Shown: one piece after another, positions 1-64,000 of the stretch
Layout: the number at the start of each line of letters is the position of its first letter
Numbering within the stretch: position 1 is the first letter of the stretch
DNA from: an uncultured Haloferula sp.
Lineage (GTDB): Bacteria; Verrucomicrobiota; Verrucomicrobiia; Verrucomicrobiales; Akkermansiaceae
Assembly: GCA_965652295.1 (NCBI GenBank)
Contig: CBFGTS010000001.1
Span: forward strand, 544,001 to 608,000
Direction: 5' to 3'
DNA length: 64,000 nt
The notes under the pieces: model-generated
What the model was told of the DNA's origin: nothing
Seen by the model: the letters and a program-made list of their open reading frames with translations, nothing else
The model's database searches: none
Program-made: the position numbers and the translations under genes

Positions 1-485
1 CCCTGTTCCTCCGTTTCGGCGAACCGCGGAACCGGCACTGCGGTGGGAGGGGATTCCCAGACGTCCTCCGGCGGGAGTGGGGTGGCTTCGGGCAGGGGTT
101 CCGGAGCGGCGGGGATCGGCTCGGGCTCGGAAGGCGGAGCGGGTGATGGAGCAGGCTCCGGCTCGGAGAACGGCGCGGGCGGCGGCACCGGCTCCGGAGG
201 TCGGCGGAAATACGGGCGGGGGTCGCCTTCGGGTGTTGGGGCTTGCGGGGCGGCGGGGCCGGGTGGGCCGGGGGTCGGCACGAGTTCGGGGAGAGGTGCG
301 ACGGAGACCGGCGGCGCGGGTTCATGCGCGGCGGTGGCGGGAAAGGGCTGGAACGGATCGCTCGTCCGCGGGGGGGCGGAGATCCGTTTGCCGCAGGCCG
401 GACAAGGGCCGGGCACGTCCGCGGAGGACGCCGGGACCCGCAGGAGGATCCGGCAGATGGGACAGTGAAACTGAATGACCTCCAT
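1..485 (-). CDS. Zinc-ribbon plus proline-rich hypothetical protein (runs off the left edge)
   Basis: Not in the ORF track. Manual minus-strand translation from ATG at 485 gives MEVIQFHCPICRILLRVPASSADVPGPCPACGKRISAPP followed by a long P/E/A-rich linker. Two CxxC motifs. Lies 50 bp downstream of the PPTase on the same strand. Confidence 0.7.
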   Translation of the reverse strand, partial: MEVIQFHCPICRILLRVPASSADVPGPCPACGKRISAPPRTSDPFQPFPATAAHEPAPPVSVAPLPELVPTPGPPGPAAPQAPTPEGDPRPYFRRPPEPVPPPAPFSEPEPAPSPAPPSEPEPIPAAPEPLPEATPLPPEDVWESPPTAVPVPRFAETEEQ

Positions 486-535
486 GAAACGGTGTGTGTC
501 GGAAAGGTGACAGAGACTCTTCAGGCTGTCGACCT

Positions 536-1180
536 TCACGCCCAGCTCCACGAACCCTGCCCCTCACCTGTGGCCAGAGCGAAACTGTAGGCCGCAAGGT
601 GCTGGATTTCAGGGCGATGAATGCGGAGCCCGGCGAACTCATCGAGCGTGCCCCGTGCCCGGTCGGCGAAGATGCGCACCGCGGTGGGTGGGTGAGTGAA
701 GCCGGTGCCGAGGCATTTGAGAACCGCCTCCTTCGCCGTCCAGATATCGATCAACCGCCGTCCCTTCTCGGAGTCCGGCTGTTCCTCCACCTCCGCGATT
801 TCCTCCGGATGGCAGAAGGCCTGCTCGCATCCGATGAGTTCGTCGCCCCGCCTCAGAGCCTCGAGGTCGACCCCTACGGGGCCGTCCCGGGAAACGGCCA
901 GCACGCCGTATCGGTCGGTGTGGGTCAGATTGAAGTGCAGCCGGGTTCCGTCGAGAAACGGCTTTCCTTCGGGAGTCGCGCGCCAGACCAGCTCGCGGGC
1001 GGGCAGTCCGGTGTGGGCTCCGAGGCATTGGCGGACCTGGGCCCGGAATGAGGACCATCGATTCCGATCCGCCTCGAAGACGAAACGGGCCGCTTGATTT
1101 CGTTCGGCGGGAGACAGCGCCTCCGACGCTTCCGCAGCAGTGAGGAGTCCGGGGTCGAGGAGGTGGAGCAGAACGGGCAC
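536..1180 (-). CDS. Sfp-type 4'-phosphopantetheinyl transferase
   Basis: Motifs GKP, FNLTHT, VGVDLE and WTAKEAVLKCLGTG; divergent from a PKS/NRPS carrying four carrier domains. Confidence 0.92.
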   Translation of the reverse strand: MPVLLHLLDPGLLTAAEASEALSPAERNQAARFVFEADRNRWSSFRAQVRQCLGAHTGLPARELVWRATPEGKPFLDGTRLHFNLTHTDRYGVLAVSRDGPVGVDLEALRRGDELIGCEQAFCHPEEIAEVEEQPDSEKGRRLIDIWTAKEAVLKCLGTGFTHPPTAVRIFADRARGTLDEFAGLRIHRPEIQHLAAYSFALATGEGQGSWSWA

Positions 1181-1201
1181 GGCGGTGGCGGGGTGGGCGA
1201 A

Positions 1202-1231
1202 TTTGACAAAATTCCAGCGAGGGATGTCAAA
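1202..1231. promoter_or_regulatory. Inverted repeat TTTGACA-N16-TGTCAAA in the divergent PPTase/PKS intergenic region
   Basis: Perfect 7-bp arms in an AT-rich intergenic stretch; each arm contains a TTGACA -35-like hexamer, pointing in opposite directions. Confidence 0.35.
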
Positions 1232-1432
1232 AATACTTAAAATCGCTTCCTACGGAATCGCGTGGGTTCGGGGCGAAATCATCACAACCCTTTTTGGTTA
1301 AGGGTGTTGTGGGTGAAGTTGTTCTTCCGGAGTTCGGTCTGAAAATCTTGTAAAACCAAACTATCTTGTTAGTCTGCGCCTGCGATTCCCCCCATTGAAT
1401 CGCCTTTCACCCTACCCCATACCTCGCCAAGC

Positions 1433-4400
1433 ATGTCCCACGCCCCCTTGGTTGCGGTGCGCCTTAGTGCCACCTTTACGGCCGATCCCATCGTCCCCGT
1501 CCTTTGCCGCTGGTTCGACTCATTCGGCCTCGGTATTCCGGTGGAGGTCACCCCGATGCAGCAGGTTTTGCAGCAGTTGCTCGATCCGGGCAGCGCGCTT
1601 TCCGGAAATCGCGGAGGCGTGAACATCCTGCTCATCCGGGGAAGTGATCTCGCCGTGGACCATGCGGCCCGCGCCCGCTCCGCCGCCCGTGAAGTCGGTG
1701 CCGCGCTGGCGGAGTCGGTTTCCCGCGATGGTATCCGCACGCTGGTCGTGCTGTGTCCCGTCCGGGATGGCGGCGAGGCGGAGGAGATCTTCCGCGACGA
1801 GCTGCGCGATCAGGTCGCCGAAGTCGCGGGGGCGGAGTTCTTCGACGGCGGCGAGGCTGCCGGCCTGTATGACGTCGGGGAAATCTTCGACTCCGAGGCC
1901 GAAGCCGCGGCGTCGCTGCCGTTCACCGAGCCGATGTTCACCGCCCTCGGGACCACCCTCGCCCGGAAGGTGATGGCCGGACTGCGGAAACCGATCAAGG
2001 TCATCGCCGTCGATGCCGATCACACGCTGTGGAACGGCGTGGTCGGGGAGGTTGGATCGCGCGGCGTGGAAATCAGTTCCGCTCGCCAAGCCTTCCAGCG
2101 CGGGTTGATCGATCTCGGCCGCCAAGGCTACCTGCTGTGCCTGGTTTCCAAAAACCATCCGGATGATGTCGAGGCGGTCTTCCGCGAGAATCCGGACATG
2201 GTCATTCCGCGTGATGCCTTCGTGGATGCCGTGGTGAACTGGGAACCGAAATCCGCCAATCTCCAGCGCCTCTCCACCGATCTGAACCTCGGCCTCGACG
2301 CGTTCCTTTTCCTCGACGACAGCCCGGCGGAGATCGCCGAAGTCGCGGCCAACGCACCCGCCGTGTTGGGAGTGCGCGTCCCGGAAAACGAGGATGAGCT
2401 GGCGGGTTTCCTCCGGCATCTGTGGGTGCTCGATGCCCACTCGGTCAGTGCCGAGGACGCCCAACGGACCGATTTTTATCACGACGAAGCGCGCCGTCGC
2501 GAGCTGCGCCAGCGCACGTCCAGCTACGAGGAATTCATCGCCGGGCTCGAACTGCGGATGGACATCGCGGCGCTCGATGATTCCAACCTTGCCCGTGCCA
2601 GCCAGCTGACGCGGCGCACGAACCAGTTCAACTCCTGCCCCCGCCCGCGCGACGAGGCCGAGCTGCGGGAAGGTTCCCGCGGGATGGTCGCGAGGCTCGT
2701 CGAGGTCAGCGACCGCTTCGGTGACTACGGTGCGGTGGGCCTGATGATTTTCCGCGAGGACGGCGGCCGCCTGTGGGCGGAAACCTTTCTCCTGAGCTGC
2801 CGCGCGCTGGGTAAGGGCGTCGAACAACGCATGCTTCGCTATCTCGGCGAGGTGGCTGGAGAGCTGCACCTCGATGAAATCGCGATCTGGTTCAGCGACA
2901 GCGGTCGCAACCAACCCGTCCGCGATTTCCTCGAAAGCCAGCCCGGCCGCTGGGAAGACGAGCTGCGGATCATCCCCGCCGCCGCGGCGCGCGAGTGCTC
3001 GCTGGTGCCTTCGGCCGTCTCCGCCCGGTCGCAGGCGGTCGTCGCCGGAGAGCCGGTCACCGACGCCGAACACATGGCCACCATCGCCCGCGAACTGCGC
3101 ACCGCCGCAGCCATCGCCGCCTGGATGGCCGAGCCGGTGAAATCCCGCCCTGAGATCTCCGAGCGCTTCGTTTCTCCGGAAGGCCCGGTGGAGGAAAAGA
3201 TCGCCGCCATCTGGGCCGGCGTGCTGAACCTCGACAAGGTCGGCCGCAAGGACCGGTTCGTCGATCTCGGTGGCAACTCGCTTCAGCTCGTCCGCGTGCA
3301 CGCGCAGGTCCAGCGGGAGTTCGGCAAACATTTCGAGCTCGTCCGCATGTTCGAGCACCCGACCGTTGAGGAGCAGTCGGAACTCGTCGCCGGTGCGAAA
3401 GCGACTACGGCAGATGTCGTAGAAACCGTTTCCGAAAGCTCGGAGAGCGACGCCCTGGCGATCATCGGCATGGCCGTCCGCCTGCCCGGCGCGAACACAC
3501 CCGAGGAGCTGTGGGAAAACCTACGCAACGGCGTGGAGTCGATCGAACGCTTCACCGCCGGCGACGAGGATGTGCCCGGCCCCGCCGACGACCCGGCCTT
3601 CGTCCGCGCCCGCGGGCTGCTCGCGCCCGAGTTGTACGAGGGCGTCGATGGCGGACTGTTCAGCATCCTGCCACGCGAGGCGGAGATCATCGACCCGCAG
3701 CAACGCGTCTTCCTCGAACTCTGCTGGGAAGCGCTCGAGCGCGGAGGCTACACGCCCGACGCCGCCGAGGCCCAGGGCGGTCGCACCGGCATCTACGCCG
3801 GCTGTTATTACGATACCTACCTGCCGCACCACATCCTGTCCGATCCCGAGTTGCACCGCCGCCATCTTTCCGAAGCGCAGGTCGGCGCGCTGCAGGTGGA
3901 GTTCGGAAATGACAAGGACCACCTCGCGACCCGCGTCGCCTTCAAGCTGAATCTCAAGGGCCCCAGCCTCACCGTCCAGACCGCCTGCTCCAGCTCGCTG
4001 GTCGCCGTTGGCCATGCGGCGATGTCGCTGCGCGCCGGCCATTGTGACATGGCGCTCGCCGGTGGCATCACCATCACCGTTCCGCAAAAGCGCGGCTACC
4101 ACCACGAGGAAGGCGGCATGCTTTCCCGCGACGGCCATTGCCGGCCCTTCGATGCCGACAGCTCCGGCACGGTGTTTTCCAACGGCGGTGGCGTGGTCCT
4201 GCTCAAGCGGCTCAAGGACGCCATCCGCGATGGCGACCACATCCATGCCGTGATCCGCGGCTACGGCCTCAATAATGACGGCGGCACCAAACACAGCTAC
4301 GCCGCGCCGAGCGTCGATGGCCAGGCGGACGCGATCCGCCGCGCCCATCTCGATGCCGGTGTCGACCCCCGCACCATCACCTACATCGAGGCTCACGGCA

Positions 4401-7400
4401 CCGCCACGCCGCTCGGGGACCCGATCGAAATCGCCGGCCTCACCGCCGCGTTCCGTCAAAGTACGGCGGACACCGGGTTTTGCGCCGTCGGTTCGCTCAA
4501 ATCGAACCTCGGTCACCTCGACACCGCCGCCGGTGTCTGCGGACTCATCAAGACCGCGCTTTCCCTCGAGCATGGCGAACTCCCTCCCGTGCTTCATTTC
4601 CAGACGCCGAACCCGCGCATCGACTGGGCCGGCTCGCCGTTCTTCGTCAACGACACGCTCCGGCCATGGCAACCCGCCGGGGGCGCACCGCGCCGCGCCG
4701 GTGTCAGCTCCTTCGGCGTCGGCGGCACCAATGCCCACGTGGTGCTCGAAGAAGCGCCGCGCGACGTCACGCCGCGCGAGGAACCGCAGGGTCCGCGCCT
4801 GTGGGTCCTCTCCGGACGTACGACTTCCGCCGTAGATGAACTCGCCGGGAGGCTCGCCGCCTTCGCAGAAGGTGGCCGCCGCGATTCCTTCGCCGCCGCC
4901 GCCCGCACCATGTCGCTCGGCCGCAAGGCCATGACCCAGCGCGCCGTCGTCGTCGCCCGCGATTGGGATTCGCTCGCCAGCACGCTGCGGGATGCCCGCC
5001 CCGCCGCGATCGAATCCGCCGCCAGCGCTCCCGGACTTGTCTGGATGTTCCCCGGTCAGGGGGCGCAGCACCCGGGCATGACAGCCGACCTTTATGCGGC
5101 CGAGGCGGACTACCGTGCCGACATCGATTTCTGTGCCGACAACCTCAAGCCGCTGCTCGGCGAAGACCTGCGCGACACGCTTTTCGCCGAGGACGGCGAC
5201 GCCGCCGAGCGACTCAAGCACACCGTGCTCGCGCAGCCCGCGATCTTCGTCGTCGAATGGGCGCTGGCCCGCCAGTGGGCGCGTTGGGGCGTGCTGCCGG
5301 AACTCATGATCGGCCACAGCGTCGGCGAGTTCACCGCCGCTTGCCTGGCCGGTGTGTTCTCGATCGAAGACGGCCTGAGGATCCTCGCCGCCCGCGGAAA
5401 GCTGATGGGCGGCATGCCCGGCGGCTCGATGCTCTCGGTCCGTCTTTCCGCCGAAAAGCTCCGTCCGCGTTTGCCGCAGGGCGTCGACCTTGCCGCCAGC
5501 AATGGACCCGACCTCTGCGTCGTCGCCGGTGAGCGCGATGCGGTCGCCGCCTTTGCCGCGCAGCTTGAGACGGGGGGCGTCAACGTCCGTGAACTCCATA
5601 CCTCGCATGCTTTCCACAGCTGGATGATGGATCCCGTCGTCGAGCGCTTCCGCAAGGTCATCGAGGGGGTGAAACTCCACACGCCGAAGATGGCGATTCT
5701 TTCCACGGTGACCGCCTCGCGCCTTACCGACGAGCAGGCGACTGATCCCGGATACTGGGCCTCGCACCTGCGCCACACCGTTGATTTCCACGGAGCCATC
5801 GCTGCCGCGGCCGGGGAAAAGGAAGGTCGCCTCTATCTGGAAGTGGGTCCCGGTCAAACGCTCACCACGCTTTCCCGCCAGACCGCCGGCCGCCTCGGAA
5901 AAGGCTACGTCGCCAGCTGCAATCACCCTGCCTCCGACGCGCCCGACCACGATCGGCTGCTGCTCGCCGCCGGCGAGCTCTGGGCCCATGGCGCGAAGAT
6001 CGATCTCGCCCGTTTCCACGCCGATGCACCGGCGCAACGCGTGCCACTGCCGACTTATCCCTTCCAACGCCGGCGCGCGTGGCTTGAGTGCCGCCTGCTC
6101 GATCGGCCGGTCGAGCGCCTCGCACCGCTGCCGCAATCCGGAACCGTGGCCGACATCGCGGAGGTCCCGGTCATCGCCGCCGCGAGCATGCTCGATCAGG
6201 TCAGGGAAGTGCTCGAAGGCCTTTCCGGCATCCCTGCGGAGGAAATGGAGCCGCGTTTCAGTTTCCTGGAGCTCGGATTCGATTCGCTGCTGCTCACCCA
6301 GGCCGCGCGGGAGCTCGGCAAGACCTTCGGCGTGCCGATCGCGTTCCGAGATCTGATGCAGAATTTCCCGACGCTCGCACAGCTCACCGCCCATCTGGAA
6401 AAGCACGCCGCGCCGGTTGCCCGGGCCGCCGCGCCGGCTCCGGCTACGGCATCTGTCGTAGTGACGCCACCGCAGGATGCCGCCGCTCCCGCCGACATGC
6501 TCGGCCGTGTGCGCGAGGTGCTGGAGGCGCTCTCCGGGATCCCGGCCGCAGAGATGGAGCCACGCTCCGGTTTCCTCGAACTCGGCTTCGACTCGCTGCT
6601 GCTCACCCAGGCCGCGCGAGAGCTCGGCAAGGCTTTCGGCGTGCCGATCGCCTTCCGCGACCTGATGCAGAGCTATCCGACGCTCGCCCAGTTGGTCGCT
6701 CACCTTGAAGCCAATGCGACTGCCGCGCCGTCCGCTCCGGTCGCCAAAGCGGCACCGGTTGCCGTTCCGGCCACCCCGGATCAGCCCGAGGAAGAGTCCG
6801 GAGTTTCCGGCCCGCGCACCCGCATCGACCGCACCCGCAGCGGAGACGAACTCACGCCGCCACAGCGCGCCCACCTCGAGCAACTCATCGCCGAATACTG
6901 CGAGAAGACCCGGACCTCGAAAGCCAAGACCCAGCAGTTCCGCAAGTGGCATGCCGACCCGCGCACGGTCAATGGCTTCAACCGGCTCTACAAGGAGATG
7001 GTCTATCAGATCGTCGCCACCCGCATGAAGGGCAGCCGGATGTGGGACGTGGATGGCAATGAATACATCGACATGGTCAACGGCTTCGGCCCGAACTTTC
7101 TCGGCCACGCGCCCGACTACGTCACCGAAGCCATCCAGGAAGCCCTGGCCACCGGTCTTGAGATCGGCCCGCAGTGCGAGACCGCCATGGAGTGCGCCAA
7201 GCTGTTCTGCGAGGTCACCGGGAACGATCGCGTCTGTTTCCTCAACACCGGCTCGGAAGCGGTGCAGGCGGCGATGCGGATCGCGCGGACGGTCACCGGC
7301 CGCGACAAGATCCTGGTCTTCGACAAGGACTACCACGGCAACTTCGACCCGGTCCTCGTCCGCTCCGTCGGCAAGGGCGCGCGCCGCCGCACGCTGCCGC

Positions 7401-10400
7401 TCGCGCCCGGAATTCCGGACAGCGCGGTGGGTGATGTGATCGTGGTGCCGTGGGGCAAACCCGAGGCGCTCGACATGATCCGCGAGATCGCCCACGAGCT
7501 GGCCGCCGTGCTCGTCGAACCGGTGCAGAGCCGCCAGCCGGAGCTGATTCCGATCGAGTTCGTCCACGAGGTGAAGAAGATCTCCGAGGAGAGCGGCTTC
7601 CTGCTGGTCTTCGACGAGGTCATCACCGGCATCCGCCAGGGACCGGGCGGTTCGCAGGACCTCTACGGCATCCGCGCCGACCTCGCGACCTACGGCAAGG
7701 TCTTCGGCGGCGGTGCCCTGCCGATCGGCATCATTGGTGGCAAGGCGAAGTACATGGACACCTTCGACGGCGGCCAGTGGCAGTATGGCGACGATTCCTT
7801 CCCGGAAAAGGAAGTCACTTTCTTCGCCGGCACCTTCGTCCGTCTGCCTCTCGCCATGGCCGCCTGCCGTGCGGTGCTGAAGCACGTCCAGGCCCAGCCG
7901 AAATCCTACTGGCAGGACATCGGTGCGCGCGCCGATCGCCTCGCCCGCACGGTGGACCGTATGTTCCGCGACCACGGGATCGACGTTCGCATGGTGAACT
8001 TCAACTCGCAGATGTATCTCCGCGTCGGCGAGAGCGAGAAGCACGGCAACCTGATCTACTATCATCTCCGTAAACGCGGGGTGTTCGCGATGGAGGGGCT
8101 GCCCTTCTACCTGACCGCGGCGCATACGGACGCCGATGTTGATTTCGTGATCAATGCCTTCCGCGAAACGATCGCCGCACTCCAGGACGGCGGCTTCTTC
8201 CCGCGGCTCTCCATTTCCACGGAAACCGAAGCGGCTCCCGGAGTGCGAGGGCCGTTCCCGATGACCGAGCCGATGTCCGAGCTCTGGCTCGCCTCACTGC
8301 TCGGTGAGGAGGCGAACCTTGCTTTCAACGAAATGCTCCAGCTCCGGCTGGAAGGAAGCATCGATCTCGCCGCCGTCCGGCGCGCCTTGCAGGACCTCGT
8401 GGATCGTCACGACGCACTCCGTCTCCGCGTGCCTTCGCAGGAGAGCCCGCAGTTCGTGGTCGATTCGCGGCAGGAGATTTGTCTGATTGAAAAGGACTTC
8501 CGCGGGCTGGCCGATGCCGAGCAGAGCCTCGTCGAGGCCGGCCTCGAACAACGTGAGACGCCCTTCGATCTTGCCCGTGGTCCACTCTTCCGGGTGGTGG
8601 TCGCCCGCCTGCGCGACGACCTCACGGTGCTTCAATTCGTCGCCCACCATCTTGCGGCCGATGGCTGGTCATTCGAGGTCCTGATGAAGGACTTCAAGGT
8701 CTGCTACGAAGCCCGCAAGGTCGGCATGAAGCCGATCCTCAAGGGAGCGCCGTCGATCGTCGACCGCGCGCTGCGCGAACACCAGCAGGGCGGGGGAGAC
8801 GAAGCCGCGCTGGACTGGTGGCGCGAACGCTTCGCCAGCGGCGTGATCGAGGCCGATCTGCCCCTCAATAAGCCCTATGGCGCGGAGCCGGTTTACCGTT
8901 CCGCGACCTGCGAACTGATGCTCGACCGCACCATCGCCGAGCGCATGAAGGAGCTCGCCCGCAAGTGCGGCGCGACGCTCAACAGCACGCTCCTGGGTGG
9001 CTTCGAGGCGCTCGTCCACAGGCTCACGGGACAGTCCGAGTTCGTCCTGACTTTCCCCTCCGCCGGGCAGATGAGCTCGAACGAGGAGGCCCTCGTCGGT
9101 CATTGCGTGAATTTCCTGCCGCTGCCCGCCGAGGTCGACCCCGAGGCCTCGTTCAAGCAAGTCGTCGCCAAGGCGTCGTCGAACCAGCTCGACGTCCTCG
9201 AGCACGGCGAGATCACCTACGGGCAGCTCCTGCGCGCGCTGAAGCTCGGTCGCGATGGCGGTCGCCGGCCGATGATGGAGATCATCTTCAACCTCGAGCC
9301 TTCCGGCGATCCCGGCTACATCGGCAACCTCCGCGCCAAGGTGGAAACCGTTCCGGCCCGCTACAGCAATTCCACGATCTTCCTCAATCTCATGATCATG
9401 CCGGACGGCCTGCTGCTGTCGTCCACCTACAACCGTGAGTTGATCGACGAGGGCACGATGATGGCCTGGCTCGAGTCCTTCCGGGAGCTGCTGCTTGATG
9501 CCGCCCAGGATCCGACCAAGCCGGTCGGTCTGCTCAACCTTCTCGGCTCCGAAGCCCGTGCCCGGATCGAATCGTGGAGCCAGGGAGGAAGTACGGTGCT
9601 TCCCGTAAGCGTGTCCGACCGCTTCCGGGAAACCGCCGAGACCCACGCCACGCGCACCGCCCTGGATTGGGACGGCGGCAGCATGAACTACCATGATCTT
9701 GCCGCCCGCGTGTCCGGTCTCGCCAACGAACTCATCGCCCGCGGCGTGCAGCCCGGCGACCGCGTGGGCATCCACCTCGAGCGGGGCCCGGAGTTGATCA
9801 TTTCCATCCTCGCCGTGCTTGAGGCTGGCGGCTGCTACGTGCCGGTGGATTCCGGCTTTCCCGCCGACCGCCGTCGCCAGGTCTTCAACCAATGCGATGT
9901 GCGCCTCGTGCTCACCTGCGGCGATGGCGATGGCTGCGCGACGCTCGATCCGTCGACGGTCGGTACCGGTCCGGCCGGGCCGGTCCGCCGCCGGCCGCAC
10001 GATCCGGCCTACGTCATGTTCACCTCCGGCACCACCGGGGTGCCAAAGGGTGTGGTGGTCCCGCATTCCGGCATCATTCGGCTGGTGACGAACACGAAAT
10101 ACTGCCAGTTCTCACCGGAGGAAACCTTCCTCCAGGCGGCGACTCCGGCCTTCGATGCCGCCACGTTCGAGATCTTCGGCCCGCTGCTCAATGGCGGCCG
10201 GCTCGTTCTCCTCAACCCCGGCGAAACCTCGCTGGCGGACATCGCCACCGCGATCCGCGACAAGGGGGTGAGCACCGTGTGGCTCACCGCGGGATTGTTC
10301 GAGCTGATGGTCGATGAGCACCTCGACGACCTCAAGGGTTTGCGCCAGCTCCTCGCCGGTGGCGACGTGCTTTCCGTGCTCCACGTGCAACGCGCCTATC

Positions 10401-12160
10401 GCGCGCTCAGCGGCACCCGGATCATCAACGGCTACGGGCCCACGGAGAACACCACCTTCACCACCACCCGCACGATTCAGGAAAGCGACCTCGGCGGGCG
10501 GGCTCTCCCGATCGGCTCACCGATTGCCGGCACCTTCGTCGAGATCGTCGATGGAAACGGCCGCCTGGTTCCCGTCGGCATGCCGGGCGAACTTCGGACA
10601 GGCGGCGCAGGTCTCGCACACGGCTACATCGGCCGCGACGACCTCACCAGCGAGCGCTTCGTCGAGACCCGCCGCGGCCCCGTCTATCGCACCGGCGACC
10701 TCTGCCGCTGGCGGCCCGATGGCAGCATCGCGTTTCTCGGCCGCAAGGACCATCAGGTGAAAGTGCGCGGATTCCGCATCGAGCTCGCCGAGATCGAGGC
10801 CTGCCTCCAGGCCTGCGAAGGCGTGCGTCAGTGCAAGGTGGCCGTCCGCGGTCAGGGTGCCGCCGGCAAACGCCTGCTCGCCTGGTATTCCGCGACGGAA
10901 GCGGTCTCCGAGGATCTCGTCTCCGCCTGGCTGGAGAAACGCCTGCCCACCTTCATGGTGCCGGACCGCGTGATGCGCCTCGATCTGCTGCCGGTGAACG
11001 CCAACGGCAAGATCGACCTCGCCGCGCTGCCGGAGCCCGGATCCGTGAGTGTGGCCACCGGCATGGTCGAGTTGCCCGAGGGCGAAACCGAAATCCGCCT
11101 CGCCGCGATCTGGCGGGACGTGCTCGGCATTCCTTCCGTCCACCGTCACGACGACTTCTTCGAACTCGGTGGAAACTCGCTCGGCGGGCTGCGCATGTTC
11201 GCCCGAATTCACCGTGAGTTCGGCGTAATGCTCCCGCTCGCCACCCTGCTCCGCGCCCGCTCAATCGCCGCGTTGGCCGTGGCCATCGAGGAGGCGCCTT
11301 CCGTTTCGGGAGCGACGGTCTCCACGGTGCCCGGCGATCATCTGGCGGTGATCCAGCCGGAAGGCTCGGCCGCGCCCTTGTGCGCGATCCATGGGGGCGA
11401 TGGAGGCATCCTGTTCTACCGCGAACTCGCCGAGCGCCTGCCGAAGGACCGGCCGTTCATCGCCATCGAATCGCCCGACCTCGGTCGCGACGAGGAGATC
11501 AAGATCGCCAGCATCGAGGAAACCGCCGCCCGCTACGTCGAGATGCTGCGCGCCGACCGTCCGGAAGGCCCCTATCTGCTGGCGGGCTACTCGTATGGCG
11601 GCGTGGTCGCCTACGAAATGGCGCGGCAGCTTGCCGATGCCGGCGAGGAGGTGCCGTTCCTGGGCGTCTTCGATACGATCAACCCCGCCGCGGCCGTGCG
11701 GCCGTATGCTCTGACGGAGCGCGTCTCCGTCTACTGGAACGCACGCCAGGATCTCTCCCTGGGTGAGAGGATCCTGAAGCTGGCCAACCGTTTCGCCGAA
11801 GGCGTGAACACGCATCTCCGGGTGAAATCCGAGTCCGCCGCGGCACATCGGAGCGCCCGGGCCGCCGCGCACTCCGAGCAGCGGGCGATTCTGCTGCGCG
11901 AGGCGCATGAAGCGGCGATGGATGCCTATCGCCCGGGCCATTTCCACGGCCGGATGCACGTCTTCCGCGCGACCGAGGTGAACGACAAGTTCGAGGTCCC
12001 GAGCGACTACGGCTGGGGCGAACTCGTCGATGATCTCCAGATCGTCGAGGTTCCCGGGGAACACCTGACCCTTTTCGACGATGGCAACGTTTCACCGCTG
12101 GCCGACCAGTTCAGCCGCTGTCTCAGCACGGCCCTCGGCCGTCGCCTCAACCGCCGATGA
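1433..12160 (+). CDS. Hybrid PKS/NRPS: FkbH-ACP-KS-AT-ACP-ACP-aminotransferase-C-A-PCP-TE
   Basis: FkbH HAD motif DADHTLW and LLSCR; ACP GGNSL; KS TACSSS/EAHGT/NLGH; AT GHSVG and HAFH; two ACPs LGFDSL; class III aminotransferase FDEVITG...TYGK; C domain HHLAADG; A domain FTSGTTGVPKG, NGYGPTE, YRTGD; PCP GGNSL; TE GYSYG and GEH. Confidence 0.95.
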   Translation: MSHAPLVAVRLSATFTADPIVPVLCRWFDSFGLGIPVEVTPMQQVLQQLLDPGSALSGNRGGVNILLIRGSDLAVDHAARARSAAREVGAALAESVSRDGIRTLVVLCPVRDGGEAEEIFRDELRDQVAEVAGAEFFDGGEAAGLYDVGEIFDSEAEAAASLPFTEPMFTALGTTLARKVMAGLRKPIKVIAVDADHTLWNGVVGEVGSRGVEISSARQAFQRGLIDLGRQGYLLCLVSKNHPDDVEAVFRENPDMVIPRDAFVDAVVNWEPKSANLQRLSTDLNLGLDAFLFLDDSPAEIAEVAANAPAVLGVRVPENEDELAGFLRHLWVLDAHSVSAEDAQRTDFYHDEARRRELRQRTSSYEEFIAGLELRMDIAALDDSNLARASQLTRRTNQFNSCPRPRDEAELREGSRGMVARLVEVSDRFGDYGAVGLMIFREDGGRLWAETFLLSCRALGKGVEQRMLRYLGEVAGELHLDEIAIWFSDSGRNQPVRDFLESQPGRWEDELRIIPAAAARECSLVPSAVSARSQAVVAGEPVTDAEHMATIARELRTAAAIAAWMAEPVKSRPEISERFVSPEGPVEEKIAAIWAGVLNLDKVGRKDRFVDLGGNSLQLVRVHAQVQREFGKHFELVRMFEHPTVEEQSELVAGAKATTADVVETVSESSESDALAIIGMAVRLPGANTPEELWENLRNGVESIERFTAGDEDVPGPADDPAFVRARGLLAPELYEGVDGGLFSILPREAEIIDPQQRVFLELCWEALERGGYTPDAAEAQGGRTGIYAGCYYDTYLPHHILSDPELHRRHLSEAQVGALQVEFGNDKDHLATRVAFKLNLKGPSLTVQTACSSSLVAVGHAAMSLRAGHCDMALAGGITITVPQKRGYHHEEGGMLSRDGHCRPFDADSSGTVFSNGGGVVLLKRLKDAIRDGDHIHAVIRGYGLNNDGGTKHSYAAPSVDGQADAIRRAHLDAGVDPRTITYIEAHGTATPLGDPIEIAGLTAAFRQSTADTGFCAVGSLKSNLGHLDTAAGVCGLIKTALSLEHGELPPVLHFQTPNPRIDWAGSPFFVNDTLRPWQPAGGAPRRAGVSSFGVGGTNAHVVLEEAPRDVTPREEPQGPRLWVLSGRTTSAVDELAGRLAAFAEGGRRDSFAAAARTMSLGRKAMTQRAVVVARDWDSLASTLRDARPAAIESAASAPGLVWMFPGQGAQHPGMTADLYAAEADYRADIDFCADNLKPLLGEDLRDTLFAEDGDAAERLKHTVLAQPAIFVVEWALARQWARWGVLPELMIGHSVGEFTAACLAGVFSIEDGLRILAARGKLMGGMPGGSMLSVRLSAEKLRPRLPQGVDLAASNGPDLCVVAGERDAVAAFAAQLETGGVNVRELHTSHAFHSWMMDPVVERFRKVIEGVKLHTPKMAILSTVTASRLTDEQATDPGYWASHLRHTVDFHGAIAAAAGEKEGRLYLEVGPGQTLTTLSRQTAGRLGKGYVASCNHPASDAPDHDRLLLAAGELWAHGAKIDLARFHADAPAQRVPLPTYPFQRRRAWLECRLLDRPVERLAPLPQSGTVADIAEVPVIAAASMLDQVREVLEGLSGIPAEEMEPRFSFLELGFDSLLLTQAARELGKTFGVPIAFRDLMQNFPTLAQLTAHLEKHAAPVARAAAPAPATASVVVTPPQDAAAPADMLGRVREVLEALSGIPAAEMEPRSGFLELGFDSLLLTQAARELGKAFGVPIAFRDLMQSYPTLAQLVAHLEANATAAPSAPVAKAAPVAVPATPDQPEEESGVSGPRTRIDRTRSGDELTPPQRAHLEQLIAEYCEKTRTSKAKTQQFRKWHADPRTVNGFNRLYKEMVYQIVATRMKGSRMWDVDGNEYIDMVNGFGPNFLGHAPDYVTEAIQEALATGLEIGPQCETAMECAKLFCEVTGNDRVCFLNTGSEAVQAAMRIARTVTGRDKILVFDKDYHGNFDPVLVRSVGKGARRRTLPLAPGIPDSAVGDVIVVPWGKPEALDMIREIAHELAAVLVEPVQSRQPELIPIEFVHEVKKISEESGFLLVFDEVITGIRQGPGGSQDLYGIRADLATYGKVFGGGALPIGIIGGKAKYMDTFDGGQWQYGDDSFPEKEVTFFAGTFVRLPLAMAACRAVLKHVQAQPKSYWQDIGARADRLARTVDRMFRDHGIDVRMVNFNSQMYLRVGESEKHGNLIYYHLRKRGVFAMEGLPFYLTAAHTDADVDFVINAFRETIAALQDGGFFPRLSISTETEAAPGVRGPFPMTEPMSELWLASLLGEEANLAFNEMLQLRLEGSIDLAAVRRALQDLVDRHDALRLRVPSQESPQFVVDSRQEICLIEKDFRGLADAEQSLVEAGLEQRETPFDLARGPLFRVVVARLRDDLTVLQFVAHHLAADGWSFEVLMKDFKVCYEARKVGMKPILKGAPSIVDRALREHQQGGGDEAALDWWRERFASGVIEADLPLNKPYGAEPVYRSATCELMLDRTIAERMKELARKCGATLNSTLLGGFEALVHRLTGQSEFVLTFPSAGQMSSNEEALVGHCVNFLPLPAEVDPEASFKQVVAKASSNQLDVLEHGEITYGQLLRALKLGRDGGRRPMMEIIFNLEPSGDPGYIGNLRAKVETVPARYSNSTIFLNLMIMPDGLLLSSTYNRELIDEGTMMAWLESFRELLLDAAQDPTKPVGLLNLLGSEARARIESWSQGGSTVLPVSVSDRFRETAETHATRTALDWDGGSMNYHDLAARVSGLANELIARGVQPGDRVGIHLERGPELIISILAVLEAGGCYVPVDSGFPADRRRQVFNQCDVRLVLTCGDGDGCATLDPSTVGTGPAGPVRRRPHDPAYVMFTSGTTGVPKGVVVPHSGIIRLVTNTKYCQFSPEETFLQAATPAFDAATFEIFGPLLNGGRLVLLNPGETSLADIATAIRDKGVSTVWLTAGLFELMVDEHLDDLKGLRQLLAGGDVLSVLHVQRAYRALSGTRIINGYGPTENTTFTTTRTIQESDLGGRALPIGSPIAGTFVEIVDGNGRLVPVGMPGELRTGGAGLAHGYIGRDDLTSERFVETRRGPVYRTGDLCRWRPDGSIAFLGRKDHQVKVRGFRIELAEIEACLQACEGVRQCKVAVRGQGAAGKRLLAWYSATEAVSEDLVSAWLEKRLPTFMVPDRVMRLDLLPVNANGKIDLAALPEPGSVSVATGMVELPEGETEIRLAAIWRDVLGIPSVHRHDDFFELGGNSLGGLRMFARIHREFGVMLPLATLLRARSIAALAVAIEEAPSVSGATVSTVPGDHLAVIQPEGSAAPLCAIHGGDGGILFYRELAERLPKDRPFIAIESPDLGRDEEIKIASIEETAARYVEMLRADRPEGPYLLAGYSYGGVVAYEMARQLADAGEEVPFLGVFDTINPAAAVRPYALTERVSVYWNARQDLSLGERILKLANRFAEGVNTHLRVKSESAAAHRSARAAAHSEQRAILLREAHEAAMDAYRPGHFHGRMHVFRATEVNDKFEVPSDYGWGELVDDLQIVEVPGEHLTLFDDGNVSPLADQFSRCLSTALGRRLNRR
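6188..6709 (+). repeat. Tandem duplicated ACP-coding segments (about 6188-6400 and 6497-6709)
   Basis: Near-identical units VREVLExLSGIPAxEMEPRxxFLELGFDSLLLTQAARELGKxFGVPIAFRDLMQxxPTLAQLxAHLE, offset by 309 bp and separated by an Ala/Pro linker. Confidence 0.9.
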
Positions 12161-12245
12161 TGGTTTGAAAACCCCGATCTTTAGCATGAGTGATATTGAC
12201 TGAAATTGAATCCATTCCGCCCTTTGTTTATTTCCTGACCCCCCG

Positions 12246-13520
12246 GTGAAATATCTTCTTCCAACCCGATCCTCGCGGATTCCGGCGATGGTCGCCTGTC
12301 TGATGCTGACGGGCCTGACCGCGATGAGCCGTGCCCAGCAGGGGCTCGACGAACTGGTGGAATATCACCCCGTCCAGCGCGTCGAGGACTCACGCGTCGA
12401 CGCCGCCATGGGTGAAGCGATCTGGCTCCCGCCGCGGGAAATGGAGCTCGAACCCGAGCCGGTTGAGCAGGGTTGGAACATCGGCGTGCAGCTGGACGCT
12501 GCCTACAACGACAATATTTTTCTCAGCCGCTCGAACCCCGAGGCCGACGTGGTGATCCGCCTCACGCCGAAGGTGGAGTGGGTCCACGGCGTGGAGGGCG
12601 ACGAAGGCGCACATCTGGCGGTTGTTTACCGTCCGTCCGGCGTGGTCTATCTCGATCACGGTGGCGACAACCGGATCGATCACGAACTGACGGTCGCGGC
12701 GGGGTATGAGGGACCCCGGACCGGCGTCGTTTACCAAGGAGGCTTCCGCCGCCTCGGCGAACCGACGTCCGAGCTGGGCGGCATCCGGTCCGATCGCACC
12801 GAGTCCGCGAACGAGCTGCGACTGATCTGGAAGCCGAAGGAAAAGATCGGCGTGCAGGTGGCCGTCGGCCAAACGACGCGGGACTACGACGAACCGATCC
12901 TGGCGGGGTCCGAATCACTTTATCTTGAGGCGGCGCTGGAATATGCCTACTCGCCGAAGACTCGCTTCATCGCCGCCTATCGCAGCGGCAGGTTCGAGGT
13001 GGATCGCTCGCCGGAGCAAACCTTCGATCAGGCCACGTTGCAGATGGTATGGCAGCCGCGCGAGAAATGGACCGTGAGCCTGAAAGGTGGCGTGGAATGG
13101 CGCGACTACGCGCAGGGTGGGGATGCCTACGGGGTGTTCGACGCCCGTGTGGAATGGGCTGCACGCGCCGGCACCTCGCTGTTCGTTGCGGGCTACCGTC
13201 GTGAGGACGTTTCAGCGGTGTTCGCCGGGCAGAACATCGAAGTCACGGGTGTCAGCGCCGGTGTGCGGCAAAAGCTCGGCGAGCGCTGGACCGCCACGGT
13301 CGAGGCAGGCCTGGAGCAATCCGACTACAAGGTCGTCGCCGGGGCGGGTACGGCGGGCCGCAGTGACGAGGTGATCTTCGTCCGGCCGGCATTGCAGTAT
13401 TCGATCAGCGAGGATTTCCGGCTCGGCACGTATTATCGGTATGAAAGGAACGCGTCCACGGCCGCCGCGTTCGGTTACGACAATCACCAGATGGGAGTGG
13501 AACTTGAATATGAATTTTAA
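12246..13520 (+). CDS. Outer-membrane beta-barrel protein associated with exopolysaccharide export
   Basis: Signal peptide, YNDNIF motif, alternating beta-strand pattern, C-terminal ELEYEF; overlaps the start of the OPX gene. Alternative start ATG at 12288. Confidence 0.8.
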   Translation: MKYLLPTRSSRIPAMVACLMLTGLTAMSRAQQGLDELVEYHPVQRVEDSRVDAAMGEAIWLPPREMELEPEPVEQGWNIGVQLDAAYNDNIFLSRSNPEADVVIRLTPKVEWVHGVEGDEGAHLAVVYRPSGVVYLDHGGDNRIDHELTVAAGYEGPRTGVVYQGGFRRLGEPTSELGGIRSDRTESANELRLIWKPKEKIGVQVAVGQTTRDYDEPILAGSESLYLEAALEYAYSPKTRFIAAYRSGRFEVDRSPEQTFDQATLQMVWQPREKWTVSLKGGVEWRDYAQGGDAYGVFDARVEWAARAGTSLFVAGYRREDVSAVFAGQNIEVTGVSAGVRQKLGERWTATVEAGLEQSDYKVVAGAGTAGRSDEVIFVRPALQYSISEDFRLGTYYRYERNASTAAAFGYDNHQMGVELEYEF

Positions 13521-14085
13521 TCTGAAGCATCTCTGGCTGGGCTGCCTGCTGGCTCTCGGGGTCGGCCTGGTTCCGGCATCGGCCCAGGAAGCCTCGTCCG
13601 GCATCATCGGCAGCCGCGACAGCGTCGAAATCCGGGTTTTCCGCGAAGATGACCTGACCACCCGCGCCCAGCTCTCCGCCACCGGGGAGGTCGAAATGCC
13701 GCTGATCGGCGCGGTGAAAATCGCCGGTCTCACCACCAGCGAAGCCGGCCGCGTGATCGAGCGGAAGCTGCGCGATGGCTACCTCGTGAAGCCCGAGGTG
13801 AGCGTGGCGATCACCGGACGCGTCCGGAAAACCGTGACGGTGCTCGGTCAGGCGCAGAGACCGGGCGTGTTCCAGCTCGATCCGAACCGCGAGCTGACCA
13901 TCGTCGAGGCCATCGGTTTGGCGGGCGGCATGACGCGCATCGCCAACGCGAAGAAGATCACTCTCAAGCGCAAGGGCTCGGCGAAACCCTACCGGGTGGA
14001 CCTCCGCGCCATCACCTCGGGCGAGGCGAAGGACATCCCGCTGCGGGATGGCGACGTGATCACGATCCCTGAAAGCATGTTTTGA
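13510..14085 (+). CDS. Short polysaccharide export (OPX/Wza-like) protein, Poly_export + SLBB
   Basis: Motifs GEVEMPLIGAVKIAGLT, VTVLGQAQRPG and LRDGDVITIPE; Sec-type signal ending ASA; start moved to ATG 13510. Confidence 0.88.
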   Translation: MNFNLKHLWLGCLLALGVGLVPASAQEASSGIIGSRDSVEIRVFREDDLTTRAQLSATGEVEMPLIGAVKIAGLTTSEAGRVIERKLRDGYLVKPEVSVAITGRVRKTVTVLGQAQRPGVFQLDPNRELTIVEAIGLAGGMTRIANAKKITLKRKGSAKPYRVDLRAITSGEAKDIPLRDGDVITIPESMF

Positions 14086-14095
14086 TCCGACCTCG

Positions 14096-16276
14096 ATGAA
14101 TCATCACCTATCACGAACGGAACCCCAGGTTTCCCCCGCCGCGCCCGGTCCGGCGGGTGGCGCGGATCCGACGTTTTTCCTGCCGAAAGTCGAGGTTTCC
14201 CGCGTCGCCGGGTTCCTGCGCCGCTGGGCATGGCTGCCGCTGGCGCTGGCCGTCCTCGGAGGGCTGGTCGGCTGGTTCATCGCCCAGCGGGCGACGAAGT
14301 ACTACGTCTCCCATGGATCGGTCTACGTCAGCACGGAGGCGCCCAGGATTTCCGAAATCCAGGCATCGACCACCGAGGAATCGCGCGATCTGGAGCAAAT
14401 GCAGTCGGTCGAGCAGGGCATGCTTTCCAACATGCTGCTGATGCAGGTGGCGGACCGGCTGGGTCTGGCCAAGGATCCGGGCTTCGCCCCGGAGGCGACC
14501 ACGGATCAGCAGAGGCTGGAGGTGCTCGCGGACCGCGTGGACGTGGCCCTGCGCCGCGGGACGCGACTGATCGATATCACCGTGGAAGACACCGACCCTG
14601 AGCGCGCCCGCCGGATCGCCGAGGCGGTGAAGCAGGAATACGAGTCGCTCAGCGCCGACCGTCAGGAGGTCATCCTGCAGGAGATGATTGCCGGCCTCGA
14701 CGTGGAGGAACGCCGGTTGCGGGCCAAGATGGAGGCATCGCAGCAGGCGGTGCGGGATTTCCGCGAGCAGCATCCGGAGCCGGGCCTCGATGGTCAGCCG
14801 GGCACGGGGAGCGCCCGCGATGAACTCTCGGTTCTGGGAGCGCAGCTCACCGAAGCGAAGACGGGGCGGATGAAGCTGGAGTCCGAGCGCGAGGCGTTCG
14901 CGCGCTTCGATCCCGAGGATCCGGATGCCCTTGCCGGCCTGCCGCAAAGCGAGACGGCGACCGAGGTGGCGGGGCTTCTGAGAGAGGTGCGCGCCAAGCA
15001 ACTCGACTTCGCCCGCGTCAAGGAACGCTATCTTTTCAAGCACCCCGAATACCAGCGCGCCGAGGCGGAGCTGACTGAAACCATGAGGAGCCTGAAGGCC
15101 GCGATGGTGACCGCCGGTGAAGCGATCGAAAAACGTTACCGGATCGCGCTGGAGAACGAGCAGAAGCTCGAGCGCGAGGTGGCCGCCGCCAAGACCCAGG
15201 CGGTGGATGTCGAGGGGATGCGGAGCGAGTTCGTCCGGCTCATGCGCCTGGCGGAGAACAATGTGGAACTCCACCAACAGGTTTCGCGGCAGTTGCGCGA
15301 GGCGAACCTCGCCGGCTCGGTGCCGGCCTCGGTGCTGAGTTGGCGCGATCAACCGACGGTGCCGGAGAAGCCGTCCCGTCCCCGCAAGGTCCTGATGGTC
15401 GGGCTGGGCTCGGTGCTGGCCTTCTTCTTCGGACTCGTCGCTGCGGTGGGCCTGGAGATGTCGGATCGGAAAGTCCGTGGTGCGGCCAGCGCGATGCGGG
15501 CGACCGGGGTTCCGATGTTGGGCCAGCTTCCGGCGGGCGATGGGCGCTCCGGGGCTGTGGTGCTTTCCGATCCCCGTTCGGCGTTGGCCGATGCTTTCCG
15601 CCGCCTCCGCGTGGTGCTTTCCCCGAGCCCGCAGAGCGGCCGGGTGCCATCGATTCTCTTCACCTCCGCCACCGCGGGGGAGGGAGCCTCCTTCTGTGCG
15701 GTGAACCATGCGGTCTCGCTCGCGTTGGAGGGCCATCGCACCTTGCTGATCGATGCCGATCTGCGGACTCCGGGCATCAGCCGCGAGCACCTGCGCGAGC
15801 GGGCCGGCCACCTCGGACTCGGCGGCTACCTCGAAGGACGGGCCACCGCTGCCGACGCCTGCGTCCGCACACCGGTCCCGGCGCTCTACCTCATTTCCTC
15901 CGGTGAAATGCGCGGGGATGCCTCCGAATTGCTGTCCCGCACCCGGCTTCCGGCCTTGCTGGAAGAGGCGGGCAGTTGGTTCGACCGCGTCGTCATCGAC
16001 GCTCCGGCCGTGCTCGGATCCAGCGACGCCCAGGTCGTCGCACGCAGCGCCGACCGGACCTGCCTGGTCGTCGGCGAGGCAGGCGCGAACCGCCGCGAGC
16101 TGCGCGAGGCGGCCAAACACCTTCGCGATGCCGGCGGCAATCTCGTCGGCTTCATCTGGAACGAGCATCCGGTTGGGCCCGGCGAGGCCCCTTCGCTGGC
16201 CGTCGCGCGGGAGGGAATCGCAGGTAATTCCCACGACGACTTGATTGTTTCTCCCCCTAACCGCACTTCATCTTGA
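14096..16276 (+). CDS. Wzc/GumC-like polysaccharide co-polymerase with BY-kinase-like domain
   Basis: Two TM segments flanking a coiled-coil region, YLFKHP and PEKPSRPRK motifs, C-terminal domain with TSATAGEGAS, LLIDADLR and VVIDAP. Confidence 0.88.
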   Translation: MNHHLSRTEPQVSPAAPGPAGGADPTFFLPKVEVSRVAGFLRRWAWLPLALAVLGGLVGWFIAQRATKYYVSHGSVYVSTEAPRISEIQASTTEESRDLEQMQSVEQGMLSNMLLMQVADRLGLAKDPGFAPEATTDQQRLEVLADRVDVALRRGTRLIDITVEDTDPERARRIAEAVKQEYESLSADRQEVILQEMIAGLDVEERRLRAKMEASQQAVRDFREQHPEPGLDGQPGTGSARDELSVLGAQLTEAKTGRMKLESEREAFARFDPEDPDALAGLPQSETATEVAGLLREVRAKQLDFARVKERYLFKHPEYQRAEAELTETMRSLKAAMVTAGEAIEKRYRIALENEQKLEREVAAAKTQAVDVEGMRSEFVRLMRLAENNVELHQQVSRQLREANLAGSVPASVLSWRDQPTVPEKPSRPRKVLMVGLGSVLAFFFGLVAAVGLEMSDRKVRGAASAMRATGVPMLGQLPAGDGRSGAVVLSDPRSALADAFRRLRVVLSPSPQSGRVPSILFTSATAGEGASFCAVNHAVSLALEGHRTLLIDADLRTPGISREHLRERAGHLGLGGYLEGRATAADACVRTPVPALYLISSGEMRGDASELLSRTRLPALLEEAGSWFDRVVIDAPAVLGSSDAQVVARSADRTCLVVGEAGANRRELREAAKHLRDAGGNLVGFIWNEHPVGPGEAPSLAVAREGIAGNSHDDLIVSPPNRTSS

Positions 16277-16366
16277 CATTTAAGACCTCTGCGCAATGAT
16301 GCGGGTCCCTCACCGCGTTTAGCGGCGCGTAGACCGCTCCCCAAGCTGTCCCCCCCACCCCCCAAA

Positions 16367-17866
16367 ATGAACCTCACGACACCCCCCCGGTCGTGCGAAT
16401 CTCCCGTTTCTACGGGAACCGCGCCTGAACGAAGGCAGCGTTTGTTTACGCTGCGTCACCGCCATCGTACTTGGATGGCGCACCAGAAACTGGTCGCCCT
16501 GAGTTTCCTCGGCGATTCCGCGATCGTTCTCTTCAGCCTGCTCTCGGCGTATTTGCTGCGATTCGAGACCAGCTTCCGCGAAGTGGGCGTGCTCGATCAT
16601 GCGATCGACATGCGCGACTACGCCGGCCACGTCATCCTGGGCGGCGTGCTGATGATCTTCCTGCTGGCGAATTTCCGCGCCCACGATCCCCGCAATTTCC
16701 TGGCGATCCGGCGTACGCTTTGCCTGGTTTTCAAGTCGGTCGCGATCTGGCTGGTGCTGTTCCTCGGCTTGGCGCTGCTTTTGAAAATCGAGCCGCCGAT
16801 CAGCCGGATGTATTGCATCATCGGCGCGTCGCTCGCGGTCGTTTCCCTGAGCCTCTGGCGTTGGGTGCTCTATTGCCTGCTGCGCCGTGAACCGATCGCC
16901 TCCGCGTTGCGGCAGAAGGTGGTGTTCGTGGGTTGGAATGAGGACTGTGAACGCGGTGCCGCCCGTTTCTCGGAAGGTCGGGCCCATGCGTTCCAGGTCC
17001 TCGGCCGGATCGCCACGGATCGCGATGAAGCGACCGTCGGTGACGTGCCGGTCCTCGGGGATTTCTCCGACGCCCGCCATCTGCTTCGCGAAACCGGAGC
17101 CGATGTGGTGATGGCCGTGGATGGTGCCCTCGATCGCGTCCAGATGATCGAACTGGCGGAGACCTGCGGCAAGGAGTTCATCGACTTCAAGCTGATGCCC
17201 AGTTGCTTTCAGGTGCTCGTCTCCGGTCTCCAGCTGGAAACCGTCCACGGGGTGCCGGTTCTCGGTGTCGGCCACCTGCCGCTGCACCACGCGATGAACA
17301 ACGCCGCGAAGCGCGTCACGGATGTGCTGGGTGCGCTCTTCGGGCTTCTTTTCTTCGCCCCGATCATGGCGATCTTCGCGGGCCTCGTTTATCTCGAAAG
17401 CCGCGGTCCGGTGATCTACCGTCAGCGCCGCATTGGCCTCAACGGCAAGCCTTTCGAAATCCTGAAAATCCGCAGCATGAAGCTCGATGCCGAGTCCGGC
17501 GGTGCTCCGGGTTGGACGGTTTCCGACGACCCGCGCCGTCTCAAGGTCGGAGCCATCATGCGCGCCTGGAACATCGATGAGCTGCCGCAGTTCTGGAACG
17601 TGCTGCGCGGCGAGATGAGTCTCGTCGGTCCGCGTCCGGAACGCCCGGAGCTGATCGAGGATTTCAAGGAGGACATCCGCTACTACAACGTCCGTCACAA
17701 CGTGAAGCCCGGCGTGACCGGCTGGGCCCAGGTCAACGGTCTGCGCGGGGACACCTGCCTGCGCGAGCGCGTGAAGTTCGACCTCGACTACATCGAGAAC
17801 TGGAACTTCTGGCTCGATGTCCAGATCATGTTCCTGACTTTCTTCAAGCGTAAGGGTGCCTGCTGA
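16367..17866 (+). CDS. Polyprenyl-phosphate sugar-1-phosphate transferase (WcaJ/WbaP-like priming enzyme)
   Basis: N-terminal TM helices, Rossmann-like middle region, C-terminal KIRSM, IDELPQFWNVLRGEMSLVGPRPE, KPGVTGWAQVNG and DLDYIENW. Confidence 0.93.
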   Translation: MNLTTPPRSCESPVSTGTAPERRQRLFTLRHRHRTWMAHQKLVALSFLGDSAIVLFSLLSAYLLRFETSFREVGVLDHAIDMRDYAGHVILGGVLMIFLLANFRAHDPRNFLAIRRTLCLVFKSVAIWLVLFLGLALLLKIEPPISRMYCIIGASLAVVSLSLWRWVLYCLLRREPIASALRQKVVFVGWNEDCERGAARFSEGRAHAFQVLGRIATDRDEATVGDVPVLGDFSDARHLLRETGADVVMAVDGALDRVQMIELAETCGKEFIDFKLMPSCFQVLVSGLQLETVHGVPVLGVGHLPLHHAMNNAAKRVTDVLGALFGLLFFAPIMAIFAGLVYLESRGPVIYRQRRIGLNGKPFEILKIRSMKLDAESGGAPGWTVSDDPRRLKVGAIMRAWNIDELPQFWNVLRGEMSLVGPRPERPELIEDFKEDIRYYNVRHNVKPGVTGWAQVNGLRGDTCLRERVKFDLDYIENWNFWLDVQIMFLTFFKRKGAC

Positions 17867-17890
17867 TCGCGGCTTCCCAGCCCGCGCCGG

Positions 17891-19237
17891 ATGTTTATGA
17901 TCGACCCCGTGGAAACAACGGAGGCTGTCGATCACGGCGCGCGGCGGGATTTGTCGATCCGGCTCGCCGTGCTGACCTCCTTCCTTTCGAAGGGCGGCAC
18001 GGTGCTTCTGCAACTCATCGCCTTGCCCGCAGCCCTGCGGGTGATGGGCCGCGCGGAGTTCGGGATTTTCGGCACCGTGAGCACCGCGCTCGCCACCGTC
18101 CATCTGTTGGAGATCGGTATCGGCCCGGCCCTGGCCCACGGCATTTCCAAGGCAGGGGCCACGGATGACCACGATCTCCGCCGCCGTCTTGCCTCGACCG
18201 CATTCTTCTTGGTCGCGGCCATCGGAGTGCTGGCGGGGCTGTTGCTCAGCGGGGTTCTGCTGACCGTTCCGATCACCTCGCTCTTCGGCGAAAAGTACGC
18301 AGGCACGGAGGCGGCGATGCGGCCGGCCTTGTGGCTGGGCCTCGGTCTTTTCCTCGGGCTCTATCTGCTCAACCTCACCGACCGGCTCCGTGAGGGGCTT
18401 CTGGAGGTCGCCTCCACCAATACCTGGGGCGCGGCGGGCAATGTGCTGGCGGCGATCGCCGTCGGCATCGGCGTATTATGGATTCCCGAGGTGTGGTACC
18501 TGGTCCTCGCCGTCCATGGCTCGGTGGTCCTGGCGAAACTGGGGAACACCGTCTCGCTGTGGCGACGGCACGTCGATCTGCGACCGCGGCTGAAATCCCT
18601 CGATCGTTCTTTGGCGCGTCTGCTGGTGAGCGATGGAGCGGCGTTCGCCACCTGCGCCCTGCTCGTGGGTTTCGTCGAATACAACGTCTGCACTTGGCTG
18701 GTCGGGCACCGCAGCGGACCCGACGTCGTCGCGCTCTACATGATCTTCGTGCAGGTCAGCGTCATGCAGCTCGGCTTTGTCATGATGCTCAGCACGCCCA
18801 CCTGGCCGGCCGTGGCCGAGGCGCTGGCCCGCGAGGATGTCGCGTGGGCCCGCCACGCGTCGAAGCGGCTTTACCTGCTCGGGATGGGTTTCGCGGCGTG
18901 CGCGGCGGTGGGGTGGGTCACGCTCGGTCCGTGGGTGTTGCACCTGTGGCTGGGCGATGAGTTCACCGGCCTGCCACGGACGCTCATGGCCGCCTTCGCC
19001 TTCTACTTCGCCGCCCACGCGTGGCGGCACCTCAATCACGTCCTGATGATCGGCACCGGCCAGGTCAGAACGCTCGCCCGTATTCAGCTGGTTGAAACCG
19101 CCCTCGTGGCGGTGGCCGCGTGGTGGGCGCTCCACCGCGGTGGTGTCGATGCCATGCTGGTCGCCATGGGCGTCACGATTCTCGCCGTGACGGGCTGGCT
19201 TCTTCCGATCCGCGTGAAGCGGGGGCTCAATGGTTGA
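17891..19237 (+). CDS. Wzx-like (MOP family) oligosaccharide flippase
   Basis: About 12 hydrophobic segments, N-terminal pattern MGRAEFGIFGT...LEIGIG, and position at the end of a polysaccharide export cluster. Confidence 0.75.
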   Translation: MFMIDPVETTEAVDHGARRDLSIRLAVLTSFLSKGGTVLLQLIALPAALRVMGRAEFGIFGTVSTALATVHLLEIGIGPALAHGISKAGATDDHDLRRRLASTAFFLVAAIGVLAGLLLSGVLLTVPITSLFGEKYAGTEAAMRPALWLGLGLFLGLYLLNLTDRLREGLLEVASTNTWGAAGNVLAAIAVGIGVLWIPEVWYLVLAVHGSVVLAKLGNTVSLWRRHVDLRPRLKSLDRSLARLLVSDGAAFATCALLVGFVEYNVCTWLVGHRSGPDVVALYMIFVQVSVMQLGFVMMLSTPTWPAVAEALAREDVAWARHASKRLYLLGMGFAACAAVGWVTLGPWVLHLWLGDEFTGLPRTLMAAFAFYFAAHAWRHLNHVLMIGTGQVRTLARIQLVETALVAVAAWWALHRGGVDAMLVAMGVTILAVTGWLLPIRVKRGLNG

Positions 19238-22019
19238 AGAGGAACTCCTTCGAATTGAGCAGCGCCCAGAAGATGTCGTTGAGGATTTCGTGGGTTTCCT
19301 TGCGGTTTCCGGCAGCGGCCAGTTCCTTGCCGAGGGCGTTGGCTTCGGCGGTGGTGGGCTCGCGGCCGAGGGTGCGGAGGTAGAGCGCGTTGACGATCTC
19401 TCGGGGCTCCGTTTTCTGATCGAGCAGACGTTTGATCACCGGGCTGCGCTGGATGCGCTGATGGGTGGCGTCGCCATTGAGAAGGTGGAGCGCCTGGGAG
19501 AGGTTCGGCTCCATTTTCACCTCGCAGGAGCAAACGGTGGCGCGGGAGGCGCGACCGAAGGTGGTGAGGAAGTAGTTCGAAGTGTTGCCGTCGGCGATCT
19601 GCACGGCGCGCGCGCCCAGCGGCAGGCCCTTGAATTTGTTCGGTGTCCCGGTGACCTGCGAGATGGCGTCGAGCAGCACTTCGGCACGTTGGCGGCGGAT
19701 CAGGGCGTGGGAAAAGTTCCGCTCGTCGGTGGCGTTGGTTTCGTTCGTCCGGGTGGAGAGCTGGTAGGTCCGGGAGGTGCAGATCCCGCGCACGATACGG
19801 CGGATGTCGTAGTTGGATTCCACGAACTGCCCGGCCAGCGCGTCGAGGAGTTCCGGATTCGAGGGCGGGTTGGAGACGCGGACGTCATCGACCGGATCAG
19901 TGATGCCGACGCCGAAGAAGTGCGCCCAGGTGACGTTGACGACGTTGCGTGCGAACCACGGGTTCTCGGGAGAGGCGAGCCAGTGGGCGAGGGCTTCGCG
20001 GCGTGAGTGCCCTCCGAAGTCATCCGGCGTCGGTGTGCCGAGGAAACGGGGCCTGGCGTTCTGCTTGGTGACCGGGTGCTGCACCTCGCCGCCGCCATCG
20101 AAGATGATCCTCTCGCGCGGGTCCTCGGCGGGCTTGCGTTTCACCTGGGCGAAGAACGAGGCGAAGCCGTAGTAGTCGTCCATCGTCCAGCGGTCGAAGG
20201 GGTGGTTGTGGCATTGCGCGCACTGGATGCGGGTGCCCATGAAAACCTGCGCGACGTTCTCGGTGAGCTTGAGGGTGTCCTGTTCGACCTGGAAAAAATT
20301 CGTCGCCGGGTTGTCGAAGGTGCCGCCCTCCGATGAGAGGAGTTCGCGGACGATCTGGTTGAAGGGGACGTTCGCCGCGATGCGTTCGCGCAGCCAGCCG
20401 TAGTAGCCGAGCGCGGCCTTGTAGGAGACTTGGTTGGGGCCGTTGTTGAAGGTCCGGATCTGGAGCAACTCGGCCCATTTCATCACCCACATCTCGGTGA
20501 ATTCCTTGCGGGCGATCAGTTCATCCACCAGCGCGACGCGTTTGTCCGAGTCTTCGCTGGCGAGGAACCGGGAGCGGTCCTCGGGCGTGGGCAGACGGCC
20601 GATGACATCGAGGTAGACGCGGCGGAGGAAGACCTCGTCCGAGCAGACCTCGGACGGGACGATGCGGAGCTTGTGGAGCTTTTGGTGGACGTGGTGGTCG
20701 ATCTCGTTGAACTCCGGCATCTCGGGGCGGGTGTAGGGCAGGTCTTTCGGAACGACGATGGCCTGGACGCCCTCGGTGAAGGTGTGGAAGCGGGCGAGCA
20801 GGAAGGCCTCGCCGCGTTTCGCGGAGGTGGCGAGGCCTTTGAGGTGGTCGATTTCGACCGAGTTGTCGTTGGAGGTGGAAAAGGACGAGAGCGGGGAGAC
20901 GTCGCGGTCGGTGCCATCGGAATAGGTGGCGCGGACGGTGAGCGGTACCTTCAGGTCGGGGCCCTTCATCACCAGCTGCGGTGGTTCTACGGTGATCGAC
21001 GTAGGTTGCGGAATGTCATCGGCATCGTAGGCAGCTCCGTTACGGATCCACTCGACGAGGGTGCGGTAGTTCGGACTGTCCTTTTCGAACAGTTTTCCTC
21101 CGGTGTGGGGAACCTCGCCGGTGGCTTTGGTGAGGAGCAGGGAGGACTCGGGCAGAGCGAGGTTGAGGCGGCGGCCGGGCATCTCGCGGGTGAGGCGGAA
21201 GTGGTCGCCCTTGGGATCGAACCCGTAAAGGGTGAGGTGGAAACCGTCCTGCCCGCGGGCCGAACCGTGGCACGAGCCGGTGTTGCAGCCGGCGGATGTG
21301 AGCACGGGCATCACGTCGAGCTGGAAGGAGACCGGCCGCGGTTCGGCGGCGTCCTTCACGACTACGGGAATCGTGGTAGCAAGGCCGCGGTAATCGATGC
21401 GCAGGTTGGTCTTTCCGTCCTTGAGCGGACGCAGGGTGGTGTCGGTGAGTGAGGCGAGCGCAGGGTCTTCCAGCGTCAGCTTCACCTGGCGGGTGACGTC
21501 GTGCGTGGCGGCGTCGTTGAAGTGAGCGAGCACGATCACGCGGTGGAAATCCCGTGACGTTTCGAGGGTGATTTTTTTCGGAAAGGCCTCGATGGAGGTG
21601 ATGGCGGGATCGGGGTCGGCGTTCCATTCGGGCAGCGCGGTCTTGGGCCGCGGGGCCATGGTGACGCCCTCCGGCCAGGGCGCGTCGGAGGCGATCCAGG
21701 CCTTCAGCGTTTCGATCTCGACAGCCGTGAGGGGATCGCCTTTGGGCGGCATGATGTCGGGATCGTCCTCGCCGAGGCAGACGCGCTCGATCAGGAGGGA
21801 CTCACCGGATTTTCCGGGAACGATGGCAGCTCCGGTATCGCCGCCGGTGAGCATGGACTCGCGGGTGCTGAGAATCAGATCGCCCTTGTTCTTGTCCGGG
21901 TGGTGACAGGAAAGACAGCGGGTTTCGAGGAGGGCCCGGGCGGCGGTGAAATCGTCGGCGGCGATCGGCGGTGGAAAAAGAAGGGTGGCCGAAGCCATTG
22001 GTCCGAGGAGGAACTTCAT
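19227..22019 (-). CDS. DUF1549/DUF1553 protein with N-terminal planctomycete-type cytochrome c domain
   Basis: CLSCH, GCNTGSCHG, FLRRVYLDVIGRLPT, IQCAQCHNHPFDRW, NPPSNPELLD and terminal WALLNSKEFLFNH. Confidence 0.9.
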   Translation of the reverse strand: MKFLLGPMASATLLFPPPIAADDFTAARALLETRCLSCHHPDKNKGDLILSTRESMLTGGDTGAAIVPGKSGESLLIERVCLGEDDPDIMPPKGDPLTAVEIETLKAWIASDAPWPEGVTMAPRPKTALPEWNADPDPAITSIEAFPKKITLETSRDFHRVIVLAHFNDAATHDVTRQVKLTLEDPALASLTDTTLRPLKDGKTNLRIDYRGLATTIPVVVKDAAEPRPVSFQLDVMPVLTSAGCNTGSCHGSARGQDGFHLTLYGFDPKGDHFRLTREMPGRRLNLALPESSLLLTKATGEVPHTGGKLFEKDSPNYRTLVEWIRNGAAYDADDIPQPTSITVEPPQLVMKGPDLKVPLTVRATYSDGTDRDVSPLSSFSTSNDNSVEIDHLKGLATSAKRGEAFLLARFHTFTEGVQAIVVPKDLPYTRPEMPEFNEIDHHVHQKLHKLRIVPSEVCSDEVFLRRVYLDVIGRLPTPEDRSRFLASEDSDKRVALVDELIARKEFTEMWVMKWAELLQIRTFNNGPNQVSYKAALGYYGWLRERIAANVPFNQIVRELLSSEGGTFDNPATNFFQVEQDTLKLTENVAQVFMGTRIQCAQCHNHPFDRWTMDDYYGFASFFAQVKRKPAEDPRERIIFDGGGEVQHPVTKQNARPRFLGTPTPDDFGGHSRREALAHWLASPENPWFARNVVNVTWAHFFGVGITDPVDDVRVSNPPSNPELLDALAGQFVESNYDIRRIVRGICTSRTYQLSTRTNETNATDERNFSHALIRRQRAEVLLDAISQVTGTPNKFKGLPLGARAVQIADGNTSNYFLTTFGRASRATVCSCEVKMEPNLSQALHLLNGDATHQRIQRSPVIKRLLDQKTEPREIVNALYLRTLGREPTTAEANALGKELAAAGNRKETHEILNDIFWALLNSKEFLFNH

Positions 22020-22021
22020 GG

Positions 22022-24391
22022 CTACTTGGCTTGGGCTCGGAGTTGTTCGAGGCGGGAGAGCGGCTTCTCTCCGGGCGGAGCGGCGGGCGTTTCGGCCGGC
22101 TTGTTTCCGGCGACTTCGGGAGTGGGTTTGTCGATCCGCAGCGTGCCGCCATGGCCGGTCTGGTGGAGCACGCGGTGGCCGTTTTCCGGGACCTCGATGC
22201 GGAGGAAAAGCCCGCCATGCTTTCCCACGGCGGCATCGGCCGCGACCTCGATGGGAAAGGTCAATTGGGTGGTGTCGTTATCGAACTCGACGGACTGGGT
22301 TTTCGTTCCATGCGGTAAACCGAGTAGTTCGGCGCGGGCCATGCCGGCGAACTCGCGGAGATGATCGAGCTTGCAGAGGACGGAGACGTGACGGCCTTGC
22401 TCGGTGGCGGCGAGATCGATGGAGGCGGTGAGCCATGGCTCGCTGACCCGCAGCGGGACGAGCGAGGAGGAAACGATGACCGGACCTTGAGGCGTGTCGG
22501 CCTCGGCGAGGACGGCGACCTGCCAATCGGCGGCCGGGGCATCGGCATTGGCGTTGATTTCGTAGTCGGCTTCCGTTTTCCCCTCCTCGATCCGGATGGT
22601 GGCGGGCGAGCCGATGCCGGGCGGATTCCAGAGCATGCGCAGCGTGACGGGCGCGTTGAAGCTCTCGCGTCGATCAAGCCGCGCGTGAAGTTTCAACACG
22701 CCGCGCTGGACCACGGGCACGGGTGGCGTGTCGAGGTGCAGGGTAAGGGGGGCTTCGTTCGTCACGGCCACGGCGATCTTGTCGGACTCGGTCGAGTGAT
22801 ACGGCCCCTGGTTGTTGATCTCGATGTGGTGGATGGTTTCGCGCAGCGGCCCGGAGACGGCGGGGACATTCTCGCCGATGGCACGGACGGTAAAGGGGTG
22901 CCAGCCGCCGGCGACGGGAGCCTCGGGCGCGGCTTCGAAGACGACCGGGAAGCTGTTGGTCGAGCGCGGGACGGGGGGGACGTGCATGACGACGCCTTGC
23001 GGAAGCGAGCCGGCTTCGAAGGAAACGTCGCAGCCGAGATTCGTGCGGGTGAGGTTGACGGTGGTGGCGTAGCGGTTGCCCCGCGGGATCGGGATCACCT
23101 TGCGGGCTTGTGAGTTGTCGCGCTCGAAGACCGGCAGGGCCGCGGAAATGGAGGGGCTGCGGCGGTCGATTTCGAGGCGGTAGGTGAAGTCCGGACCGCC
23201 GCGGTTGAGTTTGTCGTGGACGAAGAGGAAGTAGTCGCCGTCGGCGGGGCAGGTCCACTGGATGACCGGATCGGGCGAGCCTTGGTCGTCGTTGGCGGCG
23301 AGCCGTTTGTTCCTGGACCCGCGCAGAGAAAGTACGGCATCCACCGGAGACCGGAGTTCCCGGCCGCGGACGCGGATCTCGAGGTTGTCGTCCTTCTTCG
23401 CGGCGAAACGGAACACGTCGCGATCGCCGGTTTCGCCGAGGCGGCCGTGGGCGGCGCAGGGCAGGATAGGAAGGTGCGTGGCTTCCTTCGGGCGAGGGTT
23501 GGGTTCGGCTTCGACGGCGGTGGTGAGTGGGGAAACGAAGATCCAGTTGGGTGAAGGGGCGATGAGACCGTCGCGTTCGGCGAAAAGGGGGTGGAGACCG
23601 GAGGCGGTTTCGGGCACCAGGATCTGGCTCTGGATGCCATCTCCGAAGTCGAACGTGAGGGTTTCGCCGGGGCGCGCTCCGGGAGGGAAAACGGCGGAGG
23701 GGCGGGGGAAGGTGCCGAGGTGGAGGCGGTATTGGCAGGCGTCGTTGCCTTCGTACGCCGCTTCTCGTACGACGATGCGGTAGTCGCCATCCTCGGGCGC
23801 GACGGTGGAGACGAAGGCGTCGGTCCGCAGCAGCGTGGCGTCATCGCAGGCGGCGAGTTCAAAGCCCTTGGGATCGAGGATGGCGAGGTGGGCGTCGAAA
23901 AATGTGCGTCCGAGCCGCATCGCTTCGACCTCGGCGGAGAAGGCCTGGCCTTTCTTCAGGCTGACGACGAACCAGTCCTCGTCCTCGCTTTTGACAGTGC
24001 CATGGACGGTGGTGTTGAGCTCGATTTTCTGCGCTTGGTCGAAGGAGTTGTTCGGCCCGGCTTCCTCCGCGGAAGGTAGCGCGCCGATCCAGAGCGTGCG
24101 CAGGTAGGAGACGCCGCCGGTGGTGCGGAGGCGCAGCGGGTGTTCGCCCAGCGGGGCGTCGGGGGCCACCCGGATTTTCGCGATGGCCTGCTTGCCGTCG
24201 TCCTCCCCATGGAGTTCGAGGACCTCGATGCCGGGATGGTGAAAGAGGATCTGCTGCGGTTCGTGCAGCCGCCCGCCATGAAAGCGGATCTCCATCTCCG
24301 TGCCGCGCTGGCCGCCGCGGGGCTGGACGTGCTGGACATCCGGCGTGAAGGCGAGGGCGGGTGCGGCGAGGAAGAGAAGGAGGGCTTTCAT
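22022..24391 (-). CDS. Secreted protein with pre-peptidase C-terminal (PPC)-like domains
   Basis: Signal peptide, PRGGQRGT start, repeated ExEPN / DxDxF / YRL PPC-like units; usual partner of DUF1501 and DUF1549/1553 genes. Confidence 0.8.
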   Translation of the reverse strand: MKALLLFLAAPALAFTPDVQHVQPRGGQRGTEMEIRFHGGRLHEPQQILFHHPGIEVLELHGEDDGKQAIAKIRVAPDAPLGEHPLRLRTTGGVSYLRTLWIGALPSAEEAGPNNSFDQAQKIELNTTVHGTVKSEDEDWFVVSLKKGQAFSAEVEAMRLGRTFFDAHLAILDPKGFELAACDDATLLRTDAFVSTVAPEDGDYRIVVREAAYEGNDACQYRLHLGTFPRPSAVFPPGARPGETLTFDFGDGIQSQILVPETASGLHPLFAERDGLIAPSPNWIFVSPLTTAVEAEPNPRPKEATHLPILPCAAHGRLGETGDRDVFRFAAKKDDNLEIRVRGRELRSPVDAVLSLRGSRNKRLAANDDQGSPDPVIQWTCPADGDYFLFVHDKLNRGGPDFTYRLEIDRRSPSISAALPVFERDNSQARKVIPIPRGNRYATTVNLTRTNLGCDVSFEAGSLPQGVVMHVPPVPRSTNSFPVVFEAAPEAPVAGGWHPFTVRAIGENVPAVSGPLRETIHHIEINNQGPYHSTESDKIAVAVTNEAPLTLHLDTPPVPVVQRGVLKLHARLDRRESFNAPVTLRMLWNPPGIGSPATIRIEEGKTEADYEINANADAPAADWQVAVLAEADTPQGPVIVSSSLVPLRVSEPWLTASIDLAATEQGRHVSVLCKLDHLREFAGMARAELLGLPHGTKTQSVEFDNDTTQLTFPIEVAADAAVGKHGGLFLRIEVPENGHRVLHQTGHGGTLRIDKPTPEVAGNKPAETPAAPPGEKPLSRLEQLRAQAK

Positions 24392-24434
24392 GGCGAGGTG
24401 GAAGAAAAGCGAGTTTCAAACTCGCTCCCCATAC

Positions 24435-25754
24435 TCATGCGAGGATGCTTTCGAGGACGCTGCCGCCATCGACGATCTCGATCGGGCGGTTGCCGGGTGC
24501 CATGAGCTCCTTGTCGGCGGTGATGCCGATCTGGTGGTAAACGGTCGTGGCCAGGTCGGCGACGCTGACCGCATCGGTATCGACCTCGCCGCCGAGGGCG
24601 TCCGACGAGCCGTGGACGTGGCCTCGTTTCACGCCACCGCCGGCGAGCATCACGGAAAAAACGCGCGGCCAGTGGTCGCGACCGCCGGTGGGGTTGATCT
24701 TCGGCGTGCGGCCGAATTCGGAGGTCACCATGACCAGCGTGCTGTCGAGCATGCCGCGCTCTTCGAGATCGGTGATGAGGGCGGCGATGGCTTGATCGAC
24801 CGGTGGCAGCTCGCGTTCGACGCCGCCCTTGATGTTGTCGTGGTGATCCCAGCCACCGGCGGTCAGGGAAACGAAGCGCACGCCGCCCTCGATCAAACGC
24901 CGGGCGAGCAGCATCCGCTGGCCGGGGGCGTGGCGACCGTAGCGGTCCTTCATCGCGTCCGGCTCGGCTTTCAGGTTGAAGGCCTCGCGTGCGGCCTGCG
25001 AGGAGATGAGCTTGTAGGCGTGCTGGTAGAAGGCATCCATGGAGTCGAGCGCGTCGGACGACTCGAGGTGGCGGAAATGGTGGTCGACGGTTTCCAGCAG
25101 GGACCGGCGGCGGGCGAAGCGGTGGTCATCGACGCCCTTCGGCAGGTTCAGGTCCCGCACCTGGAAATCGCCGCGCGCGGGATCGGAGCCGAGTGCGAAC
25201 GGACCGAAGGCGGAGGAAAGGTAGCCGGAATTGGCGAATTCGTTCGGAACCGAGGGCACGCAGACGTACGGCGGGAGGTTGTTGCGCGGGCCGAGTTCAT
25301 GAGAAATGACCGAGCCGATCGAAGGATACTCGACGGCGGGCGAGGGGCGGTAGCCGGTGAACATGTTGTGCGTGCCGCGTTCGTGGGCGGCTTCGCCGTG
25401 GGACATCGAGCGGATGATCGTGGTCTTGTCCGCGATCTTGGCGAGGTGCTGGAGTTTTTCGCCGAACTGGACGCCGGAGAGGGAGGTGTCGATCGCGCCG
25501 AACGGTCCGCGATATTCGGCCGGGGCGTAGGGTTTCGGATCGAAGGACTCCTGGTGGGACATTCCGCCGGGGAGGAAGATGTGGATGATCCCCTTCGCGA
25601 CGCCCTCCTTGGTTTCGTAGAACTTCTGGGCGGCGCTGGCTTTTCCGAGAAAGCCCGGGAGGGTGAGACCGAGGCCGCCGAGCAGACCAACGTAGAAGAA
25701 CTCGCGACGGGTCGAGTAGCGTTCGAGCGGATTGCCGGGGCAGTGCGGTTTCAT
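24435..25754 (-). CDS. DUF1501 domain protein (Tat-exported)
   Basis: Twin-arginine leader STRREFF, FLPGGMSHQESFDPKP, GGWDHH, SEFGRTP and GRDHWP motifs. Confidence 0.92.
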   Translation of the reverse strand: MKPHCPGNPLERYSTRREFFYVGLLGGLGLTLPGFLGKASAAQKFYETKEGVAKGIIHIFLPGGMSHQESFDPKPYAPAEYRGPFGAIDTSLSGVQFGEKLQHLAKIADKTTIIRSMSHGEAAHERGTHNMFTGYRPSPAVEYPSIGSVISHELGPRNNLPPYVCVPSVPNEFANSGYLSSAFGPFALGSDPARGDFQVRDLNLPKGVDDHRFARRRSLLETVDHHFRHLESSDALDSMDAFYQHAYKLISSQAAREAFNLKAEPDAMKDRYGRHAPGQRMLLARRLIEGGVRFVSLTAGGWDHHDNIKGGVERELPPVDQAIAALITDLEERGMLDSTLVMVTSEFGRTPKINPTGGRDHWPRVFSVMLAGGGVKRGHVHGSSDALGGEVDTDAVSVADLATTVYHQIGITADKELMAPGNRPIEIVDGGSVLESILA

Positions 25755-25900
25755 GGCATGAGACGGGTAGGAACCGTACCGCTACGGGGCGGGTGGGGTC
25801 GGCATTTCAACCGGCTTTGACGGGATTTTTCCGAACGTTTCGGGATCCGGCGCAATCCTCTTCTGCAATGCCGGCCTCCGGCTCCCGTATTCGTCCGTCC

Positions 25901-27322
25901 ATGAACGTTCCCGCAACCCATCGTCTCGCGCCCTTCCTTGCCGCGTGTTTCCTCTCCATCGTCGGGGCCCGCGCCGCGGAAAAGCCGAACATCCTGGTGA
26001 TCATCGCCGACGATTGCACCTTCAGCGATCTTCCGATCCACGGCGGGGAGAACGCGAAGACGCCGAACATCGACGCCCTTGCCAAGCAATCGCTGGTCTT
26101 CGACCGCGCGTACGTCGGCATGGCGATGTGCTCGCCCTCGCGGTCCGAGCTCTACACCGGGCGGCTGCCGCTGCGGAACGGCTGCGCATGGAATCACGGC
26201 ATCTCGCGACCCGGCACGCGCAGCATGCCGCATCACCTCCGCGGGCTCGGTTATCGAGTGGGCCTTGCGGGGAAGACCCACATCGGCCCGCGGAAAGTCT
26301 ACCCTTTCGAGAAGGTCCCGGGCTTTGATGACAACTGTGTGCGCAATCCCACAGATCCGCACGACCTTGCCGGGGTCCGCGACTTCATCACGCGGGAGGG
26401 CGATCAGCCATTCTGCCTCGTCGTCGCCCTCGTGGAGCCTCATGCCCCGTGGGTCATGGGCGACCGCTCCGCCTACCCGCCGCGTCGGCTGAAGTTGCCG
26501 CCCTATCTCGCCGACACCCCGCGTACCCGGCAGGATTTCGCCGCCTATCTCGCGGAGATCACCTTCATGGATTTGCAGGTGGGAGAGCTGCTCGCGCTGC
26601 TGGATGAAACCGGAGCCGCGGACGAGACCCTGGTGCTTTTCACCAGTGAACAAGGCGCCCAGTTTCCCGGCAACAAATGGACCAACTGGGACAGCGGCCT
26701 GCACACATCGATGGTCGTTCGCTGGCCCGGCGTGACCCGTGCCGGAACCCGCACCGCCGCGCTCGTCCAGTATGCCGATGTGCTACCGACCTTCATCGAG
26801 GTCGGCGGTGGCGTGCCCGATCCGGACCAGTTCGATGGCTCCAGCTTTGCCGACGTCTTGTGGGAGAAATCCGATCGCCACCGCGATTTCGCCTACGGCA
26901 TGCATAATAACTACCCGGAAGGCCCGCCGTATCCGATCCGCTCGGTCACCGACGGCGAGTGGCGCTACATCCGCAACCTCACGCCGGAGCGGATCTACAT
27001 CGAGAAGCACCTCCTCGGCCGCACCGAGCACAATGGCTACTGGCCGACCTGGCTATTCCACGCTGCCGAAAACCCGCGGACGCTTCGTCTCGTCGAACGC
27101 TTTCTCCGCCGCCCCGCCGAGCATTTGTATCATACGGGCGAGGACCGCTTTGAAATGAACAACCTGGCCGGAGATCCCGATCATGCTGAAATGAAGGCGC
27201 GTTTGGCCGAAGCACTCGACCGCCACCTCGCCGATCAGCTTGATCCCGGCCCGCCGCTGGACACACCGGAAGCCCACCGCGCCGCCGCCGATCTCAAGCC
27301 CGCCTTTCCGGGGAAACGCTGA
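25901..27322 (+). CDS. Formylglycine-dependent sulfatase (N-sulfoglucosamine sulfohydrolase-like)
   Basis: Signal peptide, KPNILVIIADD, CSPSR (CxPxR) and GKTH motifs; start moved to ATG 25901. Confidence 0.9.
   Translation: MNVPATHRLAPFLAACFLSIVGARAAEKPNILVIIADDCTFSDLPIHGGENAKTPNIDALAKQSLVFDRAYVGMAMCSPSRSELYTGRLPLRNGCAWNHGISRPGTRSMPHHLRGLGYRVGLAGKTHIGPRKVYPFEKVPGFDDNCVRNPTDPHDLAGVRDFITREGDQPFCLVVALVEPHAPWVMGDRSAYPPRRLKLPPYLADTPRTRQDFAAYLAEITFMDLQVGELLALLDETGAADETLVLFTSEQGAQFPGNKWTNWDSGLHTSMVVRWPGVTRAGTRTAALVQYADVLPTFIEVGGGVPDPDQFDGSSFADVLWEKSDRHRDFAYGMHNNYPEGPPYPIRSVTDGEWRYIRNLTPERIYIEKHLLGRTEHNGYWPTWLFHAAENPRTLRLVERFLRRPAEHLYHTGEDRFEMNNLAGDPDHAEMKARLAEALDRHLADQLDPGPPLDTPEAHRAAADLKPAFPGKR
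27246..27322 (+). repeat. 77-bp direct repeat, copy 1 (3' end of the sulfatase gene)
   Basis: Matches 30754-30830 at 75 of 77 positions by manual comparison. Confidence 0.95.
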
Positions 27323-27393
27323 AGACCGCGATTTGGACGGTGCGAGGGGGGCGCGCTTGCGTCCGATGGACGGGATTCTTCAGATCCTGCGCA

Positions 27394-29031
27394 TCAGCGG
27401 TGATCGAGTTGGCTTTTGGTGACCAACTGCCTTCTGAGCGAGGCGGCGGCGGCGATGTCGCCGGTCTCTTCGAGGATATTTGCGAGGATGCGGATCGTGT
27501 CGGGATCGGCTGGCATGAGGCGGAGCGCGTTCCAGAGAGACGCCGTGGCTTCGTCGAGGTGCCCGAGCTTGGCGAGACCGGATCCGAGCACGGTGTGCGC
27601 AAAAGGAATGTCGGGGCGAAGATCGATGGCTTGCCGGGCCTCCGCCACCGAAGTTTCCAAGTCGCCTTGAGCCGCTGAAGAAATCGAAAGCCCGAGCCGG
27701 ACCAAGGGATCGTCGGGGAGCTCGGTCGCCATCCGGCTGGAGAGTCGCGACAGCCGTTGCCAGTCCCGGATCCGGTAGAGAAGCAGGGCGAGATCGAGAG
27801 CGGTGGACGGATTGATTTCATCCAATCGGAGCACTTCGTCCAATAGAGGGATTCCCCTCCGGGAATCCTTTTCCAGAAAGCACGTCCACGCATCGAGCAC
27901 GCCGAGAGCCCCGGGTGGGTGGGAATAATGTTTCAGGATTTCCAGCACCTCGCGGGCGCGAGCAGGCCTTTTCAGTTCGAGTAAACAACGGGCGTGAGTG
28001 CGACCGTAGTCCGGGTGCTCCGGATAGCATTGGAATACGTGATCAAGATGCTTGGACGCTTCCTCAAGCAGGTTGGCATCCATCAGGCTGCAAGCGAGGT
28101 TCCAGTGTTCCTCAAGATGGTCGGGCCCTGGTCCGGGAGACGGGAGAAGGCGTGTCTGGCGGCGACGCCGGGACGTCTCGCGGCGAGTTGGCATTGCCAA
28201 CCAAGCATCGAGAAGCTTGCCCTCCATTTTCGGCGGCACTGCGACCCCGCGGCTGGCGAGAAGAGTGGGGGCGATATCGAGGATCGAGGCACCTCCCGGG
28301 CCGGCGGAAGGCAGGAGGCCGCAACCGGCGAGAATGGCTTCGGCCCGCGCGGCCCCGGGCTCCGGCCGCGAGAATGACTCGCTGCGCAGGGAAACCAACA
28401 GCATCCGATGAAGAGGACCTGCCAACTGGGTTAATCTTGCGACCATCATCGTGAGCAAGCCCGCACCACTCGACTCCGGAAGGTCGAAGCGTTCGCAGAG
28501 ATGGGCGGGAAATACGAATCTCACCGATGCGACGGTCCACTCGCCCCGCTCCATGGCTTCGGTGATATGGAGATGCGTGGTGAACGCTTCCGCCAGGATC
28601 GACCGGGCCCACTCCAGCAGCTCTTCGCCGGCGTGCTTTAACTGCGGGGGCGAGAGGATTTCGCGTAGGATCGAAGCATCGATGTCATCCGGCATGACCG
28701 CGACGTCTGGTGGATCGTAAGCGATTGGGAAAGGAGGAAGCAGCGTCGCCCAACCCGCGCTCGCCACGCTTTCCCCGGGTGACGATGCCAGCAGCTCAAG
28801 GCAGGATCCCTGAATGGCCCGAGACGAGTCTGGGACCAGCCGGCCGTGGTGGTGGGCGCGCAGGCTGGTCAGCAGGGAGTCTTCCAGTGCTTCCCCGAAG
28901 CGGGGGGGTGGCAGGCTCAGCGACAGAACGGTGGTTTGACCATAGCTTGCATTCATGGCGCTCACGAGCCGGGTGAAGCCGGCCGGATCCAGTCCTTCGA
29001 TCACTACCAGAATCACCGGGAAAGGCTTCAT
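27394..29031 (-). CDS. TPR-containing protein with degenerate alkaline-phosphatase/phosphodiesterase-like N-terminus
   Basis: N-terminal VILVVIEGLD and ASILDIAPTLL resemble phosphodiesterase-family motifs; C-terminal TPR-like repeats (AIDLRPD...AHTVLG, ALRLMPAD). ATG 29031 overlaps the upstream stop as ATGA. Confidence 0.6.
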   Translation of the reverse strand: MKPFPVILVVIEGLDPAGFTRLVSAMNASYGQTTVLSLSLPPPRFGEALEDSLLTSLRAHHHGRLVPDSSRAIQGSCLELLASSPGESVASAGWATLLPPFPIAYDPPDVAVMPDDIDASILREILSPPQLKHAGEELLEWARSILAEAFTTHLHITEAMERGEWTVASVRFVFPAHLCERFDLPESSGAGLLTMMVARLTQLAGPLHRMLLVSLRSESFSRPEPGAARAEAILAGCGLLPSAGPGGASILDIAPTLLASRGVAVPPKMEGKLLDAWLAMPTRRETSRRRRQTRLLPSPGPGPDHLEEHWNLACSLMDANLLEEASKHLDHVFQCYPEHPDYGRTHARCLLELKRPARAREVLEILKHYSHPPGALGVLDAWTCFLEKDSRRGIPLLDEVLRLDEINPSTALDLALLLYRIRDWQRLSRLSSRMATELPDDPLVRLGLSISSAAQGDLETSVAEARQAIDLRPDIPFAHTVLGSGLAKLGHLDEATASLWNALRLMPADPDTIRILANILEETGDIAAAASLRRQLVTKSQLDHR

Positions 29032-29888
29032 GCGGGAATGGGGCGGGGGGTTAACGAAAGACTCCAGACCCACGCGGCAGGCAACTCCTCGGCGTCGAGC
29101 CGGCGGGCGAGGCTAAGAGTCTCGCGGTGTTCGTCGGGACGGGCTTCGAACTCGCAGAACGCAACGCTCGGAGGCAACCGTCTCTCCAGTTCGTGAAGCA
29201 ACAACAGATTTCCCAGTCCTCTTCCCCCGGGAAAGTCTCTTGCCACCGCGCGTACATGAAAGCTGACGACGTCCCGCGAGGTCCGATGAAGGATCGCCAC
29301 GGCACCAACCGTGTCTCCATGAAGGATGACCAGAGACAAGTCCTCCTGGCAGCCACTGCGAAGCAGGCCGTCCTCAAGGGAGAACGAAGCCAGTAACGGG
29401 GCCACCAAGGCGGGATGAACTTCGCGGAGGGTTTTGAAATGAATCGGGAGGGAGGTTTTTCTCGATCCGATGAGACGGGATCGCCCGAGTCGTTGACGGA
29501 TGCTGCTGATCCGGATGCGGAAACGATGCTGGGCAGGTGAGGGGGAAAAACCGGCGGATCGCAATGCCCTCGCCGAAGGATGCTCGAAGGGAAAGGCTCG
29601 TTCCGTTCGAAGCCCCGTTTCTCCTTCCTGCCGGACCTGGGAGACGAAGGATAAGATCAATGAACGGGCGGAGTCCTCATCCAGGACCGGACTTAGGAAA
29701 ATGAGGAATCGAGCGGGCCCCATGCCCGGAGTCGGCCGCCAGGTTGCGGAGGCAACGCAGTGATCCACCGCGTGAGTCCGTGCGAAAGCTGCCCAGCAGT
29801 GGGACCCGCTGTCAGCGTCCCCCGTCAAGCTGCGACAGCGGAGCCGTTCCCAATCGGTGCTTGGGACTCCACAGCGCAGCGTTTCCAT
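29028..29888 (-). CDS. Hypothetical protein, possibly tandem GNAT-like fold
   Basis: ATG 29888 lies just after the PEP-CTERM stop; VRAVARDFPGGRGLG resembles a GNAT motif A; coupled to the next gene by an ATGA overlap. Confidence 0.45.
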   Translation of the reverse strand: METLRCGVPSTDWERLRCRSLTGDADSGSHCWAAFARTHAVDHCVASATWRPTPGMGPARFLIFLSPVLDEDSARSLILSFVSQVRQEGETGLRTERAFPFEHPSARALRSAGFSPSPAQHRFRIRISSIRQRLGRSRLIGSRKTSLPIHFKTLREVHPALVAPLLASFSLEDGLLRSGCQEDLSLVILHGDTVGAVAILHRTSRDVVSFHVRAVARDFPGGRGLGNLLLLHELERRLPPSVAFCEFEARPDEHRETLSLARRLDAEELPAAWVWSLSLTPRPIPA

Positions 29889-29895
29889 GACGGTG

Positions 29896-30669
29896 TCAGT
29901 GCCCGGCGTGGCGGCGTCGGCGCAGTGTGGCCAGCCCCCCGGCCCCGAGCGCGAGAAGCGCGGCGGAGGAAGGCTCGGGGACAAGCTCGGCCGGGGTGGT
30001 GATGGCGACCCCAGGAGTGGTCTCGTAGCCCCAACGGTGCACGGTCATGGAAGAGTTGTTGGCGTCGAAGGTGAGTTCGATCCAGCCGAAGTGGAAATTA
30101 CCATTGCCGGTATTGTTTCCGGCAACCCCGTCATCTTCTTCAAGACGGAAGCCATAGAAACCTTGAATCGTTCCGCCATTGTCCGCGGCGTCAACCTCCC
30201 AGTCCGTGTTCACCGTTGAATCGCCGGTATGAATGCCTCCAGAGGTGCCAAGATATGAGCTTCCGGACCCAATGGCATGGTTCACTCCGAGCCGATCCGG
30301 GGTCAGATTGTGAGAGGTGCCTTTGACTCCAAAGCCGAGCCGATCCCCCAGATCGATGGGCGTGTCAGGGTCAACGTGCGGGCCGCTCTCAATCGCAAGG
30401 GTGGTTCCCGATGCTCCTCCGTCGTAAGCATAGAGGACGAAATCATAGGGACCCAGAGCGTAAGAGTTGTCGCCTGGGTTGGTGTGGCTTACCAAGCCAT
30501 TATCGACATCGATGAAGTAGAACTGTTCTCCGGCGGTGAAATCAATGGTGACGTCCACGGGATCATGAATGATCACGGCTCCCGAGACAGGAGCAATGAC
30601 TGCTGCAGCGGCCAAACCGCCTGTTCTGATAGAATTCGTGGAACGATGGGTGGGTGCCGTGGATTTCAT
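29896..30669 (-). CDS. PEP-CTERM sorting domain protein
   Basis: N-terminal signal-like segment, FHFGWIELT motif, C-terminal VPEPSSAALLALGAGGLATLRRRR. Confidence 0.9.
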   Translation of the reverse strand: MKSTAPTHRSTNSIRTGGLAAAAVIAPVSGAVIIHDPVDVTIDFTAGEQFYFIDVDNGLVSHTNPGDNSYALGPYDFVLYAYDGGASGTTLAIESGPHVDPDTPIDLGDRLGFGVKGTSHNLTPDRLGVNHAIGSGSSYLGTSGGIHTGDSTVNTDWEVDAADNGGTIQGFYGFRLEEDDGVAGNNTGNGNFHFGWIELTFDANNSSMTVHRWGYETTPGVAITTPAELVPEPSSAALLALGAGGLATLRRRRHAGH

Positions 30670-30753
30670 CGGCGTTTTTCATAAATGTGCATAAGCTGTC
30701 TTATCCAGTGAAAACTACACTGAGAGAGTTTTTGGGGGCTGAAAGACTTGTCT

Positions 30754-30830
30754 CCGGCCCGCCGCTGGACACACCGGAAGCCCACCGCGCCGCCGCCGAT
30801 CTCAAGCCCGCCTTCCCCGGGAAACGCTGA
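30754..30830 (+). repeat. 77-bp direct repeat, copy 2 (orphan sulfatase 3' end including stop codon)
   Basis: Encodes the same terminal residues GPPLDTPEAHRAAADLKPAFPGKR-stop; the two differences are TTT/TTC and CCG/CCC. Confidence 0.95.
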
Positions 30831-30891
30831 GAGCCGCGGGTGGCGAAAACCTTCGCAAGCGGTTGACGGCGGCGCTAGCCTGCGGGCGGCT

Positions 30892-31458
30892 TTGGACGAA
30901 GAAGGCGATTTCACCAGGATTCTCAAAACGGCGGGTGCCAGGGGCGACCTTCCGTCGGAGGATCTGTTGCCACTGGTCTACGATGAGCTGCGCAGCGTGG
31001 CGGCGGCGAGGCTTCGGGGTGAGGCCGGCGGGCAGACGCTGCAGGCCACGGCGCTGGTGCACGAAGCCTGGCTGCGGGTGGCGGCAAAGGGCGGCCGGAG
31101 GTGGAACGACCGCGCCCACTTTTTCCGCGTCGCGGCGCTGGAGATGCGCCGCATTCTCGTCCAGAACGCCCGGCGGAAGGCATCGCTGAAACGTGGGTCC
31201 GAGTTCAAGCGGGTCGATTTCGAGGGCCTGGAACTCGCTGAAGCCGAGCCGGACGAGCGAATCCTGCTGATCGATGAGGCGCTGAAGCGGCTGGAAACGG
31301 AAGATCCCGACAGCGCGCGGATTGTGACATTGAAGTTTTTCGGAGGCCTGACGAATCAGGAGATCGCCGGTATGGACGGAGTCACGGAACGGACGATCGA
31401 ACGCAAGTGGGCCTTCGCCCGCACGCTGCTGTTCGAGGTGATCCGGGATGAAATCTGA
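30892..31458 (+). CDS. ECF sigma factor, kinase-associated PVC type
   Basis: LLPLVYDELR, QTLQATALVHEAWL, WNDRAHFF and LKFFGGLT motifs. Start placed at TTG 30892 by comparison with the paralog at 41549. Confidence 0.88.
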   Translation: MDEEGDFTRILKTAGARGDLPSEDLLPLVYDELRSVAAARLRGEAGGQTLQATALVHEAWLRVAAKGGRRWNDRAHFFRVAALEMRRILVQNARRKASLKRGSEFKRVDFEGLELAEAEPDERILLIDEALKRLETEDPDSARIVTLKFFGGLTNQEIAGMDGVTERTIERKWAFARTLLFEVIRDEI

Positions 31459-31464
31459 GACGTC

Positions 31465-33660
31465 ATGGATAGCCGGAAGTCCACCCCGCCGCTGCGAGTC
31501 CTCTTTGACTCGCTGAGCCAGTTGGAGAGCCGCGAGGAACGCGAGGCGTTCCTGGATTTCACGTGCCGCGATGACCCCGGCCTCCGAGACCGGCTGGAGC
31601 GCCTGCTCGCGCTGCGCCACGATGCGCGGGAGTTCTTCGAAATGCAACCGGCCCCGATGGCCAGCAGCGACGAGGCGGATGATCAGGACGGCGACACCCG
31701 CATCGGACGCTACCGGCTGCTGGGCCGGCTCGGCGAGGGCGGCTGCGGCGTGGTGTATCTGGCGGAACAGCAGGAGCCGGTGAAACGGCGCGTGGCGCTG
31801 AAGATCATCCGGCTCGGGATGGACACGGAGAACGTCATTGCCCGCTTCGAAATGGAGCGGCAGGCGCTGGCGATGATGGACCATCCGAATATCGCCAGGG
31901 TGCTCGATGTGGGGGCGACGACGAGCGGCCGGCCGTATTTCGTGATGCAGCTCGTGGACGGTGAGAAAATCACCGATTACTGCGATGCGAAGCGGCTCGG
32001 AATCCGGGAGCGGCTGATGTTTTTCATCCGCATCTGCCACGCCGTGCAGCACGCTCACCAGAAGGGGGTGATCCATCGCGACATCAAACCCTCCAACATC
32101 CTGGTCTGGGAACACGACGGTGAGGCGGTGCCCAAGGTGATCGACTTCGGGATCGCGAAGGCGACGAACGCGGGATTGGACGGGCGGGCGACTTTTACCT
32201 CCGACGGACAGTTCGTGGGCACCCCTGCCTACATGAGTCCGGAGCAGGCCGCGGGCACGGCGCTGGATATCGACACGCGGACGGACATCTACAGTCTTGG
32301 AGCGCTGTTGTATGAGTTGCTCTCGGGACAGCCGCCCTTTGACCCGGTGGAGCTGCGCCAGCTGGGAGCGGAAGAGATCCGCTCGATCCTGGGTGAAAGG
32401 GAGCCGGCGGCACCTTCGGTGGCGCTCGGGTTGCTTTCGGAGGACGTGCGGGCCGAGGTGGCCGCCCGGCGGGGCTGTGAAATTCAGAAACTCTCGGGTC
32501 AGATCCGCGACGATCTTGACCGGATCGTGATGAAGGCGATGGCGAAGGACCGCCAGCACCGCTACTCGGGAGCGGATGCGCTGGCTGCGGACGTGCTGTG
32601 CTTTCTCAATGACGAGCCGGTTTCCGCGCGTCCTCCGGGAGGCTTCTATCGTTTCGGGAAACTCGTCCGTCGGAACAGGGCGGCGTTTGCGGCGGGAGTG
32701 GTGGTTTTCGCCTCGCTGGTGCTGGGTCTCGGCGCGGCGACGGCGATGTACTTCCGCGCGAACCGGGCGCGGGAGGCGGCGGAGCTGGCGCGGGCGAACG
32801 AGGCCGCGCTACGGCAACAGGCGGAGATCGGGCAGAACATCGCCCGGGCGGCGGTGCTGGTGCGTTACCAGAAATTTGCGGAAGCGGACGAGTTGCTGTC
32901 GGGCATCGGGCCCGCCGACATCGAGCCCTCCTTGGAAAGCGCCGAGGTCTCCCGGGCGCTGGGCCTGTGGCATGCCCGCGAGGGTCGGTGGAAGGAGGCG
33001 GCGAACCGGTTCGCGGCGCTGGCCTTTTCGATGGCGAGCGCGGACAGCACGGACAGCGAGAACATTTCCATCGATATCCAACCCGCGGCCTCGACCCTGT
33101 GTGCGGCTGGCGACTTGGAAGGATACGAAAAGCTCCGTCGGATGGCGGTGGCGCGGTTCGGTGGAAGCTCGAATCCGATCGTCGCCGAGCAGGTGGTGAA
33201 ACCCTGCCTGTTGGTGCCGGCGGAAACAGAGGTTCTGGAGGGCCTCGCCCACCTGGAGGAGGTGATGTTGACGCATCATGAGACTCACGCTCCGGCCACT
33301 GATTTCGAGCGGAACCTGGCGTCCTGGCGCGAGTTCGCGATCGCCCTGATCGAGTACCGGAAAGGGAATTTCGAGAGAGGCTACGAATGGATCGAACAGT
33401 GTACGTGTGGAACTCACGAGAATCCGGCACGTGCTGCGATCGCGTGGGCGCTGCGGTCGATGCTCCGCCACCGTCTGGGGCACCCGGATGTCGCCCGGCA
33501 GGATCTTGCTGCGGCGCGGTTCATCGTGGCCGAGGCAATGACGGAGGACGGTGGCATTTTCGCTCACAACGAACCTGCCTGGCAGGATTGGCTGAATGCG
33601 CAGGGCATGATCCGCGAGGCGGAAGCGCTGTTGAACAGCAGCGATAGGGATCCTCCGTGA
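31465..33660 (+). CDS. Hanks-type Ser/Thr protein kinase with TM helix and helical C-terminal domain
   Basis: LGEGGCGVV, VALK, IHRDIKPSN, DFG and GTPAYMSPEQ; hydrophobic helix after RRNR. Confidence 0.93.
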   Translation: MDSRKSTPPLRVLFDSLSQLESREEREAFLDFTCRDDPGLRDRLERLLALRHDAREFFEMQPAPMASSDEADDQDGDTRIGRYRLLGRLGEGGCGVVYLAEQQEPVKRRVALKIIRLGMDTENVIARFEMERQALAMMDHPNIARVLDVGATTSGRPYFVMQLVDGEKITDYCDAKRLGIRERLMFFIRICHAVQHAHQKGVIHRDIKPSNILVWEHDGEAVPKVIDFGIAKATNAGLDGRATFTSDGQFVGTPAYMSPEQAAGTALDIDTRTDIYSLGALLYELLSGQPPFDPVELRQLGAEEIRSILGEREPAAPSVALGLLSEDVRAEVAARRGCEIQKLSGQIRDDLDRIVMKAMAKDRQHRYSGADALAADVLCFLNDEPVSARPPGGFYRFGKLVRRNRAAFAAGVVVFASLVLGLGAATAMYFRANRAREAAELARANEAALRQQAEIGQNIARAAVLVRYQKFAEADELLSGIGPADIEPSLESAEVSRALGLWHAREGRWKEAANRFAALAFSMASADSTDSENISIDIQPAASTLCAAGDLEGYEKLRRMAVARFGGSSNPIVAEQVVKPCLLVPAETEVLEGLAHLEEVMLTHHETHAPATDFERNLASWREFAIALIEYRKGNFERGYEWIEQCTCGTHENPARAAIAWALRSMLRHRLGHPDVARQDLAAARFIVAEAMTEDGGIFAHNEPAWQDWLNAQGMIREAEALLNSSDRDPP

Positions 33661-33667
33661 AATTTCC

Positions 33668-33696
33668 TGTCGGGTTTTTCCGTTCCATCGCACGTT
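33668..33696 (+). promoter_or_regulatory. Putative ECF promoter TGTCGG-N19-CGTT
   Basis: tgtcgggtttttccgttccatcgcacgtt; same spacing and GCACGT end as the site at 35572. Confidence 0.6.
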
Positions 33697-33751
33697 CTTC
33701 GAAGGTCGCGCGTGCGGCCGTCACCCTCATTCTCCATCATTTCATCGAGCT

Positions 33752-35530
33752 GTGAAGTTTCTCCGTTCTTTCTCCCTTTCGCTTCTTTTCATTCCTTCCC
33801 TCTCCCTCGCGCACGACAGCGCCTTTCACTCATGGGCCGAGCGTCCGCCGCTCGGATGGAACAGCTGGGACATTTTCGGCACGACCGTGACCGAGCGCCA
33901 GATCCGCGAGCAGGCGGGGGCGATGGCGGAGCATCTGCTGCCGTCCGGGTATGATGTCCTGACGGTGGACATCCAATGGTATGAGCCGAAGGCCAAAGGT
34001 CACGCTTACACGCCGGGCGCGACCCTGGAGATGGACGAATACGGGCGCCTGATGCCTGCGACCAACCGGTTCCCCTCCGCCTCGAAGGGCAAGGGCTTCA
34101 AGCCGCTCGCCGACTTCGTGCATTCGAAGGGACTGCGTTTCGGCATCCACATCATGCGCGGGATTCCCCGGCAAGCGGTGGAGGAAAACACTCCGGTGCT
34201 GGGAACCGACCTGCGGGCTCAGGATGTGGCATTGACCCATTCGACCTGTCCGTGGAATCCGGACATGTATGGCGTGGATGCCACGAAGCCGGAGGGGCAG
34301 GCTTACTACGATTCGATCTTCGCGCTCTACGCCTCGTGGGGCGTGGACTTCGTGAAGGTGGACGACATTTCACGTCCGTATGACGACGTCCAGAAGGCCG
34401 AGATCGAGGCGATCCGGAAAGCGATCGACAAGACCGGCCGCAAGATCGTGCTGAGTCTTTCGCCCGGCGCCACGCCGGTGAGCGCCGGACCCCACGTGAT
34501 GGAGCACGCCAACATGTGGCGGATCACCGATGATTTCTGGGATCGCTGGGGGCTGCTGCATGCGATGTTCGAGCGGGTGGATGCCTGGACGCCTTACCGC
34601 GGTCCGGGGCATTGGCCGGATGCCGACATGCTGCCCATCGGAGTGGTGGACTTCGGCCGGCCCACCCGGTTCACCAAGGACGAGCAATACACGTTGATGA
34701 GTCTGTGGAGCATCGCCCGTTCGCCGCTGATCTTTGGAGGTGACATGACGAAGCTCGATGATTTCACCAAGGAAATGCTGACCCACCCCGAGATGCTCGC
34801 GGTGAACCAGCGGAGCACCAACAACCGCCAGGTCTCGCGGGAGGACAATCTGATCGTCTGGACCGCGGATGTTCCCGACAGCGAGGACAAGTATGTGGCG
34901 CTCTTCAACGCACAGAGCAGGGGGGATCACGTGGATTTCGCCAATGCCGATTATGCCAGCCCGGTGATTGCGGGCGCCGGGCAGTCGCAGCGGGTCGAGG
35001 TTTCGGTCAAAGGTGGTAAGCGTCTTGTTCTTTTCGTCCGTGATGGCGGTGACGGGTTTGCGTTCGATCACGCGGCATGGGTGGACCCGGTGCTGCGGGG
35101 GCCGCGGGGCGAGATGAAGCTCACGGATCTGAAATGGAGCATGGCCAAGGCGGGGTGGGGTGAAACCCGTGTGGACCGGACCTGCGATGACAAGCCGCTG
35201 GAGATCGGCGGAAAGCGCGTCAACGGCATCGGCACCCACGCGGAATCGGTGGTGATCTATGATCTGCCGGAAGGATACGAGACGTTCACGGCCACCGGGG
35301 TGATGATGAAGGAAGGCTCGGTGGTCTTCGGCGTGCTCGTGGATCGGAGTGCGGAGGAGATTTCCGACACCAGTGAGGTGGCGGTGGAGTTCAAGGACAT
35401 CGGCCTCTCCGGCAAGGCGATGGTCCGCGACCTCTGGGCGCGGAAAAACCTCGGCACCTTCGACGGCCGGTTTTCACAGAAGCTGCCTCTGCACGGAGCG
35501 GGTCTTTACCGCCTGCGGCCGGTGGAGTGA
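33752..35530 (+). CDS. GH27 glycoside hydrolase with NPCBM/NEW2-like domain
   Basis: PPLGWNSWD, VDIQW, DFVKVDD, WRITDDFWD and WPDADML; GIGTHAES / DHAAWVD NPCBM-like insert; signal peptide. Confidence 0.9.
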   Translation: MKFLRSFSLSLLFIPSLSLAHDSAFHSWAERPPLGWNSWDIFGTTVTERQIREQAGAMAEHLLPSGYDVLTVDIQWYEPKAKGHAYTPGATLEMDEYGRLMPATNRFPSASKGKGFKPLADFVHSKGLRFGIHIMRGIPRQAVEENTPVLGTDLRAQDVALTHSTCPWNPDMYGVDATKPEGQAYYDSIFALYASWGVDFVKVDDISRPYDDVQKAEIEAIRKAIDKTGRKIVLSLSPGATPVSAGPHVMEHANMWRITDDFWDRWGLLHAMFERVDAWTPYRGPGHWPDADMLPIGVVDFGRPTRFTKDEQYTLMSLWSIARSPLIFGGDMTKLDDFTKEMLTHPEMLAVNQRSTNNRQVSREDNLIVWTADVPDSEDKYVALFNAQSRGDHVDFANADYASPVIAGAGQSQRVEVSVKGGKRLVLFVRDGGDGFAFDHAAWVDPVLRGPRGEMKLTDLKWSMAKAGWGETRVDRTCDDKPLEIGGKRVNGIGTHAESVVIYDLPEGYETFTATGVMMKEGSVVFGVLVDRSAEEISDTSEVAVEFKDIGLSGKAMVRDLWARKNLGTFDGRFSQKLPLHGAGLYRLRPVE

Positions 35531-35562
35531 TCCCGATGGCGATCGGAGGGCCGCTTTTTTTT
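35531..35562 (+). terminator. Possible intrinsic terminator
   Basis: Short hairpin ccgat-ggcg-atcgg followed by a run of 8 T directly after the GH27 stop. Confidence 0.45.
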
Positions 35563-35571
35563 CAGGAGCCG

Positions 35572-35600
35572 TGTCGGGTTTTGAACCGGCGCTGCACGTC
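35572..35600 (+). promoter_or_regulatory. Putative ECF promoter TGTCGG-N19-CGTC
   Basis: tgtcgggttttgaaccggcgctgcacgtc, upstream of the second GH27. Confidence 0.6.
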
Positions 35601-35680
35601 TTCCACGTGAGACCGCTTTGGTGACCCGGACCCCCGCTTCGGGGGAACTCCGCCAAAGCGGGAAACCCGTGGAACCCTAA

Positions 35681-38113
35681 GTGAAGTCTTTCTGCTGTCG
35701 ATCTGCCGCCTCTCTTCTTCTTTCCCTGTCCTGCCTCGCCGGAGCCGAGCCCGTTTTTCACGACTGGGCCGAGCGCCCGGTGATGGGCTGGAACAGCTGG
35801 GATTTCTACGGCACGACTCTCAATGAGGAACGGACGAAGGCCCAGGCCGACTACATGGCCGAAGAGCTTCTGGAGCACGGATGGAACCTCATCACGGTGG
35901 ACATCCAGTGGTATGAGCCGAACGCGAGCGGCTTCAACTACGACGCCGATGCCACGCTGGTGATGGACGAATGGGGCCGGCTCACGCCAGCCACCAACCG
36001 CTTTCCCTCGGCGTCCGGTGGAGCGGGATTCAAGCCGCTGGCCGACTATGTCCACGCCAAGGGCCTCCGGTTCGGCATCCACATGATGCGCGGCATCCCG
36101 CGTCAGGCGTGGGAGCAGGACCTGCCGGTGAAAGGCACCGCCTACACCGCCCGCGACATCGCCGATACCTCCAGCACCTGTTCCTGGAATCCGGACATGT
36201 ACGGGGTGAACATGAACCACCCGGGCGGGCAGGCCTACTATGATTCCCTGCTGGAGCTGGTCGCGTCGTGGGACGTGGACTTCGTCAAAATCGACGACCT
36301 GAGCCGCCCTTACCATCTCGCGGAGATCGAGGGCATCCGTGAGGCGATCGACAAGACCGGCCGGCCGATCGTGCTCAGCACGTCTCCCGGCGAGACCCCC
36401 GTGAGCGCCGGCCCGCACGTGATGCTCCATGCCAACCAATGGCGGATCAGCGACGACTTCTGGGACAACTGGCCGGCCCTCTACGACCAGTTCCAGCGCC
36501 TCCACGACTGGACGCCCTACCGCGGCCGCGGGCATTTCCCGGACGCCGACATGCTTCCGCTGGGCAAGATCCAGGGAGGCAGCGTGACCTCGGGTGGACG
36601 TAGTACCAACTTCACGGCCAGCGAGCAGTACACCCTGATGAGTTTGTGGGCCATCGCCCGCTCGCCGCTCATCCACGGCGGAGACATGACGCAGATGGAT
36701 TCGTTCACGCTCTCGCTGCTGACGAACGACGAGGTCATCGCGGTCAACCAGGCCAGCACGCACAACCGCCAGCTCTTCCGCAACGGCGACAAGGTGGCGT
36801 GGGTCGCCGACGTTGAGGGTTCGGCGGACAAATACCTCGGCGTCTTCAACACGGGCGGCTCCGGCACGACCGTCGCGGTGGACCTCTCCGCGCTCGGTTT
36901 CACCGGCGAGGTGGAGGTCCGGTCTCTGTGGGAAACGAGCGATCTCGGCAGCGTGACCGGCAGCTTCGAGCCCACGGTGGCGTCGCATGAGGGTCGCTTG
37001 TTCCGCCTTTCCGGGCCCGGACTGCCCACGCCGTGGCTGGCTTCCGCCACCGGGTCGGATGGGGAAGTCACTCTTGCCTGGGAGGAACTTGCGGAAGCGT
37101 CGGCATACCATCTCAAGCGCGGCCTCTCGGAAACCGGGCCCTTCGAGCTGATCGCCGCAGATCTCACGGAAACGACCTTCGCTGATACCTCGGTGACCAA
37201 CGGCACGACCTATTATTACGCCGTCTCCGCCACCGTCTCGGGTCAGGAGACACCGGACTCCGGAGCCCTGCCGGCTCTGCCCGTCGGTGAGGCGGGCATC
37301 ATCGGCTGGAACTACGACCGCTATGGTACCTTGGGCGGAGACCGGGTGGCCGGCGTGGTGCCGGCCGCGAACTGGAACAACTCGTGGCCGGACAATCCGC
37401 TCACCAACCTGAGCGATGCCTCCGGCACCGTGACCTCACTGGATATCAGCTACGCTTCCTTCAACGATTACTCGGTGAACGGCGGCGGAGGTCCGAACCC
37501 CGGTCAGGATGCGGACGGAAGCTACAACCGCGAGTTGCTCAATGGCTACCTCAACGCCGGGCCTGCGGCGTGGGGGCCGACGGTCACCCGCACCTCCGTG
37601 ACGCTCTCGGAAATCCCCCACGGTTATTACGACCTCATTGTCTATTTTTCCGCCGATGTGGCAGATCGCGAGGGTCAGGTGGGCGATGGCACCACCACCT
37701 ACTATTTCCGGACCATCGGTCCCCCGAGTGTTTCCGGGACCGACGCCGTTCTGGTGGAAACGACGCAGACCAGCCCCGACAGCTACCCGGCCGCGAACTA
37801 CGCCATCTTCACCAACCTCAGCGGAGTCTCACGGACGGTCTCCGTGCAGATGCGCGACAATGACGAGTGGGGCGGGATCGCCGGCATCCAGCTCGTGCCG
37901 AAGACCGATCCGCTGCTCAGCACCCGCCTTGAGATCGATGCTGTAGGCGGGGATCCCGCTTGGCTGTCGTGGCCCGAAGGGCTGGGCGACGTCCTGTTGG
38001 AGGAAAGCACCGATCTCGTCGAGTGGACCCCTTTCGACCCCCAGCCCGAGGCACCGCCGATGGAGATCCCCACTGATGGCGGTGCCCGGTTTTTCCGACT
38101 CACCCGCCCCTGA
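35681..38113 (+). CDS. Secreted GH27 + FN3 + shared domain A + C-terminal FFRL domain
   Basis: GH27 motifs (GWNSWD, VDIQW, FVKIDD, WRISDDFWD); FN3 (VTLAW...NGTTYYYAVSA); domain IIGWNYDRYG...QMRDNDEWGGIAGIQ; tail ESTDLVEW...ARFFRL. Confidence 0.88.
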   Translation: MKSFCCRSAASLLLSLSCLAGAEPVFHDWAERPVMGWNSWDFYGTTLNEERTKAQADYMAEELLEHGWNLITVDIQWYEPNASGFNYDADATLVMDEWGRLTPATNRFPSASGGAGFKPLADYVHAKGLRFGIHMMRGIPRQAWEQDLPVKGTAYTARDIADTSSTCSWNPDMYGVNMNHPGGQAYYDSLLELVASWDVDFVKIDDLSRPYHLAEIEGIREAIDKTGRPIVLSTSPGETPVSAGPHVMLHANQWRISDDFWDNWPALYDQFQRLHDWTPYRGRGHFPDADMLPLGKIQGGSVTSGGRSTNFTASEQYTLMSLWAIARSPLIHGGDMTQMDSFTLSLLTNDEVIAVNQASTHNRQLFRNGDKVAWVADVEGSADKYLGVFNTGGSGTTVAVDLSALGFTGEVEVRSLWETSDLGSVTGSFEPTVASHEGRLFRLSGPGLPTPWLASATGSDGEVTLAWEELAEASAYHLKRGLSETGPFELIAADLTETTFADTSVTNGTTYYYAVSATVSGQETPDSGALPALPVGEAGIIGWNYDRYGTLGGDRVAGVVPAANWNNSWPDNPLTNLSDASGTVTSLDISYASFNDYSVNGGGGPNPGQDADGSYNRELLNGYLNAGPAAWGPTVTRTSVTLSEIPHGYYDLIVYFSADVADREGQVGDGTTTYYFRTIGPPSVSGTDAVLVETTQTSPDSYPAANYAIFTNLSGVSRTVSVQMRDNDEWGGIAGIQLVPKTDPLLSTRLEIDAVGGDPAWLSWPEGLGDVLLEESTDLVEWTPFDPQPEAPPMEIPTDGGARFFRLTRP

Positions 38114-38143
38114 ACAAAGAAACACAACCAACCCCGACTACCC

Positions 38144-38887
38144 ATGAAACCCCCGATGAAAACCCTGCTTCCCTGCCTTGTGCTGGGAGCCGTGACCACC
38201 GCGTCCGCCGCCACCGTTAGCTGGAACTACGACCGTTTCGGTACCGTGAGCGGCGCCCGCGTCGCCGGCGTCGAGCCGGTGGCGAACTGGAACAATACGT
38301 GGCCCGACGACCCGCTTACCGACCTGATCGATGACTCGGGATCCGCCACCACGATCGACATCAGCTACAGCTCCTTCAACACCTACTCGGTGAACGGAAA
38401 CACCGGGCCCAACCCCGGGCAGGACGCCGATGGCACCTACAACCGGGAGTTGGTCAACGGCTACCTCAATGCCGGCCCGGCGGGCTGGAATCCACCCACC
38501 ACCGAAAGCTCGGTGGGCATCAGCCAGATCCCGTATGCCAGCTACAACATCATCGTCTATTTCTCCGCCGACGTGGCGGGTCGCGAGGGCGATGTGACCG
38601 ATGGGAGCACGGTCTTCTCGTTCAACACCGTGGGCCCCGCCAGCGTGAGCGGCAGCAATGCGGTGCTCGCCCAGACGACCGACACCGGCGGCACCTACAC
38701 CACCGCGGCGAACTACGCCATTTTCACGGGCCTCAGCGGAGCCTCGCAGACGCTCACCGTGCAAATGCGCGATAACGACGAATGGGGTGGCATCGCCGGC
38801 TTTCAGGTCGTGCAGGTGCCCGAGCCGTCCTCCATCGCATTCGGAGTCTTCGGTGTCGCGCTCCTCCTGCGCCGTCGCCGCATCTGA
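38144..38887 (+). CDS. PEP-CTERM protein consisting only of shared domain A
   Basis: Signal peptide, VSWNYDRFG...QMRDNDEWGGIAGFQ, then VPEPSSIAFGVFGVALLLRRRRI. Confidence 0.92.
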   Translation: MKPPMKTLLPCLVLGAVTTASAATVSWNYDRFGTVSGARVAGVEPVANWNNTWPDDPLTDLIDDSGSATTIDISYSSFNTYSVNGNTGPNPGQDADGTYNRELVNGYLNAGPAGWNPPTTESSVGISQIPYASYNIIVYFSADVAGREGDVTDGSTVFSFNTVGPASVSGSNAVLAQTTDTGGTYTTAANYAIFTGLSGASQTLTVQMRDNDEWGGIAGFQVVQVPEPSSIAFGVFGVALLLRRRRI

Positions 38888-38899
38888 TGCGCCATTCCT

Positions 38900-38933
38900 G
38901 ATCCGCGGTGCCCGGCTTGAGGCACCGCGGATC
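38900..38933 (+). terminator. Strong stem-loop after the PEP-CTERM gene
   Basis: GATCCGCGGTGCC-N8-GGCACCGCGGATC, perfect 13-bp stem followed by ttcctttt. Confidence 0.65.
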
Positions 38934-38965
38934 TTCCTTTTCAAAACCCATCCTGCCTTTTCCTC

Positions 38966-41356
38966 ATGAAAACCCTGCCTTCTCTCTGCCTCGGTGCGCT
39001 TCTGTTGGCGGAGGCCCACGCCGATGTGATCAGCTGGAACTACGACCGTTATGGTACGGTGTCCGCGGAGCGTGTCGCCGGAATCGAGCCGGTGGCGAAC
39101 TGGAACAACTCGTGGCCCTCCGATCCGCGCACCGACCTGATCGATGACGAAGGAAATCCCACCACCCTCGATATCGCCTACACCTCGTTCAACAACTACT
39201 CGGTGAACGGGAACACCGGACCGAATCCCGGTCAGGATGCCGACGGCACCTACAACCGTGAGCTGCTCAACGGCTATCTTAACGCCGGACCTGCGGCCTG
39301 GAATCCGCCCACCACCAGCACGTCCGTCACCCTTTCCCAGATCCCCTATGCAAACTACGATGTCATCGTCTATTTCTCGGCCGATGTGGCGGGCCGCGAA
39401 GGCGATGTGACCGATGGTGTCACCACCTATTCATTCAACACCATCGGGCTCCCGAGTGTCAGCGGAACGAACGCGGTGTTGACGCCTACCACGGACACCG
39501 AGGGCACCTATACCACCGCGGCGAACTACGCCCGCTTCTCCGGTTTGAGCGGTGCCACCCAGACGATCACCGTGCAGATGCGCGACAACGACGAGTGGGG
39601 AGGCATCGCCGGCTTTCAGATCGTCGCGAACCTGGGCGTCCTGCCGGAATTCGGCTCCCAGCCGGAAGACACCTCGGCTGCGGTGGATGGCACGGCGGAG
39701 TTCTCCGCAGGGGTCGCGGCCGATCCGGCTCCGACGTTCCAGTGGGAGTTTTCCGCCGACGGGGTGAATGACTGGGAGGAACTTCCGGGGGAAACCTTCA
39801 CCACGCTCGAACTGTTCGCCGTGCAATTCTCCGATGAAGGTTTCTATCGCCTCATCGCCACCAATGACAACGGCTCCGTGGCGAGCGATCCGGCTCATCT
39901 GGATGTCTTCTACGCCACCCCGGAATTCTTCGAACAACCTGCCAACACCTACGCGGTGGAGGGCTCGACCGTGGAGCTGACGGCGGACGCCTTCACCTAT
40001 GGAAACCCCGGCTACCAATGGTACAAGGACGGCGAGATCCTGCCGGGCGAAACCAGCGCGACGCTCACGCTCGTCGGTGTGGGGGCGGACGACGAGGGCG
40101 AGTATTTCCTGCGGGTCACCGACGACGTTGAACCGGATTTGTTCGGTGACTCGGACACCGTCAATGTCTTCACCTATCAAGCGTGGGACGGGCTGGTCAG
40201 CCATGACCCCTTCGATACCTCAGCCGGATATGTCCTCGGCGAGCTGCCGCTTCAGGAGCCCGCCATCGCCGGCTACGACGGGCCGTGGACGGATGTGGAC
40301 TTCGGCGATGCCGAGCCGCAAGTGATGGAAAGCTCCTTGGTTTACCCCGATCCTCTCTATCTCGGCTCCAGCGGCGATCGCGTCGGAAAATCCGCCGATG
40401 TCGAAGGGATCGCCGTTTCCACCAGCGGGCGTGTTTATCGCAAGCTCGCCCCGGAGCTGGTGGTGGCGGAGAATACCTCGGGAGTTCGTTACCTGAGCTG
40501 GCTTTATCGCCATGGAAACGAGGGAACTGCGGATGCGCCGACCGTGCACTCCGTGCTCTCGCTCTATCAGGATACCGGCGGGGTTGCTCCTGCGGGCGAT
40601 GCCGCGCTGCGCACGTTCGAGGCCGGTATTTCCGACGCGGACTTTGGCACCACGAACTTCGCCTTCCGCTACAACGATTCGCAGGTCGGTGATCTCGGTG
40701 TGCCGGTGGATTCGGACGTCCACCTCTTCGTGGTAAAACTTGATCTCAGTGATGAATTCGCGGCCGACACGGTCACGGTGTGGCTCGATCCCCAGCTTGG
40801 TGGCGAAGGCGATCCGGCGGGGGGCGTCTCGCTGGAGTTCCTGGACGTTGCCTTTGATTCACTCGCGTTCTCCGACTATGCCAGCAACTCGATGGCATGG
40901 GATGAGGTGCGCTGGGGCAGCACCTTCGACAGCGTCACGCTCAACCCGAATCCACCGGACAACTTCGCCGCCTGGATCCAGTCCTATCCCGGAGTGGGTG
41001 AGATGGATGGTTTCGACGAAGACCCGGATGGCGACGGGCTGGAGAACGGCGTGGAGAACTACTTCGGAACCCACCCCGGTGAGCCGAACGCGGGTGTGAC
41101 CGAAGTCGCGAGAAGCGGTAACACCGTGACCTTCCAGCATCCTCTCAATGCCATTCCAGCGAGCGATGTGACCGCTGCCTACGAGTGGTCGCTCGATCTC
41201 GCGGCATGGCATGCCGATGGCGCTGCGGCCGGCGGCGCGACGGTGGATTTCGAGGTCGTTCAGGGGAGTGGGATCGCGACGGTGACGGCGACGATTTCCG
41301 GCACCGTCCCCTCGAAGCTGTTCACCCGGGTGGCGGTCGCTCAGGCCGGACCCTGA
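38966..41356 (+). CDS. Secreted protein: shared domain A + two Ig-like domains + further beta-rich domain + C-terminal domain
   Basis: Signal peptide; ISWNYDRYG...DEWGGIAGFQ; Ig motifs PTFQW...DEGFYRL and YQWYKDG...DEGEYFL; DPDGDG; tail WSLDLAAW...KLFTRV. Confidence 0.85.
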   Translation: MKTLPSLCLGALLLAEAHADVISWNYDRYGTVSAERVAGIEPVANWNNSWPSDPRTDLIDDEGNPTTLDIAYTSFNNYSVNGNTGPNPGQDADGTYNRELLNGYLNAGPAAWNPPTTSTSVTLSQIPYANYDVIVYFSADVAGREGDVTDGVTTYSFNTIGLPSVSGTNAVLTPTTDTEGTYTTAANYARFSGLSGATQTITVQMRDNDEWGGIAGFQIVANLGVLPEFGSQPEDTSAAVDGTAEFSAGVAADPAPTFQWEFSADGVNDWEELPGETFTTLELFAVQFSDEGFYRLIATNDNGSVASDPAHLDVFYATPEFFEQPANTYAVEGSTVELTADAFTYGNPGYQWYKDGEILPGETSATLTLVGVGADDEGEYFLRVTDDVEPDLFGDSDTVNVFTYQAWDGLVSHDPFDTSAGYVLGELPLQEPAIAGYDGPWTDVDFGDAEPQVMESSLVYPDPLYLGSSGDRVGKSADVEGIAVSTSGRVYRKLAPELVVAENTSGVRYLSWLYRHGNEGTADAPTVHSVLSLYQDTGGVAPAGDAALRTFEAGISDADFGTTNFAFRYNDSQVGDLGVPVDSDVHLFVVKLDLSDEFAADTVTVWLDPQLGGEGDPAGGVSLEFLDVAFDSLAFSDYASNSMAWDEVRWGSTFDSVTLNPNPPDNFAAWIQSYPGVGEMDGFDEDPDGDGLENGVENYFGTHPGEPNAGVTEVARSGNTVTFQHPLNAIPASDVTAAYEWSLDLAAWHADGAAAGGATVDFEVVQGSGIATVTATISGTVPSKLFTRVAVAQAGP

Positions 41357-41373
41357 GGGTTGCCTCCCAGGTC

Positions 41374-41415
41374 GTTTTCCCCACGAGGTTCAGGGTTTGT
41401 CCTCGTGGGGGAAAC
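41374..41415 (+). terminator. Stem-loop closing cassette 1
   Basis: GTTTTCCCCACGAGG-N12-CCTCGTGGGGGAAAC inverted repeat just after the stop at 41356. Confidence 0.55.
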
Positions 41416-41453
41416 AACGGCCGGAATGAAGCTGTTCTTCCGCCAGCGGGAGA

Positions 41454-41480
41454 TGTCGGCTTTCCGGGCGGGATCTCGTT
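41454..41480 (+). promoter_or_regulatory. Putative autoregulatory ECF promoter TGTCGG-N17-CGTT
   Basis: tgtcggctttccgggcgggatctcgtt upstream of the second sigma; closely resembles 44364-44390. Confidence 0.55.
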
Positions 41481-41548
41481 GATGATGCAACCGGGTCGGT
41501 GGTCGCGACCACTCTCCCATCGACAGGCTTCATCTTCGATCCTAGGCT

Positions 41549-42145
41549 GTGAAAAACCCGATTTTGAGCAAACTCACGCGCATTCTGGAATCGGCCGGCG
41601 GACGCGCCCGGCCTCTTTCGGCGGAGCTGCTGCCGTTGGTTTATGACGAACTGCGGAACGTCGCCCGCGAGCGGATGTCGGCAATGGCCCCCGGCCAGAC
41701 CCTGCAACCGACCGCGCTGGTTCATGAGGCCTGGCTGAAGCTGTCCAGCGACGACGCGCGCTCGTGGAACGACCGCACTCATTTCTTTCGCGCTGCGGCC
41801 CAGGCGATGCGCCAGATCCTGGTGGACCGGGCGCGGGCGAAGGCCACCCACAAGCGCGTGGTGAACCCGGAGGTTTTCGAAATGCAGCAATTCGACCTCG
41901 CCGACGCGACGCTGGACGAGCGCGTGCTGCTGGTGGACGAGATGATGACCCGGCTGGAACTGGACGAGCCGGACAGCGTGCGACTGATCACGCTGAAATT
42001 TTTCGGCGGCCTGACCAACCGGGAGATCGCGGCGATGGACGGCGTGACCGAGCGCACGGTGGAGCGCCACTGGTCCTATGCCAAGGCGCTGCTCTATCAG
42101 ATGATCCGCGAGGAAACGGGACATGAAACAGCTGCCGTCGATTAA
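41549..42145 (+). CDS. ECF sigma factor, kinase-associated PVC type (paralog 2)
   Basis: LLPLVYDELR, QTLQPTALVHEAWL, WNDRTHFF and LKFFGGLT. Confidence 0.9.
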   Translation: MKNPILSKLTRILESAGGRARPLSAELLPLVYDELRNVARERMSAMAPGQTLQPTALVHEAWLKLSSDDARSWNDRTHFFRAAAQAMRQILVDRARAKATHKRVVNPEVFEMQQFDLADATLDERVLLVDEMMTRLELDEPDSVRLITLKFFGGLTNREIAAMDGVTERTVERHWSYAKALLYQMIREETGHETAAVD

Positions 42146-44318
42146 TCGCCTGCTGTTTATCGCCGCGTCGGGGTTTTCCTCCGCTGAGGAAAGGCGGATC
42201 TTTCTGGAGTACGCCTGCCGTGGCGACGAGGCGCGGCTGAAGCGGTTGATGGCGTTGCTCAAGGCTCGGGGCGAGGCGGAGGACTTTTTCGAATTCCAGC
42301 CGGAGGTGGAGCCGGTGCCGGAAACGTCGGGAGACGGGGATGGCGGACTGGGTGCGCGGATCGGGCCTTACCGGCTGATCGACCGTCTCGGCGCGGGCGG
42401 TTGCGGCGTGGTTTACCTGGCGGAGCAGCAGGAGCCGGTGAAGCGGAAGGTGGCGCTGAAGATCATCCGCCTGGGAATGGACACGGAGAGTGTGATCGCG
42501 CGTTTCGCCATGGAGCGCGAGGCGCTGGCGCTCATGGACCACCCGAACATCGCGCGGGTGCTGGACGCCGGCACCACATCGTCGGGGCGGCCGTTTTTCG
42601 TGATGGAGCTGGTGGATGGCGAGCGGATCACGGATTTCTGCGACCGCAAGCGGCTCGGCCTGCGCGAGCGCCTGCTGCTCTTCGTGCAGGTGTGCGAGGC
42701 CATCCAACACGCGCACCAGAAGGGCGTGGTCCACCGGGACATCAAGCCGTCGAACATCCTGGTGCGCGACCACGATGGCCGCGCGGTTCCAAAGGTGATC
42801 GATTTCGGCATCGCCAAGGCAACGGCCGGCGGGTTCGACGGCGAGGCGACGTTCACGCGCCTGGGGCAGCTCGTCGGTACGCCGTCGTACATGAGCCCGG
42901 AACAGGCGGAAGGTAGTCAGGATATCGACACGCGCAGCGACATCTACAGTCTTGGCGCGTTGCTGTGCGAGCTGCTGACCGGGCGGCCGCCGTTCAGCCC
43001 GGAGCAGTTCAAAGACCGTGGGATCGATGAGATCCGCGCCATCCTGCGTGAGGAGGAGGCGGGTGTGCCGTCGAAACGCTTGCGCGGCAATTCCCCGGAC
43101 GAAATCCGCAGGATCGCCGGGCACCGCGCAGCCGATCCGAGAAAGCTGCCCGGGCAACTCGCGGGTGATCTCGACTGGATCGTGATGAAGGCCATCGAGA
43201 AGGACCGCCAACGCCGCTACGGGACGGCCAACGCGCTGGCGATGGACGTGCGGCGCTGCCTGAACGAGGAACAAGTGTTGGCACGCCCGCCGAGCCGCGG
43301 CTACCTGCTGGCGAAGCTTTTCCGACGCAACCGGATCGCCTTCATCGCGGGCGGAGTGGCCATGTTCGGCTTGCTCGGCGGCTTCGGAGTTTCGACCTGG
43401 TTGTTCCTGCGGGAAAGGGAAGCCCATGAGGAGCAGGCGCGGTTGCGGGTGGAGGCGGAGAAGGCGCGGGCGGTGGAGATCCGCTTGCGCGAGAAGGCCG
43501 AGGCAGCCGACCTGGTGACGCAGGCGGCGGTGCTGGTGCGTTACCGCGAACTGGAACAAGCCGATGCGCTGCTGGCTGGGCTTTCACCCAGGCAGGTGCC
43601 GCTTTCGCTGGAGGCTGCCGACACCTTGAAGGCGGTGGCCGACTGGAATCTGACCCAGGCCCGATGGAAGGCCGCCGCGGAGCGCTTCAGCGCATTGGTG
43701 CCGGTGATCACCAGCGTGGACATGACCGATACCGACCGGATGTCGTTCATCCTGATGCCCGCCGCCACTGCCATCAAGGAGTGGGGCGAACCGCGGCAAT
43801 ACGGTCGGCTTCGTGAACTGGCGATCCAGCGGTTTGGAGATTCCTCGAATGATGCCGTCGCTTCGCAGGCGATCAAATCCGTCCTGCTGGAGCCGGCCGA
43901 CGAAGCGACGCTGCGGGCGCTGCCGCCATTGGCGGAGGTGCTTGAGGAGGGGCTGAAGCGGCCTGAGATGGTGAAAGATCGCTATATTTCGGCGTGGCGG
44001 CAGTTCTCGCTCGCGCTGCTGGCCTACCGGCAGGGTCGCCTCGACACCACGGAATACTGGATTCGCCGTAGTTCGACGTCGCCGGTCGGCACCGGCTCGC
44101 TCACGGCATCCAACCGGATCCTGCTTGCGATGGCCGACCTTCAGAAAGGTCGGATTGACGACGCCCGGGCCGCTCTGACCGAGGCGCGCCGGGCCGTGGA
44201 GCGCTGGGAAAGCGAATCCTTTCAGCTCGGTTCCACGGTGGATCTTTGGTTCGACTGGGGCAATGCGCGGATTCTGCTGAAAGAGGCGGAACAGATGCTG
44301 GCCCGGCCGAGTGAGTAG
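42123..44318 (+). CDS. Hanks-type Ser/Thr protein kinase (paralog 2)
   Basis: LGAGGCGVV, VHRDIKPSN, DFG, GTPSYMSPEQ and a TM helix; same length (731 aa) and layout as 31465-33660. Confidence 0.93.
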   Translation: MKQLPSINRLLFIAASGFSSAEERRIFLEYACRGDEARLKRLMALLKARGEAEDFFEFQPEVEPVPETSGDGDGGLGARIGPYRLIDRLGAGGCGVVYLAEQQEPVKRKVALKIIRLGMDTESVIARFAMEREALALMDHPNIARVLDAGTTSSGRPFFVMELVDGERITDFCDRKRLGLRERLLLFVQVCEAIQHAHQKGVVHRDIKPSNILVRDHDGRAVPKVIDFGIAKATAGGFDGEATFTRLGQLVGTPSYMSPEQAEGSQDIDTRSDIYSLGALLCELLTGRPPFSPEQFKDRGIDEIRAILREEEAGVPSKRLRGNSPDEIRRIAGHRAADPRKLPGQLAGDLDWIVMKAIEKDRQRRYGTANALAMDVRRCLNEEQVLARPPSRGYLLAKLFRRNRIAFIAGGVAMFGLLGGFGVSTWLFLREREAHEEQARLRVEAEKARAVEIRLREKAEAADLVTQAAVLVRYRELEQADALLAGLSPRQVPLSLEAADTLKAVADWNLTQARWKAAAERFSALVPVITSVDMTDTDRMSFILMPAATAIKEWGEPRQYGRLRELAIQRFGDSSNDAVASQAIKSVLLEPADEATLRALPPLAEVLEEGLKRPEMVKDRYISAWRQFSLALLAYRQGRLDTTEYWIRRSSTSPVGTGSLTASNRILLAMADLQKGRIDDARAALTEARRAVERWESESFQLGSTVDLWFDWGNARILLKEAEQMLARPSE

Positions 44319-44363
44319 CGGCGGGCATTATTTTCGGAAGCGGTGGAAAAAACGCGCCTCCCG

Positions 44364-44390
44364 TGTCGGGATTTCCGGCGGCTTCTCGTT
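44364..44390 (+). promoter_or_regulatory. Putative ECF promoter TGTCGG-N17-CGTT
   Basis: tgtcgggatttccggcggcttctcgtt between kinase 2 and its cargo genes. Confidence 0.6.
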
Positions 44391-44462
44391 CTTTCCGTGA
44401 ATCCTCCATTCTGCCCCAGCACTTGCCGGGGGGGCTTGGGGGGTTCCGAAAGCCCCATATCC

Positions 44463-45230
44463 ATGAAAAAGAATCCTACCTACCTATTGTTGCCCCTGGC
44501 GTTGAGCCTCGTCGGCACCTCCCAAGCCAGTTTCGTCCTGATTGACGACTTTGAAAGCTACGCCGACGGCGTGAATGGCACCACCACGACCCCGGCTTGG
44601 AATCAAGGATTTCCCGCCGGAGGATCCAATAGCGCTACCACCGTGGTGGGTGCTGATACCGGCAGCGGCCAAGCCCTTCACTACGCCCATGGTGGCAGTG
44701 GCGGGCAGATCAATTACTCCTCCGTGGGAACGATCGCGGCGGAAGGCTCCACCGGGACCATCTTCTTCCAATCCTACCTGGATGCCACCGGTTCCGACAC
44801 GCTGTTCGCATTCGGGCGATCGGGGCTGGGCGCCTACGGAGATCTGGCGACGCTTGTGCGGGTGCCAAGCGACCTCATTGTCGAGGTGCACAACGGAGGA
44901 TACGCCAATACCTCGACCACGATCGCGGCGGACACGCTCTATAACTTCTGGGTGGTGATCGACAATTCAGCCAACACCTCCTCGCTGTATTATTCGGCGG
45001 GCGGCCCCGGTGAAACCCCCACCCTGATTCAATCCGGGTTCGTCTTCCGGAACACCACCTCCGGGGACATCAATACCTTTTATCTGGGTACCAACTCGGG
45101 ATCAGTAGGTTTCCTCGACAACATCTACGTCGATTCCACCGGCGCGAATCTCACGAACCCGGTCCCCGAGCCTTCCATCGCCCTGCTCGGTGGTCTCGGC
45201 GTGCTTGGATTGATCCGTCGGCGTCGCTGA
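44463..45230 (+). CDS. PEP-CTERM protein consisting only of shared domain B
   Basis: Start moved to ATG 44463 (MKKNPTYLLLP signal); FVLIDDFESY...FLDNIYVD...NLTNP, then VPEPSIALLGGLGVLGLIRRRR. Confidence 0.92.
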   Translation: MKKNPTYLLLPLALSLVGTSQASFVLIDDFESYADGVNGTTTTPAWNQGFPAGGSNSATTVVGADTGSGQALHYAHGGSGGQINYSSVGTIAAEGSTGTIFFQSYLDATGSDTLFAFGRSGLGAYGDLATLVRVPSDLIVEVHNGGYANTSTTIAADTLYNFWVVIDNSANTSSLYYSAGGPGETPTLIQSGFVFRNTTSGDINTFYLGTNSGSVGFLDNIYVDSTGANLTNPVPEPSIALLGGLGVLGLIRRRR

Positions 45231-45253
45231 AGAGATCAGCCCGAACTTCATCC

Positions 45254-45278
45254 GGGGCACGCGCGTGGCGCGTGCCCC
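45254..45278 (+). terminator. Strong stem-loop after the PEP-CTERM gene
   Basis: GGGGCACGCGC-GTG-GCGCGTGCCCC, perfect 11-bp stem. Confidence 0.6.
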
Positions 45279-45309
45279 CTTGTATTCCTCAACTCTTCCA
45301 TACGCTGGG

Positions 45310-47796
45310 ATGAAACACTCAGATACCCAAATCCGTGCCCTTCTCGCTCCTCTGGCGCTGGGTCTCATTGGTGCCGCTCAAGCGCAGTTCACCTTGGTCG
45401 ATGACTTCGAAAGCTACACCGCTGGAGTCAACGGCAACACGACGACGCCGCCGTGGGTCCAAGGCTTTCCTGCGGGCGGCGCGAACGCGACCACGACGGT
45501 CATCGGACCCGATGATGCCGCCGGCCAGGCGCTTCGTTATACCCACGCAGGCAGTGGAGGACAGATCAACTACTCCAACGTCGGAACCATCGCCGCCGAG
45601 GGAGCGGTCGGTACGATTTTCTTCCAAGCCTACCTCGACGCCACCGGTTCCGACACCCTGTTCGCTTTCGGCCGTTCCGGACTCGCGGCCTACGGAGATC
45701 TCGCGGTGCTTTTCCGGGTTCCCAGCGATCTGATTGTCGAGGTTCACAACGGTGCCTATGCCAATACGGCAACCACCTTGGCGGCCGACACCCTCTACAA
45801 CTTCTGGGTGGTCATCGACAACGCGGCGAATACAGCGACGCTCTATTATTCGGCGGGAAATTCCCAGGCAACGCCGATCTCCATCCAGGCGGGCTTTGCG
45901 TTCCGCAATGCAACGGCGGGAGACATCTCCACTTTCTACTTGGGAACAAATGGGGGTTCTACCGGCTTCATCGATAATATCTACATCGATGCAACCGGCT
46001 CCAACCTCGCGAATCCGGCTTTCACCGATACGGATGGAGACGGCCTGGATGATGCCTGGGAACTCACCTATGGCCTGGATCCTGACGATGACGGCACCAC
46101 CGGGGAGAGTTCACCGGGTGCCAAGGACGGTCCGAATGGCGCTTTGGGCGACCCGGATGAGGACGAGCTGTCCAACCTCGGCGAGTATCAGGCAGGAACG
46201 GATCCCCAAGAGCCGGACACGGATGGGGACACGCTCACCGATGGCGAGGAAATCGCCGGCACTTTGAACGCGTTTGCCTCGGGAACCCCGACCGATCCCT
46301 TGCTGGCGGACAGCGATGGCGACGGCGCGAACGATTTCGAGGAAAACGGCTCGCTGAACACGGCTTTTTCCAACGAGCCGACCGATCCGAACGTCGCGGA
46401 CACTGATGGCGACGGCATGGACGATGCCTACGAGCTGCTTTGCAATACTTCCGGTTCGGCGCTCGATCCGAACGACGATGGCAGTGGTGACCCGACACAG
46501 GCTCCCACCGGAGACCGGGACGGAGATGAACTGACCAATTTGGAGGAGTACCAGGCGTTTCCGCAAACCCGGGCCGATCTCGCTGATACCGACGACGATG
46601 GCCTGAGCGACAAGGTCGAGGATTCATTTGGTTCGTGGGGCGATGTGGAAGCGACCGGCACCGATCCCACGAACCCCGACACCGATGGCGATGGCCTACT
46701 CGACGGGGAGGAGAACTTTGATCTGAGCACGTTTAACGGCGGTCCCGGTTTCCCCGGGCAGGGCGTGACGCCCACCAACTCCGACCCGAACCTGGCGGAC
46801 ACGGACTTCGACGGGTTTTTCGATGGCTACGAGGTGGAGCAGGGAACCGATCCCGACGACGCGGCGGATTTTCCCACCCAACCCGAAGGCTTCCAGCTGG
46901 TGGAGGACTTCGAAGGGACGGGCATGGTCATTGGCCAGACGTTCAATGGCGTGAACGGTTGGGTGGCCCAAATTTCGGATGCCGCGGTGGTGGAGGATGA
47001 GCCGATCGCCGGCGGCGATCAGATCGGCTCCTTCGTCCGGCCCACGGGGCAGGCTCCGTCGTCACTCTATCGCTCGATCGCGAACCTGGGATATCAGGTG
47101 CTCGAGGGCAACACGGGCACGTTGTTCATGCAGCTTTACGTCCCGATCGGCGGCGTGGACAACAGCTTCGGATTCTCCGACGTGTCCGCTCCGGGCTTCG
47201 ACTTCGGGGCATATGAAGCGCAGCTCGTCATGGCGGGTGCGGCGAATGAACTCCGGGTGCGCGATGCCGGAGCCTTCCGGGTGCGAGGCACCCATCGGGT
47301 GGGCGAGTGGATGAATGTCTGGATCGTGGCGGACAACGGCACGGATACCCTCAGGGTCTTCGTGCAGAGCCCGGCGGCGCAGTCCGGTCAGGTGGAGATC
47401 ACGGACGATTTTGGCACGGATGCATACAACTTCCGAAACGGCACGCTGGAGGCGCTCTCCACTTTGTATTTCGCCCACAATGGCGGGACCGAGCTGCCGG
47501 TGCTCTTCGACAACGTCTATGTCGATCCCGGTGCCTCCAACCTCACCACACCCGCGGCGGCCAAACCCGTTCTGGTCACGGGAGCCCCGACGATCACCGA
47601 TGTGTTTTTCGAGAGCGGCGATCTGAAGATCCGGTTCACGCCCGGCGGAACCGGCTTCACGCTCACCTCCTCGAACGATCTGGTCTCGCCCTTCGTCGAG
47701 GAAACCAACGCGACGTACGACGGGATCGACACCTTCACGGTGCCGGCGTCGGCACTGGCTCCGGAGAGGGATTTCTTCCGGGTGGAGGAGCCCTGA
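45310..47796 (+). CDS. Secreted protein: domain B + Ca-binding DxDxDG (TSP3-like) repeats + divergent domain B + C-terminal FFRV domain
   Basis: Start ATG 45310; near-copy of domain B; many DTDGDG...TDP repeats; second LVEDFEG...FDNVYVD unit; tail SSNDL...RDFFRV. Confidence 0.85.
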   Translation: MKHSDTQIRALLAPLALGLIGAAQAQFTLVDDFESYTAGVNGNTTTPPWVQGFPAGGANATTTVIGPDDAAGQALRYTHAGSGGQINYSNVGTIAAEGAVGTIFFQAYLDATGSDTLFAFGRSGLAAYGDLAVLFRVPSDLIVEVHNGAYANTATTLAADTLYNFWVVIDNAANTATLYYSAGNSQATPISIQAGFAFRNATAGDISTFYLGTNGGSTGFIDNIYIDATGSNLANPAFTDTDGDGLDDAWELTYGLDPDDDGTTGESSPGAKDGPNGALGDPDEDELSNLGEYQAGTDPQEPDTDGDTLTDGEEIAGTLNAFASGTPTDPLLADSDGDGANDFEENGSLNTAFSNEPTDPNVADTDGDGMDDAYELLCNTSGSALDPNDDGSGDPTQAPTGDRDGDELTNLEEYQAFPQTRADLADTDDDGLSDKVEDSFGSWGDVEATGTDPTNPDTDGDGLLDGEENFDLSTFNGGPGFPGQGVTPTNSDPNLADTDFDGFFDGYEVEQGTDPDDAADFPTQPEGFQLVEDFEGTGMVIGQTFNGVNGWVAQISDAAVVEDEPIAGGDQIGSFVRPTGQAPSSLYRSIANLGYQVLEGNTGTLFMQLYVPIGGVDNSFGFSDVSAPGFDFGAYEAQLVMAGAANELRVRDAGAFRVRGTHRVGEWMNVWIVADNGTDTLRVFVQSPAAQSGQVEITDDFGTDAYNFRNGTLEALSTLYFAHNGGTELPVLFDNVYVDPGASNLTTPAAAKPVLVTGAPTITDVFFESGDLKIRFTPGGTGFTLTSSNDLVSPFVEETNATYDGIDTFTVPASALAPERDFFRVEEP

Positions 47797-47816
47797 TCCC
47801 GGGGTAAGGTCTCTGC

Positions 47817-50800
47817 GTGAAACGAAACCAAGCTTCTTCGCGACTTGCGGCCCCGGTCATCCTCGGATGGCTGGGGTTCGGCTCGTGGGCCGTGGCGGAC
47901 TGGAGCCTGATTGAGGATTTCGAGGGGTTCTCACCGGGTGACAGCGGTGGTTTCAGCCAGATTTTCGGCGATCCGGACATCATTTCCGTGGTTTCGGATC
48001 CCTTGGTCGATGGTCTCGGTCTCGGCGTCACGGGAGGCGGCGGCGGCGGTCGGCTGAGCGGAAGCGACGCTCCCTGGGTGATCGCTCCCGAGGGAGGGAA
48101 GGGGACGCTCTTTTTCCAAGCCGCGGCCGTCGCCACGGGCAGCGATCTGCTGTTCGCATTCGGGCGTAGCGGGGTGACGCAGTATTCCTCGCTTTCGGTG
48201 CTCTTCCGCCTGCCCGCGGACCTGATCCTCGAGGTCCACGACGGAGGATACGTCAATACCGGGACCTCGGTCGAACTGAACACGGTTCACAATTTCTGGG
48301 TGGTCATCGACAACGACACCAACCGTTGGGATTTGTACACTTCAACCGGCGCGGATGCTCCTCAGTTGGTTCAAGATGACATCAGCTTCCGCAGCACGGT
48401 TTCCGGAAACATCGACACGATCTACCTCGGGACGAACTCGGGCTCGATCTATGCGATCGACAACATCTACGCCGACTCGGGTAGCGAGAACCTCGGCTTT
48501 CCGCCGATCTCCGCTCTTCAGCCGGTGGCGGAGACCGATGCGGTCGAGGTTGGCGTGGGCGGGGCGATCCGCTTCGATCCGCTGGCGAACGACACGGGCA
48601 GCCTCGACCCCGCTTCTCTGGAAATCATTGCCGCTCCGACGCACGGCACGGCCACGGTTTCGGACGGTCGGATGGTCTATCGGCACGATGGCGGCGTGGC
48701 GGCGACGGACAGCTTCAGCTACCGCGTCGGCAACCTGCCCGGAACGGCCCACGCCGAGGCTGTGGTGGCGGTCTCGATCCATGACGCGATGCGTCTCGCG
48801 AACTCGACGCTCCAGGTCCCGGCCGAGCCGCCCTCCGCGGCCACGGGCACCATGGTGATCGAGGATGCCCTTCCGGGGCTGACCTTTCCCGAGGCGATCG
48901 CCATGACGACCATCCCCGGCAGCCCTGAATCGCTGCTAGTGGCCAGCACCCGCGGCGACATCTGGTATGTACCGGACTCCACCGCTGCCAATCCGACGCG
49001 CCATCTGGTGCTCAATCTCGATTCCCTGACGAATGAAACCCGCGGGCGCAGCATCTATTCACTGGAGTGCTTTCCGGATTTCGCGACCACCGGCCACATC
49101 GTGGTGACCTATCAGGGCGACGCCACCCGGCTACCGCAGCCGACTTCGTCGATCCCGAACCTGGACAAGGATGGCGAGCCCTATTCGACGATCACCTGCG
49201 ACCTGCGGATCTCCCGTTTCACGCTTTCGCCCGCCCATCTCGAGGGGGCGATGGATGGGTTGAGCAGTGGGGAAAACGCGGATGTTCTCGCGACCGAATG
49301 GCCGTATTTGAATCTCGCGGAGCAGGATTTTTTTCACTCGATCAACGACGCCAAATTCGGGCCGGACGGCTACCTCTACGTCAGCTTTGGCGACGAGGGC
49401 GATCAGGGTGCGCCGTACCGGAACACGCAGACCATCACCAAGGACCAGTACAGCTCGGTGATCCGCATCGACGTGGATCCTGCATCGACGAATCCGAAAC
49501 CGAATCCGCACTACGCCATCGCCGTCGGTCCCTTGAATGGCAGTCACAGTCCGAACACGCCGTTCACCGATGCGGCGGTGCAGGAACCCAACTTCCGCGT
49601 GCCGGCGGACAACCCTTTCGTCACCCCGGCCAGGGGCGGAAGCTGGGACGGGTTTTTCAACGGGATCGACCACTCGGCGGTGCTCGATCAGGTCCGCGAT
49701 GAGATTTGGGCGGTGGGCTTGCGGAACCCGTTCAAAATCCACATCGACCAGGAAGAGGGCAGCGGGGAGACCGAGGTGTGGGTTGGCGATGTCGGCAAGA
49801 ACGACCGCGAGGAATTCACCGTGCTGAAGAAAGGCGGCAATGGCGGCTGGGCCTTCTACGAGGGCGAAATCCTCACGCCGGACCTGAACTACACGCCGCC
49901 CGAGCCGGCCGGCTCGAATCCCCATGCGCCGCCGGTTTTCGCCTACCCGCACACCAGCGGCAACAACTCCGCCACCGGCGGCATCGTTTACCACGGCACC
50001 CGGCTCGCTTCGCTGACCGGCCGCTACCTCGCCGGCGACTTCGGCTCCGGCCGCATATGGAGCATCAGCCGCGATGGCTCGTCGGTGGTCGAACTCACCG
50101 GGCTGCGCCAAAGTTCGAATCGCATCGTCGATTTCCATCCCGACCCGATCACAGGGGATATCTTCGTGTTGGAAAACAACACCTGGTCCGGCGGCGCGCT
50201 GCCGCGGGTCTTGCGGATCACCTTGCAGGAGGTGGCGCAGGAGGACTATCCGCAGACGCTCTCCGAGCTGGGCATCTTCGCCGACCTCGCCGACTTCAGC
50301 CCCAATCCCGGGGTGGTGCCCTACGAGGTGAACCTCCGTTTTTGGTCGGACGGCGCGGACAAGTCGCGCTGGTTTTCGATCCCGGACCTCGGCGATACCA
50401 TGGGCTACTCGCGTGATGGCAACTGGAGTTTTCCCGAGGGCATGGTGTGGGTGAAGCACTTCGATTTCGACCTCGACCGGTCGCAGCCGGGCAGCCAGGT
50501 GAAGCGCTTGGAAACGCGGGTGCTCGTCCGCAATGCCGGGGGGGCGTATGGCGTTTCCTACCGCTGGAATGAGGAGGGAACGGGCGCGACGCTGGTGCCC
50601 AATGAGGGGCAGGGATTTCCGATCGACTACACCGAGGCCGATGGATCTCCGGCAAGTCTCACCTGGCAGATCCCGGCGCGGGCCGAATGCATGACCTGCC
50701 ACACCGAGTCCGGCGGTCACGCGCTCAGCATGAACACGCGGCAGTTCAATCGCCCCGCCGCCCTTGCGGGACGCGAGGGCAACCTGCTCGGGCTTCTCTC

Positions 50801-51962
50801 CGATGCCGGCTACCTCGCCGGATTCGCCGACGATCCCGCGACGCTGGAAAAGCACCACCGCCCGGATGAGACGGACATCGATATCGAGGCGCGGGTGCGC
50901 TCCTACCTTGATGTCAATTGCGCCTACTGCCACCAGGCCGGCGGCAGCGCGCCGCCTTCGTGGAATGGCCGGGCGCATCTTTCGCTCGCCCAGACCGGGC
51001 TGCTCTACGGCGCGTTGCTCAGTGAGGGGAGCCCCTCGCTTTCCGATCATCTGATCCGGCCGGGAGATAAGAACCACTCGGCGCTGTGGAACAAAATCAA
51101 CGCCCGCGGTGCGATCAACGGCACCTATAACGGCTACACGCAAATGCCGCCGCTTGGCTCAAACGTTCTCGACGAAGAGGCGATCGCCCTGATCGCCGAG
51201 TGGATCGATCATCACGCGAACGTGGCGCCCGTGCCTGCCAGTGGCAGCCTTGCCGCGGCGGAAGTATCGGAAAACGAACTGGTGGGATACCTGCTTGGAA
51301 CTGCCTCCGCCGCCGATCCCGACGTGCGCGATGGCGTGGCGGATCAATCACAGCTCCGCTACCGGATCGCCGGTGGAAACGAAGCCGGGCTGTTCGGGAT
51401 CGATGAGTCCACCGGCGAACTCGAGGTCAACGGCATTCTCGACTATGAACGGCAAACTCAGTATTTGCTGACCCTCGAGGTGGACGATGGCTTCGAACCG
51501 AACCCGGGCGTAACGCAACACACGGTGGTCATCGATCTGATCGACGAGACCGCACCCGATGCCACTGCGGATGCGAATGGCAACGGCACCTTCGACGTCT
51601 GGGAGCAAACCTTCGGTCTCGGCCTGGACGCTGCGGCCGATACCGACGGCGACGGAGTCCGGGATTTCTTCGAGTTTCTCAGCGGCGGGGATCCGCAAGT
51701 GGCGGACCAGCCGGCCACGTTGGCCCTCTCCCACCGAACCGGTGCCGATGGACAGCGCCTTGCCTGGAACGTCCGCAACGGTCTTGCGCTGGACGAGCAC
51801 TACCAGGTGCAGCTCACCGACGGGCTCGACGTATGGACGCCGCTCGGTGCGGGCCAGTATGAGATTCTCTCCGTCACTCCGGTTTCCGCCGGCGTCTCCC
51901 GGGTTGAGATCCGCGTCCCGGCCTCCGGGCCGCGGCAGTTCCTGCGGCTCTCGGCACCTTGA
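47817..51962 (+). CDS. Secreted multidomain protein: domain B + Ig-like + glucose/sorbosone dehydrogenase-type propeller + two CxxCH + cadherin-like + C-terminal domain
   Basis: FGPDGYLYVSFGDEG, PADNPF, EIWAVGLRNP and GDVG; FWSDGADKSRW; CMTCH and CAYCH; LDYE cadherin motif; tail RQFLRL. Confidence 0.85.
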   Translation: MKRNQASSRLAAPVILGWLGFGSWAVADWSLIEDFEGFSPGDSGGFSQIFGDPDIISVVSDPLVDGLGLGVTGGGGGGRLSGSDAPWVIAPEGGKGTLFFQAAAVATGSDLLFAFGRSGVTQYSSLSVLFRLPADLILEVHDGGYVNTGTSVELNTVHNFWVVIDNDTNRWDLYTSTGADAPQLVQDDISFRSTVSGNIDTIYLGTNSGSIYAIDNIYADSGSENLGFPPISALQPVAETDAVEVGVGGAIRFDPLANDTGSLDPASLEIIAAPTHGTATVSDGRMVYRHDGGVAATDSFSYRVGNLPGTAHAEAVVAVSIHDAMRLANSTLQVPAEPPSAATGTMVIEDALPGLTFPEAIAMTTIPGSPESLLVASTRGDIWYVPDSTAANPTRHLVLNLDSLTNETRGRSIYSLECFPDFATTGHIVVTYQGDATRLPQPTSSIPNLDKDGEPYSTITCDLRISRFTLSPAHLEGAMDGLSSGENADVLATEWPYLNLAEQDFFHSINDAKFGPDGYLYVSFGDEGDQGAPYRNTQTITKDQYSSVIRIDVDPASTNPKPNPHYAIAVGPLNGSHSPNTPFTDAAVQEPNFRVPADNPFVTPARGGSWDGFFNGIDHSAVLDQVRDEIWAVGLRNPFKIHIDQEEGSGETEVWVGDVGKNDREEFTVLKKGGNGGWAFYEGEILTPDLNYTPPEPAGSNPHAPPVFAYPHTSGNNSATGGIVYHGTRLASLTGRYLAGDFGSGRIWSISRDGSSVVELTGLRQSSNRIVDFHPDPITGDIFVLENNTWSGGALPRVLRITLQEVAQEDYPQTLSELGIFADLADFSPNPGVVPYEVNLRFWSDGADKSRWFSIPDLGDTMGYSRDGNWSFPEGMVWVKHFDFDLDRSQPGSQVKRLETRVLVRNAGGAYGVSYRWNEEGTGATLVPNEGQGFPIDYTEADGSPASLTWQIPARAECMTCHTESGGHALSMNTRQFNRPAALAGREGNLLGLLSDAGYLAGFADDPATLEKHHRPDETDIDIEARVRSYLDVNCAYCHQAGGSAPPSWNGRAHLSLAQTGLLYGALLSEGSPSLSDHLIRPGDKNHSALWNKINARGAINGTYNGYTQMPPLGSNVLDEEAIALIAEWIDHHANVAPVPASGSLAAAEVSENELVGYLLGTASAADPDVRDGVADQSQLRYRIAGGNEAGLFGIDESTGELEVNGILDYERQTQYLLTLEVDDGFEPNPGVTQHTVVIDLIDETAPDATADANGNGTFDVWEQTFGLGLDAAADTDGDGVRDFFEFLSGGDPQVADQPATLALSHRTGADGQRLAWNVRNGLALDEHYQVQLTDGLDVWTPLGAGQYEILSVTPVSAGVSRVEIRVPASGPRQFLRLSAP

Positions 51963-52031
51963 GAGAAAAACCGGCCAGGGCTCCTCCATTAGGGAGCGAG
52001 CCGGGCCCTGCTTGGAACAAAATGGTTTTCG

Positions 52032-52123
52032 GGACCAGGATGGATGGGATGAATAGGATGGAAATGCAGGGAACCGCATCCGGCAGCTTCAAAATATCTC
52101 ATCCATCCTATCCATCCTGGTCC
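52032..52123. repeat. Imperfect 28-bp inverted repeat built from GGAT units (REP/MITE-like)
   Basis: Left arm ggaccaggatggatgggatgaataggat (52032-52059); right arm atctcatccatcctatccatcctggtcc (52096-52123); lies between convergent genes. Confidence 0.7.
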
Positions 52124-52201
52124 ACCAACAGCAGTGGTCCTCGTTTTCTCCCTAACGTAGCCCTGGAAAACCGGCGGCTTCGTCCGCGCCATGCGGGCTC
52201 A

Positions 52202-52933
52202 TCAGCCCAGCGTTCCCGTTCCGGAACGGGCGATCTTGATGAAGACCTCATCGAGGTCGCGGCCGGCAAAGCGTTGGGTGATCTCCGCCGTGGTGCCCTC
52301 GGCGAGGATCGTTCCCTCGTGCAGGAAGAGCACGCGGTCGCAGACTTCCTCGATATCGCGCATGTTGTGGGAGGTGTAGAGGATCGCCGGATGGCGTTCG
52401 CGCTGCACGCGGCGGATGAGCTTGCGGACCTTGTCGGCGATGTCGGGATCGAGCGACGCGGTCGGCTCGTCGAGCAGCAGCAGCTCCGGGTCGTTGAGCA
52501 GCGCCTTGGCGAGGTTCACGCGGGTGCTCTCGCCCGCCGAGAGCTGCCCGGTCACCTTGTCGGCGAGGCGCTCGATTTCGAGGATCCCGAGCAGCTCGTC
52601 CACCTTGCGGCGGGGGTTTTTCACACCGTAGAGACGGGCGAAGATTTCGAGATTGGCACGGACCCGGAGGTTCCCGGGAAGGGTCGCGTAGGTGGTGCAG
52701 AAATTGGTGCGTTCGAGGATCTTGATACGGTGCTTGGCGAGATCGAGGCCGAAGACGTGGATCGATCCGGAGGTCGGCGTGATCAGCCCGAGGATCATGT
52801 TCATCAGCGTCGTCTTGCCGGCCCCGTTGACGCCCAGCAGGCCCACCGTCTCGCCCTTCGCCACGTTCAGCGAGACGTGGTTCACGGCGGTGAAGGAGCC
52901 GAAGCTTTTGCGGATTTCGTGGATCTCCAGCAT
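52202..52933 (-). CDS. ABC transporter ATP-binding protein (ABC-2/DrrA-like)
   Basis: GVNGAGKTT, LSAGE, LLLLDEPT and TSH; start moved to ATG 52933 (MLEIHEIRK). Confidence 0.9.
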   Translation of the reverse strand: MLEIHEIRKSFGSFTAVNHVSLNVAKGETVGLLGVNGAGKTTLMNMILGLITPTSGSIHVFGLDLAKHRIKILERTNFCTTYATLPGNLRVRANLEIFARLYGVKNPRRKVDELLGILEIERLADKVTGQLSAGESTRVNLAKALLNDPELLLLDEPTASLDPDIADKVRKLIRRVQRERHPAILYTSHNMRDIEEVCDRVLFLHEGTILAEGTTAEITQRFAGRDLDEVFIKIARSGTGTLG

Positions 52934-53119
52934 GAGGTCGCGGGGCTGGAGGATCTCTGGCGAGAAGAGGGGGAAATGCAACGAAACAATGGGTGCGCGC
53001 GGTTCCGGGGCATCGCTTCGGGAGGGGATTTGCCCTCTTTCTGCACCCTTTGAAGGATGGGGACAGGTGCGGCTTGTCAAAAAGCTGCTCACTTCCGATA
53101 TCCATCCCGCCGACTCCCC

Positions 53120-54637
53120 ATGTTCGAACAAGCCTTCAAAAACCTCGACGACGTCCTCTGGAAGGAGGCCGGCTGCTCGTCGGAACTCGACTACACCGAG
53201 CAAACCTCATGGCTCCTTTTCCTGAAATACCTCGACGACCTCGAACGCGAGAAAGCCCAGCGGGCCGAATTGGTCGGCGAGAAATACGAGTACGTCATCG
53301 ACGACGCCCACGCCTGGTCCACTTGGGCGGCACCGAAGGACGATGACGGGAGGCTCGATCACGACCTCGCCGACACCGGCCCGGATCTGATCGATTTCGT
53401 CAACAACGACCTCTTCCCCTACCTCAAGGGCTTCAAGTCCCGCGCCTCGGCTCCCGACACCATCGAATACAAAATCGGCGAGATCTTCGGCGAGCTGACC
53501 AACAAGTTCCGCTCCGGCTACTCGCTGCGCGACGCGCTCGACCTGATCGACCAGCTCCGCTTCCGCTCGCAGAAGGAGAAGCACGAGCTCTCCGATCTCT
53601 ACGAGACCCGCATCAAGAACATGGGGAACGCCGGGCGCAACGGCGGCGAATACTACACGCCTCGGCCGCTGATCCGCGCGATGATCGCCGTGTCCAAGCC
53701 GAAACTCGGTGAGCGGATCTACGATGGTGCCTGCGGCTCCGCCGGCTTCCTGTGCGAGGCCTACGACTACCTCCGCCACGGGGCGGACGGGAAAAGCGGC
53801 GACAAACTGAGCGCCTCGCAGCTCGAAACGCTCCAGCGCCGCACCCTCTACGGGAAGGAGAAGAAGAGCCTGGCCTACGTCATCGCCATCATGAACCTCA
53901 TCCTCCACGGGATCGAGGCACCGAACATCGTCCACTCCAACACCCTCGCCGACCACGACCCCGACGTGCAGGAGAAGGACCGCTACGACCTGGTGCTGGC
54001 GAATCCGCCTTTCGGCGGCAAGGAGCGGAAGGAAGTGCAGCAGAACTTCCCGATCAAGACCGGCGAGACCGCCTTCCTCTTCCTCCAGCACTTCATCCGC
54101 ATGCTGCGCGCCGGCGGTCGCGGGGCGATCGTGATCAAGAACACCTTCCTCTCGAATTCCGACAACGCCTCGGTGGCCCTGCGCCGCGAGCTGCTGGAAA
54201 GCTGCAACCTCCACACCGTGCTCGATTGTCCCGGCGGCACCTTCCAAGGCGCGGGCGTGAAGACGGTCGTCCTGTTCTTCGAGAAAGGCGCGCCGACCCG
54301 GAAGGTGTGGTACTACCAGCTCGATCCCGGCCGCAACCTCGGCAAGACCAACCCGCTCAACGACGCCGACCTCGCCGACTTCGTCGAAAAGCAGGCCCGC
54401 TTCGCCGACTCCGACCGCAGTTGGTCGGTCAAGCTCGCCGACATCGACCCCGCGACCTGGGACCTGTCGGTGAAGAACCCGAACGTCGAGGAAGAGGACG
54501 CGCTACGGGAGCCGGAGGCGATCATCGCGGAGATCCGGAAGTTGGATAAGGAGAGTGAAGAAGTTTTGTTGTCGATTGCGGCCCTTTTTGGTGAGTGCGA
54601 CAGCAATCTGAAACAACCCGGAGCGACGAGCCGATGA
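53120..54637 (+). CDS. hsdM: Type I restriction-modification N6-adenine methyltransferase
   Basis: GEYYTPR, YDGACGSAGFL and ANPPFGG; start moved to ATG 53120. Confidence 0.95.
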   Translation: MFEQAFKNLDDVLWKEAGCSSELDYTEQTSWLLFLKYLDDLEREKAQRAELVGEKYEYVIDDAHAWSTWAAPKDDDGRLDHDLADTGPDLIDFVNNDLFPYLKGFKSRASAPDTIEYKIGEIFGELTNKFRSGYSLRDALDLIDQLRFRSQKEKHELSDLYETRIKNMGNAGRNGGEYYTPRPLIRAMIAVSKPKLGERIYDGACGSAGFLCEAYDYLRHGADGKSGDKLSASQLETLQRRTLYGKEKKSLAYVIAIMNLILHGIEAPNIVHSNTLADHDPDVQEKDRYDLVLANPPFGGKERKEVQQNFPIKTGETAFLFLQHFIRMLRAGGRGAIVIKNTFLSNSDNASVALRRELLESCNLHTVLDCPGGTFQGAGVKTVVLFFEKGAPTRKVWYYQLDPGRNLGKTNPLNDADLADFVEKQARFADSDRSWSVKLADIDPATWDLSVKNPNVEEEDALREPEAIIAEIRKLDKESEEVLLSIAALFGECDSNLKQPGATSR

Positions 54638-55854
54638 ACGAATGGCCCAGTAGTACCCTTGGGGAACTTTATGAAATTGCCCGAGGCGGGTCGCCGAGGC
54701 CTATTAAATCCTTCGTTACGACCGCGCCAGACGGTCTGAATTGGATTCGGATCGGAGATGCCCCACCGGGCTCCAAGTATATTTTCAAGACCGAACAAAA
54801 GATCAAACCGAGCGGTTTGAAAAAATCCCGATTGGTGAACGAGGGTGATTTTATCCTCTCGAACTCGATGAGCTTCGGGCGTCCATATATCATGCGGACG
54901 ACTGGATGCATCCACGACGGTTGGTTGGTGCTAAAGCCCCGGGAGAAGAGCTTCGATCAGAACTTTGCCTATTACCTCCTTGGATCGCCGTTGATTTTTC
55001 AACAGTTTGACCAACTTGCTGGCGGGTCCGTCGTGCGCAACTTGAACTCTGATTTGGTTAGAGGTGTAACGGTCCCGGTCCCGCCCCTCTCCGAGCAGGA
55101 GCGGATCGTGGGGATTCTGGATGAAGCGTTTGAGGGGATCGCGACCGCCACCGCCCACGCCGAACGCAACCTCCACAACGCCCGTGAACTCTTCCAAAGC
55201 GTCCTCCAATCCACCTTCCGGCAGAAGGGCGAGGATTGGGTGGAGACGACAGTTGGTGAGATCTGCGAAATCACCCACGGCTTCGCGTTCAAAGGGCCTG
55301 ATTTCGCAAAGTCGGCCGATCCCGAGCTCCCGATCGTGCTTACACCCGGAGATTTCACCGAAGATGCTCGGCTCGATTTCGATCGGGAGAATACGAAGCG
55401 TCTGACGAGTTCACCCCCGAAGGACTACACGTTTGAGAAAGGCGATCTGGTAGTGGTAATGACAGACCTTTCTTCAAAAATGAAAATCCTCGGGAAGCCA
55501 GCCTTCATCGAGCGGGAGAACGTTCTTCATAATCAACGGATTGGGCGGGTGGTCTTTAGGAATGCTGAGGTGGATAAGAGGTTCCTGTATTACTACTTTC
55601 GAACACCGCACTTTTTGGAGGGAGTTAAATCCAGTGCGACCGGCACGATGGTGAAGCACACGGCACCAAAGAGGATTTGTGCTGCTGTTTTGTCGTATCC
55701 CGAATCATTTGCCACCCAACAGGCCATCGTCGCCAAGCTCGACGCCCTGTCCGCGGAGACACGGCGGCTGGAAGCGATCTACGAGCGCAAGCTCGCCGCG
55801 CTGGCGGAGCTGAAGCAATCCCTCCTCCACCGCGCTTTCTCCGGGAAGCTTTGA
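54634..55854 (+). CDS. hsdS: Type I restriction-modification specificity subunit
   Basis: Two TRDs separated by PVPPLSEQERIV...LQSTF and a terminal QQAIVAKLD...SLLHRAFSGKL; ATGA overlap with hsdM. Confidence 0.93.
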   Translation: MNEWPSSTLGELYEIARGGSPRPIKSFVTTAPDGLNWIRIGDAPPGSKYIFKTEQKIKPSGLKKSRLVNEGDFILSNSMSFGRPYIMRTTGCIHDGWLVLKPREKSFDQNFAYYLLGSPLIFQQFDQLAGGSVVRNLNSDLVRGVTVPVPPLSEQERIVGILDEAFEGIATATAHAERNLHNARELFQSVLQSTFRQKGEDWVETTVGEICEITHGFAFKGPDFAKSADPELPIVLTPGDFTEDARLDFDRENTKRLTSSPPKDYTFEKGDLVVVMTDLSSKMKILGKPAFIERENVLHNQRIGRVVFRNAEVDKRFLYYYFRTPHFLEGVKSSATGTMVKHTAPKRICAAVLSYPESFATQQAIVAKLDALSAETRRLEAIYERKLAALAELKQSLLHRAFSGKL

Positions 55855-55863
55855 GACGATGCC

Positions 55864-57252
55864 ATGAATCGGGATTACACGCTGACCGCCGACCAAGAGC
55901 CGATCATTGGACGGTTCTGGCTGCCTGGTGAGGAAGACGAGCACGAGTTTTCCGGTATTCTTCGTTTGCAAGCAGGCCAATCTGCTCATCTCGAAACTCA
56001 CGAATTCAACGATTTGGGAATGTTGAACATGTTTCCAAGTGTGAAGCGGTCAGGAAATGGAGAGGGGCTGCATTTGCAGGGAGAGGCTTTCGAGGCTGCC
56101 CGGCGTCTCCCAGCCTACAAGGTGCTTCACGGGCATGACGAGCATGGGAAAAAGATCACTCTGCTGCGTGCGTCGGCAAGGTCCAGCCGGAGCACGCTTG
56201 CCATGAGCCGCTTGGAGTTTTCGTCCCAAGCCGTGATCTTTGGCGAGAACTTCGATCCTCAAGCAGCCTCGTTTGCAGGGCTGCGAATGCGGGTGGATCA
56301 CCTCGACGAATGGTTGGGAAGGTGTGCGTTCCAGCACTTCAACGAGACCTTCTCTGAGGAAGACGGCCGCCGGCGATTGTCCAAGGTCACGATTCCGGTT
56401 GCGCGGAATGGCGCTATTTCTCTCGGGTTGCCGGGCTATCGGGGGAGTCGGTTTTTCTGCTCCTACACGATGAGCTATGACATCCAAAGATTCGAGATGA
56501 GCGGCTGCGTTTATCTGGACCTCATGTTCGAGACACCCCTGCCGTTCTGGGAGCTGATGGAGCATGTGCATCGCTGGGAGTGGTTCTTCAGTCTTGCCGC
56601 GGGAGATACGCTGGATCTTGCCTACCTTGAAATTTATCCAAGTGGTGGAGAGGATGATGGCTTTCCGAACGGAGGGTATCCGGTGTGGGTTCGAAGGAGG
56701 AATAATCCGACGCCTCGCGATTCCAAGTTTCGGAGCGAGGGCTTTCATTTCACTTATCCCGACACGGAGGCCGACTTTCCTGACATCGTGAGGCGCTGGC
56801 AGAATCTTCGGAATTCGTGGGATGCCGTGCTGCATCGATGGTATGCGGTGATGATTCCTCGGGACCTTTGGATCAACGAGCGATTCCTATTCTTGGCTCA
56901 GGGATTGGAATCCATGCATCGAGCCAAGCAGGGAGTCGCGGGACAGGTCGATTTGGCCACAGCGGCGAAGTGTGCTTGGGAGGCAGCCCCCCCGGAATTG
57001 AGAGAGATCCTGGGCAAGAAGCGGAATTTCAAGAAGCGCTACCGCAAGACCCGGAACTACTGGACCCACTACGGAGAGCCAAGTCCGGCGACGGATCCAG
57101 AGGTGCTGGATGACGACGAGCTCTTCTGTTTCACCGAGGCCCTTCGCTACGTCATCGAAGCGGCTCTGCTCACAGAACTTGGGGTCCCTGAAAGCTGTGT
57201 TCGCAAGGTCTGGAGCCAACGATGGAGAAGTCACCTTGTTGATTTCACCTAA
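55864..57252 (+). CDS. ApeA-like protein with C-terminal HEPN domain
   Basis: N-terminal GRFWLPG...FSGILRL pattern as in ApeA N-terminal domains; FLFLAQGLES helix and RNYWTH (RxxxxH) HEPN motif. Confidence 0.72.
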   Translation: MNRDYTLTADQEPIIGRFWLPGEEDEHEFSGILRLQAGQSAHLETHEFNDLGMLNMFPSVKRSGNGEGLHLQGEAFEAARRLPAYKVLHGHDEHGKKITLLRASARSSRSTLAMSRLEFSSQAVIFGENFDPQAASFAGLRMRVDHLDEWLGRCAFQHFNETFSEEDGRRRLSKVTIPVARNGAISLGLPGYRGSRFFCSYTMSYDIQRFEMSGCVYLDLMFETPLPFWELMEHVHRWEWFFSLAAGDTLDLAYLEIYPSGGEDDGFPNGGYPVWVRRRNNPTPRDSKFRSEGFHFTYPDTEADFPDIVRRWQNLRNSWDAVLHRWYAVMIPRDLWINERFLFLAQGLESMHRAKQGVAGQVDLATAAKCAWEAAPPELREILGKKRNFKKRYRKTRNYWTHYGEPSPATDPEVLDDDELFCFTEALRYVIEAALLTELGVPESCVRKVWSQRWRSHLVDFT

Positions 57253-57267
57253 AGCGCGTTTGTAGCC

Positions 57268-57741
57268 ATGCCTCCCACCTTCCGCCACTCCGCTGCCTTC
57301 GGGAAACGAATCGAATTCTACGTCGTCGGTCTCATGCTCAAAGAGGGATTGGACGTTTATCTGCCGTTGGTGGACGACAACCCCATCGACGCCGTGGTGA
57401 AGCGCCCGGACGGACGCTTCGTCGAGGTGCAGATCAAGGCGCGGTCAAAGAACTGCAATTTCGGTGACGGGGCCCTTTTTGCCGCCCTGACGCACGAGCT
57501 CCGTCCGAATTACTGGTTCGTCTTTTACTCGGAGCGGATGGAGACGATCTGGATCATGTCGTCGAACGAGTTCATCGAGCATTCGCACCAAAACAAGAAC
57601 GGAAAGAATGCCGGTAAACGCACGGTGTGGTTCAACGGCAAGAACACCAAGGCAGGCACCGAGCACGTGAAGCCGCAGTTCGAGAGGTTTGTGGCGTCGG
57701 ATTTTCGGCGCATTCTGGAAGAAGATCCGGACCAGACGTAG
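57268..57741 (+). CDS. Small PD-(D/E)xK-like nuclease-fold protein
   Basis: GKRIE...PLVDDNPIDAVV...VEVQIKAR fits the E...D...QxK restriction-endonuclease-like pattern. Confidence 0.65.
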   Translation: MPPTFRHSAAFGKRIEFYVVGLMLKEGLDVYLPLVDDNPIDAVVKRPDGRFVEVQIKARSKNCNFGDGALFAALTHELRPNYWFVFYSERMETIWIMSSNEFIEHSHQNKNGKNAGKRTVWFNGKNTKAGTEHVKPQFERFVASDFRRILEEDPDQT

Positions 57742-57820
57742 AAGCGGACCGCTTGTTCTGGTCACTTGCCGGATTCGGGCTTGTCACGCTGCTGACGGAA
57801 ATACTATTCACCAGAACATC

Positions 57821-58711
57821 ATGCGCCTGCTCCATCGCCAGAAGCTCCTCCTTTCCCTCGTCCAAGCGGCGGGAGGGACGCTGGGTGCCACGGACGTGCA
57901 GAAGCTGCTCTTCCTCTACACGCGGAAGTGGGAGCGGGAGGCGTCATTCCAATTCGTGCCCTACCGATTCGGATGCTTTTCGTTCCAGTCCTACGCGGAT
58001 CGTAAGTATCTGGAGCAGAAGGGATTGCTGGTGGTCGATGAGAACAACCGCTGGGAGATCACGGCCAAAGCCAAGCCCTTCGTGCCGCAGGACGTGACGG
58101 CACGGTTACGGATCTTCGTAGACCGCACGGTGCCGGAGCGCGGAAGGGCTCTGGTGGAGCGCGTTTATCGGGAGGATCCGTTTTTCGCCACCCGCAGCGA
58201 GATGCTCCCGGAAGTGATTCCCTCGGCAAAGGAGCGGAAAGACCTGCTTTCGTCGGTCCCTGTCCCGACGGGGCGAGCCTTGTTCACGATCGGCTACGAG
58301 GGCGACAGCATCGATGGCTACCTTCAGCGCCTCATCCGGAACCGTGTGAAGCTGCTTTGCGACGTGAGGCGGAATCCGCTGAGCCGGAAGACAGGATTCT
58401 CCAAGAACCAGCTTGCGACGTATTGCAGCCGGGTGGGTATCGGCTACCTCCACGTGCCGGAGCTGGGCATTCCCGGCCACCGGCGGATGGAACTGAACAG
58501 CCAGGCCGACTACGACGCGCTCTTCGCCGAGTATGAGGTGGAGGACCTCCCACAGCAGGAGGATGCGGTGGCGCGATTGGTGAACCTGCTGGATGAACAT
58601 GAGCGGATTGCGCTTACCTGCTTCGAGAAGGAACCGCACTGCTGCCACCGCCACTGCGTGGCCGAGGCCATGGAAAAGCTGCCTGGCTGTCCGGTGGCCC
58701 AACACATCTAG
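57821..58711 (+). CDS. DUF488 family protein with N-terminal winged-helix-like domain
   Basis: LFTIGYEG, LCDVRRNPLSRKTGFSK and LTCFEKEPHCCHR; N-terminal VQKLLFL...FVPYRFG; start moved to ATG 57821. Confidence 0.8.
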   Translation: MRLLHRQKLLLSLVQAAGGTLGATDVQKLLFLYTRKWEREASFQFVPYRFGCFSFQSYADRKYLEQKGLLVVDENNRWEITAKAKPFVPQDVTARLRIFVDRTVPERGRALVERVYREDPFFATRSEMLPEVIPSAKERKDLLSSVPVPTGRALFTIGYEGDSIDGYLQRLIRNRVKLLCDVRRNPLSRKTGFSKNQLATYCSRVGIGYLHVPELGIPGHRRMELNSQADYDALFAEYEVEDLPQQEDAVARLVNLLDEHERIALTCFEKEPHCCHRHCVAEAMEKLPGCPVAQHI

Positions 58712-58724
58712 CCGTTTCTCCACC

Positions 58725-59555
58725 ATGGCCACCGAGCGTATTTTGATCACCGTCAAAACCTACCCGACGCTCTCTTCGAAATACGGCGAACTCGTTTGCA
58801 CCGCCGGCTTGCGCGAGGACGGATCGTGGATCCGCATCTACCCGATCCCGTTCCGTAGCCTTGAAGAATACAAGAGGTTCGAGAAATGGCGCTTCATCAC
58901 GGTGAACGTCCACCGGAACGCCAGAGATTCCCGCCCGGAGAGCCACAAGATCGATATCACCACCTTGCAGCTCGCCGAGGACCGGCTCGACACGAAGGAC
59001 TGCTGGCGCGAGCGGCGCCGGTGGGTGCTGGGTGCAGGAGAGGTTCACACGAACCTTACGCGCTTGATCGAGCTGGCGAACCGCGAGAACAGCCTCTCGC
59101 TAGCCACTTTCAAGCCGGCACGGATGCTCGACTTCGTGGTGGAGGCGGATGAACGGGAGTGGTCGCCGGACAAGGTGGCCGCCATCTCGCAAGCCTCGCT
59201 CCAAGAGGAGATGTTTCCCGAGTTCCGCCCGGAGAAGCTGACCAAGCTCGTGGAAAAGCTGCCGTTCAAGTTTTCCTACCTGATCGAAGATGACGAAGGG
59301 CGGAAGTCGAAGATGATGATCGAGGACTGGGAGATCGGGGCGCTCTACTGGAACACCCTGAAGTCCTACGGCGATGAGAGCTCGGCGTTGGAGAAGGTTC
59401 GCGAGCAGTATTGGGACAATTTCATCAAGAAGGACCTTCACCTCTTCTTGGGGACGACCCGAGAATGGCACGGCCGAGGCAAGAACCCCTTCGTGATCAT
59501 CGGGGTGTTTTATCCCGACCATCAACTGCAGCAGGAACTCGATCTCTTCGGTTGA
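58725..59555 (+). CDS. Conserved hypothetical protein downstream of DUF488 (possible OB-fold nucleic-acid-binding protein)
   Basis: Start ATG 58725; ITVKTYP...VCTAG...WIRIYPIPFR...DSRPES...IEDWEIG...FLGT...IIGVFYP; gene-like codon usage and tight spacing. Confidence 0.7.
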   Translation: MATERILITVKTYPTLSSKYGELVCTAGLREDGSWIRIYPIPFRSLEEYKRFEKWRFITVNVHRNARDSRPESHKIDITTLQLAEDRLDTKDCWRERRRWVLGAGEVHTNLTRLIELANRENSLSLATFKPARMLDFVVEADEREWSPDKVAAISQASLQEEMFPEFRPEKLTKLVEKLPFKFSYLIEDDEGRKSKMMIEDWEIGALYWNTLKSYGDESSALEKVREQYWDNFIKKDLHLFLGTTREWHGRGKNPFVIIGVFYPDHQLQQELDLFG

Positions 59556-59642
59556 GAAGACCAGAATGCTTCAGAAGCTCCTTTCGGAGCTGTCTTCTTC
59601 TGCTAGGCATACTTGCGCCTCCGGGTTAGAGCTAGCCCGTTC

Positions 59643-61973
59643 ATGAACGAGTCCGAAACCCGTGCCGAACTGATCGACCCTGCCCTCAAGGCGGCGGGGT
59701 GGGGGGTGACCGACGGCAGCCGGATTCTGCGGGAGCGGAATTGCCAGATCACGCCGGGGCGGCTGCAAGGGGCGGGACAGCGGGCCAAGGCGGAGATCGC
59801 CGACTACATTCTGGTGTTCCGGAACCGCAAGCTGGCGGTGATCGAGGCGAAGAAGCGGGATGCTCCGCTGACGCTCGGGGTGGGGCAGGCCAAGCAGTAT
59901 GCGGGAAAGCTGCAATTGCGATTCGCCTACTCGACGAACGGTCTTGGCGTGTATGAGATCGACATGGACTCGGGGAAGGAGGCGGAGCTTCCGGCTTTTC
60001 CGACTCCTGAAGAACTCTGGCAGCGGACCTTCGCCGAGGAGAGCGATTGGCGGAATCGGTTCGCTGCGATTCCCTTCGAGGACAAGGGCGGCACCTTCCA
60101 GGCCCGGTATTACCAGGATCTTGCGATCCAGCGGACGCTGGATGCCATCGCCGCCGGACAGACGCGGATGCTGCTGACGCTGGCGACCGGAACAGGAAAG
60201 ACCTTCATTGCCTTCCAGATCGCGTGGAAACTCTTCCACGCGAAGTGGAACATCGGCGGCGAGCCGACGCGGAGGCCGCGAATCCTCTTCTTGGCCGACC
60301 GCAACATCCTCGCGAACCAGGCCTTCAATGCGTTCTCGGCCTTTGACGACGACGCGCTCGTGAGAATCGAGCCGGATGCGGTGCGGAAGAAGGGCATGGT
60401 GCCGAAGAATGGCAGCGTGTTTTTCACCATCTTCCAGACCTTCATGTCGGGCTTCGACTACGCGACGAATGAAGCAAAGCCCTATTTCGGAGACTATCCG
60501 GCGGACTTTTTCGATTTCATCGTCATCGACGAATGCCACCGCGGCGGGGCGAAGGATGAGAGCACCTGGCGGGGCATTCTGGAGTATTTCTCCCCGGCAG
60601 TGCAGCTCGGTCTGACGGCGACGCCGCTACGCAAGCACAACGCGGACACCTACGCCTACTTCGGTGAGCCGATCTTCACCTATGCCCTGAAGGACGGGAT
60701 CAACGACGGTTTCCTGACGCCGTTCAAGGTGAACCAGATTTCGACCACGCTGGACGACTACGTTTACACGGCGGATGATGAGCTCATCGATGGCGACATC
60801 GAAGTCGGCAAACTCTACGACGAGGAGGATTTCAACAAGCGGATCGAGATCCGTGAGCGCGAAGCCAAGCGGGTGGAGATCTTCATGGGAATGATCGACC
60901 CGCGGGAGAAGACGATCGTTTTCTGCGCGACACAGCTTCACGCGCTGGTCGTGCGGGACCTGATCAATCAGATGAAGACGGTGAACGACCCGAACTACTG
61001 CGCACGGGTGACTGCCGATGACGGGGCCCTGGGCGAGATGCATCTGAAGCATTTCCAGGACAACGAGAAGACGATCCCGACAATCCTGACGACTTCGCAG
61101 AAGCTCTCGACGGGTGTGGATGCTCGGAACGTCCGTCACATCGTGCTCATGCGGCCGGTGAACTCGATGATCGAGTTCAAGCAAATCATCGGCCGCGGGA
61201 CGCGTCTCTTTGACGGCAAGGATTACTTCACGATCCACGATTTCGTGAAGGCCTACACCCACTTTTCGGACCCGGAATGGGATGGAGAGCCGGTCGATCC
61301 TGAGACCCCGAAGCCGAGACAGCCGGGAGGCGATGGCGAGCCTCCAGTGCTCCCTCCCACCGGCGGCCCCGAGCCGGCTTCGCGCATGGCGCGGGTGACC
61401 TTGGCGGATGGAAAGGCAAGGCAGATCCAGCATATGGTGAAAACCAGCTTCTGGGGCCCGGATGGAACGCCGCTGTCCTCGGAGGAATTCTTGCAGCGAC
61501 TCTACGGGGATCTGCCGGAGTTTTTCAGGGACGAGCAGGAGTTACGTGATCTCTGGAGCGACCCGACGACCCGTAAGCGGTTGTTCGAGGGGTTGGCGGA
61601 CAAGGGCTATTCTTCAGAGCATTTGAAGCAGATGAGAAAGCTCATCGGTGCGGAAAACAGCGACCTGTTTGACGTGCTGGCCTATGTGTCGTTCGCGCTT
61701 GAGCCCGTGACGCGGGAGAAGCGGGTGGTGGAGCACAAGGATCTGATTTTCTCCCACTACGAGGACAAGCAGCAGGCGTTTCTGGACTTCGTGCTGGCTC
61801 AGTATGTGAAGCTGGGCGTTGAGGAACTGGGGGTGGAGAAACTGCCCGCCCTACTGGAACTCAAGTATCACAGCCTGCACGACGCCGGGGAAGCATTGGG
61901 AGAAGCGCCCAAAATCCGAAATCTCTTCACAGGATTCCAGAGACACCTATTCGACGGTAAGGAAACGGCATGA
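59643..61973 (+). CDS. hsdR: Type I restriction endonuclease subunit R (EcoAI/EcoEI-like)
   Basis: NESETRAELID, ADYIL...VIEAK nuclease motif, ATGTGKT, DECHRG, GLTATP and QIIGRGTR; start ATG 59643. Confidence 0.95.
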   Translation: MNESETRAELIDPALKAAGWGVTDGSRILRERNCQITPGRLQGAGQRAKAEIADYILVFRNRKLAVIEAKKRDAPLTLGVGQAKQYAGKLQLRFAYSTNGLGVYEIDMDSGKEAELPAFPTPEELWQRTFAEESDWRNRFAAIPFEDKGGTFQARYYQDLAIQRTLDAIAAGQTRMLLTLATGTGKTFIAFQIAWKLFHAKWNIGGEPTRRPRILFLADRNILANQAFNAFSAFDDDALVRIEPDAVRKKGMVPKNGSVFFTIFQTFMSGFDYATNEAKPYFGDYPADFFDFIVIDECHRGGAKDESTWRGILEYFSPAVQLGLTATPLRKHNADTYAYFGEPIFTYALKDGINDGFLTPFKVNQISTTLDDYVYTADDELIDGDIEVGKLYDEEDFNKRIEIREREAKRVEIFMGMIDPREKTIVFCATQLHALVVRDLINQMKTVNDPNYCARVTADDGALGEMHLKHFQDNEKTIPTILTTSQKLSTGVDARNVRHIVLMRPVNSMIEFKQIIGRGTRLFDGKDYFTIHDFVKAYTHFSDPEWDGEPVDPETPKPRQPGGDGEPPVLPPTGGPEPASRMARVTLADGKARQIQHMVKTSFWGPDGTPLSSEEFLQRLYGDLPEFFRDEQELRDLWSDPTTRKRLFEGLADKGYSSEHLKQMRKLIGAENSDLFDVLAYVSFALEPVTREKRVVEHKDLIFSHYEDKQQAFLDFVLAQYVKLGVEELGVEKLPALLELKYHSLHDAGEALGEAPKIRNLFTGFQRHLFDGKETA

Positions 61974-62072
61974 CATTCAAGCGTCAGACCGAGAGTCGCG
62001 AAAGGGGCTTTGACGAGATCTCGAGGGGTAACCTCGATATGTTCTAACGATTTTGGCGAGCTCGGACCGCCC

Positions 62073-63557
62073 TCACTGCCACTTCCAGTCCGATCTTCTG
62101 ATCCATTGGAGGGCTTCCTTGACGTCCACGCCCTTCCGCGCGTTTCGTGCAAAGAGCGCTTTCCGCTTGTCCCAGGTCCGCTGCTCGAATGAGGAGGGTT
62201 CGTAATGTTTCTCATACGGTGCCTGGTTGCCGACGAGCATGACGAGGAAGCCCTCGATGCCGAAATCGTTGGACGCCGGAGGCAGGAAATGCCGGGCGAC
62301 ATTCGAGGGCCCGGTTTCCCGGTAGAACTGAAGGAGCTCGGCGATGCCGGAGAGATCGGTCTCTTCCCGACACCGGCGCCAGAAGTCGGTGGTTCCCGCT
62401 TGGTTGAGCTGATAGTGGAGGCCGAGGAAATCCCGGATGATCTCCCAGTTTCGGTAGCGGTTTTCGTTGTAGAGCTGCCGGACGGCGGGAGTCGGCTCGA
62501 GTTGCGAATGAATGAGAAGACCGGCCAGTCCGCGGCATTGGGAGCAGATGATCATCAGCGCGGTGGCTTCCAGCGGCTCGACGAATCCCGAGGAATTGCC
62601 GATCGCGATCACGTTGTCCACCCAGGTGCGGCGATGGCACCCGGAGCGGAAACGGATGATTCGGGGCGAGTCCGGAACCTTCGGATTCTTCCGGCGGAAT
62701 TCTCCAAACGCCGCGTCGTCTGAAATCATGTCCGAGCAATAGACATAGCCGCGATTCACGTGCTCTTCGTGCTCGATCTTCCAGCTCCACCCGTAATTCA
62801 TCGCCTCGGCGGTGGTGTAGGCCATGATCGGCTCGTCGTCGCCGCGCTGCCATCCGCCCACGACCGCACGGTCGCAGAACAGGGTTTTGTTGAAATTCTC
62901 GAAAGGCTCTTCGAGCACCTTGCCCAGTAGTTCGCTGCCGAAGCCGCTGGCGTCCACGTAAAGGTCCGCCTCGATTTTCCGGCCATCGGTGAGGTGAACG
63001 GCGGTGATGCCTCCGGGCCCGCGTTGTGCGCCGGACATGGTTCCGTTCGTGATGACGACCTTGGACTCGATGACCTCCTTTTCCAGCGTCTCGACAAACC
63101 GGTGGTTCTCGATGTGAAACGCGGTCTTGAAGGGGATCACGGGACTGCCGTTCGCGTTGCGTGCAAAGGCCTTGCCGGCGCTCATCAGCGCGGACTCCGG
63201 ATCGACATCGTTGAAATCCTCGTCGCAGTAGAAGCCGCTGGGCATCTTGAGGTCATCGTACTGCCGGTCGAGCTGGTGGCTGAAGGTGTAGTTGAAGATT
63301 TCACGACTTCCCCATTCGAAGCGGATGCCCAGTTTCCAGGTCGGCTGGGCCATCTTGTAAAATCTTTCCTGTTTGATCCCCAGATAATCGAAGAGGTGCT
63401 CGGGAACGTTCGGAGTGGTTCCTTCCCCGACCCCGATGACGCCCAGATTGGGATCGCGGAGGATCTCGATATCCAGGGACGGGATCTTCCTCTTGAGGGT
63501 GAGCGCGGCGAGAAGCCCCGCGCTTCCACTGCCTAGAACCAGCACCTTTCTGATCAT
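62073..63557 (-). CDS. Flavin-dependent halogenase family protein (tryptophan-halogenase-like)
   Basis: GSGSAG, IGVGEGT, TWKLGI, GWSWKI and GFVEPLE; start moved to ATG 63557 (MIRKVLVLG). Confidence 0.88.
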   Translation of the reverse strand: MIRKVLVLGSGSAGLLAALTLKRKIPSLDIEILRDPNLGVIGVGEGTTPNVPEHLFDYLGIKQERFYKMAQPTWKLGIRFEWGSREIFNYTFSHQLDRQYDDLKMPSGFYCDEDFNDVDPESALMSAGKAFARNANGSPVIPFKTAFHIENHRFVETLEKEVIESKVVITNGTMSGAQRGPGGITAVHLTDGRKIEADLYVDASGFGSELLGKVLEEPFENFNKTLFCDRAVVGGWQRGDDEPIMAYTTAEAMNYGWSWKIEHEEHVNRGYVYCSDMISDDAAFGEFRRKNPKVPDSPRIIRFRSGCHRRTWVDNVIAIGNSSGFVEPLEATALMIICSQCRGLAGLLIHSQLEPTPAVRQLYNENRYRNWEIIRDFLGLHYQLNQAGTTDFWRRCREETDLSGIAELLQFYRETGPSNVARHFLPPASNDFGIEGFLVMLVGNQAPYEKHYEPSSFEQRTWDKRKALFARNARKGVDVKEALQWIRRSDWKWQ

Positions 63558-63582
63558 ATGATTGACGGGGGGGTGGTGAATG

Positions 63583-64000
63583 TTAGTTGGGAATCGATGA
63601 CAAGCGGACGAAAAGTTGTACGGGCACCTCACCGCTCGAATCATATTGGAGCTCGAAGGGTGTTTCGGTCGCCGGCCAGTCGGCGGCGCGGATGAGGCCG
63701 TAGTCGGTCCATTCGGTGAGGCTTTCGGAGATGTGGATCCGGTAGTTGCGGCCGGGGATGGAATCGAAGTTGCCGAGCACCACGCCGTTGGCGGAATCCG
63801 GCTGCCATTCGACGACGCGGAGCCGGCTGGTGGAATCAAGCGGGTGGGTTCCGAGCTGGCGCTCTTCGTCATCGGTGAAGCCGTCGCCATCGCTGTCGAG
63901 CGTGGCGGACAACAGGCTGACATCGGCGGCGTAGGCGAGTTCCCAGGTGTCGGGGAGGCCGTCGTCGTCCATGTCGGATTCGCTGACGGTCGGGGTGATG
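63583..64000 (-). CDS. 3' end of a secreted protein with DxDxDG motifs and C-terminal LFVRL domain (partial)
   Basis: DDDGLPDTWE, DSDGDG...GTHP and SESLTEW...QLFVRL; frame open to the window edge. Confidence 0.75.
   Translation of the reverse strand, partial: ITPTVSESDMDDDGLPDTWELAYAADVSLLSATLDSDGDGFTDDEERQLGTHPLDSTSRLRVVEWQPDSANGVVLGNFDSIPGRNYRIHISESLTEWTDYGLIRAADWPATETPFELQYDSSGEVPVQLFVRLSSIPN

Follow-up and report, generated by a model that had tools for sequence, protein, structure and literature searches.

A hybrid synthase beside a polysaccharide export cassette in Haloferula and its probable role in decorating a surface glycan

We describe a hybrid polyketide-nonribosomal peptide synthase gene in the genome of an uncultured Haloferula sp. 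that runs on, after a short gap, into a polysaccharide export cassette. This locus probably forms the part of a single Wzx/Wzy surface-polysaccharide pathway that comprises synthase and export, with the synthase supplying a side chain of the glycan. Judging from domain order and motifs, the synthase is likely to make 3-amino-4,5-dihydroxypentanoyl-valine, which its terminal thioesterase (TE) would graft onto the lipid-linked repeat unit. The link between synthase and glycan is backed by comparative evidence, namely exact co-occurrence with remote glycosyltransferase (GT) and Wzy-like genes and a shared operator. The window referred to below is the whole 64,000-nucleotide stretch analysed, and positions are counted from its first letter.

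Results

The synthase and the export cassette

1..551, minus strand, cut by the window edge (G000 C1:542977-544551): Zn-ribbon, Pro-rich protein with a single transmembrane segment and a periplasmic domain; likely start at window 485
536..1180, minus strand: Sfp/HetI-like 4'-phosphopantetheinyl transferase (PPTase; PF01648 and PF22624, HetI model below cut-off)
1249..1266, strand not assigned: palindromic operator-like site, core ACG-nn-AT-nn-CGT, between PPTase and synthase
1433..12160, plus strand: hybrid synthase, intact, 3575 aa (profile searches and catalytic motifs)
about 1994-2956 (aa 188-508), plus strand: synthase FkbH (TIGR01686 above cut-off)
about 3455-4600, plus strand: synthase KS
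about 5039-5887, plus strand: synthase AT with HAFH
about 8285-9565, plus strand: synthase C domain
about 9623-11011, plus strand: synthase A domain, Val-like pocket
about 11375-12157, plus strand: synthase TE
12246..13520, plus strand: outer-membrane beta-barrel porin, BBP2_2/EpsL-like (profile search)
13441..14085, plus strand: short OPX protein, Poly_export and SLBB, class 3 type; likely start near 13510
14096..16276, plus strand: Wzc-like polysaccharide co-polymerase, predicted pseudokinase (degenerate Walker A, no Tyr tail)
16367..17866, plus strand: polyprenyl glycosylphosphotransferase, WcaJ-like priming enzyme (PF02397; TIGR03025 above cut-off, WcaJ model just below)
17891..19237, plus strand: Wzx flippase (PF01943 above cut-off)

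The synthase reads N-terminal domain, FkbH, ACP, KS, AT, two ACPs, class-III aminotransferase (AMT), C, A, T and TE, and every catalytic motif looked for is present. Besides the TIGR01686 match, a motif search located the HAD DxDxT motif and the C-terminal Cys of the FkbH domain, which adjoins an ACP. The KS-AT-ACP-PLP aminotransferase-C-A order, with its catalytic residues, is that of a MycA/McyE-type aminating module; the preliminary description had proposed this likeness, and the aminotransferase bears it out, its closest PDB match being MycA (6kfm, E 3e-122). Profile searches of the window ORFs detected neither KR, DH or ER domains nor a fatty-acyl loading domain in the synthase, which holds the sole modular KS among the five KS matches in the genome. 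The TE has an ordinary Ser-Asp-His catalytic set, and in a Foldseek search with a predicted model its closest fold matches were Pks13-TE and NocB-TE, at a TM-score of only about 0.65; that model was alignment-based (pLDDT 87), a single-sequence model being poor (pLDDT 44).

The PPTase gene is divergent from the synthase, and after it lies the conserved gene for the Zn-ribbon membrane protein, whose homolog in genus g12 precedes the flippase. The C-terminal domain of this protein occurs in 23 of 121 family genomes, namely the 21 that carry the cassette pathway plus G106 and G011; it has no Pfam or NCBIfam match, and Atlas returned unnamed clusters only.

Only 85 bp separate the synthase from the barrel gene on the same strand. 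No terminator was found in this gap, the promoter/terminator scan performing at chance level, and no Rfam match was found; several relatives have an operator-like site of their own before the barrel gene. The order synthase and PPTase, then barrel, OPX, Wzc, priming transferase and flippase on one strand had been noted before, and every element was recovered in its place. The OPX protein carries Poly_export and SLBB with no further Pfam domain, and its gene adjoins that of the barrel, as in the class-3 OPX/beta-barrel translocons defined in the available portion of the source (PMC9603273). In the cassette Wzc an Ala stands where Walker A has its Lys, and a Tyr-rich tail is missing, in which the second Wzc of the genome differs; the Lys is retained in only 3 of the 21 Wzc homologs printed and the Tyr tail in none, over the aligned part. 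By sequence, then, the co-polymerase does not have the features of an active tyrosine kinase of the E. coli Wzc type. As the preliminary description had it, no efflux pump or tailoring gene was seen to be conserved among the 68/108 flanking ORFs scanned, nor was a Dlt-type separate membrane acyltransferase seen conserved at the locus.

Glycosyltransferases and polymerase in trans

No GT or Wzy family was matched in 30 window ORFs, in 10 further window ORFs or in 27 ORFs from the 40 kb that adjoin the window on its left, and this last result leads us to reject the window edge as the cause of the missing GTs. GT genes and a candidate Wzy gene lie elsewhere in the genome:

G000 C1:38726-42371: three GT4-fold genes, two of the three with weak scores
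G000 C17:61855-63216: polytopic Wzy_C-like gene

The C17 protein has Atlas Wzy_C neighbours at 0.99 and no NCBIfam match, Wzy_C being a family that covers ligases as well as polymerases; in relatives its gene sits within the GT operon. Since GT4s and a Wzy_C-like gene exist in trans, the earlier statement that elongating GTs and Wzy are missing holds for the window ORFs, but the idea of a cluster working without them is not supported, and we reject a Wzy-free pathway. We read these genes as one Wzx/Wzy pathway, probably split over three places in the Haloferula genome. A GT cluster on C15 with barrel, Wzc and OPX genes on C22 was considered as a partner and is not needed, judging from the C22 Wzc, which occurs in 116 of 121 genomes.

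Co-occurrence and synteny

Across 121 family genomes, counting as TE homologs those that were full-length at E<=1e-30, the same 21 genomes carry the Wzx, the Wzc, a GT (GTa), the Wzy-like protein and the TE, with Wzx orthologs confined to these 21; the control, the Wzc of C22, was found in 116. The 21 genomes span three genera and kin are not independent, so the co-occurrence may largely reflect shared descent; within-genus contrasts come from G106, from 9 of 12 g3 genomes and from 2 of 8 g12 genomes. Synteny, which had been put forward as a check, was upheld in Haloferula/Luteolibacter-type genomes: each of the 15 close type-I loci whose sequence reaches past the TE runs on into barrel-OPX-Wzc, and in the 121-genome sample the synthase adjoins the cassette in every cassette-bearing g1 and g3 genome (15/15). 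In g12 the synthase is unlinked to the cassette (4/4). All that G067 and G085 have is an unlinked A-T-KS-AT-KR-ACP-TE, and long branches underlie its placement in the TE clade; in G383, related genes for Wzx, GT and Wzy occur without any AMT synthase. The CN-hydrolase, whether a neighbour or fused, may be an omega-amidase if glutamine is the amino donor of the aminotransferase (best model PRK10438, below cut-off); the nearest CN-hydrolase of the Haloferula genome resembles N-carbamoylputrescine amidase. The Haloferula genome lacks homologs of the deacetylase and methyltransferase of g12, and freed glucosamine is therefore unsupported as an acceptor here.

Of the 15 g1 and g3 genomes, 6 have an FkbH synthase beside the cassette in the same orientation, and 9 have there a divergent line of three genes, A-T / KS-AT-AMT-C-A / C-A-T-TE. 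The aminotransferases of these two synthase types fall in separate clades and their TEs in one (support 100/99; a 70% coverage filter kept G377, G339, G353, G359 and G313b out of the tree), and the Val-like pocket of the last A domain has the same motifs in both. Related TEs adjoin glycan genes in other arrangements as well. About 25 bp past its GT-Wzy operon, G081 carries an additional C-A-T-TE gene. In family f70 a synthase or bare C-A-T-TE adjoins a different Wzx/Wzy cluster, the TE being present in 16/16 genomes with that different Wzy and within 13 kb of it in 8; among f70-type loci with long downstream flanks, 5 of 10 have no second Wzx/Wzy cluster there. A Wzy_C gene comes after L267, and a GT2 gene after each of L239, L258 and L276. 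The TE was also found in 16 of 25 f71 genomes, in Hydrogenophaga genomes and in genomes outside the class, and at three Hydrogenophaga loci, which share this A-T-TE, the neighbours scanned include no glycan genes. In four type-II loci the TE gene is followed by PEP-CTERM genes, which were not seen in the type-I loci scanned.

A shared operator-like motif

The palindromic motif upstream of the synthase is found before the remote GT operon as well, and many relatives also have it ahead of the barrel gene; in the Haloferula genome it is absent before barrel and Wzy. Its support comes from conservation and not from the window, where one match was found against 0.11 expected, since 11 of 100 shuffles also reach one. 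When 3131 upstream regions were ranked with a matrix built from 14 synthase promoters alone, all 14 GT-operon promoters of g1 and g3 came within the top 2%. The motif also stands before about 20 unrelated genes (22/3131 regions at a score >=14.9), including PEP-CTERM and large secreted proteins; 1 of 10 column-shuffled matrices gave more genome matches than the real one, and in g12 the motif is missing from 5/5 GT and 4/4 synthase promoters.

Discussion

FkbH domains load D-glycerate from 1,3-bisphosphoglycerate, KS and AT add malonate, a MycA-type aminotransferase converts the beta-ketone to an amine, and C and A domains add an amino acid. In the Haloferula synthase, a glycerate start, malonate extension, beta-amination and valine would leave 3-amino-4,5-dihydroxypentanoyl-Val on the last carrier. 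We posit that this unit, which by hand calculation adds +230.13 Da, is passed by the TE to an amine or hydroxyl group on an undecaprenyl-PP-linked repeat, which the priming transferase and the three GT4s would build in the cytoplasm, and that the decorated repeat is flipped by the dedicated Wzx, polymerised by the C17 Wzy and exported by the kinase-dead co-polymerase, the OPX protein and the barrel. The TE of mycobacterial Pks13 is the top Foldseek and NCBIfam match of the Haloferula TE (about 22-25% identity, TM about 0.65); the fold match is generic, with NocB and FAS TEs scoring alike, so it is no sign of transferase activity. Pks13 itself produces a trehalose ester and acts as an acyltransferase, according to the available part of the source (PMC13324839).

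The product might instead be a free diffusible metabolite, the TE hydrolysing or cyclising aminodihydroxypentanoyl-Val and the exopolysaccharide (EPS) genes being neighbours through one surface or biofilm regulon. Such a regulon would accommodate the PEP-CTERM and large secreted proteins, and the ordinary catalytic set of the TE, the unlinked g12 synthases and the Hydrogenophaga loci without glycan neighbours all fit it; yet no conserved exporter accompanies the synthase, the TE clade tracks the glycan genes in 21/21 genomes, several independent arrangements place it next to GT or Wzy genes, and no export cassette lies near the AMT hybrids of G377, G359, G339 and G353, whose TEs match over only about 105 residues. 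We regard a free metabolite as unlikely. Somewhat less likely again is a small diffusible glycopeptide, an acyl-peptide mounted on a lipid-linked oligosaccharide and flipped by Wzx without becoming a polymer side chain. For this there is the example of carenaemin, where, as far as the source text goes, a KS/AT-aminotransferase NRPS-PKS needs a Wzy-type locus for a diffusible antifungal and the cpl cluster holds a carbon-nitrogen amidase (PMC8313283), as do the g12 loci and G396; however, the linked co-polymerase, OPX and barrel and the Wzy serve polymer export, and the predicted product has no lipid tail.

Very improbable, in our view, is another envelope acceptor, whether a glycan ligated to PEP-CTERM proteins by a Wzy_C-family protein, a chain-end cap, or a lipid anchor of the kind proposed as the role of WcbR or RkpA. 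The ligases within the Wzy_C family and the PEP-CTERM genes of the four type-II loci, some with the operator motif, speak for it, but the synthase has no fatty-acyl loading domain and the type-I loci scanned show no such neighbours. The side-chain reading, as the preliminary description had it for a building block or substituent, is supported in part, by synteny, co-occurrence and the shared operator, shorn of its GT- and Wzy-free cluster.

Known systems resemble the locus in parts. MycA (mycosubtilin) and McyE share the KS-AT-ACP-AMT-C-A layout in lines that build lipopeptide or cyclic products, whereas the Haloferula synthase would start from glycerate, take up a single amino acid and end at once in its TE. 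Burkholderia WcbR and Sinorhizobium RkpA likewise devote carrier-protein chemistry to a surface polymer, but they are reducing capsule PKSs without NRPS modules, while the Haloferula synthase has C-A-T-TE and no KR/DH/ER. D-alanylation by DltABCD also puts a carrier protein at the service of a surface polymer, with a separate membrane acyltransferase. EPS-type class-3 OPX pathways of Myxococcus, as outlined in the available portion of PMC9603273, share the short OPX by a barrel, co-polymerase, priming transferase, Wzx, GTs and Wzy; the Haloferula pathway differs in being spread across three loci and inherited together with a megasynthase.

Our literature searches turned up no description of the Haloferula synthase-cassette locus, and a Luteolibacter paper, in its available part, gives antiSMASH classes only (PMC11427321). 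Within those searches the claim that no characterised system has this architecture stands, although carenaemin, from Collimonas arenae Cal35, is already a precedent for the attachment idea: the accessible text proposes that the NRPS/PKS core is attached to a lipid-linked Wzy repeat unit (PMC8313283). The likeness extends to a PPTase and amidase and to genetic dependence on a Wzx/Wzy locus; the cpl product, in contrast, is described there as a diffusible antifungal of unsolved structure, and the line is larger, with three A domains, KR/DH, a PUFA-type protein and a pyruvyl transferase (PMC8313283), against one A domain, no KR/DH and no pyruvyl transferase at the Haloferula locus. The same portion mentions no FkbH starter and no linked OPX/barrel cassette (PMC8313283), both of which the Haloferula locus has.

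Beyond this locus, we suggest more tentatively, as something just short of likely, that the Verrucomicrobiales TE clade consists of peptidyl transferases that graft megasynthase products onto undecaprenyl-linked repeats, and that the front of the line is interchangeable: a glycerate starter, an amino-acid starter with an extra Gly/Ala module, a bare C-A-T-TE or a KR-type hybrid. Related species would therefore share one backbone and bear different peptide-polyketide side chains, under one transcription factor.

NRPS-PKS genes recur in polysaccharide loci without a known product, and genome mining labels them antibiotic clusters. The present case offers a whole candidate pathway, a predicted substituent with its mass, natural variants with swapped fronts and an operator-like motif, and the locus is carried by cultured Haloferula and Luteolibacter strains, so that the question of whether assembly lines decorate exopolysaccharides becomes directly testable. 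If our proposal is true, it would add a route to peptide-decorated bacterial polymers and a thioesterase that acylates lipid-linked glycans.

Anatomy of the locus and its synthase

Within the genome under study (G000, 4.37 Mb, 63.5% GC, 98% complete), where the window spans C1:544001-608000, the locus has its closest named counterparts in Haloferula and Luteolibacter. Domain searches of the window ORFs bore out the gene set and gene order of the preliminary description, which had overlooked an operator at 1249-1266 and a conserved Zn-ribbon membrane-protein gene 3' of the divergent PPTase. The 3575-aa synthase, co-oriented with an export cassette of barrel, OPX, Wzc, priming transferase and Wzx flippase, contains an FkbH domain (TIGR01686, score above cut-off) and carries the expected catalytic motifs: four carrier serines, KS Cys-His-His, AT GHSxG with HAFH, the aminotransferase (AMT) PLP lysine, C HHxxxDG, the A3 motif, and Ser-Asp-His in the terminal thioesterase (TE). 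Its modular KS is the sole one among 5 KS hits in G000; its module is of the MycA kind, and MycA is the nearest solved structure to its aminotransferase. The A-domain pocket, with residues read by eye in GrsA numbering, presumably bears a valine signature. In the cassette Wzc the Walker A motif is degenerate and the Tyr tail is missing, whereas the second Wzc of G000 retains an intact Walker A as well as a Tyr tail.

The window also contains the following:
19227-25754 (-): DUF1549/1553 cytochrome, PPC-domain and DUF1501 genes converging on the flippase, not kept beside the cassette in relatives
30748-33660 and 41549-44318: two paralogous ECF sigma factor and Ser/Thr kinase pairs, kinases 50% identical
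29896-30669 and 44343-45230: a PEP-CTERM gene near each pair
38144-38887: a third PEP-CTERM gene
53057-61973: lower-GC defence island in which the M, S and R genes of a type I restriction-modification system are interspersed with one ApeA-HEPN and one DUF488 gene
62073-63923 (-): gene of the tryptophan-halogenase family

Glycosyltransferases, candidate polymerase and co-occurrence

The preliminary description had a polysaccharide export cluster lacking its own glycosyltransferases; this is true of the locus only, since orthologs lie elsewhere in G000. In genus g12 the flippase ortholog sits among GT4 genes, two of which have G000 orthologs (39% and 56%) within a three-GT run at C1:38.7-42.4 kb. 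In G041 a GT operon adjoins the cassette and contains an 8-TM protein whose G000 ortholog, C17:61855-63216 (56%), has Atlas neighbours that carry Wzy_C. Gene order within the operon, GTa-(GTb)-Wzy-GTc, is conserved in 12/13 relatives from genera g1 and g3 with the GT region fetched, and Wzy has been relocated out of the operon in G098 and G000. C15 and C22 of G000 (L069-L071) carry a second, family-wide export system of barrel, active-type Wzc and OPX, as well as a GT cluster that includes exosortase and O-antigen-ligase-like genes.

Each protein was used to query a single draw of 121 family genomes, the counts including kin genomes that are not independent of one another. Wzx, Wzc, GTa and Wzy each match the same 21 (G000, 11/12 other g1, 3/12 g3 and 6/8 g12); a control Wzc matches 116. 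The aminotransferase matches 19 at E<=1e-100, namely 18 of the 21 and the unrelated G013. Those of the 21 without a match are G090, whose divergent line has lost the AT and part of the aminotransferase, and G067 and G085 (90% and 85% complete), which have an unlinked A-T-KS-AT-KR-ACP-TE. TE matches spanning most of the domain occur in all 21 (E<=1e-30); G058 and G077 give no more than partial matches. In G013 (C19, L103-L104), an AMT-containing NRPS-PKS lies together with PUFA-type PKS genes and a polysaccharide pyruvyl transferase, a combination that resembles the carenaemin cpl gene set.

Alternative front ends and a constant terminus

Six of the 15 g1 and g3 cassette genomes have a co-oriented FkbH synthase (type I) and nine a divergent A-T / KS-AT-ACP-AMT-C-A / C-A-T-TE line (type II), whose middle module we take to have a Gly- or Ala-like signature. 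An aminotransferase tree (58 rows, quick method) sets type I (99) apart from type II (100) without a supported join. The TE tree (40 rows, five outside TEs having been dropped by the coverage filter) places 31 rows in a single clade (100/99), with long-branch warnings; members include type I, type II, g12, G396, L020, L021, G368, G067 and G085. Judged by sequence comparison, the predicted Val-like A-T-TE is the constant part across synthase types. The TE nucleophile is Cys in g12 and L259.

In G396 (L184:5564-16942) the N-terminus of the synthase is fused to a carbon-nitrogen hydrolase, and at g12 loci (L086, L088, L089, L092) a carbon-nitrogen hydrolase lies directly 5' of the synthase; we assume that this enzyme could act as an omega-amidase for the aminotransferase. 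At L263, L274 and L275 a C-A-T-TE gene from the same TE group stands alone, and 5' of it are a gene for an unknown ~540 aa protein and a GNAT (Acetyltransf_6) gene. Pedobacter L027, L036 and L040 have A-ACP-KS-AT-ACP-AMT / C-A-T-TE lines with the TE outside the clade, and on the flanks of the L027 line lie FkbM, GT14, amino-sugar and two GT2 genes.

TE lines placed independently beside glycan genes

An additional 1302-aa C-A-T-TE lies immediately 3' of GTc in G081. In a TE scan of 80 loci, L209, L211, L218, L222 and L224 (the last a bare C-A-T-TE) adjoin a different cluster of GH99-like, GT4, priming transferase / co-polymerase, Wzx and Wzy genes. This second Wzy occurs in 16/201 order genomes, all 16 with a TE at E<=1e-90, a level reached in 18 of the 201; the two genes are <=13 kb apart in 8 of the 16. 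A Wzy_C gene follows the L267 line, and GT2 genes follow L239, L258 and L276.

Several observations count against a synthase-glycan link: three Hydrogenophaga TE loci have no glycan genes among the neighbours scanned, the second cluster is absent downstream in 5/10 long loci of the type found in family f70, no export cassette lies near the AMT hybrids of eight outside-family genomes, and G383 has related glycan genes with the AMT synthase absent. For five TE loci that lack an adjoining cluster, the window-type Wzy is encoded at another site in every case (5/5) and the second Wzy as well in 3/5, so that the acceptor glycan is ambiguous in f70.

A shared palindromic operator

Upstream of 5/5 g1 and g3 type-I synthases, 8/12 barrels and 12/13 g1 and g3 GT operons there is a palindrome whose core reads ACG-nn-AT-nn-CGT; it is absent from g12 promoters (0/9). 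Under a matrix trained on 14 synthase promoters only, and ranked against 3131 upstream regions of G000, 14/14 g1 and g3 GT promoters score within the top 2% (12 of them within the top 1%, G000's own at 1.2%); 5 g12 GT promoters score at background. The best 12 matches in G000 are intergenic. Genes for PEP-CTERM and secreted proteins are among the ~22 of the predicted regulon, and no site precedes G000's barrel or Wzy gene. The synthase and GT operon are thus likely to be co-regulated. Strong intergenic copies number ~20 genome-wide (e.g. C7:64050, C2:13066, C12:43985, C1:337278), with PEP-CTERM, large secreted and ECF-sigma-like genes 3' of them.

Proposed pathway and alternatives

By gene content and sequence comparison, the assembly line is intact and the Wzx/Wzy pathway, with its candidate Wzy, complete and co-inherited. 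From known chemistry, glycerate, malonate, transamination and Val would yield 3-amino-4,5-dihydroxypentanoyl-Val, and we suggest that the TE would move this acyl-Val unit onto the lipid-linked repeat before flipping. We consider such a transfer probable because no conserved exporter or membrane acyltransferase was seen in the 68/108 flanking ORFs scanned; an acyltransferase-GT fusion is present in G041 and G005 only. The TE model (pLDDT 87) matches Pks13-TE and NocB-TE (TM ~0.65), and this predicted fold speaks neither for nor against acyl transfer.

Co-regulation is expected both for glycan decoration and for a free metabolite made alongside the glycan, an alternative that we regard as unlikely; the Hydrogenophaga TE loci lacking glycan neighbours would fit it, and the shared inheritance of TE, Wzx and Wzy is what decoration would predict. 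Less likely again is a small glycopeptide resembling carenaemin, for which megasynthase-Wzx/Wzy coupling was proposed, not proved (PMC8313283). Attachment of the unit to another envelope acceptor seems very improbable.

The components are of known kinds, including the class-3 OPX/barrel (PMC9603273) and the MycA-type module. The literature searched, with few subscription papers within reach, held no account of this locus and no solved megasynthase-made EPS substituent. We conclude that this system is real, well-supported and so far uncharacterised.

Follow-up and report, generated by a model that had tools for sequence, protein, structure and literature searches.

This locus raises the question of what is made by a one-gene hybrid of polyketide and nonribosomal peptide synthetase at the head of a run of polysaccharide-export genes, and whether the two belong together. 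The window, i.e. the whole stretch of DNA analysed here, comprises 64,000 nucleotides of an uncultured Haloferula sp. We put at about even the chances that an intact FkbH-PKS-aminotransferase-NRPS line assembles a predicted acyl-Val, likely a free small molecule and likely co-regulated with the adjoining export genes. The product most likely has its job in a surface-matrix state (EPS / PEP-CTERM, floc or biofilm).

Domain inventory of the synthetase

The synthetase and its accessory gene comprise the following features:

536..1180 (-): divergent Sfp/HetI-type phosphopantetheinyl transferase (PF01648, PF22624)
1433..12160 (+): hybrid synthetase, 3575 aa (ORF, Pfam, TIGRFAM, motifs)
1433..3007 (+): N-terminal extension, HAD phosphatase and GNAT-fold part of FkbH (TIGR01686; model; homology)
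3161..3394 (+): loading carrier domain (LGGNSL at aa 612; PF00550)
3455..5887 (+): KS-AT didomain (Pfam; GNDKD..VQTACSS signature in KS; GHSVG/HAFH in AT)
6185..6718 (+): two tandem ACPs (LGFDSL at aa 1614 and 1717)
6890..8173 (+): class III PLP aminotransferase, MycA type (PF00202; MycA 6KFM match)
8285..11296 (+): C-A-PCP module, Val predicted (Pfam, motifs, A code DAFWLGGTFK)
11375..12142 (+): thioesterase with Ser-Asp-His motifs (PF00975; NocB TE and Pks13 TE matches)

A single intact, stop-free ORF encodes the order FkbH-ACP-KS-AT-ACP-ACP-aminotransferase-C-A-PCP-TE, with Pfam matches to KS, AT, four carrier domains, Aminotran_3, C, A and TE. All catalytic motifs of these domains are present in the translation, and a Pfam search of the ORF found no KR, DH, ER, MT or E family and no oxygenase, confirming the initial annotation, which had reported intact catalytic motifs and no KR, DH or ER. 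The carrier serine motifs lie at aa 613, 1615, 1718 and 3246. Contigs from four other public DNA runs, all of them pieces that do not span the whole stretch, give some depth in 30/30 bins, and the sole indel listed within the ORF is in frame. The phosphopantetheinyl transferase has NF042922 as its best profile (score under its cut-off) and keeps its position in 12/14 same-genus FkbH-type relatives (that side being present or not replaced). The genome has no match to the MbtH family.

The FkbH domain scores 286.6 bits against TIGR01686 (cut-off 146.65) and possesses the motifs DADHTLW of the HAD part (D194/D196), K240, DD295-296 and LSCR (C456). Its catalytic residues, including both HAD aspartates, are invariant in 16/16 aligned homologues. 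The model of the region (pLDDT 90) matches BF1531/3SLR, HAD phosphatases and GNATs in a fold search, which gave the N-terminal 185 aa no name beyond the BF1531 match. The region is 42% identical to a C-FkbH-T-C-A-T NRPS of Cystobacter fuscus (AID65225.1), probably CtmD of the cystomanamide line. In the cystomanamide (PMC8949500) and vioprolide (PMC10099666) lines, the glyceryl unit is loaded by an FkbH domain that stands where an A domain would otherwise be. FkbH loading modules are not always active, as OocJ shows (PMC4552970). The FkbH domain noted earlier has all three parts and intact catalytic residues, and glyceryl loading is predicted. A role of FkbH as extender-unit supplier was ruled out, there being neither oxidising partners nor another starter.

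The KS carries TACSS-EAHGT-GH and the AT carries GHSVG and HAFH, the latter presumably marking malonyl specificity. The ACP behind the AT is a tandem duplicate (82% aa identity between copies) and is single in most relatives. The initial annotation had not listed this duplication, nor the conserved polysaccharide-export link and the shared palindrome described below. The aminotransferase, placed ACP-AMT-C, contains FDEV (PLP Asp) and YGK (PLP Lys), and its closest solved structure is MycA 6KFM (E 1.2e-119 over the whole domain), so that the in-line aminotransferase proposed from the bare sequence holds, with beta-amination as its predicted activity. No other domain of the line is as well conserved (82-98% in 14 relatives), so that the aminotransferase is under selection. 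In the available part of the source, the MycA enzyme uses Gln as donor and an ACP-bound beta-ketothioester as substrate (PMC3870968). The gap between aminotransferase and C domain measures 40 aa and leaves no room for an in-line oxygenase.

The C domain has HHLAADG, and a search against solved structures resolved no C subtype. The A domain possesses motifs A3-A10, and its code DAFWLGGTFK, called Val-like in the initial annotation, was reproduced by motif anchoring at the GrsA positions. A-code predictions are known to confuse Val with Ile, Leu or Abu. The code is kept in 23/41 homologues with FkbH and aminotransferase, related aliphatic codes occur in 37/41, and the identical code is assigned to Val in malacidin MlcM, according to the part of the report consulted (PMC9113097). 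The TE shows GYSYG-D-GEH with an intact triad; its best solved matches are the TEs of NocB (higher score) and Pks13 (weak, E 4e-19), and this search does not discriminate release modes.

Predicted assembly and known systems

By precedent, FkbH would transfer D-glyceryl from 1,3-bisphosphoglycerate to the loading ACP with removal of phosphate, and KS-AT would add one malonyl unit to yield 4,5-dihydroxy-3-oxopentanoyl-ACP. To judge from MycA, the PLP domain would then convert C3 into the amine with Gln as likely donor; the C domain would join the amino-sugar-acyl chain to Val (from the A code) on the PCP, and the TE, by default assumption, would hydrolyse. The predicted product, based domain by domain on the precedents of the MycA aminotransferase, the cystomanamide/vioprolide FkbH and the malacidin Val code, is 3-amino-4,5-dihydroxypentanoyl-L-valine (C10H20N2O5, [M+H]+ 249.1445). 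Thioesters of the 4,5-dihydroxy type may lactonise off the ACP into tetronic acid or amino-lactone shunts. Iterative action of the PKS was ruled out, as after amination there would be no beta-keto logic for re-extension and a C domain comes next. Relatives with the same architecture outside the EPS slot have a flanking nitrilase-family amidase (closest to PRK10438, all under its cut-off), as expected if alpha-ketoglutaramate from Gln needs removal; the cluster of the present genome has none.

In MycA of mycosubtilin/iturin (KS-ACP-AMT-C), an in-line class III aminotransferase likewise separates ACP and C and makes a beta-amino thioester out of the beta-keto one. The MycA line has a fatty-acid starter and supplies a cyclic heptapeptide, whereas the present line has a predicted glycerate starter from FkbH, an AT in cis and a single amino acid after it; instead of the fatty-acyl ligase starter and multi-module peptide part of iturin/mycosubtilin, we find the FkbH starter and one NRPS module. 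The lines of cystomanamide (ctmA-D, Cystobacter fuscus) and vioprolide/corramycin share the assembly-line-fused FkbH, which in them loads glyceryl on a carrier, and cystomanamide holds a 3-amino fatty acid too, as stated in parts of PMC8949500, PMC9581180 and PMC10099666. In cystomanamide and vioprolide, however, glycerate is internal behind a C domain (C-FkbH-PCP, following a fatty-acyl start); here it would be the N-terminal starter before ACP-KS and become the backbone of a beta-amino acid. Tetronate and hydroxy/methoxymalonyl pathways (free-standing FkbH and ACP) form the glyceryl-ACP from 1,3-bisphosphoglycerate that is predicted here as well, but the present FkbH is fused as loading module, and no FabH-like enzyme, dehydrogenases or O-methyltransferase are found at 1-25 kb of the window. 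Microginin, bestatin and lapstatin types combine an N-terminal 3-amino acid with a hydrophobic residue, microginin via PKS and aminotransferase, and their 2-hydroxyl comes from an oxygenase after the aminotransferase; the present line has the 40-aa gap at this place and no oxygenase family. In five other verrucomicrobial lines the gap is about 400-450 aa.

Each domain has its precedent, while our literature search found no line described as extending an unmodified glyceryl starter once and then aminating it, and no described product for such clusters; for Luteolibacter soli, the available part of PMC11427321 gives only antiSMASH classes. The system consists of a single gene with two modules, its masses can be predicted exactly, and carriers are in culture (Haloferula luteola, H. 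rosea and Luteolibacter pohnpeiensis, besides the EPS-unlinked Roseibacillus persicicus), which makes it an easy entry to verrucomicrobial secondary metabolism.

Export genes and synthetase types in relatives

The synthetase is followed by five genes on the same strand:

12246..13520 (+): outer-membrane beta-barrel, EpsL/TIGR03016-like (PF10082; TIGR03014/03016 under cut-off)
13441..14085 (+): Wza/EpsE-like polysaccharide export protein (PF02563, SLBB)
14096..16276 (+): Wzc-like polysaccharide co-polymerase (TIGR01005/01007)
16367..17866 (+): WcaJ-like priming glycosyl-phosphate transferase (TIGR03025, 400 bits, cut-off 295)
17891..19237 (+): Wzx-like flippase (PF01943; NF041503 under cut-off)

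The barrel gene starts 85 nt past the synthetase stop, and in the present genome this gap contains neither a terminator-like site nor a palindrome of the barrel's own. The Wzx/Wzy-type parts in the window are OPX, co-polymerase, priming transferase and flippase; glycosyltransferases and a polymerase are absent from the export locus there. Elsewhere in the genome an exosortase, glycosyltransferases and a Wzy-like membrane protein occur, and orthologues of the genes found beside Wzx/WcaJ in relatives map to G000 C1:38.7-42.3 kb and C17:61.9-63.2 kb. Wzx/Wzy EPS systems linked to PEP-CTERM/exosortase likewise group barrel, Wza, Wzc, priming transferase and flippase together, but lack the PKS-NRPS at the head and the probable control by a TACG-N6-CGTA palindrome; in Proteobacteria such systems have a sigma-54/PrsR arrangement.

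Most Haloferula/Luteolibacter genomes searched keep one such cluster. Among 34 same-genus genomes, 28 possess one aminotransferase hybrid each, in the same slot before the OM-barrel-Wza-Wzc-WcaJ-Wzx operon: 14 of the FkbH type (type 1) and 14 of a distant type (type 2), whose A-PCP starter has the code DLKNVG(T/S)DIK, homoserine-type in the light of the part of PMC12283262 available. A third type, with a Thr code in the starter A domain, adjoins the export operon in 3/4 genomes of another family. The operon adjoins the synthetase in 13/14 FkbH-type and 11/12 type-2 same-genus loci fetched, and the two loci without it end at contig edges. On the export-gene tree, types 1 and 2 swapped at least four times, and a single clade of type 2 is rejected (p-AU 8e-6). 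Types 1-3 are about 50% alike in the aminotransferase (FastTree tree), and in two families they all stand at one position, ahead of orthologous export genes. FkbH-ACP and A-PCP starters are interchangeable before a common KS-AT-ACP-AMT core, so that with FkbH, homoserine and Thr starters on one core a small hydroxylated starter is the family constant. The terminal C-A-PCP-TE is common to types 1-3 and ends chains of different length. Three FkbH-started proteins have a Gly-type module and no TE.

Exceptions occur. In four FkbH-type genomes from other genera, both the export genes and the palindrome are absent from the vicinity, and G060 has its synthetase cluster on one contig and its export operon on another, each among other neighbours. 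The export operon is present in G002 (90% complete), where no matching KS was found; in G012 the barrel, Wza and almost the whole synthetase have been lost together; in G001 (98% complete) neither synthetase nor export barrel/Wza was found.

The shared palindrome and the role of the product

One further feature precedes the synthetase:

1251..1264 (no strand): 14-bp palindromic site TACGGAATCGCGTG, candidate and likely regulator-binding (17.6 bits)

The family consensus is about TACGYGATCRCGTA, and the score comes from a matrix trained without the present genome. A conserved CTTGT element follows at a distance of 82 nt, a spacing of 80-85 nt being kept in 9/13 loci; a sigma-70 consensus scan of 1100-1500 found no promoter. 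In relatives, the palindrome stands upstream of both synthetase and export genes. It precedes the OM barrel in 11/11 type-2 and 9/13 type-1 loci (shuffle p <= 0.005), and in 17/21 its distance to CTTGY is constant at 21-22 nt, so that synthetase and export genes are likely co-regulated; type-3 loci have none (0/3). In the present genome, 86% of which is called coding, 12/12 top sites are intergenic. They include a distant operon of a WcaI-like/TIGR03087-like glycosyltransferase and GH39 and a PEP-CTERM pair, and several precede housekeeping-looking genes (thyA, hisG, tRNA methyltransferase). Enrichment near PEP-CTERM genes is weak (3/79 vs 20/3248 at 14 bits, p 0.016; non-significant at three other cut-offs), and exact-pattern counts in five relatives show a modest excess (32 strand hits vs 12 in the reversed control). 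A second, unrelated NRPS in G017 carries the palindrome as well. The shared site offers a testable approach to the presumed regulator acting on EPS and PEP-CTERM genes in Verrucomicrobiota.

The end of the line allows other readings. Rather unlikely, in our estimate, is that the TE transfers the amino-sugar-acyl-Val onto exopolysaccharide, a cytoplasmic lipid-linked repeat unit or another matrix part, the synthetases forming a serotype-like cassette. That would be a new way of decorating a bacterial surface. Several features suit it: each carrier genome has a single synthetase, in one slot; the two mutually exclusive types have swapped repeatedly, a single type-2 clade being rejected (p-AU 8e-6); a third lineage adjoins the operon in another family; the export genes here no longer possess a site of their own and begin 85 nt behind the synthetase, with no terminator-like site between; and the cluster lacks a dedicated exporter for the free product. 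The TE of Pks13, which transfers its chain to a sugar, is among the closest solved TEs, but this likeness is weak and the NocB TE scores higher. Against transfer, neither the locus nor the regulon has a dedicated acyltransferase (MBOAT or Acyl_transf_3): the genome's four MBOAT genes have no palindrome in the 34 kb around them, the MBOAT clusters, not being linked either, were rejected as transfer route, and the two Acyl_transf_3 genes lie on other contigs with upstream regions not among the top-scoring sites. The architecture also occurs without EPS neighbours in the four genomes mentioned and in Roseibacillus persicicus. The full scheme is likewise doubtful: Haloferula/Luteolibacter would swap PKS-NRPS cassettes and put their units onto EPS by way of the TE (3-amino-4,5-dihydroxypentanoyl-Val in the present type, homoserine-derived 3,4-diamino-6-hydroxyhexanoyl-Sar-Val in type 2), with one palindrome-binding regulator also driving glycosyltransferases and PEP-CTERM proteins. 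Release of a ring or oligomer, i.e. a 1,4-diazepane-2,5-dione or lactone (C10H18N2O4, computed [M+H]+ 231.1339) or a cyclic dimer (461.2606), appears improbable: in the predicted chain a free amine and two hydroxyls could attack internally, and the TE triad is intact, but the closest solved TE is that of NocB, a hydrolysing enzyme, and a common C-A-PCP-TE behind chains of different length fits hydrolysis better.

Hydrolytic release of the acyl-Val is accordingly the reading we prefer, and little probability remains for other building blocks (Ile, Leu or Abu for Val, a retained phosphate, another starter, or mostly the shunts 5-hydroxymethyl-tetronic acid and amino-lactone). Variant aliphatic codes in 14/41 homologues and the lack of literature found on an unmodified glyceryl starter that is KS-extended and aminated speak for them; the exact Val code with its published assignment, the invariance of both HAD aspartates, the selection on the aminotransferase as best conserved domain and a cluster free of dehydrogenase, FabH-like or methyltransferase genes speak against. 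As to role, a less probable though serious alternative is that the neighbourhood is incidental, the slot being a recombination hot spot, the palindrome marking a broad stationary-phase/surface regulon and the product being e.g. an antimetabolite or signal. The diversity of the genes behind the top sites, the EPS-free synthetase copies in other genera, the unrelated NRPS of G017 and the type-3 loci without palindrome point that way, but three lineages occupy one position in two families, each time ahead of orthologous export genes, nearly all of the synthetase is lost jointly with barrel and Wza in G012, and none of these was found in G001. An incidental neighbourhood would bear on the role alone, and the predicted structure could stand alongside it.

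The synthetase and its predicted product

The synthetase gene, its shared upstream palindrome and the neighbouring phosphopantetheinyl transferase (PPTase) gene are located as follows:

536-1180, divergent: PPTase
1251-1264: palindrome copy TACGGAATCGCGTG
1433-12160 (+): FkbH-PKS-aminotransferase-NRPS synthetase

The synthetase is encoded by a single ORF of 3575 aa with the domain order Nt-FkbH-ACP-KS-AT-ACP-ACP-AMT-C-A-PCP-TE (AMT, aminotransferase domain). Pfam detects KS, AT, four carrier domains, a class III AMT, C, A and TE in this protein, but no KR, DH, ER, MT or epimerase families. The initial annotation had described intact catalytic motifs, an FkbH domain and a lack of KR, DH and ER, all of which is borne out: the full set of motifs is present across the domains, and TIGR01686 (NCBIfam) recognises FkbH with 286.6 bits vs a cut-off of 146.65. 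The tandem ACPs after AT are 82% identical to each other and confined to few close relatives. Contigs of four other DNA runs provide depth in 30/30 bins, with one listed insertion inside the ORF, which is in-frame. Nearest named proteins over the first 570 aa are those of Haloferula sargassicola (77%) and H. luteola (72%), and DNA of the stretch also occurs in rhizosphere, soil and sludge metagenomes.

A structure model of aa 1-525 (pLDDT 90) matches BF1531 (3SLR), HAD phosphatases and GNAT folds, and D194, D196, K240, D295, D296 and C456 are invariant in 16/16 FkbH homologues. According to two reviews, FkbH domains of such lines load and dephosphorylate 1,3-bisphosphoglycerate (PMC8949500, PMC10099666). 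This part of the protein shares 42% identity with an NRPS of Cystobacter fuscus in C-FkbH-T-C-A-T order, the arrangement stated for cystomanamide modules 4-5 (PMC9581180); there FkbH lies behind a C domain, whereas in the window it is N-terminal, before ACP-KS. The closest solved relative of the AMT is that of MycA (E 1.2e-119), which takes the amine from Gln and places it on a beta-ketothioester bound to an ACP (PMC3870968). Relatives from other genera with this architecture have next to it a gene for a nitrilase-family amidase, nearest PRK10438 and scoring below its cut-off; such an enzyme would suit alpha-ketoglutaramate removal. The gap between AMT and C is 40 aa only, so that no oxygenase fits between them.

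Motif anchoring at what we take to be the GrsA positions reproduces the A-domain code DAFWLGGTFK proposed earlier. It recurs in 23/41 FkbH+AMT+A homologues, with related aliphatic codes in 37/41 and Gly-type codes in 4/41. Its reading as Val-type agrees with a table in PMC9113097, where this code is assigned to Val in malacidin MlcM. The originally proposed structure stands as a well-founded prediction; the predicted product is 3-amino-4,5-dihydroxypentanoyl-L-Val (C10H20N2O5, predicted [M+H]+ 249.1445).

The system is a variant of known hybrid PKS-NRPS lines; the variant itself is new. Searches confined to the open-access literature found no paper on the cluster, product or palindrome; the supplements PMC3870968 Table S1 and PMC11427321 Fig. 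S3 may list the architecture. Added interest comes from the exchangeable position of the synthetase at an exopolysaccharide (EPS) export operon and from the common palindrome.

Synthetase types and the export operon

AMT matches (E <= 1e-60) occur in 28/34 same-genus genomes, once each, one of them split over two contigs; 14 show 82-98% identity and 14 show 50-52%. Loci were fetched for all 14 of the former group and 12 of the latter. The 82-98% group is of the window's type (type 1), with the FkbH start visible in 12/14, the other two contigs beginning within the gene. The 50-52% group (type 2) has the order A-PCP / KS-AT-ACP-AMT-C-A-MT-PCP / C-A-PCP-TE, with a starter A code DLKN(V/I)G(T/S)DIK close to codes given for homoserine (PMC12283262). 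Most of its middle modules have a Gly code, and the final A code is Val-like. Type 3, with a Thr-code module, is found in another family. Class-wide, 19/301 genomes match at E <= 1e-75, with 0/31 in one large sister genus. The full architecture of the window is present in 37/127 collected proteins, and FkbH precedes KS-AT-ACP-AMT in 16/80 genome-collection loci, all Verrucomicrobiota. In related lines of G328, G342, G288, G303 and G309, an additional ~400-450 residues separate AMT from C, enough to accommodate an in-line oxygenase. P0003, P0011 and P0012 are FkbH-started with a Gly-type module, without TE, and their AMT is 86-92% identical to the window's; they are apparent type 1 x type 2 recombinants.

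On the same strand, 85 nt past the synthetase stop, follow genes for an EpsL-like barrel, Wza, Wzc, WcaJ and Wzx, with no terminator-like site in these 85 nt and no glycosyltransferase or polymerase genes in the operon. This operon adjoins 13/14 type-1 and 11/12 type-2 loci (type 2 being divergent to it), the misses being contig ends, and 3/4 type-3 clusters. The synthetase has no export genes beside it in Roseibacillus persicicus and in four genomes from other genera that carry type 1. The AMT tree (FastTree) puts types 1 and 2 in clades of their own, yet synthetase types change at least four times on the tree of barrel, Wza and N-terminal Wzc (28 rows, LG+G4 quick tree), where a single type-2 clade is rejected (p-AU 8e-6); the synthetase therefore behaves as an exchangeable cassette. 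Six genomes of the genus gave no AMT match: G006 and G020 carry type-2-like genes, G012 has only a methyltransferase remnant beside Wzc, with barrel and Wza missing at that place, neither synthetase nor this Wzc was found in G001 and G022, and G002 has the export operon, with KS not found. The G006 protein (L037:3267-10679) is type-2-like; its aminotransferase is decayed (31%) and an AT was not found in it, but it still adjoins the export operon.

The Wzc-like protein (14096-16276) has GEGAS in place of the tyrosine-kinase consensus GEGKS and a C terminus without a tyrosine cluster, and may for these reasons be kinase-dead. A sigma-70-like TTGACA-16-AATGAT immediately 5' of wcaJ (16273-16300) is a possible internal promoter.

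The shared palindrome

A 14-bp palindrome, approximately TACGYGATCRCGTA, is common to the upstream regions. With a matrix trained on 11 synthetase-upstream sites of other genomes, it is found 5' of the barrel in 11/11 type-2 and 9/13 type-1 loci (shuffle p <= 0.005), a partly circular test, as the consensus was first eyeballed from both sets and the shuffles were mononucleotide; the same matrix gives 0/3 before the barrel of type-3 loci. Checks independent of this test concern EPS-unlinked loci, spacing and, further below, placement across the window genome. The palindrome is absent at the four EPS-unlinked type-1 loci. It lies upstream of CTTGY, at 21-22 nt in 17/21 barrel promoters and at 80-85 nt in 9/13 synthetase promoters. 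The barrel gene of the window genome has no palindrome of its own, so transcription of its export genes probably runs on from the synthetase promoter; the window copy could also serve the divergent PPTase gene.

In the window genome, left out of training, the 12 best sites are all intergenic, with gene calls covering 86% of the genome; lower score bands have 9/18 and 19/62 intergenic sites. Top sites other than the window copy include one 5' of an operon with WcaI-like and TIGR03087-like glycosyltransferases and GH39, the first gene of which is 67% identical to a gene adjoining Wzx in G012. Further top sites precede a PEP-CTERM pair, secreted unknown proteins, a 2385-aa GlxA-like protein, thyA, hisG and a tRNA methyltransferase gene. 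Exact pattern matches in five relatives comprise 21 loci, 7 before PEP-CTERM-type proteins, 3 before the barrel and 1 before another NRPS; enrichment at PEP-CTERM genes is weak in the window genome. About 41 kb before the window, G000:C1:497481-503222 (L033) encodes a second NRPS, probably for an N-acyl-glycine, with C, TE, two carriers and two adenylating domains, the second of which has a Gly code. The palindrome is present at the G017 orthologue (56%) and absent from the G000 copy.

Release of the product and other features of the genome

The reading we prefer, at roughly even chances for its parts taken jointly, is that the line would make an amino-dideoxy-pentonoyl-Val dipeptide, that TE would hydrolyse it off and that the synthetase would be expressed together with a surface-matrix programme. 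The closest solved relatives of the TE are NocB and Pks13. Transfer of the amino-acyl-Val unit to a polysaccharide would fit the cassette behaviour and the absence of an exporter, but it lacks any acyltransferase behind it and is unneeded where the synthetase occurs alone; we consider it unlikely. Ring or oligomer release by the TE seems slightly less probable still, and we hold the same of different building blocks or shunt products. Some caution towards the predicted product is in order: lactones may form from dihydroxy thioesters, and FkbH loading modules are not always active, OocJ being a documented case (PMC4552970). Separately from the chemistry, the export neighbourhood might be incidental to the role of the product, which we doubt without thinking it far-fetched.

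Elsewhere in the window, Type I restriction-modification genes enclose an ApeA-HEPN gene and DUF488 at lower GC (0.57) in 53057-61973, a defence island. Two similar ECF sigma and Ser/Thr kinase pairs (731 aa each) lie at 30748-33660 and 41549-44318, with PEP-CTERM genes near both (29896-30669, 38144-38887, 44343-45230). The tryptophan-halogenase-family gene at 62073-63923 (-), 50 kb off the synthetase, gives no sign of membership in the cluster. In the window's own genome, G000:C4:54163-63191 (L207) carries three consecutive MBOAT and partner gene pairs amid methyl- and glycosyltransferase-like genes, and appears to be a separate polysaccharide-acylation locus. G000:C15:28125-35106 and C22:50-53 kb carry an exosortase gene, with a Wzy-like gene and another priming transferase nearby, and, on another contig, a second barrel-Wzc-Wza set.

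Follow-up and report, generated by a model that had tools for sequence, protein, structure and literature searches.

Two sigma factor-kinase cassettes of an uncultured Haloferula sp. each encode one predicted carbohydrate-binding-type module with two different C-terminal tails

Gene content of the two cassettes

The cassettes described here are located at positions 30,892 to 51,962 of a 64,000-nucleotide stretch of contig CBFGTS010000001.1 (the window; GenBank assembly GCA_965652295.1) from an uncultured Haloferula sp., and all features discussed are on the + strand. The first cassette opens with ECF1 (30892..31458, start codon uncertain), a TIGR02999/PF07638 sigma factor with the motif QATA in region 2.2 that scored 186 bits against a cut-off of 126 in the family-model scan, followed by the gene for Ser/Thr kinase 1 (31465..33660), which has one hydrophobic helix at about residues 407-427. 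An ECF-type promoter-like site (TGTCGGG...CGT, 33668..33696) lies 5' of the first cargo gene, encoding an alpha-galactosidase-like protein (GH27-NPCBM, 33752..35530), and is followed at 35572..35599 by a second promoter-like site that is preceded by a hairpin and a T-run. Next is GH27-A-CTD (35681..38113), in which the domain designated A (37292-37903) is internal and not 5'; its GH27 paralogue has NPCBM in the place of domain A. The cassette is completed by A-PEP (38144..38887), consisting of a signal-like N-terminus, domain A (38207-38812) and a PEP-CTERM tail, by a 13-bp hairpin 3' of that gene (38900..38933), and by A-Ig-Ig-Y-CTD (38966..41356), a protein with domain A at 39020-39628 and an unnamed domain Y at 40193-40939, for which the family scan gave no catalytic family.

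The second cassette has a promoter-like site (41454..41479) 5' of ECF2 (41549..42145), a TIGR02999 sigma factor with QPTA and 58% identity to ECF1, followed by Ser/Thr kinase 2 (42123..44318), which is 50% identical to kinase 1 and also has one hydrophobic helix. A further site (TGTCGGG-N16-CGT, 44364..44389) is 5' of B-PEP (44463..45230; signal-like N-terminus, domain B at 44529-45161, PEP-CTERM), and an 11-bp hairpin (45254..45278) is 3' of it. Two larger genes follow: B-TSP (45310..47796), with domain B (45385-46017), seven DxDxDG calcium-type repeats, a distant copy B' (46882-47553) and the CTD, and B-GSDH (47817..51962), with domain B (47898-48503), Big_9, a glucose/sorbosone dehydrogenase-like propeller, two CxxCH motifs, cadherin and the CTD, also described as B-Big9-GSDH-cytochrome c-cadherin-CTD. 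No substrate link between domain B and the dehydrogenase was evident.

An earlier note on this DNA had proposed that both cassettes run in the order sigma factor, kinase, promoter motif and cargo, and this gene order was confirmed. Its description of one gene that is only signal, domain and PEP-CTERM beside larger proteins with a copy of that domain and a different C-terminal domain also held, except for GH27-NPCBM (33752-35530), which lacks domain A as well as the CTD. As the note had further stated, A and B show no evident similarity (hhalign probability 1%), and since their best-matching folds also differ, distant homology between them was ruled out.

Predicted folds and homologues of domains A and B

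Copies of domain A are 64-77% identical among themselves, and the predicted model (pLDDT 92) matched the galactose-binding-like domain of YxiM (Z 10.2, rmsd 3.0, 130 aligned), as well as a C-terminal module of beta-glucuronidase (Z 9.7), FERONIA (Z 9.2) and many CBMs, so that a galactose-binding/malectin-like fold is predicted; the best Z score is only moderate. No match was found for domain A to a Pfam CBM family or to the sequences of solved structures. Domain B copies are 45-75% identical, and the model (pLDDT 90) matched a domain of BT_1020 (Z 19.3, rmsd 2.8, 174 aligned) and the lectin domains of sialidases and galactocerebrosidase, which predicts a ConA-like lectin fold. Both models are thus beta-sandwiches of the CBM/lectin kind, and A and B appear to be unrelated carbohydrate-module folds for which glycan binding is predicted. 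A shared fold does not by itself reveal function, and jelly rolls bind proteins too.

The partners of these domains include carbohydrate-active enzymes. An A profile matched 5387 cluster representatives at E<=0.001, and the enzyme families found beside A in its homologues were GH27 and GH128. Among the 120 longer homologues listed, about half were fusions of A with GH27, A was often present in tandem copies, and 101 proteins terminated in the CTD, others having dockerin-like or PEP-CTERM tails; among the 120 short homologues listed, 95 scored as PEP-CTERM and the tail was visible by eye in most others. Domain B recurred in five longer proteins with 66-73% identity, and in three of these it is accompanied by GH16 or GH128 domains. 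More distant A-family proteins were different: in 48 scanned among 150 listed, an enzyme family was found in four and a glycoside hydrolase in one (GH28), most having just Ig, cadherin, PKD or TSP3 stalks, or nothing, and the stalk-only proteins fit a role as adhesins equally well. Based on the logic that a predicted carbohydrate-binding-type domain is shared by the anchored and the fused proteins of a cassette, all of them likely bind the same polysaccharide.

An alternative, which we consider improbable, is a self-recognition code in which PEP-CTERM copies make up an abundant coat, and cargo and cross-linkers dock onto it like-with-like, with an orthogonal domain at each locus. The folds, which are of carbohydrate-module types, speak against it, as does the single-domain PEP-CTERM protein, which is unlike a scaffoldin.

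C-terminal tails and export

The PEP-CTERM tails of the two cassettes, each with the PEP motif, a hydrophobic helix and a cluster of basic residues, scored 21.0 and 21.9 bits against PF07589 (cut-off 20.7) and 11.3 and 13 bits against TIGR02595, below its cut-off of 16. The genome contains one exosortase match (PF09721, 167 bits), and cleavage and surface attachment of the cassette PEP-CTERM proteins are predicted from sequence. The second tail, the CTD, is an unnamed C-terminal domain of ~80 aa with the motif S-x-D-L...W...F-x-R, present in 98 proteins of the genome and in 69 of 151 sampled genomes of the phylum. No convincing match to a named family was found in NCBIfam, Pfam or PDB sequences, none of 36 CTDs matched the T9SS models of NCBIfam and Pfam, and the Atlas matches were to unnamed Verrucomicrobiota clusters only. 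A search of the genome for SprA gave no match, but neither did the controls; four secretins are encoded. Judged by its position and abundance, the CTD is likely an export signal, and it may be that of the phylum. Gene calls, the PEP-CTERM set (74 genes) and the CTD set were from home-made models; the CTD profile overlooks some tails, and two PEP-CTERM genes found earlier are missing from the 74. In the open literature searched by title or abstract, no description of the CTD or of the in-operon pairing was found.

It is conceivable, though very unlikely, that the PEP-CTERM copy is instead a periplasmic secretion helper that serves its CTD partner as a pilot or as a template for folding. The partners are in one operon, and PMC12188702 leaves open where PEP-CTERM proteins finally reside, both of which would suit such a role, but a matched PEP-CTERM partner is lacking for most of the 98 CTD proteins (13 PEP-CTERM genes are matched), and orthologous cargo is kept where such a partner is absent.

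Recurrence of matched pairs

In the genome studied (G000), 25 PEP-CTERM domains had any match among CTD proteins, and for 13 of the 74 PEP-CTERM genes the best match was in a CTD protein no more than 6 kb away. With a mean of only 0.77 of the 98 CTD genes within 6 kb of a PEP-CTERM gene, local matching occurs more than by chance. The design, which the earlier note saw as occurring twice, is indeed in both cassettes but is no two-off, as there are 13 such loci in the genome. Nor are the domains private, as had been suggested, given the 5387 cluster representatives matched by the A profile and the distant copies of B inside B-TSP (B') and elsewhere in the genome.

The design also recurs with other domain families and in other genomes. 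In relatives labelled Luteolibacter/Haloferula/Verrucomicrobiaceae, cassette 1 was complete in one and partial in four; the ECF-kinase pair was not upstream in three of five related domain A loci. In Pontiellaceae, domain B is present at about 70% identity next to GH16/GH128 domains, and the two loci examined (14 and 18 kb of DNA) had no matched PEP-CTERM copy, which speaks against an anchored scaffold as an obligate element. A metagenome scan for close relatives of B confirmed none of 594 candidate stretches. Matched cargo without a matched PEP-CTERM neighbor was found at four loci, in G032, G220, G292 and G000 (C8), which is difficult to reconcile with self-recognition. The two cargo N-domains are 54% identical in G032 (best other genome match, 36%), 55% in G292, where an unrelated domain is on the same body, and 61% at C8.

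These patterns bear on another explanation, module shuffling, in which the 5' end of a neighbor (signal peptide and first domain) is copied, with occasional gene conversion, and the match is historical, joint action being unnecessary. Supporting it were that matched copies are mostly N-terminal, that the same body bears unrelated N-domains in different genomes, and that many PEP-CTERM genes lack a match even though they adjoin CTD genes (25 are adjacent, and 13 are matched within 6 kb). The A copy of GH27-A-CTD, being internal, does not fit, and we regard shuffling as improbable.

Evolution of the matched domains

N-terminal B copies clustered by locus (support 99/99 in G000, 100/100 in G169, 95/94 in G220 and 85/72 in G032), whereas the B' copies inside seven orthologous proteins formed one clade (96/97). 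Since the N-terminal copy follows the locus but the internal copy follows the gene, the matching is real, and the domain-matched two-tail design proposed in the earlier note stands. The B pair of G169 showed the same, being 62-65% identical within the locus and ~30% identical to that of G000, on bodies 51% identical. Both observations favor self-recognition. B-PEP and B-TSP are 77% identical while their four-fold sites are saturated (29 of 87), which ruled out recent duplication as the sole cause and argues against shuffling; such identity exceeds what a shared ligand usually requires and so also counts against a common glycan.

Domain A gave a more mixed picture. Thirteen columns are common to all three G000 A copies and occur in none of nine copies from three relatives, as self-recognition would have it, but A copies clustered chiefly by gene role, which it would not. 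Moreover, PEP-CTERM and GH27 copies were 66.4% identical on the same presumed contig versus 64.3% between contigs, with the own partner best in just 3 of 16, and for GH and Ig copies in 3 of 11, where pairs were presumed same-contig partners because their contigs are equally long, and kin are not independent. These figures, which also count against self-recognition, would indicate weak residue-level co-evolution, and tight co-evolution was set aside. Between A-PEP and A-Ig, 54 of 86 four-fold sites are the same where ~41% would be expected (orthologues 41-48%), an excess that indicates conversion or re-duplication and so favors shuffling; against this, the order of the A trio and its role-specific residues are kept in several genomes with synonymous sites near saturation.

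Sigma factor-kinase pairs, promoter-like sites and hairpins

All 11 TIGR02999 sigma factor-kinase loci of the genome adjoin PEP-CTERM and CTD genes, with a domain in common in seven, and a CTD gene was present at 33 of 40 such loci sampled in eight other genomes. The kinase gene is at +1 of the sigma gene, and its product has one transmembrane helix (hydropathy window only); for the extracytoplasmic TPR repeats of ECF43-type kinases, a sequence-family scan gave no TPR family match at E<=0.01. An obligatory ECF-kinase pair was rejected, as 6 of the 13 matched loci are not near a TIGR02999-type kinase and three of five related A loci have no pair upstream. The TGTCGG pattern was found 3' of 15 of 43 kinase genes, compared with 201 of 3319 genes (enrichment p=2e-8).

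Hairpins behind matched PEP-CTERM genes had a median of -29 kcal/mol, compared with -24 for 61 other PEP-CTERM genes and -18 for 300 random genes, and PEP-CTERM genes of relatives have hairpins similar to the 13-bp one of A-PEP on their 3' side. This suggests that the PEP-CTERM protein is in excess, as expected of a self-recognizing coat; the recurrence of promoter sites and hairpins is less readily explained by shuffling.

A model for the cassettes

The anchored protein as a scaffold or lattice, which the earlier note preferred, is not supported so far, given the carbohydrate-module folds, the matched cargo without a PEP-CTERM neighbor and the frequent absence of the ECF-kinase pair; its alternative, a common glycan for all copies, fits better. 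On balance, and with slightly more belief than disbelief, we favor the view that the cassettes are PUL-like regulons from which the same glycan-binding module is exported along two routes, so that a surface binder, likely cross-linkers and enzymes are aimed at the same polysaccharide. By analogy with EcfK/EcfP, an outside cue sensed by the kinase would lead to phosphorylation of the Thr of QxTA, activating the sigma factor, which would then read the cargo from the enriched TGTCGG-N16/17-CG sites. The hairpin 3' of the PEP-CTERM gene may cause the small anchored binder to exceed its downstream partner. The PEP-CTERM copy would be processed by exosortase and the CTD proteins would leave the cell differently, perhaps through a secretin system. 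The anchored binder could then keep the glycan at the cell while non-catalytic X-stalk-X' proteins cross-link it and the GH27 or dehydrogenase/cytochrome is targeted to it, co-localization presumably being bridged by glycan and not by protein-protein contact. The observed matching may have arisen as N-terminal modules were copied inside a locus, and been kept while the ligand was shared.

A like-with-like reading can be extended to the PVC group as a locus-specific address label, in which each cassette would provide a swappable lectin-fold domain X as an abundant PEP-CTERM coat onto which enzymes and bivalent cross-linkers, exported by an undescribed Verrucomicrobial C-terminal signal, dock. 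We think this unlikely to be correct; if it were, each cell would have about a dozen surface complexes, orthogonal to one another and inducible through kinases, as an equivalent of the cellulosome that has neither cohesin nor dockerin, and self-recognition as such would be a new way of building surface enzyme complexes.

To our knowledge, the breakdown of complex polysaccharides by Verrucomicrobiota does not involve the SusC/D loci from which research on Bacteroidota takes its bearings, and for most PEP-CTERM proteins a function is yet to be assigned. The favored shared-glycan model would offer a rule, namely that a domain-sharing neighbor and its fused enzyme indicate what a PEP-CTERM protein is likely to bind. 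The analysis also yields two unnamed CBM-fold families (A with >5000 cluster representatives) and candidate sigma-kinase regulons whose promoter can be tested.

Comparison with known systems

Bacteroidota PULs combine surface glycan-binding proteins with CBM-bearing enzymes. In the cassettes, too, a single locus brings together a dedicated regulator, a non-catalytic binder at the surface and enzymes that carry carbohydrate modules; the cassettes differ in anchoring by PEP-CTERM instead of lipidation and in the near-identical module of binder and enzyme, and no SusC/SusD or TonB-dependent receptor was among the cassette genes scanned. In cellulosomes, cohesin and dockerin join an anchored non-catalytic protein and tagged enzymes, which the cassettes would resemble if the docking reading held. 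However, the same domain is on both sides in the cassettes, the anchored protein has one copy where a scaffoldin has several, and the family scan found no cohesin or dockerin family. The C-terminal domain of type IX secretion is a terminal domain of 70-90 residues on many large exported proteins; the cassette CTD has a different motif, and none of the 36 CTDs compared matched a T9SS model.

ECF43 pairs (EcfK-PknS, EcfP) have, according to PMC7826278 and PMC13147305, a Sigma70_ECF factor with QxTA and a +1 kinase with one membrane helix, and EcfK-PknS drives type VI secretion. The cassettes share Sigma70_ECF (PF07638, and TIGR02999 over cut-off), QATA/QPTA and the +1 single-helix kinase, whereas the 11 paralogous pairs here adjoin genes for exported multidomain proteins. 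Given that the 2021 classification (PMC7826278) defines ECF43 as proteobacterial, the pairs resemble ECF43 in working yet are not classed as ECF43.

A precedent in layout is that of choice-of-anchor domains (CAA/PF20597 and kin), one domain family with different C-terminal sorting tails according to bioRxiv 10.1101/2023.03.06.531300; homologous pairs with and without PEP-CTERM are noted by Haft 2006 (PMC1569441). The named choice-of-anchor models of NCBIfam and Pfam did not match the cassette domains. Domain A is similarly found with PEP-CTERM, CTD and dockerin-like tails. The cassettes differ in that a single operon holds the alternative tails next to each other, that matching is specific to the locus, that a conserved body can take different domains and that the second tail is a Verrucomicrobial domain with no name. 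The layout is a variant of the choice-of-anchor theme.

Gene content of the cassettes

Gene calls and a domain scan of the window bore out the ORFs, gene order and domain content described in the earlier note. Cassette 1 runs sigma factor, kinase, GH27-NPCBM, GH27-A-CTD, A-PEP-CTERM and A-Ig-Ig-Y-CTD (A-Ig), and cassette 2 runs sigma factor, kinase, B-PEP-CTERM, B-calcium repeats-B'-CTD (B-TSP) and B-Big9-dehydrogenase-cytochrome-cadherin-CTD, where A and B are the shared modules, B' is a distant internal copy of B, and CTD and Y are unnamed domains. The first GH27 protein of cassette 1 has neither domain A nor the CTD. Copies in the window are 64-77% identical for A and 45-75% for B, and a comparison of the two profiles found them unrelated, as the earlier note had supposed. 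Homologues are labeled Luteolibacter, Haloferula or Verrucomicrobiaceae, which puts the organism in the order Verrucomicrobiales.

Elsewhere in the window are a hybrid PKS-NRPS gene (1433-12160; 3575 aa, with class III aminotransferase and thioesterase), exopolysaccharide-type genes (12246-19237: beta-barrel porin, Wzz/tyrosine-kinase-like protein, sugar transferase and flippase), which lie ~12 kb from the cassettes and are a possible source of their ligand, and genes for a DUF1549/DUF1553 cytochrome, a PPC protein, DUF1501, a sulfatase and a TPR protein (19227-29073). A PEP-CTERM gene (29896-30669, minus strand) is divergent from ECF1, and no matched partner for it was found in the genome. 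Type I restriction-modification genes occupy 53057-61973, with an EcoAI-type R subunit above cut-off and several ORFs without assignment between them. A third sigma-kinase cassette begins on the minus strand at the window end (window 62073-64000; G000:C1:606073-622407, G000 being the genome under study) and contains CTD proteins, a PEP gene with a weak match (32%) to both neighbors, and a flavin-dependent halogenase/monooxygenase-like gene, which a flavoprotein gene inside a cassette on contig C4 resembles.

Spread of the design

Home-made gene calls on the 4.37-Mb genome gave 74 PEP-CTERM genes. For 25 of these a CTD gene is no more than 600 bases away, against a background of 4.7% among other genes. 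In 25 cases the domain of the PEP protein matches some CTD protein in the genome, and in 13 of them the best match is no farther than 6 kb away (25-81% identity); the design that the earlier note had seen twice is thus real but not limited to two instances. One matched pair is split between contigs (PEP-CTERM domain at G000:C9:111938-112879, 70% identical to the CTD protein at C1:7655-12625). Close to each of the 11 TIGR02999 sigma factors above cut-off lie a kinase gene, a PEP gene and a CTD gene, and seven of these loci contain a matched pair. Kinase proximity enriches matching but is not required for it (7/15 PEP genes near kinases matched versus 6/59 elsewhere, p=0.003).

Of 301 genomes from the order, 52 had a match to domain A and 19 to domain B. 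The predicted recurrence behind ECF-kinase pairs holds, with cassette 1 entire in one relative (G302), but the coupling is loose: the trio GH27-A, A-PEP and A-Ig is complete without an upstream sigma-kinase pair in G156, G214 and G032. G226 has the sigma factor, kinase, the other GH27, A-PEP and A-Ig, and distant A pairs were found in G256, G208, G280 and G239. Among 40 TIGR02999 loci from eight other genomes, a selection of those identified in relatives, a kinase was present at 38, a CTD gene at 33, a PEP gene at 11 and a matched pair at six; the constant companion of the regulator is therefore CTD cargo, the matched PEP protein being optional. Domain A is 71% identical between a PEP-CTERM protein of Phycisphaeraceae and a LamG protein whose tail is dockerin-like (P0268 and P0080), presumably on a common contig, so the design probably reaches into Planctomycetota, where the second tail is of another kind.

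The C-terminal domain

The CTD (~80 residues, pattern S-x-D-L...W...F-x-R) is terminal on 98 proteins of the genome and occurs in the window at 37847-38110, 41090-41353, 47572-47793 and 51714-51959. No convincing match was found in NCBIfam, Pfam or PDB sequences; Atlas matches were unnamed Verrucomicrobiota clusters only, and profile matches occurred in 69 of 151 sampled genomes of the phylum. Found at the end of ~100 large signal-bearing proteins, the domain is a candidate sorting or export signal, analogous to the T9SS tail. The CTD is perhaps the most useful by-product of the finding.

Predicted folds and ligands

Neither A nor B reaches any Pfam family in a profile search, and both are predicted to have carbohydrate-module folds. 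The model of A (pLDDT 92) is nearest to galactose-binding-like and malectin-like modules (Z 10.2, 9.7 and 9.2), with which weak Atlas leads agree. That of B (pLDDT 90), a predicted ConA-like sandwich, is nearest to a domain of BT_1020 (Z 19.3) and also resembles lectin domains of sialidases and galactocerebrosidase. The A family comprises 5387 cluster representatives at E<=0.001, unnamed and frequently in tandem. Close relatives are mainly GH27 or Ig fusions, and because only 4 of 48 distant A proteins scanned carry an enzyme family, no ligand can be named for A. Home-made profiles assigned the tails of 142 distant A proteins as CTD (37), PEP-CTERM (22) or dockerin-like (3), with 80 outside the profiles' classes. 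In two Pontiellaceae proteins (L138:8117-11326 and L139:6674-11374), domain B is 69-70% identical and stands beside GH16 or GH128, hinting at a beta-1,3-glucan ligand.

Domain Y (window 40193-40939) is internal in A-Ig, but two neighboring genes at G000:C8:32631-40767 both have it at the N-terminus (61% identical).

Matching of modules within loci

In a tree of B copies, the B' copies of seven orthologous proteins, which served as an internal control, form one clade (support 96/97). The N-terminal B copies instead cluster by locus in G000, G169 and G220, and with weaker support in G032; locus grouping was not seen for the G208 pair. The PEP and partner copies of G169 are 62-65% identical to each other and ~30% to those of G000. 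B-PEP and B-TSP are 77% identical, with four-fold sites at chance level (33%). From the tree and this identity at saturated sites, we infer that the N-terminal module was swapped across the whole locus and then retained. Module shuffling is a doubtful account of the matching. The A copies cluster chiefly by gene role, with an excess identity within a contig of only ~2 points; the three of G000 have 13 diagnostic columns in common and raised synonymous identity (52-63%), which points to gene conversion.

Several results speak against the earlier note's anchored scaffold or lattice, as cargo is matched without a matched PEP neighbor in four loci. In G032, two cargo orthologues have a common N-domain (54%), and searching the genome turned up no PEP protein with a close copy of it. 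Both bodies are also present in G220, where no PEP gene lies closer than 6 kb. A body of the same type in G292 bears an unrelated N-domain that matches the next CTD gene (55%) and not the adjacent PEP gene, and the C8 locus of G000 repeats this with domain Y. No matched PEP copy of B was found in the DNA fetched for the two Pontiellaceae loci. That cargo domains match irrespective of any anchor also makes self-recognition, in which matched domains make like-with-like contacts, unlikely. As its sequence is kept across classes without a partner, and cargo matches with or without an anchor, such a module behaves like a ligand-specific carbohydrate module. A role as secretion helper is very improbable.

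Regulation and proposed mechanism

Both sigma factors have a Sigma70_ECF domain and a QATA or QPTA motif, and both kinases a single hydrophobic helix. The site TGTC[GC]G-N15-18-C[GA][TCA] is enriched after kinase genes (6/13 in G000 and 9/30 in relatives, versus 201/3319 genes). Strong hairpins follow both cassette PEP genes. Of six related PEP genes examined, five are followed by a strong hairpin and one by a weak hairpin; such hairpins would raise the abundance of the small PEP protein over its downstream partner. Profile searches of the genome identified one exosortase and four secretins.

We somewhat favor a PUL-like regulon whose products all meet on one glycan. The kinase would activate the sigma factor by phosphorylation, and the activated factor would use the promoter-like sites. 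An abundant binder, processed by exosortase, would lie at the surface, while non-catalytic two-headed cross-linkers and enzymes would be exported via the CTD, all converging on a single glycan.

Comparison with known systems

In openly available papers, searched at title and abstract level, we found no description of in-operon, locus-matched, swappable pairing or of the CTD. Already known are choice-of-anchor domains (bioRxiv 2023.03.06.531300), homologues with and without PEP-CTERM (PMC1569441), PEP-CTERM proteins joining cells to polysaccharide (PMC12188702) and sigma-kinase pairs (PMC13147305; PMC7826278). In its predicted architecture, B-TSP is like the thrombospondin C-terminus, with calcium repeats and then a ConA-like domain (Z 13.5). 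The cassette pairs resemble ECF43-type pairs, in which the kinase is described as phosphorylating the Thr of the motif (PMC13147305; PMC7826278 supplement). The likeness lies in the Sigma70_ECF domain, the Thr motif and the one-helix kinase, although ECF43 is defined as a proteobacterial group and the pairs here are not proteobacterial.
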